Notes under the pieces: generated by a model
Databases searched by the model: none
What the model was told of the DNA's origin: nothing
The model's input: the letters and a program-made list of their open reading frames with translations, nothing else
Position numbers and translations under genes: made by a program
Assembly (NCBI GenBank): GCA_002633005.1
Contig: NMRA01000279.1
Location: 402,422-466,421, forward strand
Origin: Phoronis australis
Taxonomy: Eukaryota > Animalia > Phoronida
DNA length: 64,000 nucleotides
Direction of reading: 5' to 3'
Shown here: piece by piece, positions 1 to 64,000 of the stretch
How positions within the stretch are numbered: position 1 is the stretch's first letter
Layout: each line of letters opens with the position of its first letter

Positions 1-106
1 CATATGCTGAATTTAAAGACCGTACCTGCACCCAATTTGGAGTTATTAAGCCTCAAAGTTGGTCGGAAGAAGAATAAGAAGAATAAGAATAAGAATAAGA
101 AGAATA

Positions 107-480
107 AGAATAAAATTGAAGAAAACCCAGGAACAACAGTACTCTGCGCTTACACGCGCAGAGTAATAAGAATAAAATTGAAGAAAACCCAGGAACAACA
201 GTACTCTGCGCTTACACGTGCAGAGTAATAAGAATAAAATTGAAGAAAACCCAGGAACAACAGGACTCTGCGCTTACACGCGCAGAGTAATAAGAATAAA
301 ATTGAAGAAAACCCAGGAACAACAGTACTCTGCGCTTACACGCGCAGAGTAATAAGAAGAATAAGAATAAAATTGAAGAAAACCCAGGAACAACAATACT
401 CTGCGCATACACGCGCAGAGTAATAAAATTGAAGAAAACCCAGGAACAACAGGACTCTGCGCTTACATGCGCAGAGTAAT
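107..480. repeat. Tandem repeat, 6 copies of a ~62-bp unit with an internal hairpin
   Basis: TAAAATTGAAGAAAACCCAGG recurs at 111, 173, 235, 297, 368 and 424. Each unit has an ACTCTGCG...CGCAGAGT inverted repeat. An (AAG/AAT)n run precedes the array. Confidence 0.95.
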
Positions 481-1086
481 TAGCAAAACGTATCTACCTG
501 GCCCATTGGGAACTGAGGATTCTTGTTATGGATGGATGATGTTCTTGATCCACGGCTGCTGCGACCGTCAACATGGATCACCGTGGTGTAATCCTCCACT
601 GCGTAATACCCACCCGGGACAAAACTTTGCATCGTGGAAGGTTGGTACACTGGAGAAGAGGTCAATTCCTTTAAGAATTTCTTTATAAAGAAGTTTTCAT
701 TATGGAAATAAAAACAGACCACAAACCCGTTTCTCATATACTACGTGGTACTACTGGTCAAATGAACCATGTTTTGACTATTTTTCATATTAACAAGACT
801 TCTGCTGTCATGAATACGGAATGACATTTAACAGGAGCAACAGTTACATTCAAGTAATGTACTGAGATAGCACAACAAGAGCAAGATTAACAAGAAAAGC
901 AGCGTTGATGTTCCACCTTTTGGTTGCGCCACAAACAGAAAAGGTGGATGGCAAAAAATACATTTTCGTTAAGAGGCGCAACTAGGGGGATGGCTGAAAA
1001 TATTGGCATAACTAAACTATCTTGGATACAAACCAACAAAATTTCATTGAAAGGTGATTCTCATCTCCTCACTGCGTGTTTTTAAT

Positions 1087-1379
1087 TTAAGCGATACTGG
1101 GGATCAAGGGGTCGGGATGAGGAATGCCGGCTACAGGTGGCACCTCGACAATGGAGCGGCACCGACGAGTGGATGTCACAATGACCACCATTTGTGACTG
1201 GAGTGGTGGTGCGACATTGGTGGTAACTGGTGGAGGAGAGGCGCAAGGAGACTCGGCATTGACGTGGCAGAAACGAAAGGGGACGTTTAAAAATGAACGC
1301 GTTGGCTGGATAATGCGAAAGTAATGGTGACCGGCAGCACAACATCGGTGATGACAAGGGGGCACCACTATCCAGGTAG
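1087..1379 (-). CDS. Probable last coding exon (frame uncertain; stop at 1087 or 1082)
   Basis: Acceptor tattgtag; GC-richer block; two long open frames. Confidence 0.55.
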
Positions 1380-4300
1380 CTACAATATTAGCTACACCAC
1401 TCTATCACATCCATGCCTTCAAGGGGTTTTAAAGATAGAAAAACGAATGCTGAAGAGTACACGAATGGTGAAGCTATATCAAGGAATCAGCTACATAGAG
1501 ACACACACAAAAAGCAAGGGGGGGGGGCATCAATAGTCAGATGTCCTCGATTCTTGTGCAAGCTAACCTCTCCTTAAACGAAACACGTTTTACAATGCTT
1601 TTTTAAAGCTTTTTTAACAGGTTTGTATGGCAAAAAGGCAGATACCAGATGAGCAGTCAGACAGAAATTCACCCACATATGCAACTGCTGAACATCTAAA
1701 ACCTATAAAGTGCATATCGATAAGTAAACGTTGCAAAGCTGCACAAAACTAACATCTACCTCCGGTTCTGTGCATGCTTATGTCGCTAGCACGATCGCTC
1801 TGACCACCTTTGGGTCTTTTGCCATGTGCAGATTGAGGTTTAAGGTACGCTTCCCTGAAGCTGGCGTTCTGGTGGGCTAGCCTGTGTCCAAAACGAAAAA
1901 CGTTAACATATTGCATGCAGACAAAGTACATAATTTACATCTTATATGGAACTATGCAAAGCCATGTATTAAATACTTCACCAGCCTGAACATCGTCATA
2001 ACTAACAGTTACAAGATTTAGTCATAACAAATTCTTTCCACATCAATGCTGTGCCTCTGTTTGAAAAGATCAGGCAAAGTCGCGATGAATCAATGCAGTG
2101 GCGGACTTAGAGGGGGGCCAAGGGAGACATATCCCCCCACTCCCAGATTCCATTTGTCAGCGAATGTCTGACGGACAAAATCCTGGCTAATACTCTGTCC
2201 TGGCCCACCTCCTAACTCAAAATCCTGGATCCACCCCTGCAATGAATGAGAGTGTCTACCCAGATTTCAGAAGGCCCAGTTTAGTTGGAGCCTTGGATAC
2301 ATTAGTTGACGTGTGGTGGTTGTGCTGACTTTGATGAGTTAACATATTGTTCATACATGTAGTAAAAACGTCGGCCTTGCCAGTTATAATATTACAATTA
2401 TCTCCAACTACTTACTTTACCCGTCATATAGTATAACTAACAACTGTTTTAAATTGTTCAATATTCCTGACAAACAACGATCAAAATCTGGTTTTACACT
2501 AATTTATTTTATTTATTATCTTTTCAATCTAATTGTGTATAGCTGTCTGTATTTTACTTCATGTAATTATTTCCGACTGGGCCCACTTGAAAATCAATGT
2601 ATTCACTGAAGTGGTCACCCCGTCTTTTAACGAATTATAAATAAATAAATTTACATACCACGCATTCCACTTAAATCAGCGACATACACCTATTAAATGT
2701 CATTGTCGTAGTTATACACTTAGATGCTATTCACTTAGCTCAAAAAAGTATTGGTGTTCAATGAATTTTAGTCTCTGATTTTCAGTTCACGAATTTGTCT
2801 TTGTCGCAGTGCCCTATATGCAAACCACTGACATTGTTTATCTGATCCCAAACTACATAATTTTAAAAATAGCTTACTTGTTTTTCCTTTCCCTTTCCCG
2901 TCGGCGTCGGTACCAAAAGCAGATCGACAAACTTACGACGATGACAATGAAAACGAGACCTCCTATGACTGAACCTGTGATAATGGCTACTTCCTCCTGA
3001 GTTGGTCGGCGTTCAACATATTGGCAGATGGCGCCCGTGACACCAGCTGGACAGCTGCAAAACATTTTGTATATGTTGCAAGGATACACGTTGCAAAACT
3101 ACATAATGACACCAGGCCATTAAAGCTGAATTTCACATTGTTTAACTGGCAAAAAACGAAAGTCACGAATGGGGCAATTCACAACTCGTAAAATCAAGTC
3201 GGTCCTAAACTATTCTTTACCTTGACAGGATACTATTTCTGATACCAACAAGAACATGACGACTCAAAAAAAAGCTTCAGACTTAATTGGGGTTGACCAA
3301 CCGCAAAATTGTAAAATTGCAGAATGGAAAATGACGCATATATCGCCTGTGAGTTGGTAATGGAAAATGAAATCTTATCCCGTGAGGCACATTATGAAAC
3401 CGATTTTAAGACAGACCCAATTAAATTTTTGCTTTTTGGCCATGCAGCTAGAGTCGGCAAAATGCAGCTTTAACTGTTAATACTGTTTACAGCTCGATAC
3501 AATTCACAGAAGCAGGTTGGAAATTTTCAGACCAAGATCGCACCCAAACATATTCTTACGTATGAATTTTTGGTCCTTATACACAGGTGTTAATAGCGAA
3601 ACCCTAGAGGGGATGACGGACAATTTGCGATCAAAATGTCTCACCAATGTTGTGTCATATAATTTTGAAATCAACATCATGTTCCAAAACATATCTTAAC
3701 AAACCAGAGCTTCCTCAAATATTTTGGAACAAAAGACATCCGCATTTAAACAATCGTTTTCGTGAAGCCTACCTGCAGTTAACGCTGCCACCTACATCCG
3801 TGCATTTTCCTTTATTTCTGCAGTATTCGCCCAGGCTTGCACAACTTACTGAAACGAAATGAAACAAGACAATAAAGGCGATCAGCCACTGGCCACTCAA
3901 ATTTTGTGAAAAGAAACATTGGCAATCGACAGTCAAGAACCTTTTTGTGTTTTCCTCTATCATTAAAAATCAAAATAATGAGCAGATAAACAGCAACTAA
4001 ACAATGGCTCCCATGGCAAGATAAGCTGGGAATCATGTACTCTTTTTTCCCAGTATTAATAGTGGAGTGAGGTGTTCTGGCGACGTTGGTTTTGTTACTT
4101 TGTCTGAATCCTAGCTCCATTAAAAGATATGAATCTATGCAAGGAATGGAATTGTGACTTCAAATGTTTATCAAAAGGTCGACGATCGTCACACCCACTA
4201 TGTGCACTCACCTGCAGTTGGTTGTGCCGATACTTTTAGTGAACCAACTGTGACCTGGCCATTTTCCGCCACCGCACGAGTAATGTTACGTCGCAACGCT

Positions 4301-7300
4301 TGCTCTTCGTTAGTAGGCAGCACAGCGGTGTTCAAAACAACTTGATGATCCACAACAACGCTTCCACTCCTGCAAGACCCCACACACCCGTTTTACCTTT
4401 CATAGTGTCTCGCAGTTGAACAGGAGGGACTTTCAGACATGGAGTCTGACCGACTATATATAAAACACAACAGCAAACACGCAAAACATGTACAACTAAC
4501 AGGTAAAAATTCTCCAATCTGGGACAGTCTCTAAAACTTGGCACACCGACATTCCAGCAGGAAGTGATTTTTTATTCTGAAAATTGGGACATGATCGATT
4601 TTGGCGTTCATCATATTTCTCAGATTTAGATTTAGATTTAGGACACAGCATTTGGTATCTATAGAGCATTGTTATGGTTCGTGCTCTTTCTGTCTCCTGT
4701 GAGCGGGACACATTGAACTCATTACATGAATTCCTTTTACAGTCAGGATCTTTACCTGAGGTTTGTGACGATCACTTCTTTCAAGTTCTTAATGGTTCTC
4801 TGGTACAACAAAGTCAACTGGAACAAACAAAGAATTCTGTTAAAAGTCGAAGCACAACTGCTGTTTCTTCTTACGGCATTAAGTGAATGACCGCTAAACT
4901 AGCTGCAGCAGAAGGTCAGACACCAAACAAGACTCAGACACGAAGTTTTCTAGTACAATAATTTCAAAAAGCTGGTCTGCCTCAAAGGAAACCCCTTTTG
5001 CACCATTAAACTGTTAAAAAATTTGCGGCATGCAAAAACTTAAAGAAAATTGAGTACAGCATGCTACATAATAACATCAGAGACTTATAGTAAAGAAAGT
5101 ACAACCTTAACATGTTTAACATGACCTGATTGACCAAATTAAATAGTTACTTACACCTCTCTCAATATCCTTCACAAGTTGCTTTGTTTCCAAGTTTGAC
5201 CAATCTTTGTATATGTCCCTGAATGTCAGACCGAGCTTTACAGAAGCATTCACACGAGCTGTTTTTGCTGCAACAGATGAAAGCCACTCAAAATACAACT
5301 GCAGTGTTGGACGAAAAACTCCAAATGAGGGTGACTATCCAAAAATTAGGAGAAACGCAATCCCTGAAATTGTTACCCTCATTCATTCTTCTTCAACAAA
5401 AACCAAACAAAATGCACACCTAAAAACAAACACTGGTTGGAGGTTGTGATTCTCTTTTACAAAAAAATCATTGAAATCTTAGATAAGGTTGCTATAACTA
5501 TGCAAAGCTCAATCGAATCTCATAATGTTAACTTTATCGCACCTTCAGTTGTCGTGATTAGAGCTTTGGGAGTTGAAAGTTGCTGACTGACTGAAGGTTG
5601 TTCAGCTGTAACAGTGGGGTAAGTTGTTGCCTGTTGTTCAGATGTAATGGTCTCTTGAGTCGTTGCCGGTTGCTCAGTTGTGACATGCTGTTGAAGCGTT
5701 GTAGACTCTTCTGATGTAGTAGTCTGTTGAGTTGTTGATACCTGCTCTGGTGTACAGTTTATACCGTCTCCAAGGAAACCAGTGTTGCATTCGCAGGAAA
5801 AGCCGCTACCAGTATTTCTACAAGTGGCATTCCGATGACATTTGCCAGAGCCAGGAGAGCATTCTTTGATATCAATGCACGTTGTTCCGTCACCTGAATA
5901 GCCAACTTTACAGCTACACGAGTAAAGTATGGGTAAATCTGTGCAGATGGCATTGGAACTGCAGTTGGCTGTTTTAAAGGCACACTCCTGTAAGGAATTG
6001 AAGAAGCAATTACTCAAATTAACTCATGACAATTTTGTTACCTGGTGAAACAAAATTTCTTCAAGTAAGTTGCACTGTCAAAAGAATTTAAGTTCTTTGT
6101 TTCTTTGTTCACACGCTACAGATCGCAATTCTTAACGCATTACCATCATGGAAACTACACACAGTATGTGTCACGTGAATTCCTCAAATCCCATTGTTGT
6201 TTTTGGTTAAAATTGGACTCAAGATGGCACTGTATCAGCCATTCTTCTCTTTTTGGTTTGCGGAGACATAGCTCCACTGTTTCTGGTGGGATTTTCCATG
6301 ATTTTTTCTGTGGAAAGATCATTCCAAGAACTATCACTGCTGTGCCATTTGTTTTTATCTAAGTCTTATGTTTCTTGATTTATTTGATTAACGAGGACTG
6401 GTCTCCAAATAATCGAATGTTTTTGCTGTAACTTTGGCTTCCCTTGCTGGATCTGCTTGAATTTGGTATGTGGATGGATTTTTTTCAAGCGCTATCATCA
6501 TTGTAAAGCTGTTTTTTGATACGACTTATAATGTTCTTGCGTTAAATGAGATTTAATGCATAGATGTCTGTTATTTTACTACCTAGTTATTTATAGCTGC
6601 ACTTCGTTAGTCTATCAAATAAGTGCTAGAGATCGCCTTTTTCCACAGATCGACAGGAAATTTACATACATAATGTAACACTGAGTGTTTAGTTAGTCAA
6701 TAACCCAACTGGACTTTTGTTCTTGGGCAAAATCAGACGCAAGATGGCACTGCGACTGCTATTTTATGAATTATGTTTGTTGAGCTCTAGCTCCGTGATC
6801 CTTATTTGACCGAACCTTTGCAAATTTAGTATGTAAACTTCGTTAAAAACACAACTGGACTTTTTGTTTGCATGCTTAATACTGGTACGCTCATAATTTC
6901 AGAACAGTCTCCTTTCTTCAGGTGTGTAAGTATGAAGTAAAACACCCAGAGACATAACAAACAAACTAATTAAAACACTAGCTATATTTCGTGACTGCGT
7001 GTCACATTTTGCCCCTCTTCCTGTCATGTGTATTTTACTGTTTATTTTGCTTTGTATATGTTCATTCCACTCATTGCCTGATGGTGTGAACGAAGGGCTG
7101 CTACCGAAATATAAAAAATTTACTACGTAAATAGATCTCCTCGCAGTCTATCTAATAAGTTGGTGTTTTAAGTGTCGGAATCACGGTTGTTGATGTCCTT
7201 CGATTTCACCAAGTGTTGCTCCTCAGACTGCTTTCATTTACTGAGATAGATGAACTGTAGGCTTACCCTAACACAACGTTAAATCAAACATCCCAAGATA

Positions 7301-9555
7301 CTAAATTGCCAGACCATCTTTGGTGGAATAGTGTGTAAATAAAATTTAAAAACGAAATTTCAATGAAAACAAACTCCATATTTTGTAATGCTTTTTGCTT
7401 TTATAAAAAACTTGGAAAGACTTCAAAAACTAACAAAGGCTTGAGTAAGAGATAGTTCACTTACATCAATCCCAAAACAATCATTGACACCGTCACCAGA
7501 AAGCCCAGCATTGCATTGGCACTTGAAACTTCCTTCAGTGTTCACACACGTAGCATTTGCATGACACAGCGAGCTGGTTTTACATTCGTCGACGTCAGAG
7601 CAGTTAAAACCGTTTCCTTGATATCCTTGATTGCACGTGCAGTCGAAACTACCTGGGGTGTTGGTACACTCAGCGTTCATGTCGCACGTGTCGTCACCCG
7701 TTGCGCATTCGTTCCTGTCTGTTAAATATCAAAACGCTTGATTATCAAACAAGGTTCCGTAGATATGTTACATTTCGCAGTTTTCATTACTGAGAAATGA
7801 CTTCCAAAACAAAACCCTGTATGGCACAAATGTAGGTAGAATCATAGATTATGCAATTTGGGGAAGAAATGTTTGAAATCCAAATGTGATTCATCAGCAA
7901 ATGATCTTGTAGTTCTTTGAGTACTAGACAGCATTGTGAAGAGACGTTTCATGGAGTTCAAAATCTTAACACAGGATTGTCTTGCGGACAGGTTTTCATA
8001 CAGTGTACGGGTGTAGAGACTGTCCTCAACTATCATCATTCGGAGAGCATATGAAAATAATATACAATTTATGAATCGGGTTACGGCTATTTAATAAAAT
8101 ACAGAAAAATAAAAAAGAACATGCATTTATTACTTTTCACTTGAATTTGCAAAAATTAAACTGAGATTGTTATTACAATAACAGTTATTTCATTTTTACT
8201 ACTTCACTTAAGTTTTGAAAAGCACTCGTTACAAGATGATAAAATTGTCCTAAGCCACCATGGAGTGTATGTCTTTTTAAGGCTTAATAATCTTATTTTG
8301 TAAGACATTTTTACTTACCGTTAACCATTTTTTAAACATATCTCGCCAACTTAAACTCCATCCTATACAAAAATCATTCACAATGATCTCAGTTATTTTA
8401 ATCAATAGATCTGTTCTTGGTATTCAAACCACACCACGCAGATAAAATCAAAATTTTAAGCCAAAATGGTATAAATCTAGACACAGAAAAAATCCGCAAG
8501 TTTCAGGCACAAAAAGGGAATCAGTGGAAATTGCCTTAATAAAATGGAAATGCTGATATATTAATAATGAAAATGCTTCGCGATTCAGAACACCACCAGT
8601 AAAAGATACGTCTGACAGACTTTTGTAAGCAATTAGTACACCACCACCAGATGGCAAGACTTACCTACGCATTTGCCACTTGCTCTGACAAATCCGGACT
8701 CACACAAACACGAGTAGGAGCCATTTGTGTTTACGCAGTACTCGTCCGGTGCACAGACACTGGGCAACTTCTTACACTCGTCTACGTCATCAGAGCATCC
8801 CACTCCTGTCCACCCGGCGCGGCAGTTGGTGCAACCAACAGTAGCGTTACAGGTGAGAGCCCTCGTACCGCAATCACAGGTATTGCTACAGTTCCAACCC
8901 CAGTGTAAAGCATCGCAAGCTGCACATAGATGCGTACGGTAGATATAATTGATAGATTACCTTTTTATAAAATATCTCTTGGGTTTGTAATATAAACGAA
9001 TGTACATAATGCAAAAGGGGCGTGCATATGTGTTCAGTATTTTTTCAAAACTCTCAACTGACGAGGAAAATTGTTTTCTCCTGGGGGTTAATAAAGTTGT
9101 CAAATTTAAAGATTATTAATGTAAAACTGCTGCTGCTGATTACACAAAAATGATAAATATTAATGCAAAGAAGTTTTATCTCAGGTCAGGATTTTGTTTA
9201 GATTATATATGCATAATTGTAGTCTTCAACTGATTGAATTAGCTGTATGCATGTTGGCAGGGTTCTTTTGTGTTTAATGACTCCACATCGTCTCATGAAA
9301 TCGTGTATGTTATCCAAACCAAATTCTACATCACACAGTTGCTCAAGTATAAAACAGTTATTTACAGATTTTAAAAACAATTAATATTGTACTTAAAAAC
9401 ACACGAACCACATACATTCACATAGCCTTTATTAGGCATTAAAATACAAAAATGTAAGGTCGCAAATATCCGACCTATTTTGGTGTCAAGTTGTGGAATC
9501 AACTTCTTATTAATATAAACAACATTTATGTTTCCACGTTGAGAAAGTTAATAAG

Positions 9556-9605
<50 letters not shown>

Positions 9606-12600
9606 ATATTATTGTGTTTTGTCTCACTTAACTGCACATAATTCTTTATTACCAATTACCATCGTATGCTTCTTTCTCAATTTCTATTGGTGACCAGCAC
9701 AAGTGCTAATTTGTTATCATTCTATTTTGTTTGAACCGAGTCAATTTGAAATAAACTTCTATTTTGAACTTTATGGAAATCTGCAATTCTCGAGTTTCTT
9801 TGTGATTGAACTGCAGAATCAGTAAAAATAAATTAACCGTTAACATATCTCAAACATACTCACGAGTGCATGTGCGCTCATCAGAGGCCAAAGAGTATCC
9901 GTCATCACAGCCACACTTGTGTCCACCCTCTGTATTTACACAGTGGTGAGGTTGTTGACAGTGGGACACACCATTCTTACACTCGTTGATATCTAGTATG
10001 GAATTGTAGCAAAAAGTTCCAAATCAGTATTTAAACGGAGCTTAACAAGCTCAAATAAGCTTTTCCCAATGTCTTGAATATCACAGAATACAGTGCATGT
10101 GACACGTAATTAGACTGGGACCCCGATTCAACTTAATTCTGGCGCAAGCCCAAGATGGCCATCAGAAGGGCCAGCGACTCCCCATGGTAACGTTCAATTT
10201 GTCTTTCAATACTACCACTCACAAAGCATTTTAATTTATCTGGATTTTGTATCAGCGAAACCCTATAGATGAAATGAAAAAAACGAGAGAAACTCATTAT
10301 TAAATAAATTTTTGAACATATACGAGGACAAACATAATACTAACCAGTGCAGTTCTCCGAGTCCGACAGGTTGTAACCTACAGGACATCCGCAGGAGGAT
10401 TCTCCGGAAGTTGCATTCTCTTTACAAAAGTGGGAGCAGATGAGACCTTTGTCTTTGCACGCATTGGTACCTGGGAAAACGTATTGCTTGATCAAATCTA
10501 CTTTTTAACAATAAAATCACGCTTAAACATTTCTCATGTGCTTTGTTAGTTTTGGCAAGGGAAACTCAGAGTAGAAGAGAATTTCGTAGACACAAATGTC
10601 TACTGTAATCACACGCTTAGTTTGGAATAGATGGCACCCTCTAGCAAAGTTTTGAGTTTAAACGATATTGTAGCCTCTACAGAAAACACGCCTATAGAGA
10701 CTATTCCACATGCCATTCACAGGAGGTAGCAATGCAGACGTGCCACAATGGGTGAGGCCAACAATAACTCGACCGCCTTCAGATCGCTACATATTCGCTA
10801 CCTTCACTGTCATACTTCCCATAATCAGAAACTCCCGAGACCACTTACTGACACTAATTTACAGGACGAGTGCTGCTGCCCCTCCAAGCCAATCGTTGGG
10901 CTGGGAAGTCCGATCTTTCCCGTTCTTGCTAGGCCTACATAATAACTACTCAATAATAAGAACTTGACAAATACCCCACAAGGCCCATCACTAGACTTTG
11001 CATATTTTCACACCAGGCATACATGTATATCAAAACAAAAAAAGGAACTAGGAGCAATCAAAATTACAAAATTGAAATACGGCTTGTCCACGATCAGGGT
11101 ATAATCGCAATTACAGTCAGGTTATGGGGTGTTCCCATGTATTTATGTCCACATATGTCATTAAACCTTGTTCCTAAATGATGAGTTTATTGTACTATTG
11201 TATGATTATGTTGGTCTCTGCAATTTTAGAGTGCTTCAAGTTACCAGAATCATTGCACTTTTAACAGTTATATGTGCTCATTTTAGGAAGATAGCAATGG
11301 GAAAACCTTTTAAAATGCTTAATTCTTGCAAATAATGATCAATATCTTTTATTGTGCAAAACCGAATCATAATCTGATGCCTGGAACCAAAGATATTGCA
11401 CGCTGAATCAACACTACTTGTCCTTATATATTTTACAATTCATCTGTTTTTACTTCATACCACAATAAAATATGATATGGAATCCTAGGAGCTCTTAAAG
11501 TTTGCTTTCTGATAGTGACCATGACATATAAAGATGGAATAACTGAAATACACCCTGAGCGTTGACTCTAAAATGTGTATTTTTAACACACGAAATATCG
11601 ACTTAAATGTCCCTTCCAAACATGTAGCATTAGCAGATATCTCTAAACATGTTAACTACCAGTTCCTGTTACTCAGTGTTTTATCTTACGGAATATTCTT
11701 TTGGACCCACTTTAGTCACTCCGTCAATTAATGATAATTGTATGTCTGGAGTTGACACTAAGTACTATCCATGTTTGTAGCGTCCGTAGACATTTTGCAA
11801 CGTCCGTAGATCATGTCTCTCCGGTTTGCTATGTCCTGTGTAATGAAGTTGTTCAATTTCTAGCTTAAATACCTAACAAAATACATGCAATAATACTTCA
11901 AAGTAAGTTTAGTGTATTTCTCACGTTGTATAGCTCTAAGATTTTCAATAATGTTTGCTGAAATTAGTGAGACTTCATAAAATTATAGATGTTAAATTTT
12001 TTGTGGAATAGGGTCTTGAAATCAATAGTGTGCAATACTTTTAAATAGTATGTGACTGTTCAGTTGTATGTCAAACTTGTTCATATGAAGGGACATTCAT
12101 ATTGACAATCTGATCACACAGACAAAGATTCTATGATGTACTGACGCTACACAAATGCATTCAAATATTTGTTCACTGCTTTGTCCATGACCAAACCTAT
12201 TACCTTGCTATATAATTCAGTTTTCATAATTGTTCAGGTTTGTACCCTAGCATAATGGTAACTTATTAAAATATGTCTATTTCTTGTAGTAAACATTTTA
12301 ACATTGAATTATTGTCTTACACTATTTTATTTATTTATTTACTATAGTGACATAAAGGGTGCCACTAAATAAATGACCTGAAATACAGAATATTCACCAA
12401 ACCCACCAGCCTTAATGGGCTTACTCAGTAACCTAGGAACAATTAAACTATAACACAACATAATGCACGCACTCAAATCTGACAACTTCAGACTAGTTTA
12501 CAAATGAATAATTACTTCGTCTTGAATGCATTTCGCTAGACCTTGCACGTTATTTTGGAATATTTGATGTAGAGCAGAATCCAGTATAAAAAATGGTCGA

Positions 12601-15600
12601 ATATGAGCATATTTTTCACAATCAAAGGTGAAATGAACTTCATCTTCAATTCCGTTTTTACGAACACGACAAATCCATTCCTTCACAGGAATTCCGAACC
12701 GCCCCACCTCAACATCTAATAGTAGAATACCTAATCTCAATGGAGCAATGACGGACCTCTGAGATACCGGCAGACCTAAACACTGTTCCACACAATAGGC
12801 GCGTTCTTAACAAATCTGTATAATCAGAGTTTTGGTTTCTCAGTGATTATTTGTAACCAGTTTAACTCTAATAACTGAAATCTGAATGCTTTGAACCTTT
12901 CAAGAGACACAATTTGCTTGCTCCTGAAATTGTCTACAAAATTGCAATTCTCCATAATTTTAAATATTGAACTTGACCAATTGCCAGAGTTCCGATGTTT
13001 AAGGTCTCATAAAAACTTTTTTGCAATTCTGTTTTCATCCATTAGAATTAAACAATTCCAATTTTCATGTTGTTTGTAATATGAATTTGGCTATCCCAAG
13101 TCGCCCTAAAAATATACGTAGTACTCTCGTTCTGATCATTTTGCAACTGGAGTATTGAGAGTATCCCCAAATTCCAGATACATGCTCTAGAATTAATGGA
13201 TGACTTCAAATTTTGCAAAGACAGTTGTGCAAGTGTCGGCAACAAAACGTTTCTAATATAACGTAGTATAATGTAGTCATATTTCGTAAAAAAAGAATAA
13301 AAATAGCTTGTCACAATCATTTTAGATACGAGACTTCATTGAAAATTATACCTCAAGAAATCAGTGCAGATTCAAATTCAAACTCAGTAAGACTTCCTTA
13401 AATCCCTCAGTGCAGGAAGCATACACTTACCACCCGAATGAATGCATGTGGTGCGGTCAAAGTCAAGGTAGTATCCAGGGTAACAACTGCACATATAGGA
13501 ATCGATGAAGTTGGTGCAGATTTGACTGCAGGGAGCATCTCGCTCGCATTTACCAAACTCTGAAATTTAGATGTACACAATCAATATTCGAAACATTTTA
13601 AAATAATGCAGGGTTCATTTTATCGAAGGTCAGAAGTGGAGTCATGGGTAACGTTGCCATATCTTACATTTTTTATCGACACTTAGTTGACTGAAGTGGT
13701 TTGTAAGGGTGGGTAATGAGTGCGAAATGCTGACTTTGATAGAATTAAGTGAAGTACAATATATAGGTTAAGTAAAAATAGGGCGTCCTGTGCACAAACA
13801 TGAGCCGTAACAAATGTATGTGAAATGAGGCTAAGTACCCAGGATCTAATAACTGAACTCAAACTCGACTGAAACTGTGACTCAAAATTTATCAAATCTT
13901 GCCCCGTTATTCGAGTACAAATTTGTAAGCTAACTCGAAGCGTGCCATGTCATTGATGGCTTTCCATATTGGCGATCAGTATAGATAGCACGAAAGTGAT
14001 TTCTCTCAGTAGACAGAAATTTCGTCTTGCTTAATGTCTAAAAGCGTGAGTACGACAATTTCTCAGCGGCACATCTCGCCAACCTATAGTCTAATACTCA
14101 TGGCCTTTTACCTGCATCCTACAAACGACTAGGTATATACAATGTACATCCTTAGGCGTAAGGAAAGTATGCAAAATCAGCTGCACCAGTCTTCACTCAA
14201 CAATACCCACCTGTGCAATTGTACAGTCCATCCAGCCTATAACCAGTCCTACAGGCACACTCGTATCCTTGTCCATCCTCTTTGTTCAAACACTCGTGTT
14301 GGCACTTGTCCCAGCCTCTACATTCATTCAAATCTACAAAAACACAAGAGCTAAGGTGTAAAGAGAACAAAACAATATGGACGCAGAGTTTCGTTAACAC
14401 GCTATAACTTTGCATTAAGGTAATATGCACTTGCTTTACCTTTAGGAAACTAACAAGCAGTTAGAGGCCTGGATGATATTAGAGACTAAAACAGCTTGAC
14501 GGACGTGTGGCAGCTGGAAAGTACTTCAGTTGCAGATATTACTGTCTGCTGACTCCTCCTAGAAACAAGAGCAACGTGGAGCGTTGAAATGCGCCCACGA
14601 ATGCATCGCAAATGGTGTGCTTTAAGAGTTGTTTATTTGTATCATCAAATGACCACTAGATGGCGCAAAATACGTCAAATCCGTCTGAAAACCAAAAATG
14701 TCATCATTTCTTTACAAGAACGCTATTTACCAAATTCCATTAAAAGTCGTCGAGGAACTTCAGAGAAACAGAGAAAAAAAGATGAAATTGCCACTAGGGA
14801 GCACAGTGTTTGTCGGATCCGTCTAAAAGTCGCCGTCTTCTCTTGTTAACTTCATATAAGTATACACATGCTAAATTTAATAAAGATCCTGCAGAAGACT
14901 TAGGAGATACAGGTATGGGTGCAAAAAGAAAAAAAACGCCACTAGGAGGCACCACAGTAGTCGAAGTCGTCGGAAAATCATCGTCAACCGTCACCTTCAT
15001 AGAAGGAACATACATGCCACTTTTCACAATCCTCCTTAGAGTGGTTTGGTTGACAGAGGGACGGATGCCAAAAAAACAGACTCGAAAACAACACAAATGG
15101 GCACTATGTGGCGCAAAATACCTTGAATCAATCTGAAGACGAATGGCTAGCGTCACCTCACTATTTTGTGCCAAATTTTATAGAAATCCGTTGAGGACCT
15201 TTGAAGATAAAAGAGGTAAACGTAAAAAACTAAAATTGCCACTAGGGGGAACACCAGTACACCGATCTGTCCGAAAGTCGTCGTTGTCCGTTATCATTTT
15301 CATATAAATACATTTGTTAAATTTAATAAAGATCCTGTAGAGCGTTTAGGAGATACAGCCATAGGCGCAAAAACAAACGAAACTGCCTCTAGGAGGCGCC
15401 ACAGTAGTCGCAGTCGTCGGAAACTCATCGTCAACTGTCTTTTACATAGTAAGAACATCAGAGTGGTTTGGTTGTTAGAGGGGCAGATGCCAAACGACTC
15501 GAAAATAGTAAAAATGCCTCGAATCCATGCAAAAACAGGAGGATAGCGTCAACTCATTAATAGATGCCTACGAGCCAAATTTCATCAAAATCGATGGAGG

Positions 15601-18600
15601 ACCTTTGAAGATACAGAGGCGAGCGTAAAAACTAAAATTGCCACTAGAGGGCACAGCGGCATTCGGGTCGGTCAGAAACTCGTCGTCCTCTGTCGTCAAC
15701 CCCATAGGAACACACCTGCCAAGTTTGAATAAGATCCTGCAAGGGGCTTAGGAGATACAGCCATGAACGTCGGACGCCAGATGCCCGGACGCCCAGACAG
15801 AGATGACGGCAATATGCGACCACATATAAATATGTGGGCGCATAAAAATGAGAATACTTACCAACGCAATCTCCCTTAAAAGACTCTGTGAATCCATCAG
15901 GACACGGTCTACACTGAAACGCAACCCCAAGAATTTTTTCTAGTGAAGGTGGCACGTCTGTACAGTTGGTGCCCAACGATGCACAGGGAGAGTCGGCACA
16001 ACCATCGATATCTTTACTGCAGTCATCGCCTGCGGGGTATTTACGCATTAAAACATCGAGCACACACATTCACAGTGTACATCATTTAATGTGATTGCTT
16101 GTGGCACATATGATTAAACGAAGGGGTTATCTTACTTCTAATAAAAACACATAGCAGGGTATAATCGAACCGTCACGGATTGCACAGTGACATTCGAATT
16201 TCACTGCATTTACCCACAATGCTGCGTGGCACTTTCACCCTATCTTAGTAGAGAATTATGACATATAGATGGTGCTTGCTATTCGCCCTAGCCGCCATGT
16301 TCCTTTTGTCTCTAAGTCAATTGTTTAATTAGCGGTAAGATTCCCTCATTTATTGTAGCCTTAGCACATCTCTAGCATTGTTAACCTATTGTAATCACAC
16401 GTCACTTGTCAGCGACTTAGTAATTACCCCCTGTCTCTGTTCTTTCAGGTTACGATCATTCGTAGTTTACTGTAATCAATAAACAGTGAAGAAATACTTG
16501 CGAGTTATTTTCTATGATCGTAACCGCTAATTAAACAATGGACTTAGAGACAAAAGGAACATGGCGGCTAGGGCGAATAGCAAGCGCCATCTATATGTCA
16601 TAATTCTCTACCTAGTTCCACACGTTCTTTGTTGTTGTCAGTAATTTTCAATTTAAAATTTTTCTCGATTGCTTTATCTCTTTCATCGTTAGCCCGTTGT
16701 CAACATACTACCACTGCTGTAATGTAGGCAATGCAACTCTGACAGGGGAAAGTTGGAATAACTTGGCGAAGTTCCTTGGATGGGCGATAAAAAGTCTGTC
16801 GTGGAACAAGTGAATAAAGCAAATTCGTCAGGCGAACTTTGAATTAACAGGATCCCCGTTTTGAAGAGACCTTTCAACTATACTTTGAAACTTTTAAAAC
16901 CGGGAATATTTCCATAAGGCCACAATCTACAACGGCTTCCAACATAATACACGATCTTTGAAAAGGTGCCTGACATTACAAAACTAAGTTTAAAAACAAT
17001 GCGCTTTCTAATCTCCAGGAGAAAGGAGAGTTCTAACGCTGCGTAACTTGGGACGGCCCTATTGCAATCACGTTCCGGTCAGCGAGATCTCCAATAATAA
17101 ACATAAACATAAATAGATGGTATTACGTACCCTCCCAGCCAGTTACACATCGACAAGTTGTCAATATGATCGACACATTGGAGGAGACGGCCAATTGTTC
17201 GTTTGGTATGAAGTCAGGAGTAGCGTCATTTTTACAAGATGGAGACAGACTGACTGCTATTACGTGCGCTGAGGAAGTCCGATTAGTGCTATCTGTCGCA
17301 GAAAATCTACAAATACAAAACCGAAATGGGGTTAGCTAATAGTATATACTTGATTTATTCAGGCACTCTGAACTATAATTCTAAGGAGGAGCCCATAACG
17401 CAGAACTAAGTAAAAACAGTCAAATTCGTAGGATAGAGACATGGAAATTAAGCTTATTTCTCAAGCTTCTCCATGCTAATAGTAATGACATACACAAGCC
17501 ATGATACACTATTGGTCACAAAAATTCTCTATTCCTCATTTCGAAATAATCAACCAACACAGAAACTGCATGGAACTCACATAAGGCTGGAACTTTTGTA
17601 GGCCGACGGCGTCCATTCAACAGTCACGTCAACCTGTTTGGCACCGGTGACAGAACTAAAGTCAAGGTCATTCGGTAGATCAACAGCCTGGAGGGTGATG
17701 CTATCTCCATTTGAATCAGAAGCTGATAAACGAAATGTTACTTTCATGCCAATGGTAGCATTGAGGTACGTCGTCCCCGTTACAACAGGAGGGACCTGAT
17801 CTGCAGACGGAAGACGGATTTATTAAAATACAAATCTCAGTCACTACGAGTCCGTATAGTTTGGATATAAATGCGTATTCACAAGAACTAGAATTGTTTC
17901 CTGTGTGTGTGTGCCATTAGAAACCTGGCCCGTATCAAGGCACCATGTACTACATCAAGAGATATTTTTACATGCTGACACAATACAAATTATCACACTT
18001 GAACCTAAAATATATTAAACATCCACCAGACAATAAGGCGGGCCGGGTTCATACGATTCTGAAGGCCCACGGTTGCCGGTTTCCATCCAGTCATTGCCAA
18101 CCTTAACCGTCGCTAAACTTAATGTCAAGAACTATGACAAACGTCTCTGCTTTGAATGACATTGTTGTCAATTAAGCCTCCGTTCGGGAAACCCCATATC
18201 CACATAGTCTAGCATGGTGTTTACCTTACTAGATTTATTTGATTGACCTAGGTTCATGGCGTGGATTTCTTTGGCACACGTCGTATCATTCCATTCAGCG
18301 CCCGAACCATTTATTTGGACAAGCTGATGCAGTTCTCAAGCCTCCGTTCAAAGATGCAAAGTTAACTATAATGTCTGATAACTTTTACGGCACATGAGTA
18401 AAACAGTTTGGCATCACAACACAGGTGTACAGTATTGTATCTATGTAAGAGTTGTCTGCTGGACTGAATATTTACATATATTCCTAGTACCTCGGAGACC
18501 TCTAGATTGTCTCCTTTGATGGGTTGATGTAAAATCCTAGAGGTGGGAACTCTGGTCATGTGGGAACTAACAATTATTTGTCCATAAATGCCGTCTATAC

Positions 18601-21600
18601 TCTTGCTACATGCTGCTTGCTGACCTAGTCACGTCCACTACTATACAGCGATGGCAGAAGGTATAGTACGTTAGAAGGTGCATCTTGTGAAACTGTCCTT
18701 GACTTTTGTCCCACCTACTAATCATCATTTCATGCTGCACAGTTTGTACCTCACCCCACCTAGCTTGTTAAGCTGGGAAGGACTCAAATGCTTGAATGTA
18801 TTACACTACATTGTCTCCAACCAGATATTTTGTCTACACAAGATCTCAATGTTTCCATAACCAAACTCACTTCCTGAATCATGCAAGTGGTTGTAAACAG
18901 CAGATGAAATAACTTCCCCAGCATCACTTCTATGAGACTGCATGTTCAGTGTCACCCCCATAGCACTGTCACATGTTATCTTCAACAATGGGTGAATATT
19001 CAGCCCAGTAGACAAGTCATATTATTAAAAAAATGTGGATGGCTCAAGACCTACAGTTTGTTACAGGTGTACAGCGTCTGGTGAATCATAAGATAGTACT
19101 AACTTGACTCTTCTTTCAGTCGCTCATCTTCCTCAGCGATGTGTTTTGTAGTAAGCGCAATGCTCTTCTCACCCGTCGCAGCGTAATCGAAAAGACATTC
19201 AACATTGGAGCCACAGGCGACTTTCATTTCATCGGTTATGCTGAGCTCATCAATAAAGAGTGGCAAAAAACTTGCATTGTTGAAGGAAAGGGGACTTTCC
19301 CCAGGCTTATACAAAAAGTTGCCGGGACCAGAAACCATCCCTGTAAAAAACAATAAAAATTAAAATGACGACCGTCCGTACTAAATTATATCAAAATATT
19401 CCCAACGTTTCGAGCGACGCGCTCTTTATAAAGGGAGTGGCACAGTGTCATATTTTTACTATAATTTTATATCCTTATCCATCAGTAACTGCAAGACATT
19501 TCAGCATCTATTTGATTTATTTGTAAAAAGCAGACTAGATATATCAAAACCAGTATATACATTGAGAACGGAATAGGATCAAGCAATTGCAGAACAAAAC
19601 ACCCTAAGTTCATGCACCACAGAAAACCACTTACAAGACTGCCCCATGTAAAACTTCTCTCGTTCTGTTGAGTTGGGGCTGATGAGTGTTCCATTGCGGT
19701 AGGAGAAGTCATCGCTTGTATCCTTATTCATATTGCCCATTAAGCCACTTGTTTTGGCTGATACTGGTGTTTCAATAGAGTAAGTCAACATTCCAGATTT
19801 TGCTTGAACAGTGACGACGAAATCTGAAATTGGACGCAATTGAATATTGTTATGGTTGTATACAGACGTACAAATTTGCACTGGCGCACAGCTTTCATGG
19901 ATAGTTGAATGCACTGGACATCCATATAAAGGGTACCTGAAATGCCGCCATAAGCTGCAACCACCCCGGCCATGGGGTCCGGGCCTCTTTTGGATATTTA
20001 CAGGTAAGTTTGTGCGCAAAACTGTTGGAAATGTACAAACAAAATCATGCAAACCTATATCTTTTCTTTTCACAAAAATTAACATAACCAACCCCGTAAT
20101 TATCATCAAAGTCTAAATCTGCCGTAGAGGATTTCACGCCATCCTAGCCACCTCGCCCAGCTGCAAGAATGACTCGCCAAAAACAGATCAGTTTTTGATT
20201 GTTCCTTTTGCAGTTCCTTGTAGTGCCACTTCATGGCCACGGGACCTGTGAAAGTTATCATTCCCCAAGTCACATACACCCATCTTTTATCACCATAACA
20301 ACCATTTGGAAAATGTAATGTGAAGTTTGAATGCTGATATTAAATTGAATAGGAGACTTTTGAAATAGCCAAGCTATATAGAAATTCATTATCCCACCAC
20401 CCCCTGTAATGTGGATGGGAGGTTATAAACCTACTGCATGCATAAGCAGCGTTTTAACACCTTTCCTGCTTTTATAATGCAACAAAAGTCCACTGTTGTG
20501 CGGTGGGATGTGCTACTGCCTTATTTCTAAAACACCAATTATTCAATGGATGAACAAGGACATCATGTAATTCATACACTTCCCACTGAGAAGAAGTATC
20601 TGGCGACAAAGGCAGTGGCTGCGGCCAATAATAAAAGATTGAGAATTTTGATCCCAGCCTAACAATGGGAGGGGCGCTGACAGTGGAATTTATTACTCTG
20701 CTTTTAAATTAATGAACCCTAATGTATATGAATTTCTGTCTACCAAATCTGAGTCAGGATCAATCGGAGGTCACTTTTGTGCTCTCATTACTCTAGAGAG
20801 CGCAAATATCAAGTCTCCCATTACCATGGGATACTAAACTGATTTTCTTCAGCAATCCAGTACTGATTACACATGCTATATACCAGCCTTCCATCACAAA
20901 ACTGTTGATCTAGGTCACTAACCGCTTTTAAATTGTTCTCAATAACTGAGTTGATATGATGGCTATGAAGATCAAAAGGACATTTTGTTATTGCTTGTGA
21001 TCAGATGGCACTAGAATTTGACTTGCCACGCCATGTCATTTTATCGCTGAAACGGTCTTCTAGTTCTTTACAAGCACACAAACAAACTTCTCATCGGAGT
21101 ATTAGGTACAAGTCAAGACCAATTTTACAATGTCATGTGGTTTGAATCAACGCTTCTTTGATGAGCTATACAAGTATTCATTACCCGAGTTGAACCCTGC
21201 AATGGCCGACGTGGCAGTTTTCGTAACCGCGACACCAGTGAATTCCTTATTCTCAAATAGTCCTGACTGCTTGACATTGTTTACATAAACATCGACACCT
21301 ATAAGAACAAAAACATCGCATTTAAGCATTGATATTCACCCACTGTGAACATTGTATACAGAACAGATCATTTTAAACATTCCAACTTAAGACAACAACT
21401 AAATGCTAGCAAACAGGATCTCGCTGCACGCTACACTTATTTGCATGAGTTTCCTGTTTATCTCCACTGGTAATCATACTTTGCAGTATCTCACACCATA
21501 GGCCTGCAATGTACGACCCACTCGGAACAATGCTAGATGTCCCTTTGTCGTGGTTACTACGTCATTTCACGTTCACTTGAGAGTGTTTCAAAATATTGCG

Positions 21601-24600
21601 TGTGAACTTACTGATGTCCCAATGGTCTCTTGTAGTACCATCGCAAGTATAAGAGAAACGAAATAAATATAAGTAATGAAATGTGTCGGTATGTTCAGCG
21701 TGATGCCCAAAATTAATATACATATACATTTATACAGAAACACGATGTTTGTGTGTGTTTGTGAGGGGAGGTGGAAGTATATTGTAAAAATGAAATTATT
21801 TCCCAAAGGCATAGGAAGGTTAACACACGAATGTGACCCTCTAGAAAAACGTTGATTTTCTAGAACTTTTGAACACGTACACGTTGTAGAAATGACAGTA
21901 TCTGTAGAAATAATGTTACTCATACGCCCTAACAATACGTCCAATGACAATACGACAGTATTCGTAGACTAAATCGGTTTTTCCGGCTTCCTCATGCTTA
22001 TTGTCCTCCATTTCATTTATTGAAACAGTTCCTACAATTATGGTTACTGTCAGAAGTGAAATTTTCAGTTAAGATGAGCAACCATCAATGCGTTATTATT
22101 AAGTGCCTACCTTTGCATGCCGCTCTAAAAACCTAAATGCTGATGCCAATGGAAAGTATTAAACTTTAATATTGTCCGCTTGAAGCGAACTAAGGTAAGA
22201 AGTAAACTGACAAATTCTTGATAAAAAGCAAATAAAATTTATTTACTTTGACTGTATACGACTGTGAAGTTCATTAGGCTGCGTGGTCTTAATACACGTA
22301 CGATTAAAGAATTTTGCAATCAACGTAACTTGCAGGTACACGTACCGTTTCCATCTGATGCCAGCTCGATATGGACAGCGTCGGAGACGGTTTCTTTGGC
22401 AGCAATGGCGGTGAACAACGTGGCAACTGCATTACCAACTCTTTCCGTGCGACCCTGTAGTTGGAAGCCACTTTCTCCCGTCTCAACGATAAGGTCGTAT
22501 TGGCCAAGTCCGTTGAAAGTGTAGCATGGACCGTCTAAAGTACATATGTGAGGATCACCACGGCCAAAACCTGAACCAAACAACAAAGAAACGGAGAATT
22601 TATCTTAAATTCCGAGACAATATATACATTAAATCAGTTCACGTACTGCATTAACAACCCAATGCCGATTTAAGGATTATGGGGATCGTACCATGTACAT
22701 AATTTGAGCTACAATTCTAGCTAGTTGTCAAAAACATTCAAACCCTCAGTTGGTACTCTTGACGGTTGGAGCATTTCCACCCCACAGTAGACCCGCACCA
22801 CAGTCGCCAAATTACGTTCAAACTGGGTGTCTACAAAGTTATTGCCCAAGTATAAATAGGAATGACATGTTTGAGGTTAAAAGACGGGGTCCCTGGACTA
22901 TAGCTTAGCTTATTGGACAATCAAGGACCATGGAACAATCAAAATAGTACTGATACAGGAAATACGTCTACTGTAACAGTGAATGCAACAACTACAAGTT
23001 AATTTGGTTGAAGATGTCCAATTTTATCAAATGGATTAGATTTGAGGAAAGAAATGCTAATGTCCTTACCAAATCTCGGAGGTAAGAAACGAGACCCGTC
23101 CATTATGGGTCGTTTCTTGTGAAACAGTCTGCACGTTTCTATGTGCTTGTTACCGCAGCACCATTTGAAAGGTTCGAGATCATCCTTTACATAGTTCTTC
23201 TTGGATCCGCGCCAGAACTTATTATATCTTGATGCAAAACCGGCATTGGGTGGTCTGGTAACCAATGCACCGAAGTCATTGTAGCAACAGGACTAAAATA
23301 ATAAAAATATCTCCTTGGTAGCGTGCGCTTGCAGCGGGTGCGAATTTTTGATATGAATTTAGATAAGCATAAGAACACGGCTTTAATAGCTGTTTTAAGC
23401 ACTCAGAACTTTATCAATTAGGACAAAATTTAATGAATGCACATCACTGAATGCACATTTATCCTTTTGATGGCAGTTTTTCATACCACCTGAATAACGT
23501 TTGAGTACTTGACTTAAATATACCTAGCAGTGCTAAGAACATTTTTCAGAAGATACGAAAAATCTAGAATCAAAATAACAAATCCTATCGTCATGTGCTG
23601 TTCTAAAGAAATGAGGTACTCACATATCCATAGTGCCTTCTCACAAGGAACCTGAAGAAGAAACATTGGGAAACCGATGTTCGCTCGGTTTCATCAGTGA
23701 TGGCTATGTATTGCCATGGACGGATTCGGTCGACAGTGGGAGGACAATCTCTAAACCACGGAAGTTTAACTTCCTCCGTATTTTCAGCCCAAGTCAGACA
23801 TTTACTTCGGTCATTTTCACTGTCTTCAGCCGAGTTGTCAAGGCGATAGATCCACTTGCCATTAACAGCTGCAATATCGTAACACTGGAATTGAAACTTC
23901 GAATACCAAATCCAACACGATGCTGTTATTTTTACGAGACGCGGTCAAGAGTTTTTTGATGTCACAGTTTTCTAATGTAAGCTCCCTCCAGTTGGAAACT
24001 GGCCTCCGGCTGTCAAAAAATCCTCGCTGTCCCAACCAGGGTTTCCGTAGATAAGCCCCTGGGCGTGTATTCGGAAAGTGAAAAATTTCAGGCATTTTAA
24101 TAACACCAATAAATGCCCGGGCGTTTATTCGTAAAAGGGGGGTTTGGAAACGGAAAGTCACAATTTTGGCTAGTACGTAAATACCAGCATGATGCGCGAT
24201 ATAAGTTTTGTAAGTGGAACATACCTTCTGTGTGGATTGGTAGTCCTTAAAAGGACTGTTGATACCAGGTGTTAACAACGTTTATTGTGTAACAAATTAT
24301 CAATTTTTGCAATATCTGCCCAGCGGAACAACAAAGTTAATGTGCATGACACATCTAGACCTCAATGTGGCAAAGGTGATAGCATCCAAGGACGCTTATT
24401 ACTGAGAAAATCTATGAACTTCGGCTTGAATACTCCCACCACGTATTGTGAAAAAATAACAAGTTCGAGCCTGTGAAATTTCGGGGCTAACAGAGCTCAA
24501 CATACATTGCTACCAAGCTTATTTTGACGACAGTCTTCATGCATCTAGCTGGTCGATTACGTGTCACACAAAGACATTGATAATTTACATTTTGTCCGAC

Positions 24601-27600
24601 GGTCATGTTCAGTCTGCAGCGGTCTTGTTTTGTGGTGGAGCGATTATGTTTTTAAGTGCGTCTGTCCCATTTTTTGGTGCGGCGGTCTCATTTTATCCCG
24701 TAGATCCTGTTTTGTGGTGAGTTGGTCCGATTTGGAGGACCGGCGGTAATGTTTTGGGTTCCGTTGTCATGTTTAATTGGGTCCGGCGGTCATGTTGTTT
24801 CTCACCCGTGTATCAGTATTGTCTTGAAAACGGCGAGAAAGAATACACCCCGGAGAGGATATCGCTGCCTCCCATACTACGAGAAACTCCTGGATTTTGT
24901 ATCTTCAGCCATGCGGAAAATCCCGCAAGACATCAGTTTCAGAGCATTCGAATGTCGATCGGCAATTGGTCTCTATCGTATTATTCAACCCGGATTCGCG
25001 AACACATGGGATACAATGCGGGTATCCAAGAGATGGACGGCATGCGCGCAAGTCGCGGGATCCCTTCGGCGACTCGGAGGGGGAAAGAAATTTGGAGGAG
25101 AAACTGGATGAAAACATTGACATAGACTGAATACACGTAGATTAAGAGGTTTTGTGGCTGATTTTTTATTTAAAAATGTTTTTAAAAATTTTATTGTAAT
25201 AAATGCATAGTTCGGCAACACTTCATTCGTTTTTATAATTAATAAGTGCTCCACAAAACTGACTTTTTGACTAAAAGCTGACGCCAAGAGGGCTTTTAAA
25301 AGGAAATTTTCCAAATAAACACAGCACTATGTGGACACTTGACACGAGAAGTTGCATACTTTTCCGAATAAACGTACACGGGCGTTTCATCGGGTGGGCT
25401 TATTTACGGAAAACCCCGGTACCAATCAACCCCAATACCGAATTCTATCTTTCCCAGTTGTCATTGATTTTAGATGCCCAAGATGCCAGTCCCAAATTAA
25501 GGTTTTAAGGGTTCCCAAGCTATACAAGTCCTAGGACTTTTGACATTACAATTCCTTCTTTTGCTGTTATTTTCGAATTACCCTCAGTCATAGCTTTCAA
25601 GAGGGGGACAGTGCAGTGAAAAGACGGAAGGCCCCAATTGTCACTTACTTCGGGTGCCACAAATTTTACACCTACCCTCTTCCCAATTGCTAAAATTTTG
25701 AAGGGCCTCTGTGAAACATGTCTCGTGTAAGGACTTCAGCTACAGTTTCGTTAGTCGAATGGACTACATCTGCCGTCGCCAAAACTTTTGAATATCTCAC
25801 GTAGGGAAGACACGGGGCCTCTGTTTTGTGTGTGGCCCCAGGCTATAGCATATTTAGCTTCATGGATGATCTGGTAGGGCCCCGTGCAAGCAATACTTCC
25901 GGTGGCTGTAAATTTACAACTGTCATATATTTCTGACGGCATGCTTAGATCACCATTTTTTTTTGGGGGGGGGGGGTTGCTAATACTGCAAGTGAGGGCC
26001 CTTGTTTAATGAATGGGCCATTACTTAAAGCTGCATTATGCCCAGCTTAGCAGGCTAAAACAGAAATCAAATTAGGCATTTTACTCCCATAAAGTACCAT
26101 TAAAGAATTCTATTTTTGTAATGAGCATACACACGAAACCATCAATCCCCTCAACAATTCAACGTTATTCAAAAAGAACAGTGATCAAATGAAATTAACG
26201 AACAGCAATTTTTGTGTCAGACAAATTACAGAAAATGATGGAAACAAAGAAAAATTGAAATGTTGAAATATGCATAGTAAAGATTGTAACATTGTACAGT
26301 GAAAAAACACCACCAAATTAACTTGAATATTTTTAAGTTAATCAACGGAGTCAAAGCTAATGTATGAAAAATGTTTTCACTGATAAAAATACATCTACCA
26401 CCTTTCATCATGATTCTCCAAGCACATTTGGCAATTGAGAAGGTGGATGACAAAAGACAAAAAATAATAAAAGGCACTAGGGGGCGCAAGTAGGTCAAAC
26501 CATTACTTATTTGGAAAACGTATGAATGTCCAGTGATGCGATATCATGGCACAGAGAAGTTAGAACCAAATTTCCATTGGAGATTCTATGGTAGCCGGAT
26601 TTGTCCCAAAATCCAGTTCGGCTGTAAAGGACCACATAATAAATTTCACGAAGACCATCAAGAAACAGGTAGATATAGAAACAGAAAAAATGCCAATTTG
26701 AGGTGCCAGTGTAGAAGGTCTGGTCTGAAAATCATCGTCAACTGTGCTCCTCTAAGCTCAGTAGGAACACATTTGTCAAATTCCATTCTTTGAATGGTGG
26801 AAGCCAAAAACACTCAAAAAATAATCGAATAATTTTAAATTTTCAACGTCCGTTATCACATTGAAAGCCACGTGGCAAAGTCTTCTAAAACATCCTGCAA
26901 GGGCTCTGTTGCTGTGCGGATTCAACCACGTATTTGGGCGCTAAGAAACGAATTTCCTACCGGTGCCAAAGCTGTTCTTGAAGTTGCCTTCCATATCACT
27001 GATGTAGTACATAGCAGGTGTACCGGAGTAGGTTGGTGCCTCCAGAATAGTTCCGGAGGTGTAATCTCTATAACCTGCAAACACACGACCTAGACTTCCT
27101 TTGCGGACCATTTCGTCGTAATTATATAGCACGAAAGACAGCAAACCGTCAGTCACTAACACTGCTTGGTAGGTGTATCTCTGCAAGAAAAAGGGCAGGC
27201 GTATGTCAGCACTAATGGCAATTACTGCAGGCTTTGAGAAAGTTTAATGACCACCCTTGCAACTTGGTTAAAAACTGAAGCTAACGAGGCCATTCAATTG
27301 GCACTAAATTTAGCCTTTGTTATGTACTCTTCTCGGTGGTTAACATTTGGTTCCAACAATAGGCACCAGTTGAGGAACACTTGCAGTTGCAGGGCCTCTT
27401 CAAATGCGAAGGACAACATGGAGAATGAAAATACCAATACACAGAATAAAAAGCTTATATAGCAACACTTAGCACTGAAATGCGCCCACGACTGTTTCAA
27501 ATGCCAATTAATCTTCAATGGGTATCGATAAAATGACTTCTAGATGGCAAAGAAGACGTCGAACCAGTCTGAAAATTAGAAAGCATCGCCGTTTCCCCAA

Positions 27601-30600
27601 TAGAAAACTATTTGCCACATTTCATGAAAATTACTAGAGAAAATCAAGATTCCGTATATACAGAGGCAAACATAAAAGTTACAGTACTCTAGGATGTATA
27701 GACGTGTTGGCAAGTTGATGGGACTACGCTTGCCAAATTTCACATAGATCCTGTACGGAGTTTCAGATGCAAAAAATGCCACTAGAGGGCACCCCAGAAA
27801 TCAGACCCGTTTGAAATCGAAGTCTGTCACGTTATTGTCAGCAGAAACATACCTATCACTTTTCACGATCCCCTGAGCGATTTGGCAAGATACAGAGACA
27901 AATGACATAAAAATGCCTCTAGCTGGTGTCATATCCATCCCAAAAATGGAAAGCTGCTGTGGTCTCCAAATTAGGCACCTATATGCCAAGTTTTGCGAAA
28001 AACTGTTTAGACATTATGAAGGTACAGAGGAAAACGTAAAAATTAAAACTGCCAGTAATGGGTAACAGAGACAGTCAAATCCGTCCAAAAGTCTTAGTCT
28101 TTTGTCACATTCATAAAAAACTCTTGCCACAAATTCCTACAGAGGAGCGAGAAGATACATCCACAAACCTGTCTGAAAATTGACGTCAGCCGTGATTTTC
28201 TCACACTGACTGGTCTTACAGTGCTAATACTCCTTCGAGTAGTTTGGCAGATAAAGAGGTGGACACCTACAGCAAAACAGTGATGAAATATGTGGAGTTC
28301 GTCCGAATATGAGGTCGCCCCTACCAGAAACCTATAAGCATTACCTCATGAAAATATAGCAAGGAGCTCTAAAGATACAATATGGGAAAGGTAACCTTAT
28401 AAAAAATGTCAATGTAGAGGGCACAACGGTTATTGGATTGGCCAAAAACTTGGTGCCATCTGTCGTCAGATTCACAAAAACATATCTGTCAAATCTCGTT
28501 AAGATTCTGCAAATTGTTTAGGCCGTCACAGCAGCTAGCAGACAGAGATCACTGCAATATGCCCCCTACATATTTGTAAATGTGAGCGCACTGAAAATGA
28601 ATCCTTGGACAATAACAAGACAGCAGTTAAACTGTTTCTAATAACGTTACCTGACAGGAGTAACTACATGATCCGTCCTTCATGTTTTTCCAGGTTACAA
28701 TCAAGACCCAGTTGGCACTGAAACTGGTGAAGTCGAAATTAATTCTGACGTCTCTGCTAGCGGTGGCTAAAATCTCTCTGTTGTAGTCCGAGTTACCGGA
28801 AGCTCGCACAATTTCAAGATAAGACACGGACGCCGAGCTATCCAAGCTTTGCTTTCTCCAGAACGGAGCCAGAAATGTCTTACGCAAAGTGTTAAATTTC
28901 CGTGGTCTTCCATCACCGATGTGGTTACTCAGGCCTATGAGCCCATCGAGCTTTACCTACGAATGTTTAAAGAAATCTTAGAGTTAGACATTAATTAGGA
29001 GTTATAAAGACATTTACATCAAACGTTCCATTTAAAAGTTGACGTTTTCGAAGGTTATAGAGGTTCAACGCTACACAAAGGCCGCCACAGGCTAACAATT
29101 GTGAGCTGAGATCCTTGCCTCAAAGGAAATGTAAACAACACGTTTACGTTTCCCACACACAGCGAGCGAAGTGAAATGCTCACTAACCCATCAATTTCTT
29201 TTCTTTCATCTGAGAAATGGTTTTCTCATTGCGTCCAGGTTCTCAATCACCCCAGTCAATTAATCTCGTTGGAAATGGCGTAAATATAGTGGACACACTT
29301 TCAATTAGCCAGAGTGATAAATTTTTTTACTGGGTGATGCAATAATTAATTTGCAAAGATTACCGAAGATATTCGGCTAAGTGCCTAGCGAACCTCATTG
29401 TCAGGAGTTTCGATTGCCAACACGAGGGACACTCACGTGCCAAAACCCTGACCCGGTCCATTTTGCTGCTGGCTTTAACCTATGAGCTGTGCTGCACTCA
29501 AAATGCATTATTATCTTTCTGCGGTGGTACTGCATAAAGTCTATCTTGTTTCCGCACTGTTAACTGTGGGTGGCGGCAGGACGAAACCAATTAATGCATG
29601 CAGAGCTCAATCGATTAAAGTTTGACGGTTCAGTTACTAAAATGTGAACGTGGAACATCTGCATTAGCGTGCGTGCTTTTAAAGTGTTTTCTATGTAAAC
29701 AATTATAAAATGGTTAATTTAACATTACCTGTATAGAAAAATGAGTTTTATCAAACATCTTGAACCCTCCGACGTATCTCAATTTTGCAACATCAAGCCA
29801 ATGCGAGGAACTGAAGGATTTTTCTTCCACTGTGTTCACACGGTACAAGTTTCCTCGTGGACCAACGACTGAAACGGGAACACCTCACGTACGTATAGTG
29901 ATACAGGAAGAGTGCTGATTACTACAGATGGCAGACACAGCAATTATTTATATCAAAGCAAGCGGACACATCTAACAAATTTTCTCAGTATATTAGACTT
30001 GTGTGTCTCATATATTTTCATTTATTGTTAATACGTAATCCACATGACAAATAAATTACCCACGTACTTCTATATTTTGTGCCAATGGCCTTTAACAAAT
30101 TGAATAACTGCAAAACAATGGTGATCATAACGGTGACATCATTTCTTAAAGGGACCATAAGGTATACCCACACAGTTCACATTTTTTTCCAGCAAACCCT
30201 CGGTGGCATTGACATTCATAGGACAACACGTGATCAACGCACTTGCCGTCATTCAGACACTGAGAATCTCCAGACGAACAGCTTTCTATGTCTGAAAAAG
30301 GAAAAAAAGAACAAAACAAGGTTAAGTAAGCAGTTTGCAAAATGAACTAGGTTGACTTCGGCATAATTCTGACAGACTTGGCCAAACTGGGATAAACTTC
30401 TTGCCAGACTTAGCAAATTGTATCGAAATGAACAACATCTTCATCGATGCTTTGTCCGAATTTAAACGTGACATTATTGCGCCTTAGCTACTACTTGCTT
30501 TTTGTGCAATTGATTTCCGCACAAAATTTTCTTGATTTCAACATCATGGACGGAGGAACACCAGCCGATATTTAGCAAAAACTGAAACGGATTGTAGTCG

Positions 30601-33600
30601 AACATAAATTGATAATTAGTCGCGTTTTTGAGCGTCGAAACTTACAAATTTCGACGTTGTTTAGTTAATCATTTAACTGTAGCTCTTGAAGAGGTAGTGA
30701 CAGAATTGGCTCAAAATGGAGGCAGCGATTAACATATTATTACAACTTTGTATTTATTCAACCAACTCCACGAATTAGGATTAAACTTTGTAGAAGAGGA
30801 TATTTTAGCACTAACAAAATGAAGATTTAAAGTCTCTAGCTCAAATGACTAAACCACATACTGCAAGTGCATGGCTGCCACTTCCCTACAGAGAACCACA
30901 AGCTCGTTACCAATTAAATGACACATATCCTTATTTTCTAGTTAAATGGCATTTAGCGGGTCATTCAGGGGTGCAAGGGCACGTACACCCAAAAGCTCAC
31001 GCTCATGCAACTGGCGTATCGAGAAAACAACAGCGTATGTTTGAACGGTGAACAAATAGTCATCGTGTAAGTCAAGATACTCATCACATATTGGTTTGTC
31101 ACTCCATGCCATTTCATGTTTGATCTGCGTCTGTATTTGTATGTTTGAGTAAACAGCATGATGACGATACATCTGGCTTAGTCTTGGTTTTTTGACACAA
31201 GACGCGTTTTTACACCTCAAGAGCAAGATTGAGATTGATCGCCACTCAAATGTCAATACGGATTCAGAGCATCACCTACTTGAGACGGGTTCATACGAAA
31301 TGTTATGAACATGGAAATCCCCCAGCTTGATTGGTAGGGCCATGCTGGATAAAGCTGCCTTGATTGCCGGTTCCCCTAATTCATTGAATCTACCTCCGTA
31401 GGTGACCCTGATAAGACGGTTGCTACGTTTGCTGCAAAACACAATGGTTAAGCTAACGAGGTTGACGTAACCAATAGACAATATTTTGGGGCAATGGGTT
31501 ATTTAAAACTTTTGACTGATATAACGTTTGAATAGAACTACTGAAATTTGGTACGGTCAATTAACAGAGTCATCATTTTCGGAGAGTAACTATTGAAAAT
31601 GTAGTCATTCCATAGACCATCACCCAAGATTTGCTAGTGGGTGCTTGTAGTTAGATTTCCTCACAATTTGTGAACTTCAAGGAAGTGTAGAATTTCCGTG
31701 AAATTAATACCGATAATTTACTGCCCATGCAGTTTTCAAGAAGGGTTTATTGATAAGGCGATACAAATAGTTAGGACTGTGGTTGTAATAAACAAAAAAC
31801 AGCGGTCATACTATAACACCGGGCACAGCTGCTTTTCAAGTAGTTAATGCAGGTTTTTTGTTACGAATGCAGACTGATTTTAAATTAGTATCTTGGTCAC
31901 CGTGACTCAGGATACTGAATTATGACTTCAAGGTAACAATTCCACTCACGTTAATTTACAGTTGGTATCAATCCAAAGGTTGAGATTTGCGGCGACGACC
32001 ATTTCCAACAGACTGTGTCGGATTGAGGAGCATGTTTGCACATAATGGAAAGACTCTTCGTCCAACAAATTCGCATCAAAAGATACCGAGATATCCATGA
32101 AGACTACAACAAGTTCTGAAATGAATGGCAAAGAGATCCTAATATGTAAACCAGTTCTTGCTGTTACTGAGCAACAATATATGCCAAATGCAACAATATA
32201 TAGCCCGAACAACGACAGACATTCGTTGCTGCCCATGCGAAAATTCATGTCGGGTGCGACAACATGTACACTTAACACCGACACATATTGTAGACATCCA
32301 AATGTAAAGCGAGTCGGCATGGTGTTGAAACTCTCAATGGTGTTTTTGTTCACAACACTTGGGATTCGATACAGTTGGGGTCTCGTTCATGTGAGAATTG
32401 ATTCTAGCATGGCTGGAATTTTATGTCATCCTACATGTGCAGGTAATTGTAGAACTGCATTGCCTCTACGGTGCTCTCGGGTTTTCAAATGAAAAGCAAT
32501 TTGGCGTTAGGAGCATAAGATTGACTGTGAAAAAAATATCAACGAAATTTGTTCCTCAACAGTTTATAGATCATAAATGTTGGTTATTTTGACTAAAGTC
32601 CAACCGTATCCTTACTCTGTATCAGAATAACTTTTGGCTTTAGCTTAGATTTTAAATGCTGCTTTAAATTTGGTCTTAAGGAGTTACATGAAGCGGGGAT
32701 AAGACATTTTGGTCTTAAGTCACCCCAACTTAGGTCTAAGTCAAAACAGAAAAAAGACCCCTTTAACGGAACCCAGGTTTAGATTAAGTTTGCATCTTGG
32801 ATGGAAAGTGGGCTAATAGTTTGTCACATGCATGAAGGACACTGTCGATGAATTTTTATTGATAAATTCACCAGAAAATGGAGTAATATTTTAAGATGCC
32901 ACCAATATAAGAGCATCGTTGAGACAGATGTTTGGAATCTTAGAACATTAAAACACACTCTAATTTGTCCTGTGCTAGGATTCATTTCATAAATTTTTTA
33001 TTAACAATTAGATTTGCACTTTTGACGAGTGCTAAAATAGATGCCTTATGACTTAACCCACCTGTGTAGAATACATGAGGTTTGGCTAGTACGCACTGGG
33101 TCAGGTTGCCACAACTGTAGGTGATCCCATCGGTGGCACAGTCACCGAGGCTGCGACTACCGTCCATGTGACCAGCGACCATCTTCTCATTGCCATCCAA
33201 GGTCATCCTCCGCATGTAGTCGGACAGTTTAACCCACTCAGTGATGTTTTTGAAAGAAGGAAATTCTGTCTGATCCAACTCTAACGAGGAGTAGGTAACT
33301 TGAATAAACGGTACACCTCGGGTGACGCGCACGTGATCAGTGAGCTGGGGTATAGTATGATTGCGCAGTAGCCATTCGTTGGTGGTAGCTTTGTAGTGAA
33401 GTTTGAGAGTAGAGCAGTCTGAAACATGCATCAGGGCTCTAATTAAGTCAGCCCGGTATACCTTTCTCTGCATAAGCCTAAACCCCACATGTCTGTGAAT
33501 CAGTAATTAAGTTGACTTATTTAATATTTAACATTTACAATTTCTTCACCTTTGTTCAATTACTGAGAAACTCTTGACGCGCCAAAATCAATTCAAATTA

Positions 33601-36600
33601 TTCTCATCGTTTGACGCTGATAGTCACGTAAAGGGACACATCAATGAGTTGACCACCTTTAATACCATACTGGCACAAGAAGAGTGTAAGCTTCCAATTT
33701 TTAACAACATGGTTAACTATGAAAGTCAATGTTACCTGGCTTCGCACATGGTTTTCTGATACCTGCAAAATATAATGCACAGTTAAATTCATTGCAAATC
33801 ACTTTTGTTTGATACCAATTACGTTGTCTCTAATAAACATCGCAGACATTCACTCGTGACTGATTCTAAGTCGTTATGGTTCAGAAAAAATGTTTGGCAT
33901 GCTGATTATGTAATTATCGCCATCAAAATTGTTGCAGCTGGAGAGTATTAGGGAATTGGGGCCCAGGCTGTCCCATAATGAAGTTTTCTTGATCAAACAA
34001 CGAGGAAGCATTATATATTTCATTTCTTTAATTTATACGCACCAGGATGGAAATTGCTGACCTTTTTGTTTCTGTACCAACTACACACTCAGAAACATTT
34101 CAAAAATATTTTTCATAAGATTCTAATTAGTTGATTAAGTCGCTTTTGCAGTGCACAATACATAAACAAGCCAATTAAAAAGTTCCGTTTTCTTTCACTG
34201 CAAGTGCTAAACCTTCGACAGGTTTACTTTGGTGACCATTGGAAACTAATCTGAGGGTCATCTACCTTGAATCATGTCATCTAACGGTTGCAGGACACTG
34301 CCAACCATGAACGTGTCTACCTCCCTGGATGCCGCAGAGATTGCTGATGTTATGTTATTCAGCATTTTCCAACGAAGCACAGGCAAGGTTGCTTTTATAT
34401 ATCGAAATACGCAGTCAAGTACACTGAAAGGTCAAACACAGTCATGAAGAACATACCAATCAATCAACAAAAAAGCACCGAAAGCCAATCTGAGGTACTC
34501 TCCAGCAGTCATCAATGCCCTAGCTTTCACATCTGCACTCGTCCACACAAATGTGGAATGTTGTAGAATCACAAGACCTTCTTTGGAAATGTCTACCAAA
34601 TGCAATTTCTTTGACCTTAATTAATCGCTATCTTATTAACACATTCTATAGTGCTTACAAACAAAGAATAACAAGATAACAGTTTTCGTTTTGCTCACAT
34701 TTCAGCTATTTTTTAAAACACGTGACAATAAATAATGATTGTGAGCTGTATCAAAATATATTCAATTTGTGACCTTAAAAATGAGGTCAAACGTCGCCAA
34801 TATTTTCTGGATAAGAGAGGCCTCACCTATAACTTGGAACAAAATATAAACAGAATCAAAGGCTAGGACTATATTGAAAGCTATTTCTCAATGTGTCAAC
34901 AAAGGTTAGGTTTATATGCAGAATGTTAAACCTACCTCCAGGAAAACAACACCTTGAAAACACAGACATCCACACTATTTCTCGCGAGCTTAATGTGTTT
35001 TATGGATCACCAATTAACATAAGGATTTGAAAAAATAACTTCATGCATAATATTTAGTAGTAATCTGCAGCATGAAGCTTTGTCTCCTTTTGTGTTCCGA
35101 AAATCAAACAAGATGTGTAAAATGCATGAACTGTCTCAGATGGCAACGGTTTTAGGTAGACGTACATTAATGACCTCCAACTCCTTGCAAATCTCACTTT
35201 CACCCATCAGGGATCTACAACATGTCCACAATAGTTATTCTAGTTACTTACTGATCTGTTCCCTTGCACGAAGCTGTCGCGACTAAATTTACTCTCATGA
35301 TAACGTGTGACCATACAGTTGAGTTAAACCAAGGCTTGTTGGAGGATGTTGGACTTGTTATTGTGCCTATTAGCGCCATCACAGAAGCTGGCAGGTCGTC
35401 GACTGACTGTCTCAGTTCGTCGATAAAAGCAGACTCGTTAAATGACTGGCCATCGTACTTTTGGAACACCTGAAATAAATGAGTGACACACAGTGGCATG
35501 ATGCCCGTTATGATGTCGAAAGACTGAATGCAGTCCACAACACAAGCACAATGAGACACACTCCAAGTAAGAGTGCCGTGGTGCAGCCATAACTTAGGCA
35601 TCTTCCATAACCATAAATTCTACCTCAGCCATTTGATTAGGTGACATTGTTTGAGGTTTAACTGTTTGACCACAAGTATTCTGTCACGTTATTGATTGCC
35701 TTAAGACTTGTTGGCAGGCACGCTGCACGGGCCACGCAATCACTGGACCAACTAAAAACAGGAACTACAGAGATGCGGATAAAAAGGTCCGTTGCAAGTA
35801 CAACAGTCACTCTCTCCCATCCTGTAACTACTTGAAGTTGATGTTTTATTAACAGTCTTGGCAATTTGCTTTGGAATGCAAAACACTTATAGACATGCAA
35901 GAACTCAGTTGACCGCAAATGAGAATGACTCGGCCATAATACCATGCCAAGGTCTGTGAATGATGTATCCCCACAGACATCATCTCATCTTGGAGTAACA
36001 AATAACCTCTAATAACACAATGTCCACTCTGGATTACGATATTCCTGACAAGAGCTTTGCCTAGACAATCCCTCTGCAGTTGCCATGCGCACTATAAGCT
36101 CAGCAGTTGAGCACTAGATATCTGCTGTCTGAGGAAGAGATTGAAGGAATCGTCAAATACATGACGTAGAAGCACAGATGTGCACCTGGCAGTTTTCTCT
36201 TGTAGGCACCACCTGGGAACTGCCAATTGTCTATCACTCACCAGCTGATAGAGCGCTTTAACCATCTTGTTGTTGTCAGCCAGACTTGCCAACTCTTCCT
36301 CCAACTTCACAGTGTCAATTTCACAGACTAGTTGAGTCAGGGGATTGTCGCCAATCACACCGTAGAGGGTCGTTGACTTGTCACACGCGTCTTGATCTTG
36401 CAACGCTTTGGTGAACTTGGCCAGCTTGAACGATACAGCGATATTGCAGATACTAATCACGACTAGAGTTCACATTAGAACGATCTGCACCGTACTGACG
36501 AAAGAGAGCAATAAACCCGAGACTGATCCACCACTGGCGTTATCAAGACAAAGCAATCAAGTGACTTGGTACGTATTCTTATTATTTTTGTTATTCCCAG

Positions 36601-39600
36601 CTATAAGCACCAGAATCCGAGACCGTTTGGATTTCGTGATTAAAAGACTGACGTAGTCCACGTTTGCCCAAGTTGCCCAAGTTTAAACAGGACGTACCTT
36701 AACATGGTCAAGAAGTACACCAACGGTCTTTTCAAATATGGTAGGTAGATCGTAAACCAAAAGGTGAACTATCTTCTTCATCTCGACAGTGTTGCTAAAT
36801 ACTGTCGACAGGTAGTCCATAGAACCTGGTAAATAAATATGGAACTGTTCAGAGAAAATGATGCCCGCATAAATTTGAGAAATATGTCAATAAAGCCTCG
36901 CTACTGAAAAGTCGCACTTCCTGGGCCTGGCCGGTGTCCAATTTAATGAAATGAAATCGAGCTCAAAATTCTTTTTCCCATTTCTATTTCACTGTATTGC
37001 AAATTACTCAAGACAAGTGGCTTATTGCTCTATTATCAACTATGCAAGTTTGCACTTGATGACCCTTTATTCGTGCTACAAATTCGAGCAAAAACTCGAC
37101 ATTTCGAGTTCAGATTCAAACTTTTAGCCTTAATATTGGGGTCGTCAAGTACATACAGGGATTATAGTTATCGTGAGTTTGCACAAAAGCAGAATAGGCA
37201 ATGCCAAAAAGAATTTCGAGTTCGATTACAAGTTAAGAGATTATTGGACTAAGAGGCCTGGTTTCAACATTGTTGTAATCGTGAATTACCTTGAAATCTG
37301 TGGAAATAATTTCATGCAGAACTCGTCAAGTTTTCGCACTGCAGCTTTACTAATTACCTCCAAGCCCTTTCAGCAATTCATTTATTAAGATGACTACATC
37401 GTGTAGACTGAGGAAGCCGATGTTTTGTTCCGCAGTCAGTGTGTTGGGAATGGGAAGACGAAGATAATCAAGGTACGTCTTTATATTCTGCGGCAACATT
37501 CTGGAATAAAAAACAATGAGTTACTAAGACATTGTATTTACAGCCGTATAAACTTCAATTTGAGTTAACGTGCACGTTGAGTTTGAATCACAGTAGGAAC
37601 ATATCTGTCCATTTTCATAATGATCCCTGAGTGAAGTGGCCATCATTGTATCCTTAATAGAAACATAGAGATCAAATGCTACGAAAATCCACCAAAATGT
37701 CCGAATATACAGAGGCAAACCTAACAAGAGCAACGCAAAGCGTTGAAATGCGACCACGAATGCATCGCAAACGGTGTGCTTCTAGAGCTGTTTATTTGTA
37801 TCATACAAATGGCCACTAGATGGCCCAAAACGTCCAATTCATCCGAAAAAGGAAAATTCCATCGCTTGAATTTACCAAACTTCATAAAAATCTGTCAAGG
37901 AGCTTAAAGGAAAACGGAAAAAATAGAAAATGCCACTAGGGGGCACAGCGTTCGATGGATCTGCCTGAAAGTCGTCATCTATTGTTAGCTATATATAAAT
38001 ACATTTGCTAAATTTAATAAAGATCCTGCAGCGGGTTTAGGAGATACAGCTAAGGGCGCAAAACACAACAAAACTACCACTAGGAGGCGAGGCGCCACCA
38101 CAGTCAAAGTCGTCAGCATCAACCGCCTGTCCTCTTCACATTGAGAACATATTCGTCAATTTTCAAAATTATCCTAAGAATGGTTTGGTTGATAGAAGGG
38201 TGGACGCCAATAAAAAACAGACGCGAAAACAGCAAAAATAGCCACCAGATGACACAAAAAACCTCGAAGCCATCAGAAAACAGGAGAATAGAGTAATCTC
38301 ACCAATAGATGTCAACATTCCAAACTTTATGAAATCCCATTGAGGAACTTTGAAGATACAGAAGTACACGTAATTAACTAAAATTGCCACTAGGCGGCAC
38401 ACTGGTAGTCAGACCTGTAAAAAAGTGATCGTCGTCTGTTGTCACCATCATACAAATACACTTGCCAAATTTAGTAAAGATCCTGCAAACGGTTTAGGAG
38501 AAACAGGAATTGGCGCCACAGAAATAAAACTGCCACTAATCGGCGCAACAGTAGTCGAAGTCGTCGGAAAATCATCGTCAGCCATCCTCTTAATAGTAAG
38601 AAATAAATACATGTCAATTTTCACAATCATCCTTACAGAGGTTTGGTTGACTGAGAGGTGGATGCCAAAAAACAGACACGAAAACAGTAAAAATGACCAT
38701 TAGGTGGCGAAACTACGTCAGATCCATCCTAAAACAGGAGAATATTGTCATTGCCTACATGCTAAATTTTATGAAAATACGTTGAGGACCTTTGAAGATA
38801 TAGATGTAATGTAAAAAATCAAAAATTGCCACAAGGGGGCACACCGGTAGTCGAGTCCATCCGAAAGTCAGCTTATGCCGTTCCATCTAAGAAAGGAACA
38901 CTGTGGTCAACTCAAATTAAGGAATTTGGAGATAGAGGAGCTGATGCCGGACGGACGCCGGACGGATGGAGATGACTGCATTTTTGCGTCCCCATGTAAA
39001 TATATGGGCGCATAAAAAGTGAAAATTGTCACTAGGCGGCACAACAGTAGTCAGGTCTTCGTTCATAGTGATCCATTGTGTCAGTAACAATCACCAAGCC
39101 ATTTCCACCAGTATTATCTGTAAAGAACCTATGTATGAATTATTTTACATTAAAGAGTCGTTGGCCATTAGGACCTGAGCATGCTGCTGGTTCTCTGAAT
39201 AACATGCAGAGCTCACTAACCCTACAGCTATGGTGATGACCTGTTTACTATTTCCTGTCATTCTTGTTGCATTTATACTTCACTTCATGGATTTAACTTG
39301 ACTCATATGTCGACACTTGATGTCTGTGTTTGTATCCTGATGTCTAATGAATATACGATACATGTACGTCAAATCAATATGAACGTTTTCATTTGTGTGG
39401 CTATTGTCCGTTTTTTATTTTATTATGGTTAAAACTGATATAATTATATGAATGGAATAAAGTTCTAGAACAGGCAGGTTGTTTTATTGAAGGCAGACGA
39501 TAAAATATGGAACGCATGCATACAAAGTTAGCAAGTCAATATCACTACACACAAGTGCAATCGTAAGATATGCCCACAGACAGAAAATAGTACTGGGAGA

Positions 39601-42600
39601 AAGACCGCTCGACAACGTTTGAATACGAAATGCTTGGTGAAATGATCACAAATGCAACCAATGAAAACAACAGCATTTAGTGTCACCACGGAAACACGGT
39701 GGTGTGTAAGAATACATGCTAAACAAGCTGCACTGAACACTGATTTGCGTGGATGAAACACGCTTCCCCAATTCTACTCACGCGATATTAGTCCACCTGT
39801 TAGCATAAGACATCACTTTTTCCAAAGGTTTTTCCCAGAACCTTCCACTAATCCACTCTGGATCACGGTACCGTTTTGATCCAATCCTTCCCAGTGGAGT
39901 AAACAACTTAATGAGTTCTTTTACGTCCTCCACAAACTTAGGCGGATCAAAGCGTACGGCATACGTGTAACTGGGCTTCATGAACTGAAAAACACATAGC
40001 CATTTCCATCAAGTACAAGGACAATTAAGTTAAGTTTCCAAGGAGATGACGAATGTCAATCTCGAATCAAATTAAGACATTCGGTCCATCCACTCATCTG
40101 TCCATTAATTTACAAACCTTATCAAATCCCAGTAAATCAACGTTTTTATTAATTGAACAGAAGCAACTTCTTGAAGAAATGTAGATTGAGATCACCACAG
40201 TGTAGGTAAAACAAAAAGATCTAAAACGCAAACTATAAATTTTCACAAATACTAAATTTCAGCATAACCATCGAAATTTGCTGTACACCTGTTTGGGGCA
40301 TTAATAATACGTGAACTGCATAGGAAATCAGTAGTACGTACCCATATCTTGATGTCATCCATCACTTTATGAAGACCAAGCTCCCGCCAGAGGGCGCCAT
40401 ACACAAGGTCGTGGCAAAACAGGTCCAGAATGTTCTTCACTGTAGTCCCACCTTCGATGACGACGTAGCCCTCCAGGAACGACGTGTCACTGCATATACC
40501 CTTAGAATCACTTAGAAGGACATCTAGGACTTTGTCTAGCATGTCTTGCATCTACAATAAAGAGCCAAGGTTGGGTGGATGGGCAATTCCATTTGTGACG
40601 GACGGTTTGTTCGCTAGTGAATTGTGAACGGTCCCTAATACATAACACTTGTCCTTTTCAAAATTTCTGGAGAGATATAGCTTCGCTCATTTTAAAAGAT
40701 CCAGAACTCATGCAAAATATTGAAAGCTAAGTGCTCAAAACTGTTGTGACCAATTAATACAAGAACTCGTTTTTTAAAATGAAGAGCATGATCGATATGT
40801 TGGTTTGACATTGTGAAGAAGACGTCAAACTGTGGACACATTGTATTTGTACCAGAACAGCCCAAGTTACCCTGGGTCTGAGATTCCCACGTTGGGACAG
40901 TCGAGTATTATCCTCTTACCCTCATGGAAAGAGTAACTTATTAATGGTTGTAGTTGTAAACGACCTCTATAAATGACTTACAGATTTAAAAATGTTTTTT
41001 AAGAATATGAGCACAACCTTGGAAATTTCTTTCGCATTATGTGTACATTCACCAGTGAGGCCGAGGTCAGTGGAGTAGAAGACACCTTTGTGCGATGCTT
41101 GATTGTCAGCCAGTAAATCCGGGATTCGAACCCGGGTCTCCCAAATGGGAGTCCAGAGCTCAAACCTCTAAGCCACACTGTTTCTTACACACTTAAAGCA
41201 TTTAAAGTACAATTAGCAGTGAGTGTTGAATTCTTAACCAAAGAGGTTTGGGGTTTAAAACATTTCCACTTTCACCCGATTTTTTATTGTAGCTGAATGA
41301 GCTAGATAACAACTTGAGTCACGGGCAAAGCATATCATGGGCCTTTTTCAAATTCATAATTTTATAGGCTTGTCAATGTAGAATAGCCGATGTTTCAGGT
41401 AAAATGCGATATATTTCTTGGAACGGACTAAAACAATACAACACTAAATGGCTGCTCACTGAAGACTCCCCAAAGAGAGGCTGTCAACTCAAATACTAAA
41501 ACTACTCAATAGCTGTCACTGCAAGACAGTACATCACCGTCAACCACAATAAGCTCTGAAACGTTTTCTTAAGGCGCTGATGGATTAATGTTCTTGTTGG
41601 AAGAACTGGCAGATTGTTACTGCTGGAGAGCATCATGCTTGGCAATTTGAACTCAATGCGGTAATACCTGTAATACCTGTCACGGACAGGATCATTGGGG
41701 ATATGCTGGTGCATTAATTTCCTCCCCAGACCATCCCCGTGACAGCAGAAGGCGCAGAACTCCAGGGCTGACGTTGCCTGTAAGCATTTGATTAGACAGC
41801 ACTCGGGCACGGCCCTTCTTGTGACTCTTCGCAGCATGGCCATAAATAATACCTGCTTCAAGCAGGCGGCTGCCATCATTGAACTCAGCCGGCAGGGATG
41901 CAGTCTGCTCGAGGTTGCATTTGCGAGCCAGCAGCTTAACGTCAGCCGAATATAAGTAGAGGGGTTGGTTGGTGGTGCATGAGCCAGCGAGGTAATCTGC
42001 ACGCTCACTAATCAAGACACCGGCCAGGTACGAAAGACCAGATCACCACATGACGAGGGTGGCGTGATCGGAAGACACCTCAGTTGGCTGGGAGGTTTCC
42101 AGATTGAACTTTCATCAACACTGCCATGGAATCGGTGGCAAAGATAATGGTGTGATTCTCCAGGTCTAGGAGTGACAGCTTGGTTAGGGCACGTTGTATA
42201 GCCTCAAACTCCATCCGCGTACTGCTTGTGTATATATGGTGGCAGCCACTACCTTCCGCAATGACGTTGTTAGCACAGCGTATTTGATAGCCCCATCCAG
42301 CACGATTAGTTTCACCATCGAAGGATCCATCAGTTGCTACAATGATGGCATTAATACCGCCAAGATCACGCCATTGCTGACGGCACAATGCTTGGGCTAC
42401 TCCAGGAGGCCATTCCCGAGCTTCCCTGTTGAAAGCAACGATGACATTCGGAACTCAATGCGGTATAAGGCTACTGTACTGCCTGATCTCAGTCTTTCCA
42501 AGCCCTGAATTATTGCTTTATATATTATATGTGTCATGGAACAGCAGGTAGGTTGCCTACATCAATTGTGGGCTTTGCTGAAGTCGAGATTATCAGCTTG

Positions 42601-45600
42601 GCAGGTTTGCTTGCAAAAATCCCCAGTTGCTCACTACAAGGACGTCCTGCCAAGATTAGGTGTTAGCACATGCATGCAGCAAAATCCCTACCTGCTGAGG
42701 GTTGCCCAGGACAAGTTCACCAAATCCAGCCACTATATGAGGCAGCTTATCCATCATGTCCAATAGTTTCTTGGTCTGTGGGAACTTCTTCAAAGTACCG
42801 ATTATGTCTTCGCTGGACGTGAATTCTAAATAAATCGAAAAACTACACCAATCACATTCATTATGCTGGGAGTGAGTAATAGATAAATGTTCATGTGTCT
42901 GGAGCTCTAAGACATCACACTTAAGTAAAACATCACGGATACTTCCATATTCAATAGAGGTGAACGTTATCTGCACATAGGATCTCTTGTCATATGGCCA
43001 ATCACTCCCCAAGCTTAAAATTCAGTTTACTTACGATATTTGGGCAAAAATGCTACACCAAAGAAAATCCGAGGCTACGAAAATATCCGAGGTTTTCCCG
43101 ATGGGGGTGTCATGTGTGAATTCCGCAGATGAAAACTCGCAAAAATGCAAGATTTCGCAGGGCTTCATGAGATAATTGCCATGTACTTTAAGGGAATGCA
43201 CGTACGTGATCACACTCAGCTTCGACCTCACTTAGATTCCAGCGTCTTCAGAACCTACGTTTGTATTTCTGCGACTATATATTGAGTAGAAGCCTGTTAC
43301 CTATTATTTTGTTCATGATGAATATGGCATGGCGCAGTGAGTCGTGCGCCTTGCTGACAAACTCCCTCATTTGATCGCACTTCCCCAAACTTGTCAGCCA
43401 TTCTTGAAGTCGGTTATTATCCCTGCAGGAGAACAAACAACATTTAGTAAAGTGATAAATAGAATGAATATATCTTAAGATACTTAGTCAATGCTAGTCC
43501 GCAGAACGTCTTCCATCATCCCTTGCACTGTTCAAAGACTCATTGAAGTGCCCAGCATCTTGAACCACAATAGTTACACTTTTGGGATACGACCGCATTG
43601 CCGTCCTACATCTCTCTGAAGAGGGCAAATATTAAAGGAGAATGCCACCTAAAAAAACAACCCATTTTGTATCAATTTAGATCGAGTAGGTCTACTCGAT
43701 AACGGCAGGTTCGGTTGCGTTATCCGCCACCTGACAGCAGACGGAGGTGTTGAAATTATCCAATGACGTAATTGGTTTCACACGCAGTCTGTTCAGCAGT
43801 TCGCAACACGGGTTAGTGGTGTTAACTTATCGCTTGAATTCATCGTTTAAGACCAATAAATCATCAAACTTCGATGTAACCCTTAAAAATACACCGAGTG
43901 CTTATAAAAACGTGTTGTTTTATTTCGCTATTAAGGATTTACTGGTATTTGCGGACACACGGTAGCCTACAAAGTTCGGCAGGCCAATTTACCAAGGTCC
44001 ATAGCAGGAGTTTGGGGTCTGTTCGGAGATAAATTCGAAGTATTCTTCCGTGAATTACAGACAGGAGAACCTTGATCTGTGTTGTTTATACTTGTGATTT
44101 TTTTAGTTCTAAACACACAAAACGCTTCCGGCCAGTGGCTCGGAACCCGATCAGCCCCGTCGCGGCCGCCGGGACTGGCACGTACATACCTGTAAACCAG
44201 CTTGTGTTGGAAACTAAGCCTCCAGTAATGAAAAGACTATGAGTGAGCCAAAGAAATAATGTGCACATAATTATTTATGTGAATTAACCACGAAACTGAA
44301 AATCTACTTACTTGACGGGGGCCGCGAAGTTGGGTTCCCCTTCCACAGACCGTAAGGACAAAGGTTGTACAGTAACAATTATTTGAATAATGTATTTGTA
44401 TTTCTAAATAAAGATTCCCGTAACATTTGACAATAGCATATAAAATCGAGTAATTGTTTCAAAATGGCTTTCTGTCAGCAAACACAGAATTAGCATGCGC
44501 TCACACGGCCTCGGTGCCCAGTCAATTACCTTTGTTGCCGGCATCAAAAGCCAGTAACGCAATGGTTTATTCATTGCTGGCTTCTCAGAACATTCGCACT
44601 CACGAGCACTCCAAGGCACTACAAACTGTATATAATGAGACAAACTTTGTTTTAGTTTCAGAGGTTAGGATCATTTTAGGATGAGAATAACTCATTTTGA
44701 AACAGAACGCAGAATAATAAACGTCTACGTGGCAACTCGCCCGGCGCCAATCCCGACTTCGGGTTCTCGAGGAAGTCGAAAAAACGATATACCCGCTTTC
44801 TTCACAGCTTCATAGTTTGGACAAGCGGGAACCAATGTACTGCAACATAGCGGCATTCACTCAGCAGACGAACCACTGACGTCGCTGCGTCGATTCTCAC
44901 CTTCCTCACAGGTTAACGCGACACTTCTTGGCAAGAAGCGTCGGTGCACTCTGGACTTTGGCGACTCGCGAAGTCGGAGACGATGTTAGTGGCACCAGAT
45001 ACTTGACGAACTGATAGCGAGAAACGGTGGACAGAAACGTCGACACACGAGGTGTGACTGAAAATTCGCCTCTCGAAAGCTTGTACACAAGGCTTGCTGT
45101 CTGTAAGTATGTTGGCAGGATGTGCTAACTGAATCAGATACGGGCTAAAATGTTTCATGGAGGCAGCAATGGCGAAAGCCTCAACTTTACATGGGAGCCA
45201 AGTAACCTGTCGTGATTTCAGTTTCGCACTGAAGAAGCCGAACACACGTGGCGTGTCCTCACGAGAGAGACATAGTGTACCAGCGATGCCTGGGTGCTTG
45301 GCGGAGGCGTCCGTGACTATCCATAGCTGGTCGTCCGGTCGGGGTAGATTGATAGTTTTATCCGTGGACGATGCCTTTTGGTCCGAGGTGAAGGCAACAT
45401 GTAACTCATCGATCCAGGTAATGCGGTCTTTTGATTCCGACCCAGACATAGCGATGTCCAGTGGGGCGATGAAAGATGCACAGTAAAGCATGACCCTCGA
45501 CATAGCTTTCACAGCTCCAATGAAGGATCTCATTTGTTGAACAGTATCACGTTTTGGACAAGACGAGAGGGCAGCTATCCGATGTGAGCTAGCTTGTAAA

Positions 45601-48600
45601 GTACCCATCTCCCAAATCCAGCCGAGGACTTCTGTGCGTCGTGGGTCTATGACTGTCTTCGTAGGCGATAGACGGGTTCGGCTGTGGACAGTGCAGACAG
45701 CACACTTTTCCATTTGGTAATCAAGTCTGTGATAGTCTAACCATCACAGTAGAGGTCGTCGGCAAGCTTGGTGACGGCCCCTTCTCCCAAAAGCTCGACC
45801 AATACCCGACATGGCAACTCTTCCGAACCGGGCATACCCATGGCGTAACATGCGTGAACACGGATACCTCGGAAAGGTGTGGATGCATTACAAGATTTCA
45901 TGGAATTTCGTGACAAAGGAATTTGGTAGAAGGCACTGGTAGGATCAGTCTTGATGAACTTCCATTGACCAATCATCCGAAGCACGGAATCTACGTCAGG
46001 CATGAGAGATGGTTGGAGCTTGGCGAATCGGCCGACGTTTGCAAATGCTGTTACTAAACGAAAATCTCCCTGAGGTTTCTTGTCTAGAAACGAAGGATTA
46101 AGATATTCTACTGTTATGCCCACATCCTGTAGACGGGCGAATACTCCCAGTAGCTCCGGATCATTGAATTTTTGTTGCAATCCCAGGAGTTTGTTCTTGG
46201 AGTATTGGGGAGGCGGCCTTTCCTCTGTGGAGGTTGCGTAGGACCCATGTTGACAACTGCCTCGAACTGTCCTTCGGCGCCGTTGTACCCGGGGTATTGC
46301 GGATCAAAAACGTGGGCGAATTTGTGATGCAGGGCGTGAAACCTGTCCCAACCTGCAGTATGTAAAATATTGTCGAGATCAACGGCGAGAAAACGATGGT
46401 GATCCAAGGTAGTTTGGGTTGATGGGGTACACTGGGTGGCTGTCGGGGATCCAGCTGGAACCTCTGGAGGAGTGAACACGGCAAAACTGTTCATCTCTTC
46501 GCAAAAATCGGGGTTCATCTGTGTTGTTGAATAAGCGAATCTTGCCATCAGTCGTGGCAAGGATGGCGGGTTGTGGCCATACCTGGGAAACACCCGTAGA
46601 GCGGAGACTAATGGTGTCAGTGCGAGGTTCGATGGCAATATCTTCTTCAGGATCGGCAAAATCAGACGGGGTCTCCAACTCAAGACCATCACCAGGGCAT
46701 ACATCTGTCACGTGAGGGAGAGTACGGATTACGTGGGACAGTCTTGCTGTAGGTCGTGGGTATTGGTTTACGGGTTTGCCATACGTGTATGTAGATCCGT
46801 CAGCCAACGTGATAACCTTGCGAGCAGGTCGTACTGAAATGTCATTGTAAATCATATATGGGGTTGCTACATCAAGGAACTCGATAACAAGACCGTCGAA
46901 AACGAAGGAATGCTTGTCACGTGTGAAAACAAGGCGAGTTTCCCCCACAACCTATAGAGTAGATGTACCATCGGCGTGGAAGGCGGTTTGGGACTTTTTA
47001 AAAACTTTTTGCGTCCAACGAACGTGCCCACGATGCGCTAATCATGTTTCCGGTCACACCACAATCAAATGTCAAACGCACGGGGGTTTGACCACCAAAG
47101 GTGTCGATGTAAGGAGACTTGATTATGAGGACGCGAAGCGCAACTGCGGAATCAGGACAGTAGTGGTCGTAAGATGTGTCTTGTGGGGAACCTTCCTCCG
47201 TCAGTGACGTCGTCAACGTCGGTGGACCGTGCTTTGAGAAAGGCGCGCTTGTCATCAGGCGGGTGTAACGGGCACACAGACAAGAAGTGGTCTGAGGGAG
47301 TGCGACGGGCGGTGGTATATAAGACGCACGACGGGGTTATACGGCAACCTGGGGGGTTTGTCTTAGAGCTGGTTATACGCATTGATTGAATGTCCTCGAC
47401 GCACCTGAGCTCATCAAGTAGTGAATTCATAGCGTGAGAAATTTCGGTCTTGATGGAGGCGAGGGACTTGTTGCGCAACTCCGCGCCGTACTGTTGCTTA
47501 TCAAGTTGGGGTAGACGAGGGTTGACCAGCTGTTACCATAAAAACACAATAGTATTTTCGATGGAGGGAGACATGTCTTCGTCGATGTCGACAGCTTCGC
47601 CATGATGCGTAATGCCCCACCCAACGGTAAGTAAGTTGTCCTCGAAAAAAGCAGTGAGGCGCTGGAATAGGTCTTCAGGACGTTAATTGGGATCTAATGA
47701 TATGAGTCCCAGGTCTAAGAAGTGTGTTCTTGCGGAAGCGAAGCCGAAATGTTGGTGGGTTTTATTCCAAATGTCCTGGACGGAGGTGGATGATTTCAGG
47801 ATAGAATTACCGGTACGGGATGACGGAACAAAAATTAACGAATTTGTCCCAGCATGAGCTCTAAGTGAGACAATTTCATGTGAGCAGAACGCCGCTGCGG
47901 CTCTGGGGTGTCTTCCTCGGGGTAGCCGGTCAGACCACGTAGTGGAAAAACGGCGGTTATCTCGAGCCAACTATTGCCGTCGACACGAAATGGCGCGAAG
48001 TGAAGATATAACGAGAGGAAGTAGGCCTACAACATGTTCTGCCTCCAGCCAGTCAAATGAGGTTACAGTCTTACTCTTAGTGAGCGGCCACTGTTTCGGA
48101 GCTCGGGTTGTAGCGATGTCGCTACCACCACTCCAGATAAACTAAACAATGAATAGTAAGTTTAAAGTGTTTCGTCCGCAAACGACAACACGAGACGGAA
48201 CCGGAAGAGATCCAACCAAACACAGTCCTACGAACAACACTAACAGTACAATGACGCAAATGGTAGCACATAGGGCCAATTGTTCACTTGCAATTACCCG
48301 TAAGTTTATTATAAATTATCATGAATACTCACAGGTTAGCCAAGCCTTGCAATATGACTAATGAGAATTCTTCCTCAATCTCTCGGTTGAAAATATTGCC
48401 GAATGCCTCGGACTTCGGAAGTACAAGACCAAACTTCTCTTCAAATGGTTTTGGGTCAGAAAAGAATGCCACAGCATGGGTAACAAATGACTTCATATTG
48501 TCGGCTATGGTTTCCAACTCATCATGGGTAATTGTGTCCATATTCATCGTCTGCGAAGAAAAGAATGGAGACACTGTTACTAGCAAAATAATTGTTTACG

Positions 48601-51600
48601 TCATTGAATTTGGGTGAGCTCACTTTAAGAGAGGCCATTAGTTCATTTGATCATCTGGGTAATTGCGCGTTAGGCAGTTTTTCAGTAGTGAAGTTTATGA
48701 CATTTAGAGAAATTTTCAATACAGATTAGAAATGCCGCATGATTCCTGTCTGGTTCACTGTGAGATACCATGCCAAAATGGCCACCCACATGGGTAGTAA
48801 TTATAGTTCAGTAAGGAACGTTCATTGATATGCATGTTTAGGCCTAGGTCTAGTAATTCTAGGAACAGTGTTAAGAACTCGTGGATGCGTCATGTTGAAC
48901 ATAACGAATAGCGAATTTGTTCCATTCGAAACAAAACGTAACCTGGTTTTAAACTAGGTCATTTGCCGGCACAGGCATTAGATATACGTTTGGTTGAAAC
49001 CTGAAATATGCTATGGGACGCCTTTGGTGATTTCGTTCACATCAGGGCGCTGCGGCGAATTCCGATACAAGTGGGGGTACAAGTAATCACTCCTTGGTAC
49101 ACGTGGGCAGAGCCGTAAATAACACAACATCGACTCGATTCTGTTCCTAATTGACCTATCAAGTGGATTTTGAGTGACGGCTTAACTGACCATTTAGAAT
49201 GCATCAATATTGGCACACCTTCATTTCCAAGCCGCCATTTTTACCGACAAACAACATGATGCCAGGTAAAACTTATTGTTTGTTAGTCGACATTACGCAA
49301 GGGGACGGAGCTGGCGATTGGTCAATTGTTCGAATAAAGGTGAAAATTAGTTCACTTGACATAGCAGTAGGTTAATGGGTGTAGCTTAGCTCTCAGTGCC
49401 ATGAATTCAAGGGTAGTGTGGAAAAGCCGAGTAGTGGATGCCGTACCCTTCCGATCAGCATTGCTTTGGCTATAACGACCAGGTACATTGTTTTTGGACT
49501 TTAAGTACGAGTCGTGCAAAAATTGAGTCGAAAACTGGTACAAAATATCATATTCTTCTTTTCACAATTTTCCATTAATCATCGCTTTCTTAAATAACAA
49601 AACTATCGTAAAACTTATGTTCCATGTCTCTTTTTAAGGTAGTACATCACAGGCCCAATTGATGAGTAAAGATGTATCATTGTGGATAGAGCATTCATCG
49701 CAGCAGCTTCGAGGAACCCATATTCTAATATCTTTGTCTTTATCCCGGCTAGCAATCTTTTGAATCATTGCTGGTTTAATTAGCCATTTACTCAATGTCT
49801 ACCACACCGGTTCACTTCATTTTTACGTTAGAATTGTACCCTAAATTAATTAACATTACAAGTTAATTAGGTCACTAATTAGTTAATTAGTCACTCAGTA
49901 CATGAAGACATTCATTACTACTGCTTCAATCTGTCACATGAGTAATTATTTCCGAATTAAATAAATTCATCTTTTTCTTCTCATGTACCAATACACCATC
50001 AAGAGCTCACGAGAAGTTTTCTAACGATACGACTCTTATGCATTTCTGTTAAATACGGAGCAGTTACGAAAAGTTTTAGACAGTAAAGAAGATGAGACTT
50101 TTCCTATTGGCCTATAATGAGTTTGATATCAGATTAGTGCTCGTGTGGTGCTTTCAACACGTGGATACGTTTTAAAGAAATTTGTAGACTTTCGAAATTA
50201 CTGTAATGCGTCTAGATTGATTTACATTACGCCCATCAGCTAGGCAGCCGCACTCACGACCGGAGTGCTGAGGAGAAAGCACAGACCCTCCGTTTGACAA
50301 TGTTTGGGACCATTAGACAACAAAGTGGTCCAAAAAAAATCTCAATGAAATTTGTTCGGAAGAAGATTTGGATGATAACAGTTCTGAACTTATTTTTGAC
50401 TAAACAAAAATTCCACCCTAGACCCTATATTCCATACCACGAAAAGACACAGGAACAAATAAATGTACTTGAATGTCCTGTGCAACTTCATCCGCGTGAG
50501 ATCAAAGTTGACATGCTATAGAGTTCAGTGGGTCACAAGTATTTTTGTGCAGATCAATGGTTAGTGGAAAGAAAGTGAAACCGGTGAGAATCGAAAAATG
50601 TCCACTTTTTAAATATTCGTTGTTTGGTAGCACTAGAAACCCGCTATCAAAATTGAGTTGCTTATTTTTGTGTGTTTTTGTGCAAGCCACAATGCACGAT
50701 ATGCACGTCGCGTTGTTCACCTTGGAGCGTTTGATCTTCATTGTTAGATTATTTGTTACGATAGCATTTCCGAAAATAGGCTTCCAGGATACATTCATGC
50801 GGCGTATTTGAAAAGTGGGCATGCCCAAAACTCAAAACAGTCGTTAGGATATTAATGGACACCAACAGGCTATAACCATAAAAATCCGTGACAAATCTCT
50901 TCTGTTGGCGCGACACATGTAGGAGTTTTTAATCCATGGTTGTACTTCAGCACCTACTAGTCATTACCACGTAACCTATCGGTACAACCATATACGGTAT
51001 TTAAATTGGCTCAATTTTCCAGGAATACCCGTTTATTGAAACTTAATCTCCGTCCTGTACTTTGAATAGACATGCAAATTCCACCTTAAAATGAATTTAA
51101 AAAGCTTACCATCATGACGAGGTCTTTCACCATTCTAGTGTCCCTCGTGAGGTCCATATAAAGCTGGGTCAAGTTGGTAGACAAAACCTTACAGACAAGA
51201 GTCTGCAGGTCAGTCATATTAATTTTGTTGGCTTTAGGTTCTGCTATCAGTTTCTTGAATACACTGGCATCTGAGCACATCGCTGCACGGTTACCGCAAG
51301 ACATCCAGTCGCACAGCTACGTGTAATAAAAACAACATTACTGTTCCTACTTCTATACATTTGGTTTGACTAGTTCTACTACTTGTACTAATTCTGTTGC
51401 TAGCACAACTGCTGTAACTATCTACTTCTACTACTATTACTACTACTGATTACTAGTACGGCTAAAGACTCATTTGCCATTATTACTGCAGTTCTACTAG
51501 TGTGCTAGTGACACTGAAATAACTTAAGTGTGTATGTGTGGGGGGGGGGGNATCTTCATATATATGCGCTTGTGTGCATATGAGGTATACATCATGTCAC

Positions 51601-54600
51601 ATATGTATGTTGGGGCATATTATCACCATCCTGTCAAGGAGTACCCCCGCTCGATATCTCATCAACCCTGGTCCGAACTTAAAAAAATTTGGGACAAATA
51701 TGTTACAACGGTGTATGTCATTTTTCAATCTACCGGCCCTCAGGGTCACAGGGATGGGCTTTTCAGGTTTTTGGGGAGGGAGATGATGGACAGATTTCAA
51801 CGAAAATTGACAGAAAAATAAGTGACGGCAATGGGCTTGCACCTATAGCCATTTAGCTGTCGACAATATTCTTTTTCAGCTGCATGTTTTTAGGAAGAAA
51901 GTTTCCGGGTGATAACAACACAATAATTGAATTGAAAAACATACATGTATTTCATTGAAACTTGACACGTAGGTGCGTAACGGTATTGCGCCAGCATCAT
52001 TTCATTTTGGGACAGCTTTGAGCTCTGCAACTCCCCTTGTGGCCATCTTGTCTGGTTGTCATGTTTTCCCGTTGTTTGCTCGATACTTCAAAAACTCTTG
52101 GCCCCGGGTTCTATTTGTTTTACCCAAATTCGAATTTGGAATTAATGGGCCTTTTCAAGACTTGTTATAAGAAATAGCGATTCAGAATATCTAGAAAACT
52201 GATCAACGGATTTTAGTAAATCTCGACACAGAGGTAGGTGACAGCAATCGGCCTACACCAGCCCATTTTCCGACAAATTTGATCTGTACAGCACCCTCTG
52301 GTGGCCGTTTTGGTTTCGACTAGGTGCTTTTCACCACTTGTTGAGGGAAAAGAGTTTCCGGGTGATGTCTAGAGAACCAATTGACGGTTTTCAATGGAAC
52401 TTAACTCACCGGTATGCGGCAGCAATGTGCCACGATAAACTAGCCTTTTCGGGTGTTAAAAAATGTCATTGCATCTTCCTATGGTATGTATTATACGTGA
52501 TGATGATATTAGGGAATATTGAAACGTCGCGATATGAAGCAGAGCGTTTTGTTTGTAAATCACGCCCGTATAAATTATGTTTAAGCCGCAAATAACTGAT
52601 CTACACCGTTAAAAGTTAATTTATGCCACAGATTATTGATTTACAACATAGAAAAATTATGTCTCAAATAATTTTAATTAAAATTAAAATTAAAGTTAAA
52701 ACTTTCGCCATAAATAGCAAATTTATGCAAGTAATTTGTGAAACGTTCACGCCATTTGGCCAATGATAGAGACATACACTTTGCGGCTCTCTCGAGGCGC
52801 ATATCTGCACTTCCTCTTGCTGTTGTTAAATCACATAACAATGCTGTTGCAAACACAGAAGTCAGGGCTGTGGATGTGAAATTAGCTATGAGGGACCTAG
52901 GCCGAGCTATTCGACATAGTTTTTGATGAAAGAAAGAAGAACACGAAGAACTAGTCTTGAGGTAGAAAGTCCATAGATTTTGCAAAGGAACTGAATTTTT
53001 GACACGTAAATTGTCACGTACCTTACTGCCATCTTTCATTACAGACAGCCACGTCATCACGACAGACTCAGATATTGCCGGTGACATTTCAATTACTTCC
53101 GACACATATCCCAACTCAGGAACAGAATGTTGAAACCAGTCAGTGTAACCTAAAATAATGAATATGAGAAGTTCTGTGACGCATCCTGGAACACGAGGAG
53201 AATCCAATTCTATGAATTCTTGGACTTAGACTAAATGTTACTTCGATCTCACTCAATGACCGACGTAGATTTGTCGAATAACACCTGGGAGTTATACCTT
53301 TTTCATGTTATCATACTCTTTGGTAATGAATTGCATTGAACTGCATTCTTGCTCTGTCATAATAAAGAGCCTACATCTATTGTCGCACGCAACTTTTCGT
53401 CTCTGCAAACAGAGCACGCGCTCGTACTGTACAATACACAACTTCGTTGATCCGCAAGTTGGTCATGTCTGAATTTGAACACAAAAATGGCGAAGCAAAT
53501 GGAGAAGTTAAATGCCTTTGGATGTATATTACAAGAGCAACGCAGAGCGTTGAAATGCTTCCACGAATGTATCGCAAATGGTGTGCTTTTAGGGTTACTT
53601 ATTTGTATCATCAAAATGGCCACTAGATGGCTCAAAATACATCGAATCCATCTGAAAACCAAAAAATGTCATACCTTTTTTAAAGGAAAGCCACTTATCA
53701 AATTTCAATAAAATTCGTCGAGGAACTTCAGAGAAACAGAGGAAAACGTAAAAAAAAGGAATTGCCACCAGGGGGCACAACGGTACACCGATCTGTCCGA
53801 AAGTCGTGGTCTTCCGTTGTCAACTTCATATATTTATACATTTGCTAAATTTAATAAAGATCCTGTTCAACGTTTAGGAGATACAGCCATGGCCGCAAAA
53901 ACAAACAAAACTGTCACTAGGAGGCGCCACAGAAGTCGAAGTCGTCGGAAAATCATCGTCAACTGTCTTCATCACAGTACGAACATACATGCCAATTTTC
54001 ACAATCATCCTTAGAGTGGCTTGGTTGTTAGAAGGGCGGACGCCAAAAAACGACTCGAAAATAGTAAAAATGGCCACTAGATGGCGCAAAATGTCTCGAA
54101 TCCATCCGAAAACGAGAGGATAGTGTTAACTCATTAATAGATGCCTATGTGCCAAATTTCATGAAAATCGGTCTATAACCTTTGAAGACAGAAAGCCAAA
54201 CGTAAAAAACTAAAATTGCCACTAGGGGGCACAGCGGTATTTGGGTCGGTCTGAAGCACGTCGCCCTCTATGGTCAACCCCATAAGAACATACCTGCCAA
54301 ATTTCAAAAATATCCTGCAAGGGGTTTAGGAGATACAGCCGCGGACGCCAGACGCCCGGACGCCCAGACAGAGATGACGGCAATATGCGAACACATATAA
54401 ATATGGACGCATAAAAATTGGATAATTTTATTACGAGGGATATAGAATATGATGACACAGTGTGCAAGTCTCGATGAAACACAGGTGAAAATCCCAATAC
54501 CAATAACAAGAAAGTCGATAATGAAAACGTGGTTATACATAAAGAGCTGATGGACCACAATGTTATTATGGACACTGTGTTCAAATGAGCTTTTCCTATT

Positions 54601-57600
54601 TTAGACATCTATATTCCGAGTTGCTATGTGTATCTCTGCTTACCTTGCCGAAGACAATATGGCGATTGGCCTAATGGAAAGAACAGACTGTCCGACGGGC
54701 AGCGACAGGAAGGCTTCATACCTAAGACAGTATAGCCAAAGGATTCCTCTTTGATAGACACATCTTGACATACCACTTCTTTCGCGCGACAGACGCTGCT
54801 TGTTCCGCAGCGACACTCCATGCGGTAGCCCGAATTCTCATTTCCGAAAAAGGAGTAAGTTGTACTGACGTTCGTGCACACAGCATTTGTGACTTCATAC
54901 CTTTGACTACAATCATCATCCACGCTGCAGTGAGATGTTAGTATAAACGCAGAATTGGCTGTAAAAAACATCACAATATTTGGATCAACTGGGAAGTTTT
55001 ACCAAGAAAAGATTTGTTACCGTTGGGTACCCAATTTGTACATTCCAGTTTCAAGTGCTCTGAATAGACGTCACACCTAACTTTTCAAAACGACATCTTA
55101 CAGTCACTTCTGAGTGATTAACATTCATACTAAGAATAAGCCAGCTCGTATGGTTTCGTTTATGATTTTTCTCAGTCCCAGTTTATTTTAGATAACAGAG
55201 GTAGGCTAACTGATTATTATCTCGAAATTCACTTGTTTTCGCAAGAAAAGCAAGGGCCTTCCAATAGAAATGCCATAACTCAGGTAAAACATGTGGGTCC
55301 TTAAAACACGAACGCCCCCCGTGTTGCTTTTGCTCTCAATCTATTCAGATGTCTAAAAAGAAAAATACTTCTTTAGTGAACATCGAGTCACAAATTTCAT
55401 GTACACTGGAGCCCGTTTCAATTATCTTTTAAATTTAAGTTTCTCGATATTTTGAGATTTAAGGATAGGATTTCAATTAATGTCGCGACATAACATGATA
55501 ACGCAGGGTATCCGGCTGACAGCGTTTGTAAGTAGTCCTGCACACTTTTCGTTTCATTTCTCTCCCTTCGTGAGTCCCTGCGGATGGGCATGAGCTGTCT
55601 TGCAACATCTCTTGTGGCGCTTCTTATTGCCCATCTTACCAGAGATTACCTATTATACGTTATTTACCTGTATTCATTTTATTGTAATTATACTAGTCAT
55701 AATAAATGACCTTATTCCACAATATTAGCGTCAAATGGCAGATACAACCGTATAATAACCCATAAAGTTATCTCACTAGTGAGATAACAATTTGGCGGAA
55801 AACCGAGGACGGAGTCGAACACGGGACCTTGAAATAGCTGGTCGCCGACTTTACCACTACACCATGCAGCGACTGACGTCATCAAGAGTGAAAATAAAAT
55901 ACTTAAATGAGCACGCGCAATAATCGCATGTTCAACAAACCGCATTGTACAGTACTTGTACGCTAAAAAAAATAAATAATATCTTAATTCAGTGAAAAAT
56001 TTCTCTCATGTCCTCTTACTTGTAAATCGTCGATCTACAGTTTGAATACGGGTATCGTGTTGTCAGGATCTTTGACTTAAGAATTATATTCAGTTACCAG
56101 TGGTAACCTACTTTAGCAGACGATAATTTCCCGGTCGAAGCTTAGCGTGAAAAAACGTGTTTTAAGCTATAATAGTTGGTAAACCTTAATTTATAAATTC
56201 AATTTATTTCTATTATATTTAAGTTTTCAATTGGTTTTGAGTAAAAGCATTATTTGACAAAAATAGCCCGGCTTTTCTTAAAAGGTCAGGACCTCCGACC
56301 CCGGGCCTCTGACAAAGAAAGTAGTTACAAAGCCGTGGAGAGTCAGAAAAGGTAAATCGATTCATTGCAATGTTTCTCGTTTAGTATGTGGTATAATGAG
56401 ATTGATGGCACTCTGACATAAATCCTATTATTTGGGCAAATAACATTAGACAGCCCTTCATGCTTCATATCCAACTCCTAGTTAGTTCCTACCAAGTCCG
56501 ATGGTAGCGCTATTTGTTCTTTCTCTCCAGCTTCCTGTTGGCCCAGCCACAAGAAACAGTACGTTCACTCGTAAGTTTTCCTAATTAGCCAATTTTATAC
56601 TTCTCCCACCCTCCCTACCCTGGGTACCACGACATCTCCACTCAACCGATTCATACCTTTCCCACACCCCCCCTTTTGTCGAACAAAATCTGCTGTTGGT
56701 TATTGTTGTTTTTGCAGTCCCTGCTGGTAGCTTCTTCAGGCCTAGAGCGTGATACCGTCCGGCAAGAACCGACGTCATTGGCTAACGACCCGACCTGTAC
56801 TCGAGCATCCATCACTGCAGCTTGCTTCTCTCCACCCCGGTCACAGCTCTCGGCACATACTGAGCCACAACACCACGTTCCTTACAATATCTCTTTTTAT
56901 CACTCCGGCTGGTCTGCTCACTCAGCTTGTCCGGAACCCTGCTTTGCAGGTTGTTATAGCCCAGTTGGCTGTTTAGTGTACCCACTTGGTACTTTATATG
57001 ATATTTGGCCATTTGGCAGTTTGTACCCGCTTGGTACTTGTTATTGAATTTGCCGTTTTGCTCGACCCAGTTGGTAGGCAATCGGCCAATACCCATTTGG
57101 TATTATGTACCCATTTGGTACTATTGCTAACCTGTGCCACTCAGCATCCGATACTCAATTGTACTTTGGGTATCGGAAATGTGTGTGTTATCTCTTGTAA
57201 TTAAGGAACCCATCTGGTTCCTTCTGTGAAATATTTATTTGTAGAGCTGTGACCCTGAAATTCCCAATACAACTTAAAATATACATTATTCTTGTTGTTT
57301 TATTTGTCCCCAATAAATAGATTATTACATGTTCTCAGCCGTTATCCCCCTTATCTAAAACCCTCGTGGATTTTGTAGAATTATCACCCTCGGGGCTAAC
57401 GCCCCTCGGGCGACAATTCTCCAAAATCCACTCGGGCTCCAGATAACGGGGGATAACGACTTCGCCACGTAATAATCTATATTTATATCGCTTACTTCGG
57501 TCTCCTTTTCATCTCTGGTAACGAGATTGCGACGCACGTACCATTTATCTATTATTCGGGACATATGTCGATCATAAAAAACAGTATGTGCAATGAAATA

Positions 57601-59709
57601 ATAATAACAGTAACAATAATAATAATAAAAATAATCAGCAACAATAAAAATAACAATAAAAGTAAAAAGGGAACCTTCCACACTATTTTTGAACTTCGGA
57701 AAGCTTCGGACAGCTAACACTCTTGAACAAGAGATCAAAATTGACATCCGAAGTTAATTACGCCTAACTTCGCAAGATAAACTGGGGTTCCTGAATACTT
57801 TCGTTTTCGTCTTATTTGTCTTGGTGTTACCTGCCTGCGTTTACTAGAAAATGTCTAAAGAAAACATTTAGGCAAACTTTCACAGTAATGTTTAGTAGCC
57901 GCGTGCTTGAAGCACATACATGTACAATAAACAAACAATGTGGCCGATTTAACCGGTGTGTTACTCTTACTGTATGACTACAGGACAGCAACGTAAACAA
58001 AAGTCAGCGACAGTAGAAAGACGCAATCCGAAAAGGCGCAACCACAATTTTCAGGTATTCACATTTCTTGAACATGAATTAAGCACCGTTTTGTCTGTAC
58101 GACAGACCACATTAATTTACACTTCCCCATCAGTTATGCCAGTTTGTTTGCGTAAAGCGCTACCTGTTGAGAATTCGACCAGCCAATCAGAAACACCGGA
58201 TTAAAAAAAATTACCGAGGAAAATTAAATGCAACCTGCGTGTGTTCTCTACCACCTATCGACACGCAGGGAACTAATGAGCTTTTTCAACACAGGTTTTC
58301 ACAACCAATAGTTCAGTGAAAAATGCAAAATCTTTACGTCTTACTTTGCGGCCGATGCCGGGAAATTGCGTGTAACGTAAATGCGAGTACGTACTATTGT
58401 AAAAATAAGCTACCGCAGCAGCAAACAATCTACCGTACCCTATCGAAAAACTAACATGAAAACTCAAATAGAACTTAGAGACGAACCAAAAATATTTTAC
58501 TAAGCCCGCTAACAGTCTAACGTCAAGTTAACAATCAAACTACACTATAATCGAACTAAACAACTTCAGGTGTTGTTGAACAATATAACAGGTAAAGGTG
58601 GAAGTGGGTTGTATCTCTTTTTGGTTGTATGTATGGCAAGACTCTTCACAGTCTATGCATAAAATACAAGTTCACGGACAACCCCGACAGTTTTCAGCGC
58701 CAAAATATGAAACCGAATCACTGAATGCTTACATGCAGCGTAGTTAGCGATGAATGGAGTAGATACCTGAATGTGCAACTGGGATTCTTTGGTCAACTTA
58801 TTGACTGGTATCGGATTACAATATAATACGTTTAGGATGCGGAACGTGAGCATGACCCTAAACTTGGCGAGTTTTCGAAATTACGAAGGTCCATTAGTGC
58901 CAAGAAAAAATAAGTTTGAATCTCTTATTACGATTGCCGGCGTAATAATTAACTGATTGCCAATCTGTACATAACAGATTCATATTTAATTTTTTTTCTC
59001 CACTGTAGGATTTCGTGCGTCATTGAGTGTAAGATGAGAATACTTTCTACAGTTTTATCCATACAAAAATTCCAAGTCCTCTGACCGATTCGCAAAGCAT
59101 TTTCAGCATTGCATTGTTATGAAATCTGGAAATGACCATTTTCAAGGAATTCGGTCAAAAACACTGGAAAAACTAACCACGCCTGAAGTAAGCTAATTTT
59201 TACTGCTTCATAATCGAAGCATGTGACTTAGTAGGATATTAGTTTCAAGTATTTAGTATGAAGACAATTCCCAAATCACTTAGCACCTGATTAAACACCA
59301 CGAGCACACGGCTCAGTCAGGTAATGGCCTGGTACATGGCTTGTGAAGACGCCTGGTTGCGTTGAAAAGCTTTATGAAACTGTATAATTAAAAGTTCAAA
59401 TCAATGTTGATAAACCCGGTGGCGATCGATGTAATCTGATCCGCTGACAAAGGAGTTTTACGACTGACTGTGGGCACTGTGTGACGAGCGACTTATTAAC
59501 ACCAAGCAATGCCCGCGTCCGCGATCATTCGTCAAGATTGAGTTAACGCTGTAGCAACACCACATGAAAGTCACGAACAAAACAAGGAGCCACTGGTGAA
59601 TACTTTTCAGACTTATAACGCTGTTCAATTTCTGTTTCTATTTTTACTCACCGTAACAACTACGCAGTGATACCAAGATAAACGCTGACAGGAGAAAAAC
59701 ACGACCCAT
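1087..59709 (-). CDS. Multi-exon gene (~45 coding exons, ~2,700 aa): MUC4/SUSD2/Mesh-like type I membrane mucin (NIDO-AMOP-vWD-EGF-SEA-TM) with N-terminal helical repeats
   Basis: Manually chained exons have GT-AG boundaries and compatible phases from the signal-peptide exon (59652-59709) through the TM exon (2878-3054) to the tail. Summed CDS is about 8.2 kb. The frame of the last exon is uncertain. Confidence 0.8.
1754..1881 (-). CDS. Exon: cytoplasmic tail
   Basis: [21 protein letters not shown]...; two possible phase-1 donors (exon start 1754 or 1760). Confidence 0.7.
2096..2239. mobile_element. Short MITE (CAGTGGCGGA...TCCACCCCTG termini)
   Basis: Imperfect TIRs flanked by the direct repeat CAATG. 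Confidence 0.45.
2878..3054 (-). CDS. Exon: EGF end, transmembrane helix and basic stop-transfer
   Basis: [11 protein letters not shown]...[36 protein letters not shown]. Confidence 0.92.
3773..3848 (-). CDS. Exon: juxtamembrane EGF, first part
   Basis: [24 protein letters not shown]; phase 1-2. Confidence 0.85.
4212..4369 (-). CDS. Exon: SEA domain 2, part 3 with GSVVV
   Basis: [13 protein letters not shown] is the SEA autoproteolysis motif. Confidence 0.9.
4756..4817 (-). CDS. Exon: SEA domain 2, part 2
   Basis: [21 protein letters not shown]; phase 0-2. Confidence 0.85.
5155..5267 (-). CDS. Exon: SEA domain 2, part 1
   Basis: [38 protein letters not shown]. Confidence 0.85.
5543..5987 (-). 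CDS. Exon: two EGF domains plus Thr/Gln-rich mucin-like stalk
   Basis: ECAFKTANC...DIKECSPG...[17 protein letters not shown]...; phase 0-1. Confidence 0.9.
7465..7718 (-). CDS. Exon: two Ca-binding EGF domains
   Basis: DRNECATG...[12 protein letters not shown]...DVDECKT...[12 protein letters not shown]...CFGID; phase 1-0. Confidence 0.9.
8665..8919 (-). CDS. Exon: laminin/MEGF-type EGF plus Ca-binding EGF
   Basis: [17 protein letters not shown]...[17 protein letters not shown]...[16 protein letters not shown]. Confidence 0.9.
9558..9610. repeat. (TA)n microsatellite
   Basis: Direct observation. Confidence 0.95.
9864..9992 (-). CDS. Exon: Ca-binding EGF
   Basis: [43 protein letters not shown]. 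Confidence 0.9.
10345..10470 (-). CDS. Exon: EGF
   Basis: [41 protein letters not shown]. Confidence 0.9.
12325..13320 (-). mobile_element. Decayed non-LTR retrotransposon 3' fragment (CR1/L2/Daphne-like)
   Basis: [11 protein letters not shown]...L.VEVGRF...IC....[14 protein letters not shown] is the typical ORF2 C-terminal Cys/His region; (AAAT)n tail near 12325-12340. Confidence 0.7.
13431..13559 (-). CDS. Exon: EGF
   Basis: [39 protein letters not shown]; not in the ORF track. Confidence 0.9.
14211..14333 (-). CDS. Exon: Ca-binding EGF
   Basis: [41 protein letters not shown]. Confidence 0.9.
14564..15848 (+). mobile_element. DINE-1/HINE-like non-autonomous element, copy 1
   Basis: 5' AACAAGAG; subterminal ATGCGCCCAC inverted against the 3' hairpin ATGCGACCACATA-TAAA-TATGTGGGCGCAT; ~150-bp internal core repeats; GGAC-type microsatellite; ends in an A-run. 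Confidence 0.8.
15862..16029 (-). CDS. Exon: EGF-like
   Basis: [15 protein letters not shown]...CTDVP...[10 protein letters not shown]...CV. Confidence 0.9.
16251..16608. mobile_element. MITE with ~86-bp near-perfect TIRs and TA flanks
   Basis: 16251-16336 is inverted at 16523-16608; TA dinucleotide on both sides. Confidence 0.85.
17131..17306 (-). CDS. Exon: end of cadherin-like domain and EGF-like start
   Basis: [11 protein letters not shown]...SCKNDA...[10 protein letters not shown]; phase 2-1. Confidence 0.85.
17581..17800 (-). CDS. Exon: cadherin/Ig-like beta domain
   Basis: NQVPPVVTG...[15 protein letters not shown]...VEWTP; phase 1-2. Confidence 0.85.
19104..19340 (-). CDS. Exon: post-vWD C8-like segment
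   Basis: FLPLFIDEL...[24 protein letters not shown], typical of MUC4/SUSD2. Confidence 0.9.
19400..19436 (-). other. Degenerate Penelope-type minimal hammerhead-like motif
   Basis: TCC-CTTTATAA-A-GAGCG cgt CGCTC-GAAA-CGTT-GGGA: stems I and II and GAAACGUU are intact; the CUGAUGA core is altered. Confidence 0.5.
19635..19823 (-). CDS. Exon: vWD C-terminus
   Basis: [23 protein letters not shown]...FYMGQSW matches the vWD GLLGN..G...DDF motif. Confidence 0.9.
21185..21298 (-). CDS. Exon: vWD
   Basis: GVDVYVNN...SAIAGFNSG; phase 1-1. Confidence 0.85.
22346..22570 (-). CDS. Exon: vWF type D domain start with GDPH
   Basis: [25 protein letters not shown]...FQLQGRTER...[10 protein letters not shown]. 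Confidence 0.92.
23070..23292 (-). CDS. Exon: AMOP domain
   Basis: [11 protein letters not shown]...[10 protein letters not shown]...CRLFHKKRP...FLPPR; typical AMOP CCY / D..P..WCC / RP..C(G)..Y.PP. Confidence 0.9.
23624..23868 (-). CDS. Exon: NIDO end and AMOP start
   Basis: NGKWIYRLD...KCLTWAEN...CPPT...QCFFF; phase 1-0. Confidence 0.85.
24036..25419 (+). mobile_element. Internally deleted pogo/Tigger-like DNA transposon
   Basis: Imperfect ~24-bp TIRs (CCAGGGTTTCCGTAGATAAGCCC / GGGCTTATTTACGGAAAACCCCGG). Frameshifted [10 protein letters not shown]...[28 protein letters not shown] plus an acidic tail resembles the pogo transposase C-terminus (~24820-25130). Confidence 0.65.
26961..27180 (-). 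CDS. Exon: NIDO domain part 2
   Basis: [20 protein letters not shown]...VFAGY matches the NIDO TFQxVLxTDG..SFVxFNY motif. Confidence 0.9.
27455..28597 (+). mobile_element. Diverged DINE-1/HINE-like copy (a further fragment lies at ~26460-26830)
   Basis: TGAAATGCGCCCACGA start motif, GCCACTAGAGGGCAC cores, 3' CAGACAGAGATCACTGCAATATG...GTGAGCGCA. Confidence 0.65.
28651..28956 (-). CDS. Exon: NIDO domain part 1
   Basis: VKLDGLIGL...FLAPFW...[14 protein letters not shown] are NIDO hallmark motifs. Confidence 0.9.
29729..29868 (-). CDS. Exon: pre-NIDO segment
   Basis: [12 protein letters not shown]...[14 protein letters not shown]; phase 1-0. Confidence 0.8.
30172..30291 (-). CDS. Exon: EGF-like domain
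   Basis: [37 protein letters not shown]; six-Cys EGF pattern. Confidence 0.9.
31280..31431 (-). CDS. Exon: SEA-like domain 1, C-terminal half
   Basis: [15 protein letters not shown]...[24 protein letters not shown]; phase 2-1. Confidence 0.7.
31950..32115 (-). CDS. Exon: SEA-like domain 1, N-terminal half
   Basis: [25 protein letters not shown] matches the SEA-type F..L...S..Y pattern; phase 1-2. Confidence 0.75.
33062..33418 (-). CDS. Exon: unrecognised ~119-aa extracellular domain
   Basis: [18 protein letters not shown]...[28 protein letters not shown]; phase 1-1. Confidence 0.8.
33736..33762 (-). CDS. 27-bp microexon (GIRKPCAKP), phase 1-1
   Basis: ttttgcag|...CCAG|gtaaca; frame-preserving. 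Confidence 0.55.
34266..34423 (-). CDS. Exon: helical repeat 3, exon D (phase 2-1)
   Basis: [52 protein letters not shown]. Confidence 0.75.
35252..35469 (-). CDS. Exon: helical repeat 3, exon C (phase 0-2)
   Basis: [21 protein letters not shown]...[16 protein letters not shown]; 218 bp, the same length as repeat-1 exon C. Confidence 0.8.
36242..36424 (-). CDS. Exon: helical repeat 3, exon B (phase 0-0, Cys pair)
   Basis: [45 protein letters not shown]...; acceptor AAG, donor gtgag. Confidence 0.75.
36698..36825 (-). CDS. Exon: helical repeat 3, exon A (phase 1-0)
   Basis: [43 protein letters not shown]; 128 bp, the same length as repeat-1 exon A. Confidence 0.8.
37358..37500 (-). CDS. Exon: helical repeat 2, exon D (phase 2-1)
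   Basis: [47 protein letters not shown]; phases fit. Confidence 0.75.
37723..39018 (+). mobile_element. DINE-1/HINE-like element, copy 2
   Basis: Same termini and core repeats as 14564-15848. Confidence 0.8.
39782..39984 (-). CDS. Exon: helical repeat 2, exon C (phase 0-2)
   Basis: [24 protein letters not shown]...[15 protein letters not shown]; canonical splice sites. Confidence 0.8.
40342..40551 (-). CDS. Exon: helical repeat 2, exon B (phase 0-0, Cys pair)
   Basis: [31 protein letters not shown]...[30 protein letters not shown]. Confidence 0.8.
41116..41180 (-). mobile_element. tRNA-derived SINE head
   Basis: A box TGGCTTAGAGG and B box GGTTCGAATCC at tRNA-like spacing; no full cloverleaf. 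Confidence 0.6.
41664..42450 (-). mobile_element. 5'-truncated RNase H-bearing non-LTR retrotransposon with a 15-bp TSD
   Basis: RNase H motifs IVATDGSF...GWG...[10 protein letters not shown]...FATDS...W.FVP...ERADYLA; 3' tail (ACAGGTATT)x2; TSD GAACTCAATGCGGTA at 41649-41663 and 42451-42465. Confidence 0.85.
42692..42825 (-). CDS. Exon: helical repeat 2, exon A (phase 1-0)
   Basis: [45 protein letters not shown]. Confidence 0.8.
43301..43422 (-). CDS. Exon: helical repeat 1, exon D (phase 2-1)
   Basis: [40 protein letters not shown]; not in the ORF track; phases fit both neighbours. Confidence 0.75.
44725..44856 (-). pseudogene. THAP zinc-finger-like N-terminal fragment (DNA transposon remnant)
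   Basis: [33 protein letters not shown] matches THAP MP.CC...C.N...GISFF.FP; it then frameshifts. Confidence 0.5.
44913..48130 (-). mobile_element. Degenerate Ty3/Gypsy LTR retrotransposon internal region (gag-PR-RT-RNase H; no integrase or LTR pair seen)
   Basis: gag [10 protein letters not shown]; protease-like [12 protein letters not shown]; [11 protein letters not shown]...MGMPGSE...KLADDL; RNase H LWIVTDAS...WLPC.VEA.AIA...LTDSKP; many frameshifts; tRNA-Leu-like PBS TGGTGGTAGCG at 48120-48130. Confidence 0.88.
48333..48550 (-). CDS. Exon: helical repeat 1, exon C (phase 0-2)
   Basis: [22 protein letters not shown]...LQGLANL; acceptor cgcag, donor gtgag. Confidence 0.8.
51110..51316 (-). 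CDS. Exon: helical repeat 1, exon B (phase 0-0, Cys pair)
   Basis: [24 protein letters not shown]...[20 protein letters not shown]; canonical splice sites. Confidence 0.8.
51552..52555 (-). mobile_element. Related HINE-like repeat in the opposite orientation, with different termini
   Basis: Internal ~150-bp repeats with GCACCCTCTGGTGGCC (reverse of the core motif), a terminal hairpin next to a GT/G run and an ambiguous base at 51551. Confidence 0.45.
53022..53149 (-). CDS. Exon: helical repeat 1, exon A (phase 1-0)
   Basis: [29 protein letters not shown]...KDGSK; canonical splice sites. Confidence 0.8.
53531..54417 (+). mobile_element. DINE-1/HINE-like element, copy 3
   Basis: Same termini as copy 1; five core repeats. 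Confidence 0.8.
54644..54958 (-). CDS. Exon: Cys-rich extracellular module (CSVDDDC...CRCG...CRCP...YC)
   Basis: 315 bp, phase 1-1, acceptor tttttacag and donor gtaag. Confidence 0.8.
55803..55870 (-). mobile_element. tRNA-derived SINE head or tRNA pseudogene
   Basis: A box TGGTGTAGTGG and B box GTTCGACTCC; acceptor stem not intact. Confidence 0.45.
56960..57175. repeat. Degenerate short repeat cluster (TGTACCC[A/G][C/T]TTGGTA)
   Basis: Motif variants recur at about 56978, 57022, 57062, 57089 and 57106. Confidence 0.6.
57317..57480. mobile_element. ~165-bp foldback (palindromic MITE-like) element
   Basis: ATAGATTATTAC...CGTTATCCCCC...GTGGATTTTG...AGAATT pairs with AATTCT...CAAAATCCAC...GGGGGATAACG...GTAATAATCTAT. 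Confidence 0.75.
59652..59709 (-). CDS. Exon: signal peptide [19 protein letters not shown](A)
   Basis: GCCATGG start context, basic residue plus hydrophobic core plus small residues. Donor G|gtgagt is phase 1 and fits the next exon. Confidence 0.75.
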
Positions 59710-60867
59710 GGCCTGTTGTCTCATATCCAATAGGGATTCTCAAAACCAAAATCGAGCACAAGTTTCCCGCAAGTTGAGTCAGCTGTAATGTTGTCAACGT
59801 CGCCTAAAAGTTGCTGCTGTTTTCTAGATGATCGGTGAAGGTCAGTTCAGTTTTTGTCACCGGCCTAAAGTTCAGTGCAGCCGTACGTCGATCAGGTGTG
59901 CTACTTCCTCCTGACCCAGAATATTGCATTGTTCAATAGCTTTGCATTATCCCTGCATAGGCAATTGTATAGGGCATAGGACGCTTACAATAAGTCATTC
60001 ATTTCTTGCCACATTGCGAGGCGAGGAGTCGGGGTGGGTAGTTCCTCGGGCAAAACAAGAAAAAATTAGACAGCACGGCCTGCGTCTAAACAAAAAACTA
60101 GGCGACCAATCAAAATGGAATTGTGTGCAGTGATGGTTTGGAGAAATCGTCATAATCATTGGGGATGGATGGTTCTGTCAGCTCTATGAAGGTGGCCGCA
60201 ACCACCGCTGATGTGGGTAAACCAGAATCACCGAGTTACAGGACCGCGTACTGCAAGTCGCGAGATTGAAAGAGACTTGCAGGTGTTGATACATCTTGGA
60301 AGTGTATTTACCCATGCATCTTAGTTTCTGACGGAGTTGCAGTTGTCGGTTGAAATTTGTGGTTCGGAGATTTGTACAAATTGTAGCGGGTTGCGACAAT
60401 AGGCGTACTTTCACAAACGCAAAAATTGACGAAAAATACTAAACAGATTCAGCTTCAAGAGGCTGTGCGAACTGTCGCTTATACATATATGAACATATGT
60501 CTATGTTACACAATACGGAATGATTGTTTCTGTCTGTCACACAACGTGTAAAAAGACCTTTTGTAGTGAAAGGTGCGGCACATAGTACTCAAATGCGCCC
60601 AGCCTTCGGAACGTAAACTTTATCGTCCGAATTCGTGTTTGATAATGAAAAATAGTTCTTTCGTTTCTTACAATTCAGTAACGGGCGTATACCATTGTCG
60701 TACTATATTGTGCAGAGTATTTAGGACACAAAAAGCCAAGACCGGCCATGTGATGAGCAAATTCTTTTAAATCCTTCATTTTCATAGCCGTAGACAGCTA
60801 TTTCAGCCTGCAGGTGGGAACTTGTGATTCACGACAGTTGTTTTCCCTCTCTGTCTCTGTCACTCAC

Positions 60868-60870
60868 CAT
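60868..60870 (-). other. Possible upstream first exon ending in ATG|GTGAGT
   Basis: GGAAAAAATG|gtgagt is a strong donor. Splicing to the AG acceptor at 59713-59714 gives in-frame M-A-MGRVFLL. The 5' limit of the exon is unknown. Confidence 0.3.
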
Positions 60871-63206
60871 TTTTTCCACTGCCAGGTCGTCAGCCGTCAA
60901 CGGTCTCAAAATGTTCAGTTGCTCAGACTCAACCAGAAACAAAATTATCCCGGAAGAGCCTGAGGTGGACCTGTCCTGAGCATTTCATGAGCTTCGTTAA
61001 TCAGAGCTCGTCTGTAATCGCACCTCCCTGCCGGGCTTCGGGCATAACACTTCCTCACATATCTGTGACAGGTTATAATTATCAGCGAGAACATCCGACT
61101 GGTATCGGTTGTCAACAGTTAAATCGGTTGGATTCTTTTTTGAGAAGCTGCGCAACTTTTGTAAGACAATTTATAGCGAAACAGTTTTGTTGATCTATCA
61201 TTGGCGGCAGAGTCGGGGGTCAAGCGAGGGAATTCAAGTTCACGAGAAATCGTGAATTAAATACAGTTAAAACATCTAGAACCGCTCTCCGCCCCCCAAA
61301 ATAACTTTTGATTGAGACCCGGCCGCCTCGTGCACGGTTATGAACTCTCAGGCTTATCCCTGGCGAAATTAGAAGTAATTTCTTGGCTTTTATAGAATTG
61401 ATATTCCGTTATTACTTGACACCCAGCACTTCAACGTCACGCCGGACATTTTGCTCTGATCGTGGTATATAATATTAACCATTGTCAGATTTTGTTTCAA
61501 AGTAGAAACAGATAAATCACTTTGAAATCCAGTAATCATGTTTATTTAATAACGCTTGATTTCTGTCGGATTTTAAAGTATTTTACCAGATTCTATATTG
61601 TCCAATTTTATCTGGTTCCAACATATGCCAGATTTTTTCAAGCTTATAAACCACGTCTCATCAGAACTAGGAGCAAGTTGATATCAGTTTTCATGTCGGT
61701 GAGTTGTCCAAATAGAAAGTGATTCTTAGTCCGTCGAACGCCAACGTGACATTGCTACTCTAACTAAAAAGGCACTCCCACAAAAGCAAAACCAATTTCC
61801 TCATTGTGTTATTTTGTTCATGACAGTATTTATTGAAACGAAGCAACCAACTCATTATAATCAAGACGATGACCCCAGTTAAGGTTTGAAAACAGTAGCC
61901 CATGCTTCATCCGCCAGACGCTTTTTATATTATTGTCTGACAACTGTCACGTCAGTTCAGTTAACCTTGACCTGCCGAAGTTAGGAGGCACAGAACAGTT
62001 CTCACTGGGTTTTGCCTAGCAAAACACACATCACTTGATTTGTAACCTTTTCTTCACTCTGTCAAAAACAGGATGCAAAGAATGGCATGTTTTCAATTAT
62101 TTCACATAAAAAGCCCAGCAGATGAGCACAGAAACTTTATTCTTTCTTGTATTTTTGACCATTTCATTCCCACTGACAACCAAGCTAGACTAAGAAAAAT
62201 AAGGGCAAAAAAATGCAAAATCGGCACTTTTCACCCGAAAAACACCACTTCCCTGCCGATGCACGACTAAAACCAAACTTAGAGTCTGAAAGCAAATTTC
62301 CTACCGATTCAGAAAATGTGGTCCAAAAGTACTGTCAACCAACTAGTTTTTTTGCAATTCTTGCTTGTTTGAGGGCTACCTAAAATCACAGCCAATTTCT
62401 CGGTCGCTACCCAACAATGCACAATTGCAGCTGGGGGCCGCCATCTTGAAGAAGAGTGCAGCTACAGCCAAGAAAGTGGCCTTTTTTTATTCACAGCATG
62501 TTCACAAATACAAACAAACCACATTCACTGAGCCTACGTGCAATGCCCACTTACAAAATGCCCCCAAACTTGGCCTACCCCAAAATTTCTATATTTTGGC
62601 AGTGCAAATTGGCCGCGGCCGCAGCCTAACTATTCAGTGCCACATTATGCTTGGCGTTGACCTTGACAGAAAAAACTACCCGAGAAACTGTACGCCATTC
62701 GAGTTCACATCAAAGTGAAGTAAAATAAAGTAAAGTTCAGTAGAGTAAAATGTAGTAAAGTTTATTTAACTTCGTGTTTAAGATATAAATTATTCATTAT
62801 ATAATACATATTAGCACATGTGCCAGTTTTCCACAATGGAGTCGACTATATACAAATTTTTACAAGCATATAATAACTTGTGAATATTGCACGTATACAG
62901 AAATGGTAAGCTTTCATACTGTCGGTTATGCTTTGCCGTTAATAGTTTTCTGTTTTGTTTGGAAATGCATTCCTCACAATTATCCAACTGATGTTCCCCT
63001 GTCCTAATGATTCCCTGTCTTTATGGTATGCTACCGACGTTCTTGGTGCCGAAATTCCTGGACCTCGATGTTCGATCTGTCCGATGCCTCGTTGGCAACT
63101 AGTTCCGTAAGTTGGGTGTCATTCCAAACTTTCTGTATACTGGAGGCTCAGAATTTTTTGTTAGTTGTCTATTAAATCCTGGTGTGTTTTTTTCAACAAA
63201 ACAATA

Positions 63207-63345
63207 AATCTATTACTGGACTTACGGTACGTGGAGATGGCTACGTTGCGTCCTCCTCTCGAGGACTTCATCAGGCCACTGAGTTGTCCTCGAGAGGAGG
63301 ACGCAACGTAGCTATCTCCACGTACCGTAAGTCCAGCAATAGATT
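63207..63345. repeat. 60-bp inverted repeat (58/60) with a 19-nt spacer, Penelope pLTR-like
   Basis: 63207-63266 is the reverse complement of 63286-63345 with two mismatches. Confidence 0.9.
63237..63279 (-). ncRNA. Minimal type I hammerhead ribozyme-like motif with a GAAA>GCAA variant
   Basis: GTGGC-CTGATGA-A-GTCCTC gagag GAGGAC-GCAA-CGTA-GCCAT: stem I, catalytic core, stem II, palindromic ACGU stem III and a GUA cleavage triplet. Confidence 0.6.
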
Positions 63346-64000
63346 AATTGTTTCTTATACTATGACCCAACTGGATGACTGAAAACATTCATCGTATTTT
63401 CCTAAGAAGCAGTTTATGTATTTCGGATATTCAAAAATGACCGTTATTTGAGATTTGGAAACAAACGGTTCACAATGGCACCTTGCTCATGTAGACTAGT
63501 TACAAATCCAACGCCTTATTTATATGCCAAAGGCTGTGCATAATGCACTTAGATACACTATGTTTTGATACCCGACTTATGTTGTTGTTTAAAGATGCTA
63601 TCACAGTATCTCCGTAAACTACGTAACTACTTTTATTGTTCACAATAAAAATTCAAAGACCCAAGTCCCATCACACTAATTTTAATCTTATGTCCAGTTT
63701 ACGTTCACATGAATGATTTCTATTGAAGTTGTCCTCTGGACCACAGAACTCGAAAATTAATAGGTGGCGCTAGTGAGCTAACGGGTCTGCCATTTTGCAT
63801 GCAATCAGTAACATGGGACCCGTTCCAGTGGTGATTATCTTCTGCTGCAATGGGGCCCGTTATCAAGAGAATAGCTTTCTGTCTTCAGTCTGTTCAAATA
63901 ATAAAAAGAGGACCATTTACTCATTCACCTGTTGCCATTGAGTGGATATCTGTTGAAATTTCCCAGCATTCGTGTTATTTTGTGGTTTATGTGCATTCTA

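What the first reader, a model, noticed from the sequence alone, without database searches (positions are those of the whole stretch)
1087..59709. MUC4/SUSD2-like membrane mucin fused to ABCA-extracellular-domain-like helical repeats (possible tethered or shed lipid-binding receptor)
Seen: a signal-peptide exon splices in frame through about 680 aa of amphipathic helical repeats into SEA-EGF-NIDO-AMOP-vWD-EGF-SEA-TM, with no stop or second signal peptide. Known: MUC4 carries a PTS region and SUSD2 a somatomedin-B region N-terminal to this core, not helical repeats. Each repeat's Cys pair ([12 protein letters not shown]...[19 protein letters not shown]...[18 protein letters not shown]...LTQLVC) resembles, from memory, the ABCA ECD1 segment (ABCA4-type ACSEALLERFIIF...VRYALC) that helps form a lipid-filled tunnel. 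No ABC nucleotide-binding or multi-TM exon is present. Inference: an ABCA-ECD-like lipid-binding module was shuffled onto an autoproteolytic epithelial mucin, a combination I do not recognise.
Basis: partly seen in the sequence, partly recalled or inferred. Interest (0 to 1): 0.85.

Follow-up and report, generated by a model that had tools for sequence, protein, structure and literature searches.

The report
ABCA-like lid cassettes on membrane mucin
An animal gene encodes a MUC4-type cell-surface protein whose front end is three helical cassettes likely copied from the extracellular lid region of ABCA lipid pumps, so it would be a pump-less, possibly sheddable lipid-holding protein.

Summary
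The gene is real: 44-45 minus-strand exons, all introns GT-AG, one frame of about 2,700 aa with one signal peptide and one TM. RNA covers every exon from cassette 3 to NIDO and shows 6 of 9 junctions there, but not the key one leaving cassette 3. The helical part is three 4-exon cassettes with identical intron phases; their sequences are only weakly alike. No sequence or fold search hit ABCA. However, three consecutive exons match ABCA4 exons 4-5-6 in phase (2,1,0,0) and size (122-143/128-134/183-210 versus 140/128/198 nt), and the Cys pair sits where ABCA4 Cys205/Cys230 sit (rough chance 1 in 700 to 1 in 17,000). That ABCA4 segment is the lid, unmodelled in cryo-EM, rather than the tunnel. 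Best reading: an ABCA ECD1-derived cassette, tripled and shuffled onto a self-cleaving MUC4-like stalk; lipid binding is inferred. No homologue, paper or earlier finding of this scan describing it was found.

The parts
59652..59709 (-). Exon 1, signal peptide (alternative ATG 15 nt upstream)
   Evidence: hydrophobic ATG-led segment, phase-1 GT donor; no RNA laid here
54644..54958 (-).
   Evidence: no Pfam or PDB hit of weight
43301..53149 (-). Helical cassette 1 (aa 125-349): exons a 53149-53022 (128 nt), b 51316-51110 (207 nt, Cys pair), c 48550-48333, d 43422-43301
   Evidence: phases 1-0-0-2-1; no RNA laid here
37358..42825 (-). Helical cassette 2 (aa 350-579): a 42825-42692, b 40551-40342 (210 nt, Cys pair), c 39984-39782, d 37500-37358
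   Evidence: phases 1-0-0-2-1; sense RNA depth in the bin holding exon b; d-to-next-a join seen as a loose end of 3 reads in X3
34266..36825 (-). Helical cassette 3 (aa 580-808): a 36825-36698 (128 nt), b 36424-36242 (183 nt, Cys pair), c 35469-35252, d 34423-34266
   Evidence: RNA joints a-b and c-d listed, b-c not listed
33736..33762 (-). Possible 27-nt mini-exon, phase 1-1
   Evidence: AG/GT and in frame; about 49 read bases in its bin in X2 only
33062..33418 (-).
   Evidence: RNA depth in 3 of 3 read runs and joint to SEA exon; 0 hits; Atlas hits all under 0.9; model pLDDT 34.6
31280..32115 (-). Putative SEA domain 1 (two exons, no GSVVV)
   Evidence: RNA joint listed; identity inferred from position and phase 1-2-1, not detected by Pfam
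30172..30291 (-). EGF domain
   Evidence: Pfam EGF 33.2 bits; joint to NIDO listed
26961..29868 (-). NIDO domain (three exons)
   Evidence: Pfam NIDO 39.1 bits; joints
23070..23868 (-). Putative AMOP domain (two exons)
   Evidence: position and recalled Cys/Trp pattern; not detected by Pfam on single exons
19104..22570 (-). vWD domain with GDPH autocleavage motif, then C8-3_MUC4 domain
   Evidence: Pfam VWD 17.1 and 22.8 bits on two exons (cut-off 22.9), C8-3_MUC4 40.9 bits; GDPH at aa 1465
5543..17800 (-). Ig-like domain, EGF/EGF-Ca array, short Ser/Thr/Pro-rich stretch
   Evidence: Pfam EGF families on the three exons scanned; 47% S/T/P over 72 aa
4212..5267 (-). Putative SEA domain 2 with GSVVV cleavage-type motif
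   Evidence: motif at aa 2451; not detected by Pfam on single exons
1082..3848 (-). EGF, single transmembrane helix (exon 3054-2878) and cytoplasmic tail; last exon ambiguous
   Evidence: hydropathy; sequence

Best explanation
This is an expressed animal gene whose exons read as one 2,700-residue single-pass membrane protein with a MUC4-type NIDO-vWD-EGF stalk and three tandem helical cassettes that are likely derived from the lid region of ABCA transporter ECD1 and would hold lipid passively. Shown: the reading frame, phases, RNA support for most junctions between cassette 3 and NIDO, amphipathic helices, one Cys pair per cassette, GDPH, no ATPase or multi-TM part. Inferred: (1) the cassette-3 to stalk junction; (2) origin from an ABCA gene: exons d-a-b correspond to ABCA4 exons 4-5-6; exon c (phase 0-2) would be a duplication junction, which predicts that the donor already had tandem copies, and the unit was cut at the phase-1 intron and inserted as a 1-1 module; (3) each cassette would fold as a disulfide-pinned hollow helical sleeve that binds lipid or a lipoprotein without pumping; (4) cleavage at GDPH and in the second SEA would let the outer part be shed into mucus or matrix.
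For: One frame, all GT-AG, one TM. RNA: 16 of 16 exon-overlapping bins have sense depth, 11 of 14 intron-only bins have none, 6 of 9 junctions listed, and X2 depth is 3.1-3.7 on exons 12-14 and 16. No signal-peptide-like ATG in 34265-33419. Threefold phase order, P=0.0007. ABCA4 exon 4/5/6 = 140/128/198 nt, phases 2,1,0,0 (boundaries from passages of PMC7544654); 2 of 41 exon triplets of the model match in phase and within 15% in size, both inside the cassettes; the remaining a-b pair is 128/207 nt. Cys positions within exon b (from start / to end): 14 and 42/27, 20 and 46/24, 14 and 34/27, against ABCA4 15 and 40/26, a predicted disulfide (passages of PMC11305421). ABCA lid is hollow and flexible (PMC7932691 passages); ABCA1 ECDs hold lipid through amphipathic helices (PMC5906560 passages). 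MUC4 GDPH cleavage: PMC8660890 passages.
Against: No ABCA chain at E<=10 in 7 PDB sequence searches with cassette exons or their 3-row profiles; no Pfam family for any of 12 cassette exons; no protein hit for the b-exon profile (limited to 124-2,000 aa). Exon c (0-2, 203-218 nt) does not match ABCA4 exon 7 (0-0, 90 nt). The 15% size tolerance was chosen after seeing the sizes, and only ABCA4 (plus one ABCA1 boundary) was compared. Three of 9 junctions were not listed, among them the one leaving cassette 3; exon 14 has zero depth in X1 and X3. In ABCA1, lipid loading of the ECD needs ATPase activity, which this protein lacks. No orthologue was found, so conservation of the fusion is unknown.
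Confidence: 0.5

Rival explanations
1. One gene, but the cassettes are an unrelated amphipathic helical repeat; the match to ABCA4 exon layout is chance.
For: All direct sequence searches negative; exon c does not fit; helix-Cys-loop-Cys-helix patterns are common (own knowledge).
Against: Phase, size and Cys-position match was a test of a hypothesis set beforehand; rough chance 6e-5 to 3e-4 with three lengths, about 3e-4 to 1.4e-3 if the length of exon b is left out (my arithmetic); two of three a exons are exactly 128 nt.
Confidence: 0.22
2. The cassettes are ABCA-derived but no longer bind lipid; they serve as a helical spacer, oligomerisation or protein-binding cap on an adhesion or matrix protein.
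For: ABCA ECD base, ECD2 and the pump are absent; lipid loading of ABCA1 ECD is ATP-dependent; invertebrate MUC4-like proteins carry varied N-terminal protein-interaction modules (CUB, ZP, FN3; PMC9080433 passages); cassettes have diverged strongly from each other.
Against: Amphipathicity is kept in all three cassettes (Z 3.3, 4.2, 2.0) and so is the Cys pair.
Confidence: 0.18
3. Two neighbouring genes: a secreted cassette protein ending near 34260 and a separate MUC4-like gene.
For: The junction leaving 34266 is not listed; exon 14 has no depth in X1 or X3; a stop follows the donor directly and an ATTAAA lies at 34032.
Against: Zero depth in bin 33872-34159 where a 3' UTR would lie; even depth across the junction in X2; no second signal peptide; phases fit; the 27-nt mini-exon could split junction reads below the 3-read listing threshold.
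Confidence: 0.1

Closest known systems
MUC4 and invertebrate mucin4-like proteins (PMC8660890, PMC9080433; passages read)
   Same: Signal peptide, NIDO, putative AMOP, vWD with GDPH, C8-3_MUC4, EGFs, single TM; a C-terminal SEA is also reported in anemone mucin4-like proteins.
   Different: No N-terminal PTS tandem repeat; instead a 10-Cys module, three helical cassettes, an unknown domain, SEA and EGF. Reported invertebrate N-terminal additions are CUB, ZP and FN3, not helical cassettes.
ABCA4/ABCA1/ABCA7 ECD1 lid and adjoining tunnel helices (PMC7932691, PMC9890230, PMC11305421, PMC7544654; passages read)
   Same: Three consecutive exons with phases 2,1,0,0 and like sizes; Cys pair placed as Cys205/Cys230; extracellular amphipathic helices.
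   Different: No detectable sequence hit; no NBD, no multi-pass TMD, no ECD2, cleavable signal peptide in place of TM1; three tandem copies; next exon has phase 0-2.
SUSD2 / Drosophila Mesh (recalled, not tested by a call)
   Same: NIDO/AMOP/vWD-type single-pass surface protein.
   Different: No somatomedin-B or sushi domain was seen among the exons scanned; EGF array and SEA domains instead.

Membership tests
MUC4-like membrane mucin | NIDO domain | tested here: met
   Pfam PF06119 39.1 bits, cut-off 25
MUC4-like membrane mucin | AMOP domain | tested here: inconclusive
   No Pfam hit on either single exon; position and recalled pattern fit
MUC4-like membrane mucin | vWD with GDPH site and C8-3 domain | tested here: met
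   VWD hits on two exons just under cut-off, C8-3_MUC4 40.9 bits; GDPH
MUC4-like membrane mucin | EGF domains, single TM, cytoplasmic tail | tested here: met
MUC4-like membrane mucin | Large N-terminal PTS tandem-repeat region | tested here: not met
   Cassettes 15-19% S/T/P; best 100-aa window 40%, near the membrane
MUC4-like membrane mucin | Autocleavage and epithelial surface location | not testable with these tools
   motifs only
ABCA transporter | Two nucleotide-binding domains | tested here: not met
   No Walker A or LSGG motif in the model; no ABC family among 42 ORFs scanned
ABCA transporter | Two multi-pass TMDs | tested here: not met
   one TM segment
ABCA ECD1 lid-derived module | Exon phases and sizes as ABCA4 exons 4-6 | tested here: met
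   2 of 41 triplets match, both in cassettes; third a-b pair 128/207 nt
ABCA ECD1 lid-derived module | Cys pair placed as Cys205/Cys230 in the phase 0-0 exon | tested here: met
   3 of 3 cassettes within 6 residues of the ABCA4 positions
ABCA ECD1 lid-derived module | Following exon as ABCA4 exon 7 (0-0, 90 nt) | tested here: not met
   0 of 3; exon c is 0-2, 203-218 nt
ABCA ECD1 lid-derived module | Sequence similarity to ABCA ECD1 | tested here: inconclusive
   No ABCA hit at E<=10 with 42-70-residue queries or 3-row profiles; whole cassettes could not be submitted
ABCA ECD1 lid-derived module | Same fold | tested here: inconclusive
   69-aa model pLDDT 55.9; the lid is unmodelled in ABCA4 and ABCA7 structures
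ABCA ECD1 lid-derived module | Hollow interior that binds lipid | not testable with these tools
   amphipathicity only

The most novel reading that the evidence does not exclude
The ABCA ECD1 lid, the part that cryo-EM cannot resolve, is an autonomous, mobile lipid-binding module: it was tripled and exon-shuffled out of an ABC pump onto a self-cleaving mucin, giving a tethered or shed lipid carrier of a kind not described in animals.
Probability: 0.45. Interest if true: 0.8.

Novelty: new variant of a known kind. Interest (0 to 1): 0.62.

Why it matters
If true, a piece of the ABCA extracellular domain works outside a transporter. That would define the lid as a folding unit with natural boundaries, offer a soluble and possibly more rigid version for structure work on a region that carries disease variants in ABCA4 yet is missing from the cryo-EM models read here, and test whether these helices hold lipid without an ATPase. 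It would also add a lipid-handling branch to the MUC4-like surface proteins of invertebrates.

Tried and rejected
No whole genome was held, so no search for a donor ABCA gene or paralogues. Word-based protein searches with the b-exon profile, the NIDO exon and the vWD exon gave 0 hits among 1,815, 100 and 34 candidates, all limited to 2,000 aa, shorter than this protein. phmmer of the 119-aa domain against 1.84 billion representatives: 0 hits at E<=0.001. Atlas for that domain: best 0.84, low recognition, lead only; the Atlas gave no answer for a b exon. AlphaFold of the 119-aa exon alone: pLDDT 34.6, not searched. AlphaFold of exon 1b with a 3-row alignment: pLDDT 55.9, five helices; Foldseek 0 matches at E<=0.001 and VIA-align best Z 3.8, no ABCA among rows shown: uninformative. 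A c-exon profile hit a yeast PKA chain at E=0.005; rejected as likely chance (one kinase only, cytosolic, 9 searches run). Metagenome scan with the NIDO exon gave 3 loci of 53-54% GC and 38-39% identity, not orthologues. No listed run was an indexed RNA holder; the runs were laid directly. The first lay was swamped by intronic repeats. A stretch at 35984-35661 looked like a b-exon start but had no RNA depth and no tblastn match to b exons. Literature searches for this fusion found no describing paper in the listings (listings and abstract starts only; closed journals not covered). Earlier-findings look-ups gave nothing relevant.

Full report
Observation. The window is intron-rich animal DNA of about 40% GC; no genome was held. 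From stop-free segments and splice sites I built a minus-strand model of 44 exons (2,691 aa), or 45 with a 27-nt mini-exon (2,700 aa). Every intron is GT-AG, the only stop is the last codon, and hydropathy shows one TM segment near the C-terminus. Order: signal peptide; 10-Cys module; three helical cassettes (aa 125-808); 119-aa unknown domain; putative SEA; EGF; NIDO; putative AMOP; vWD with GDPH; C8-3; Ig-like; EGF array; short S/T/P stretch; putative SEA with GSVVV; EGF; TM; tail. Pfam confirms NIDO, C8-3_MUC4 and EGF above cut-off and VWD just below; SEA and AMOP were not detected on single exons and are named from position and recalled motifs.

One transcript? Three 2026 RNA read sets and one contig set with the same species label were laid on two stretches; about a fifth of each read run was read. 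On 28400-37030 all exon signal is on the strand expected for a minus-strand RNA; 16 of 16 bins that overlap model exons have depth, and 11 of 14 intron-only bins have none. Six of 9 junctions are listed: 36698-36424, 35252-34423, 33062-32115, 31950-31431, 30172-29868, 29729-28956. Two flanking joins are seen otherwise: 37358-36825 as a loose end of 3 reads (29 of 30 letters match by my reading) and 28651-27180 in a contig. Not listed (threshold 3 reads): 36242-35469, 31280-30291 and the decisive 34266-33418. In X2 the depth is 3.3, 3.1, 3.7 and 3.6 on the exons either side, with 1.8 on the mini-exon; in X1 and X3 exon 14 has no depth. The bin just past the donor (33872-34159) is empty in all runs and no signal-peptide-like ATG lies in 34265-33419. 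One gene is therefore likely (about 0.9) but the bridge is not shown.

The cassettes. Twelve exons fall into three blocks with the same phase order 1-0-0-2-1 (permutation P=0.00066), so the unit is a phase 1-1 module of about 230 aa. Sequence similarity between copies is weak (whole-cassette Z 0.5-3.0; best like-for-like exon pairs Z 3-4, with some unlike pairs as high). All three are amphipathic-helical (Z 3.3, 4.2, 2.0), and the low-confidence model of exon 1b is all helix.

ABCA link: direct tests. Only unbroken exons could be submitted. Seven PDB sequence searches, Pfam on 12 of 12 cassette exons, a word search with the b profile and two fold searches on a pLDDT-56 model gave no ABCA match. 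These tests are weak: queries of 42-72 residues, and the matching ABCA region is unmodelled in ABCA4 (residues 138-271, the lid; PMC7932691 passages) and ABCA7 (PMC9890230 passages).

ABCA link: gene-structure test. Variant names in PMC7544654 (passages) give ABCA4 exon 4 = c.303-442 (140 nt, phase 2-1), exon 5 = c.443-570 (128 nt, 1-0), exon 6 = c.571-768 (198 nt, 0-0, Phe191-Val256) and exon 7 = c.769-858 (90 nt, 0-0). In the window, d-a-b read 122/134/210 and 143/128/183 nt with phases 2,1,0,0, and the first a-b pair is 128/207 nt. Two of 41 exon triplets in the model match in phase and within 15% in size, both in the cassettes. ABCA4 Cys205 and Cys230, a predicted disulfide (PMC11305421 passages), are residues 15 and 40 of exon 6, 26 from its end; the window's pairs are 14/42, 20/46 and 14/34, with 27, 24 and 27 to the end. 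A rough null from this gene's other exons gives 6e-5 to 3e-4, or about 3e-4 to 1.4e-3 without the length of exon b; the tolerance was chosen afterwards and the copies are not independent. ABCA1 has the matching phase-0 boundary at c.543 (PMC12524468 passage). Exon c does not match ABCA4 exon 7. Since ABCA4 exon 3 ends in phase 2 and exon 7 starts in phase 0, a 0-2 exon is what a tandem duplication with breakpoints in those exons would leave; this is inference, and it predicts a donor ABCA with repeated units. A residue-level likeness to ABCA4 is recalled only and was not tested. I put ABCA origin at about 0.7.

Mechanism. In ABCA4 the tunnel is a helical barrel and the lid is hollow and mobile; ABCA1 ECDs are proposed to wrap lipid in amphipathic helices, with loading dependent on ATPase activity (PMC5906560 passages). 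Here three such units would sit at the tip of a long stalk with no pump, so the likely role is passive capture or presentation of lipid or lipoprotein, with release by GDPH cleavage as proposed for MUC4 (PMC8660890 passages) or SEA cleavage (recalled). The alternative is a structural or protein-binding cap. None of this was tested.

Comparison and novelty. The stalk is of a known kind; anemone mucin4-like proteins carry CUB, ZP or FN3 at the N-terminus and sometimes a C-terminal SEA (PMC9080433 passages). It is not a true mucin by the PTS criterion and not an ABC transporter. Six literature searches (listings only) and five look-ups of earlier findings showed no description of this fusion; no homologue was retrieved, so it may be lineage-restricted or simply absent from these collections. 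No supplementary files were read. Also consulted as passages without bearing: 10.1101/817767, PMC13607428. Verdict: new variant of a known kind, interest 0.62.

Noticed in passing
window 44900-47970 (minus), intron 5: Remains of an LTR-type retroelement, broken by stops and frame changes; RT_RNaseH Pfam hits at 45743-44916; no long terminal direct repeats found.
   Followed up: partly
window 42083-42454 (minus), intron 7: RNase H fragment (Pfam PF00075), probably from a second, non-LTR element.
   Followed up: partly
window 14560-15850, 37720-39020, 53530-54420, and by eye 27600-28300: Diverged copies (67-79%) of one dispersed repeat in introns; thousands of RNA reads from other loci fall on the 37700-39000 copy.
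   Followed up: partly
window 54644-54958 and 33062-33418: Two phase 1-1 exons encoding modules with no family in any search: a 10-Cys module and a 119-aa, probably beta-rich domain.
   Followed up: yes
window 22560-22545 (aa 1464-1468): An RGD triplet overlaps the GDPH site; significance unknown.
   Followed up: no
window 30704-31279: Low sense-strand RNA depth in X2 in an intron between SEA 1 and EGF: unspliced RNA or an unmodelled exon.
   Followed up: no
window 32531-32565: 35-nt intronic piece hit by mostly antisense reads with loose ends on both sides: a repeat fragment.
   Followed up: no
window 94-483 and 51551: Tandem repeat of about 62-nt units downstream of the gene; the single N of the window lies in intron 3.
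   Followed up: no
window 39782-39984 (exon 2c): Profile of the c exons matched a yeast PKA C-terminal stretch at E=0.005; treated as chance.
   Followed up: partly
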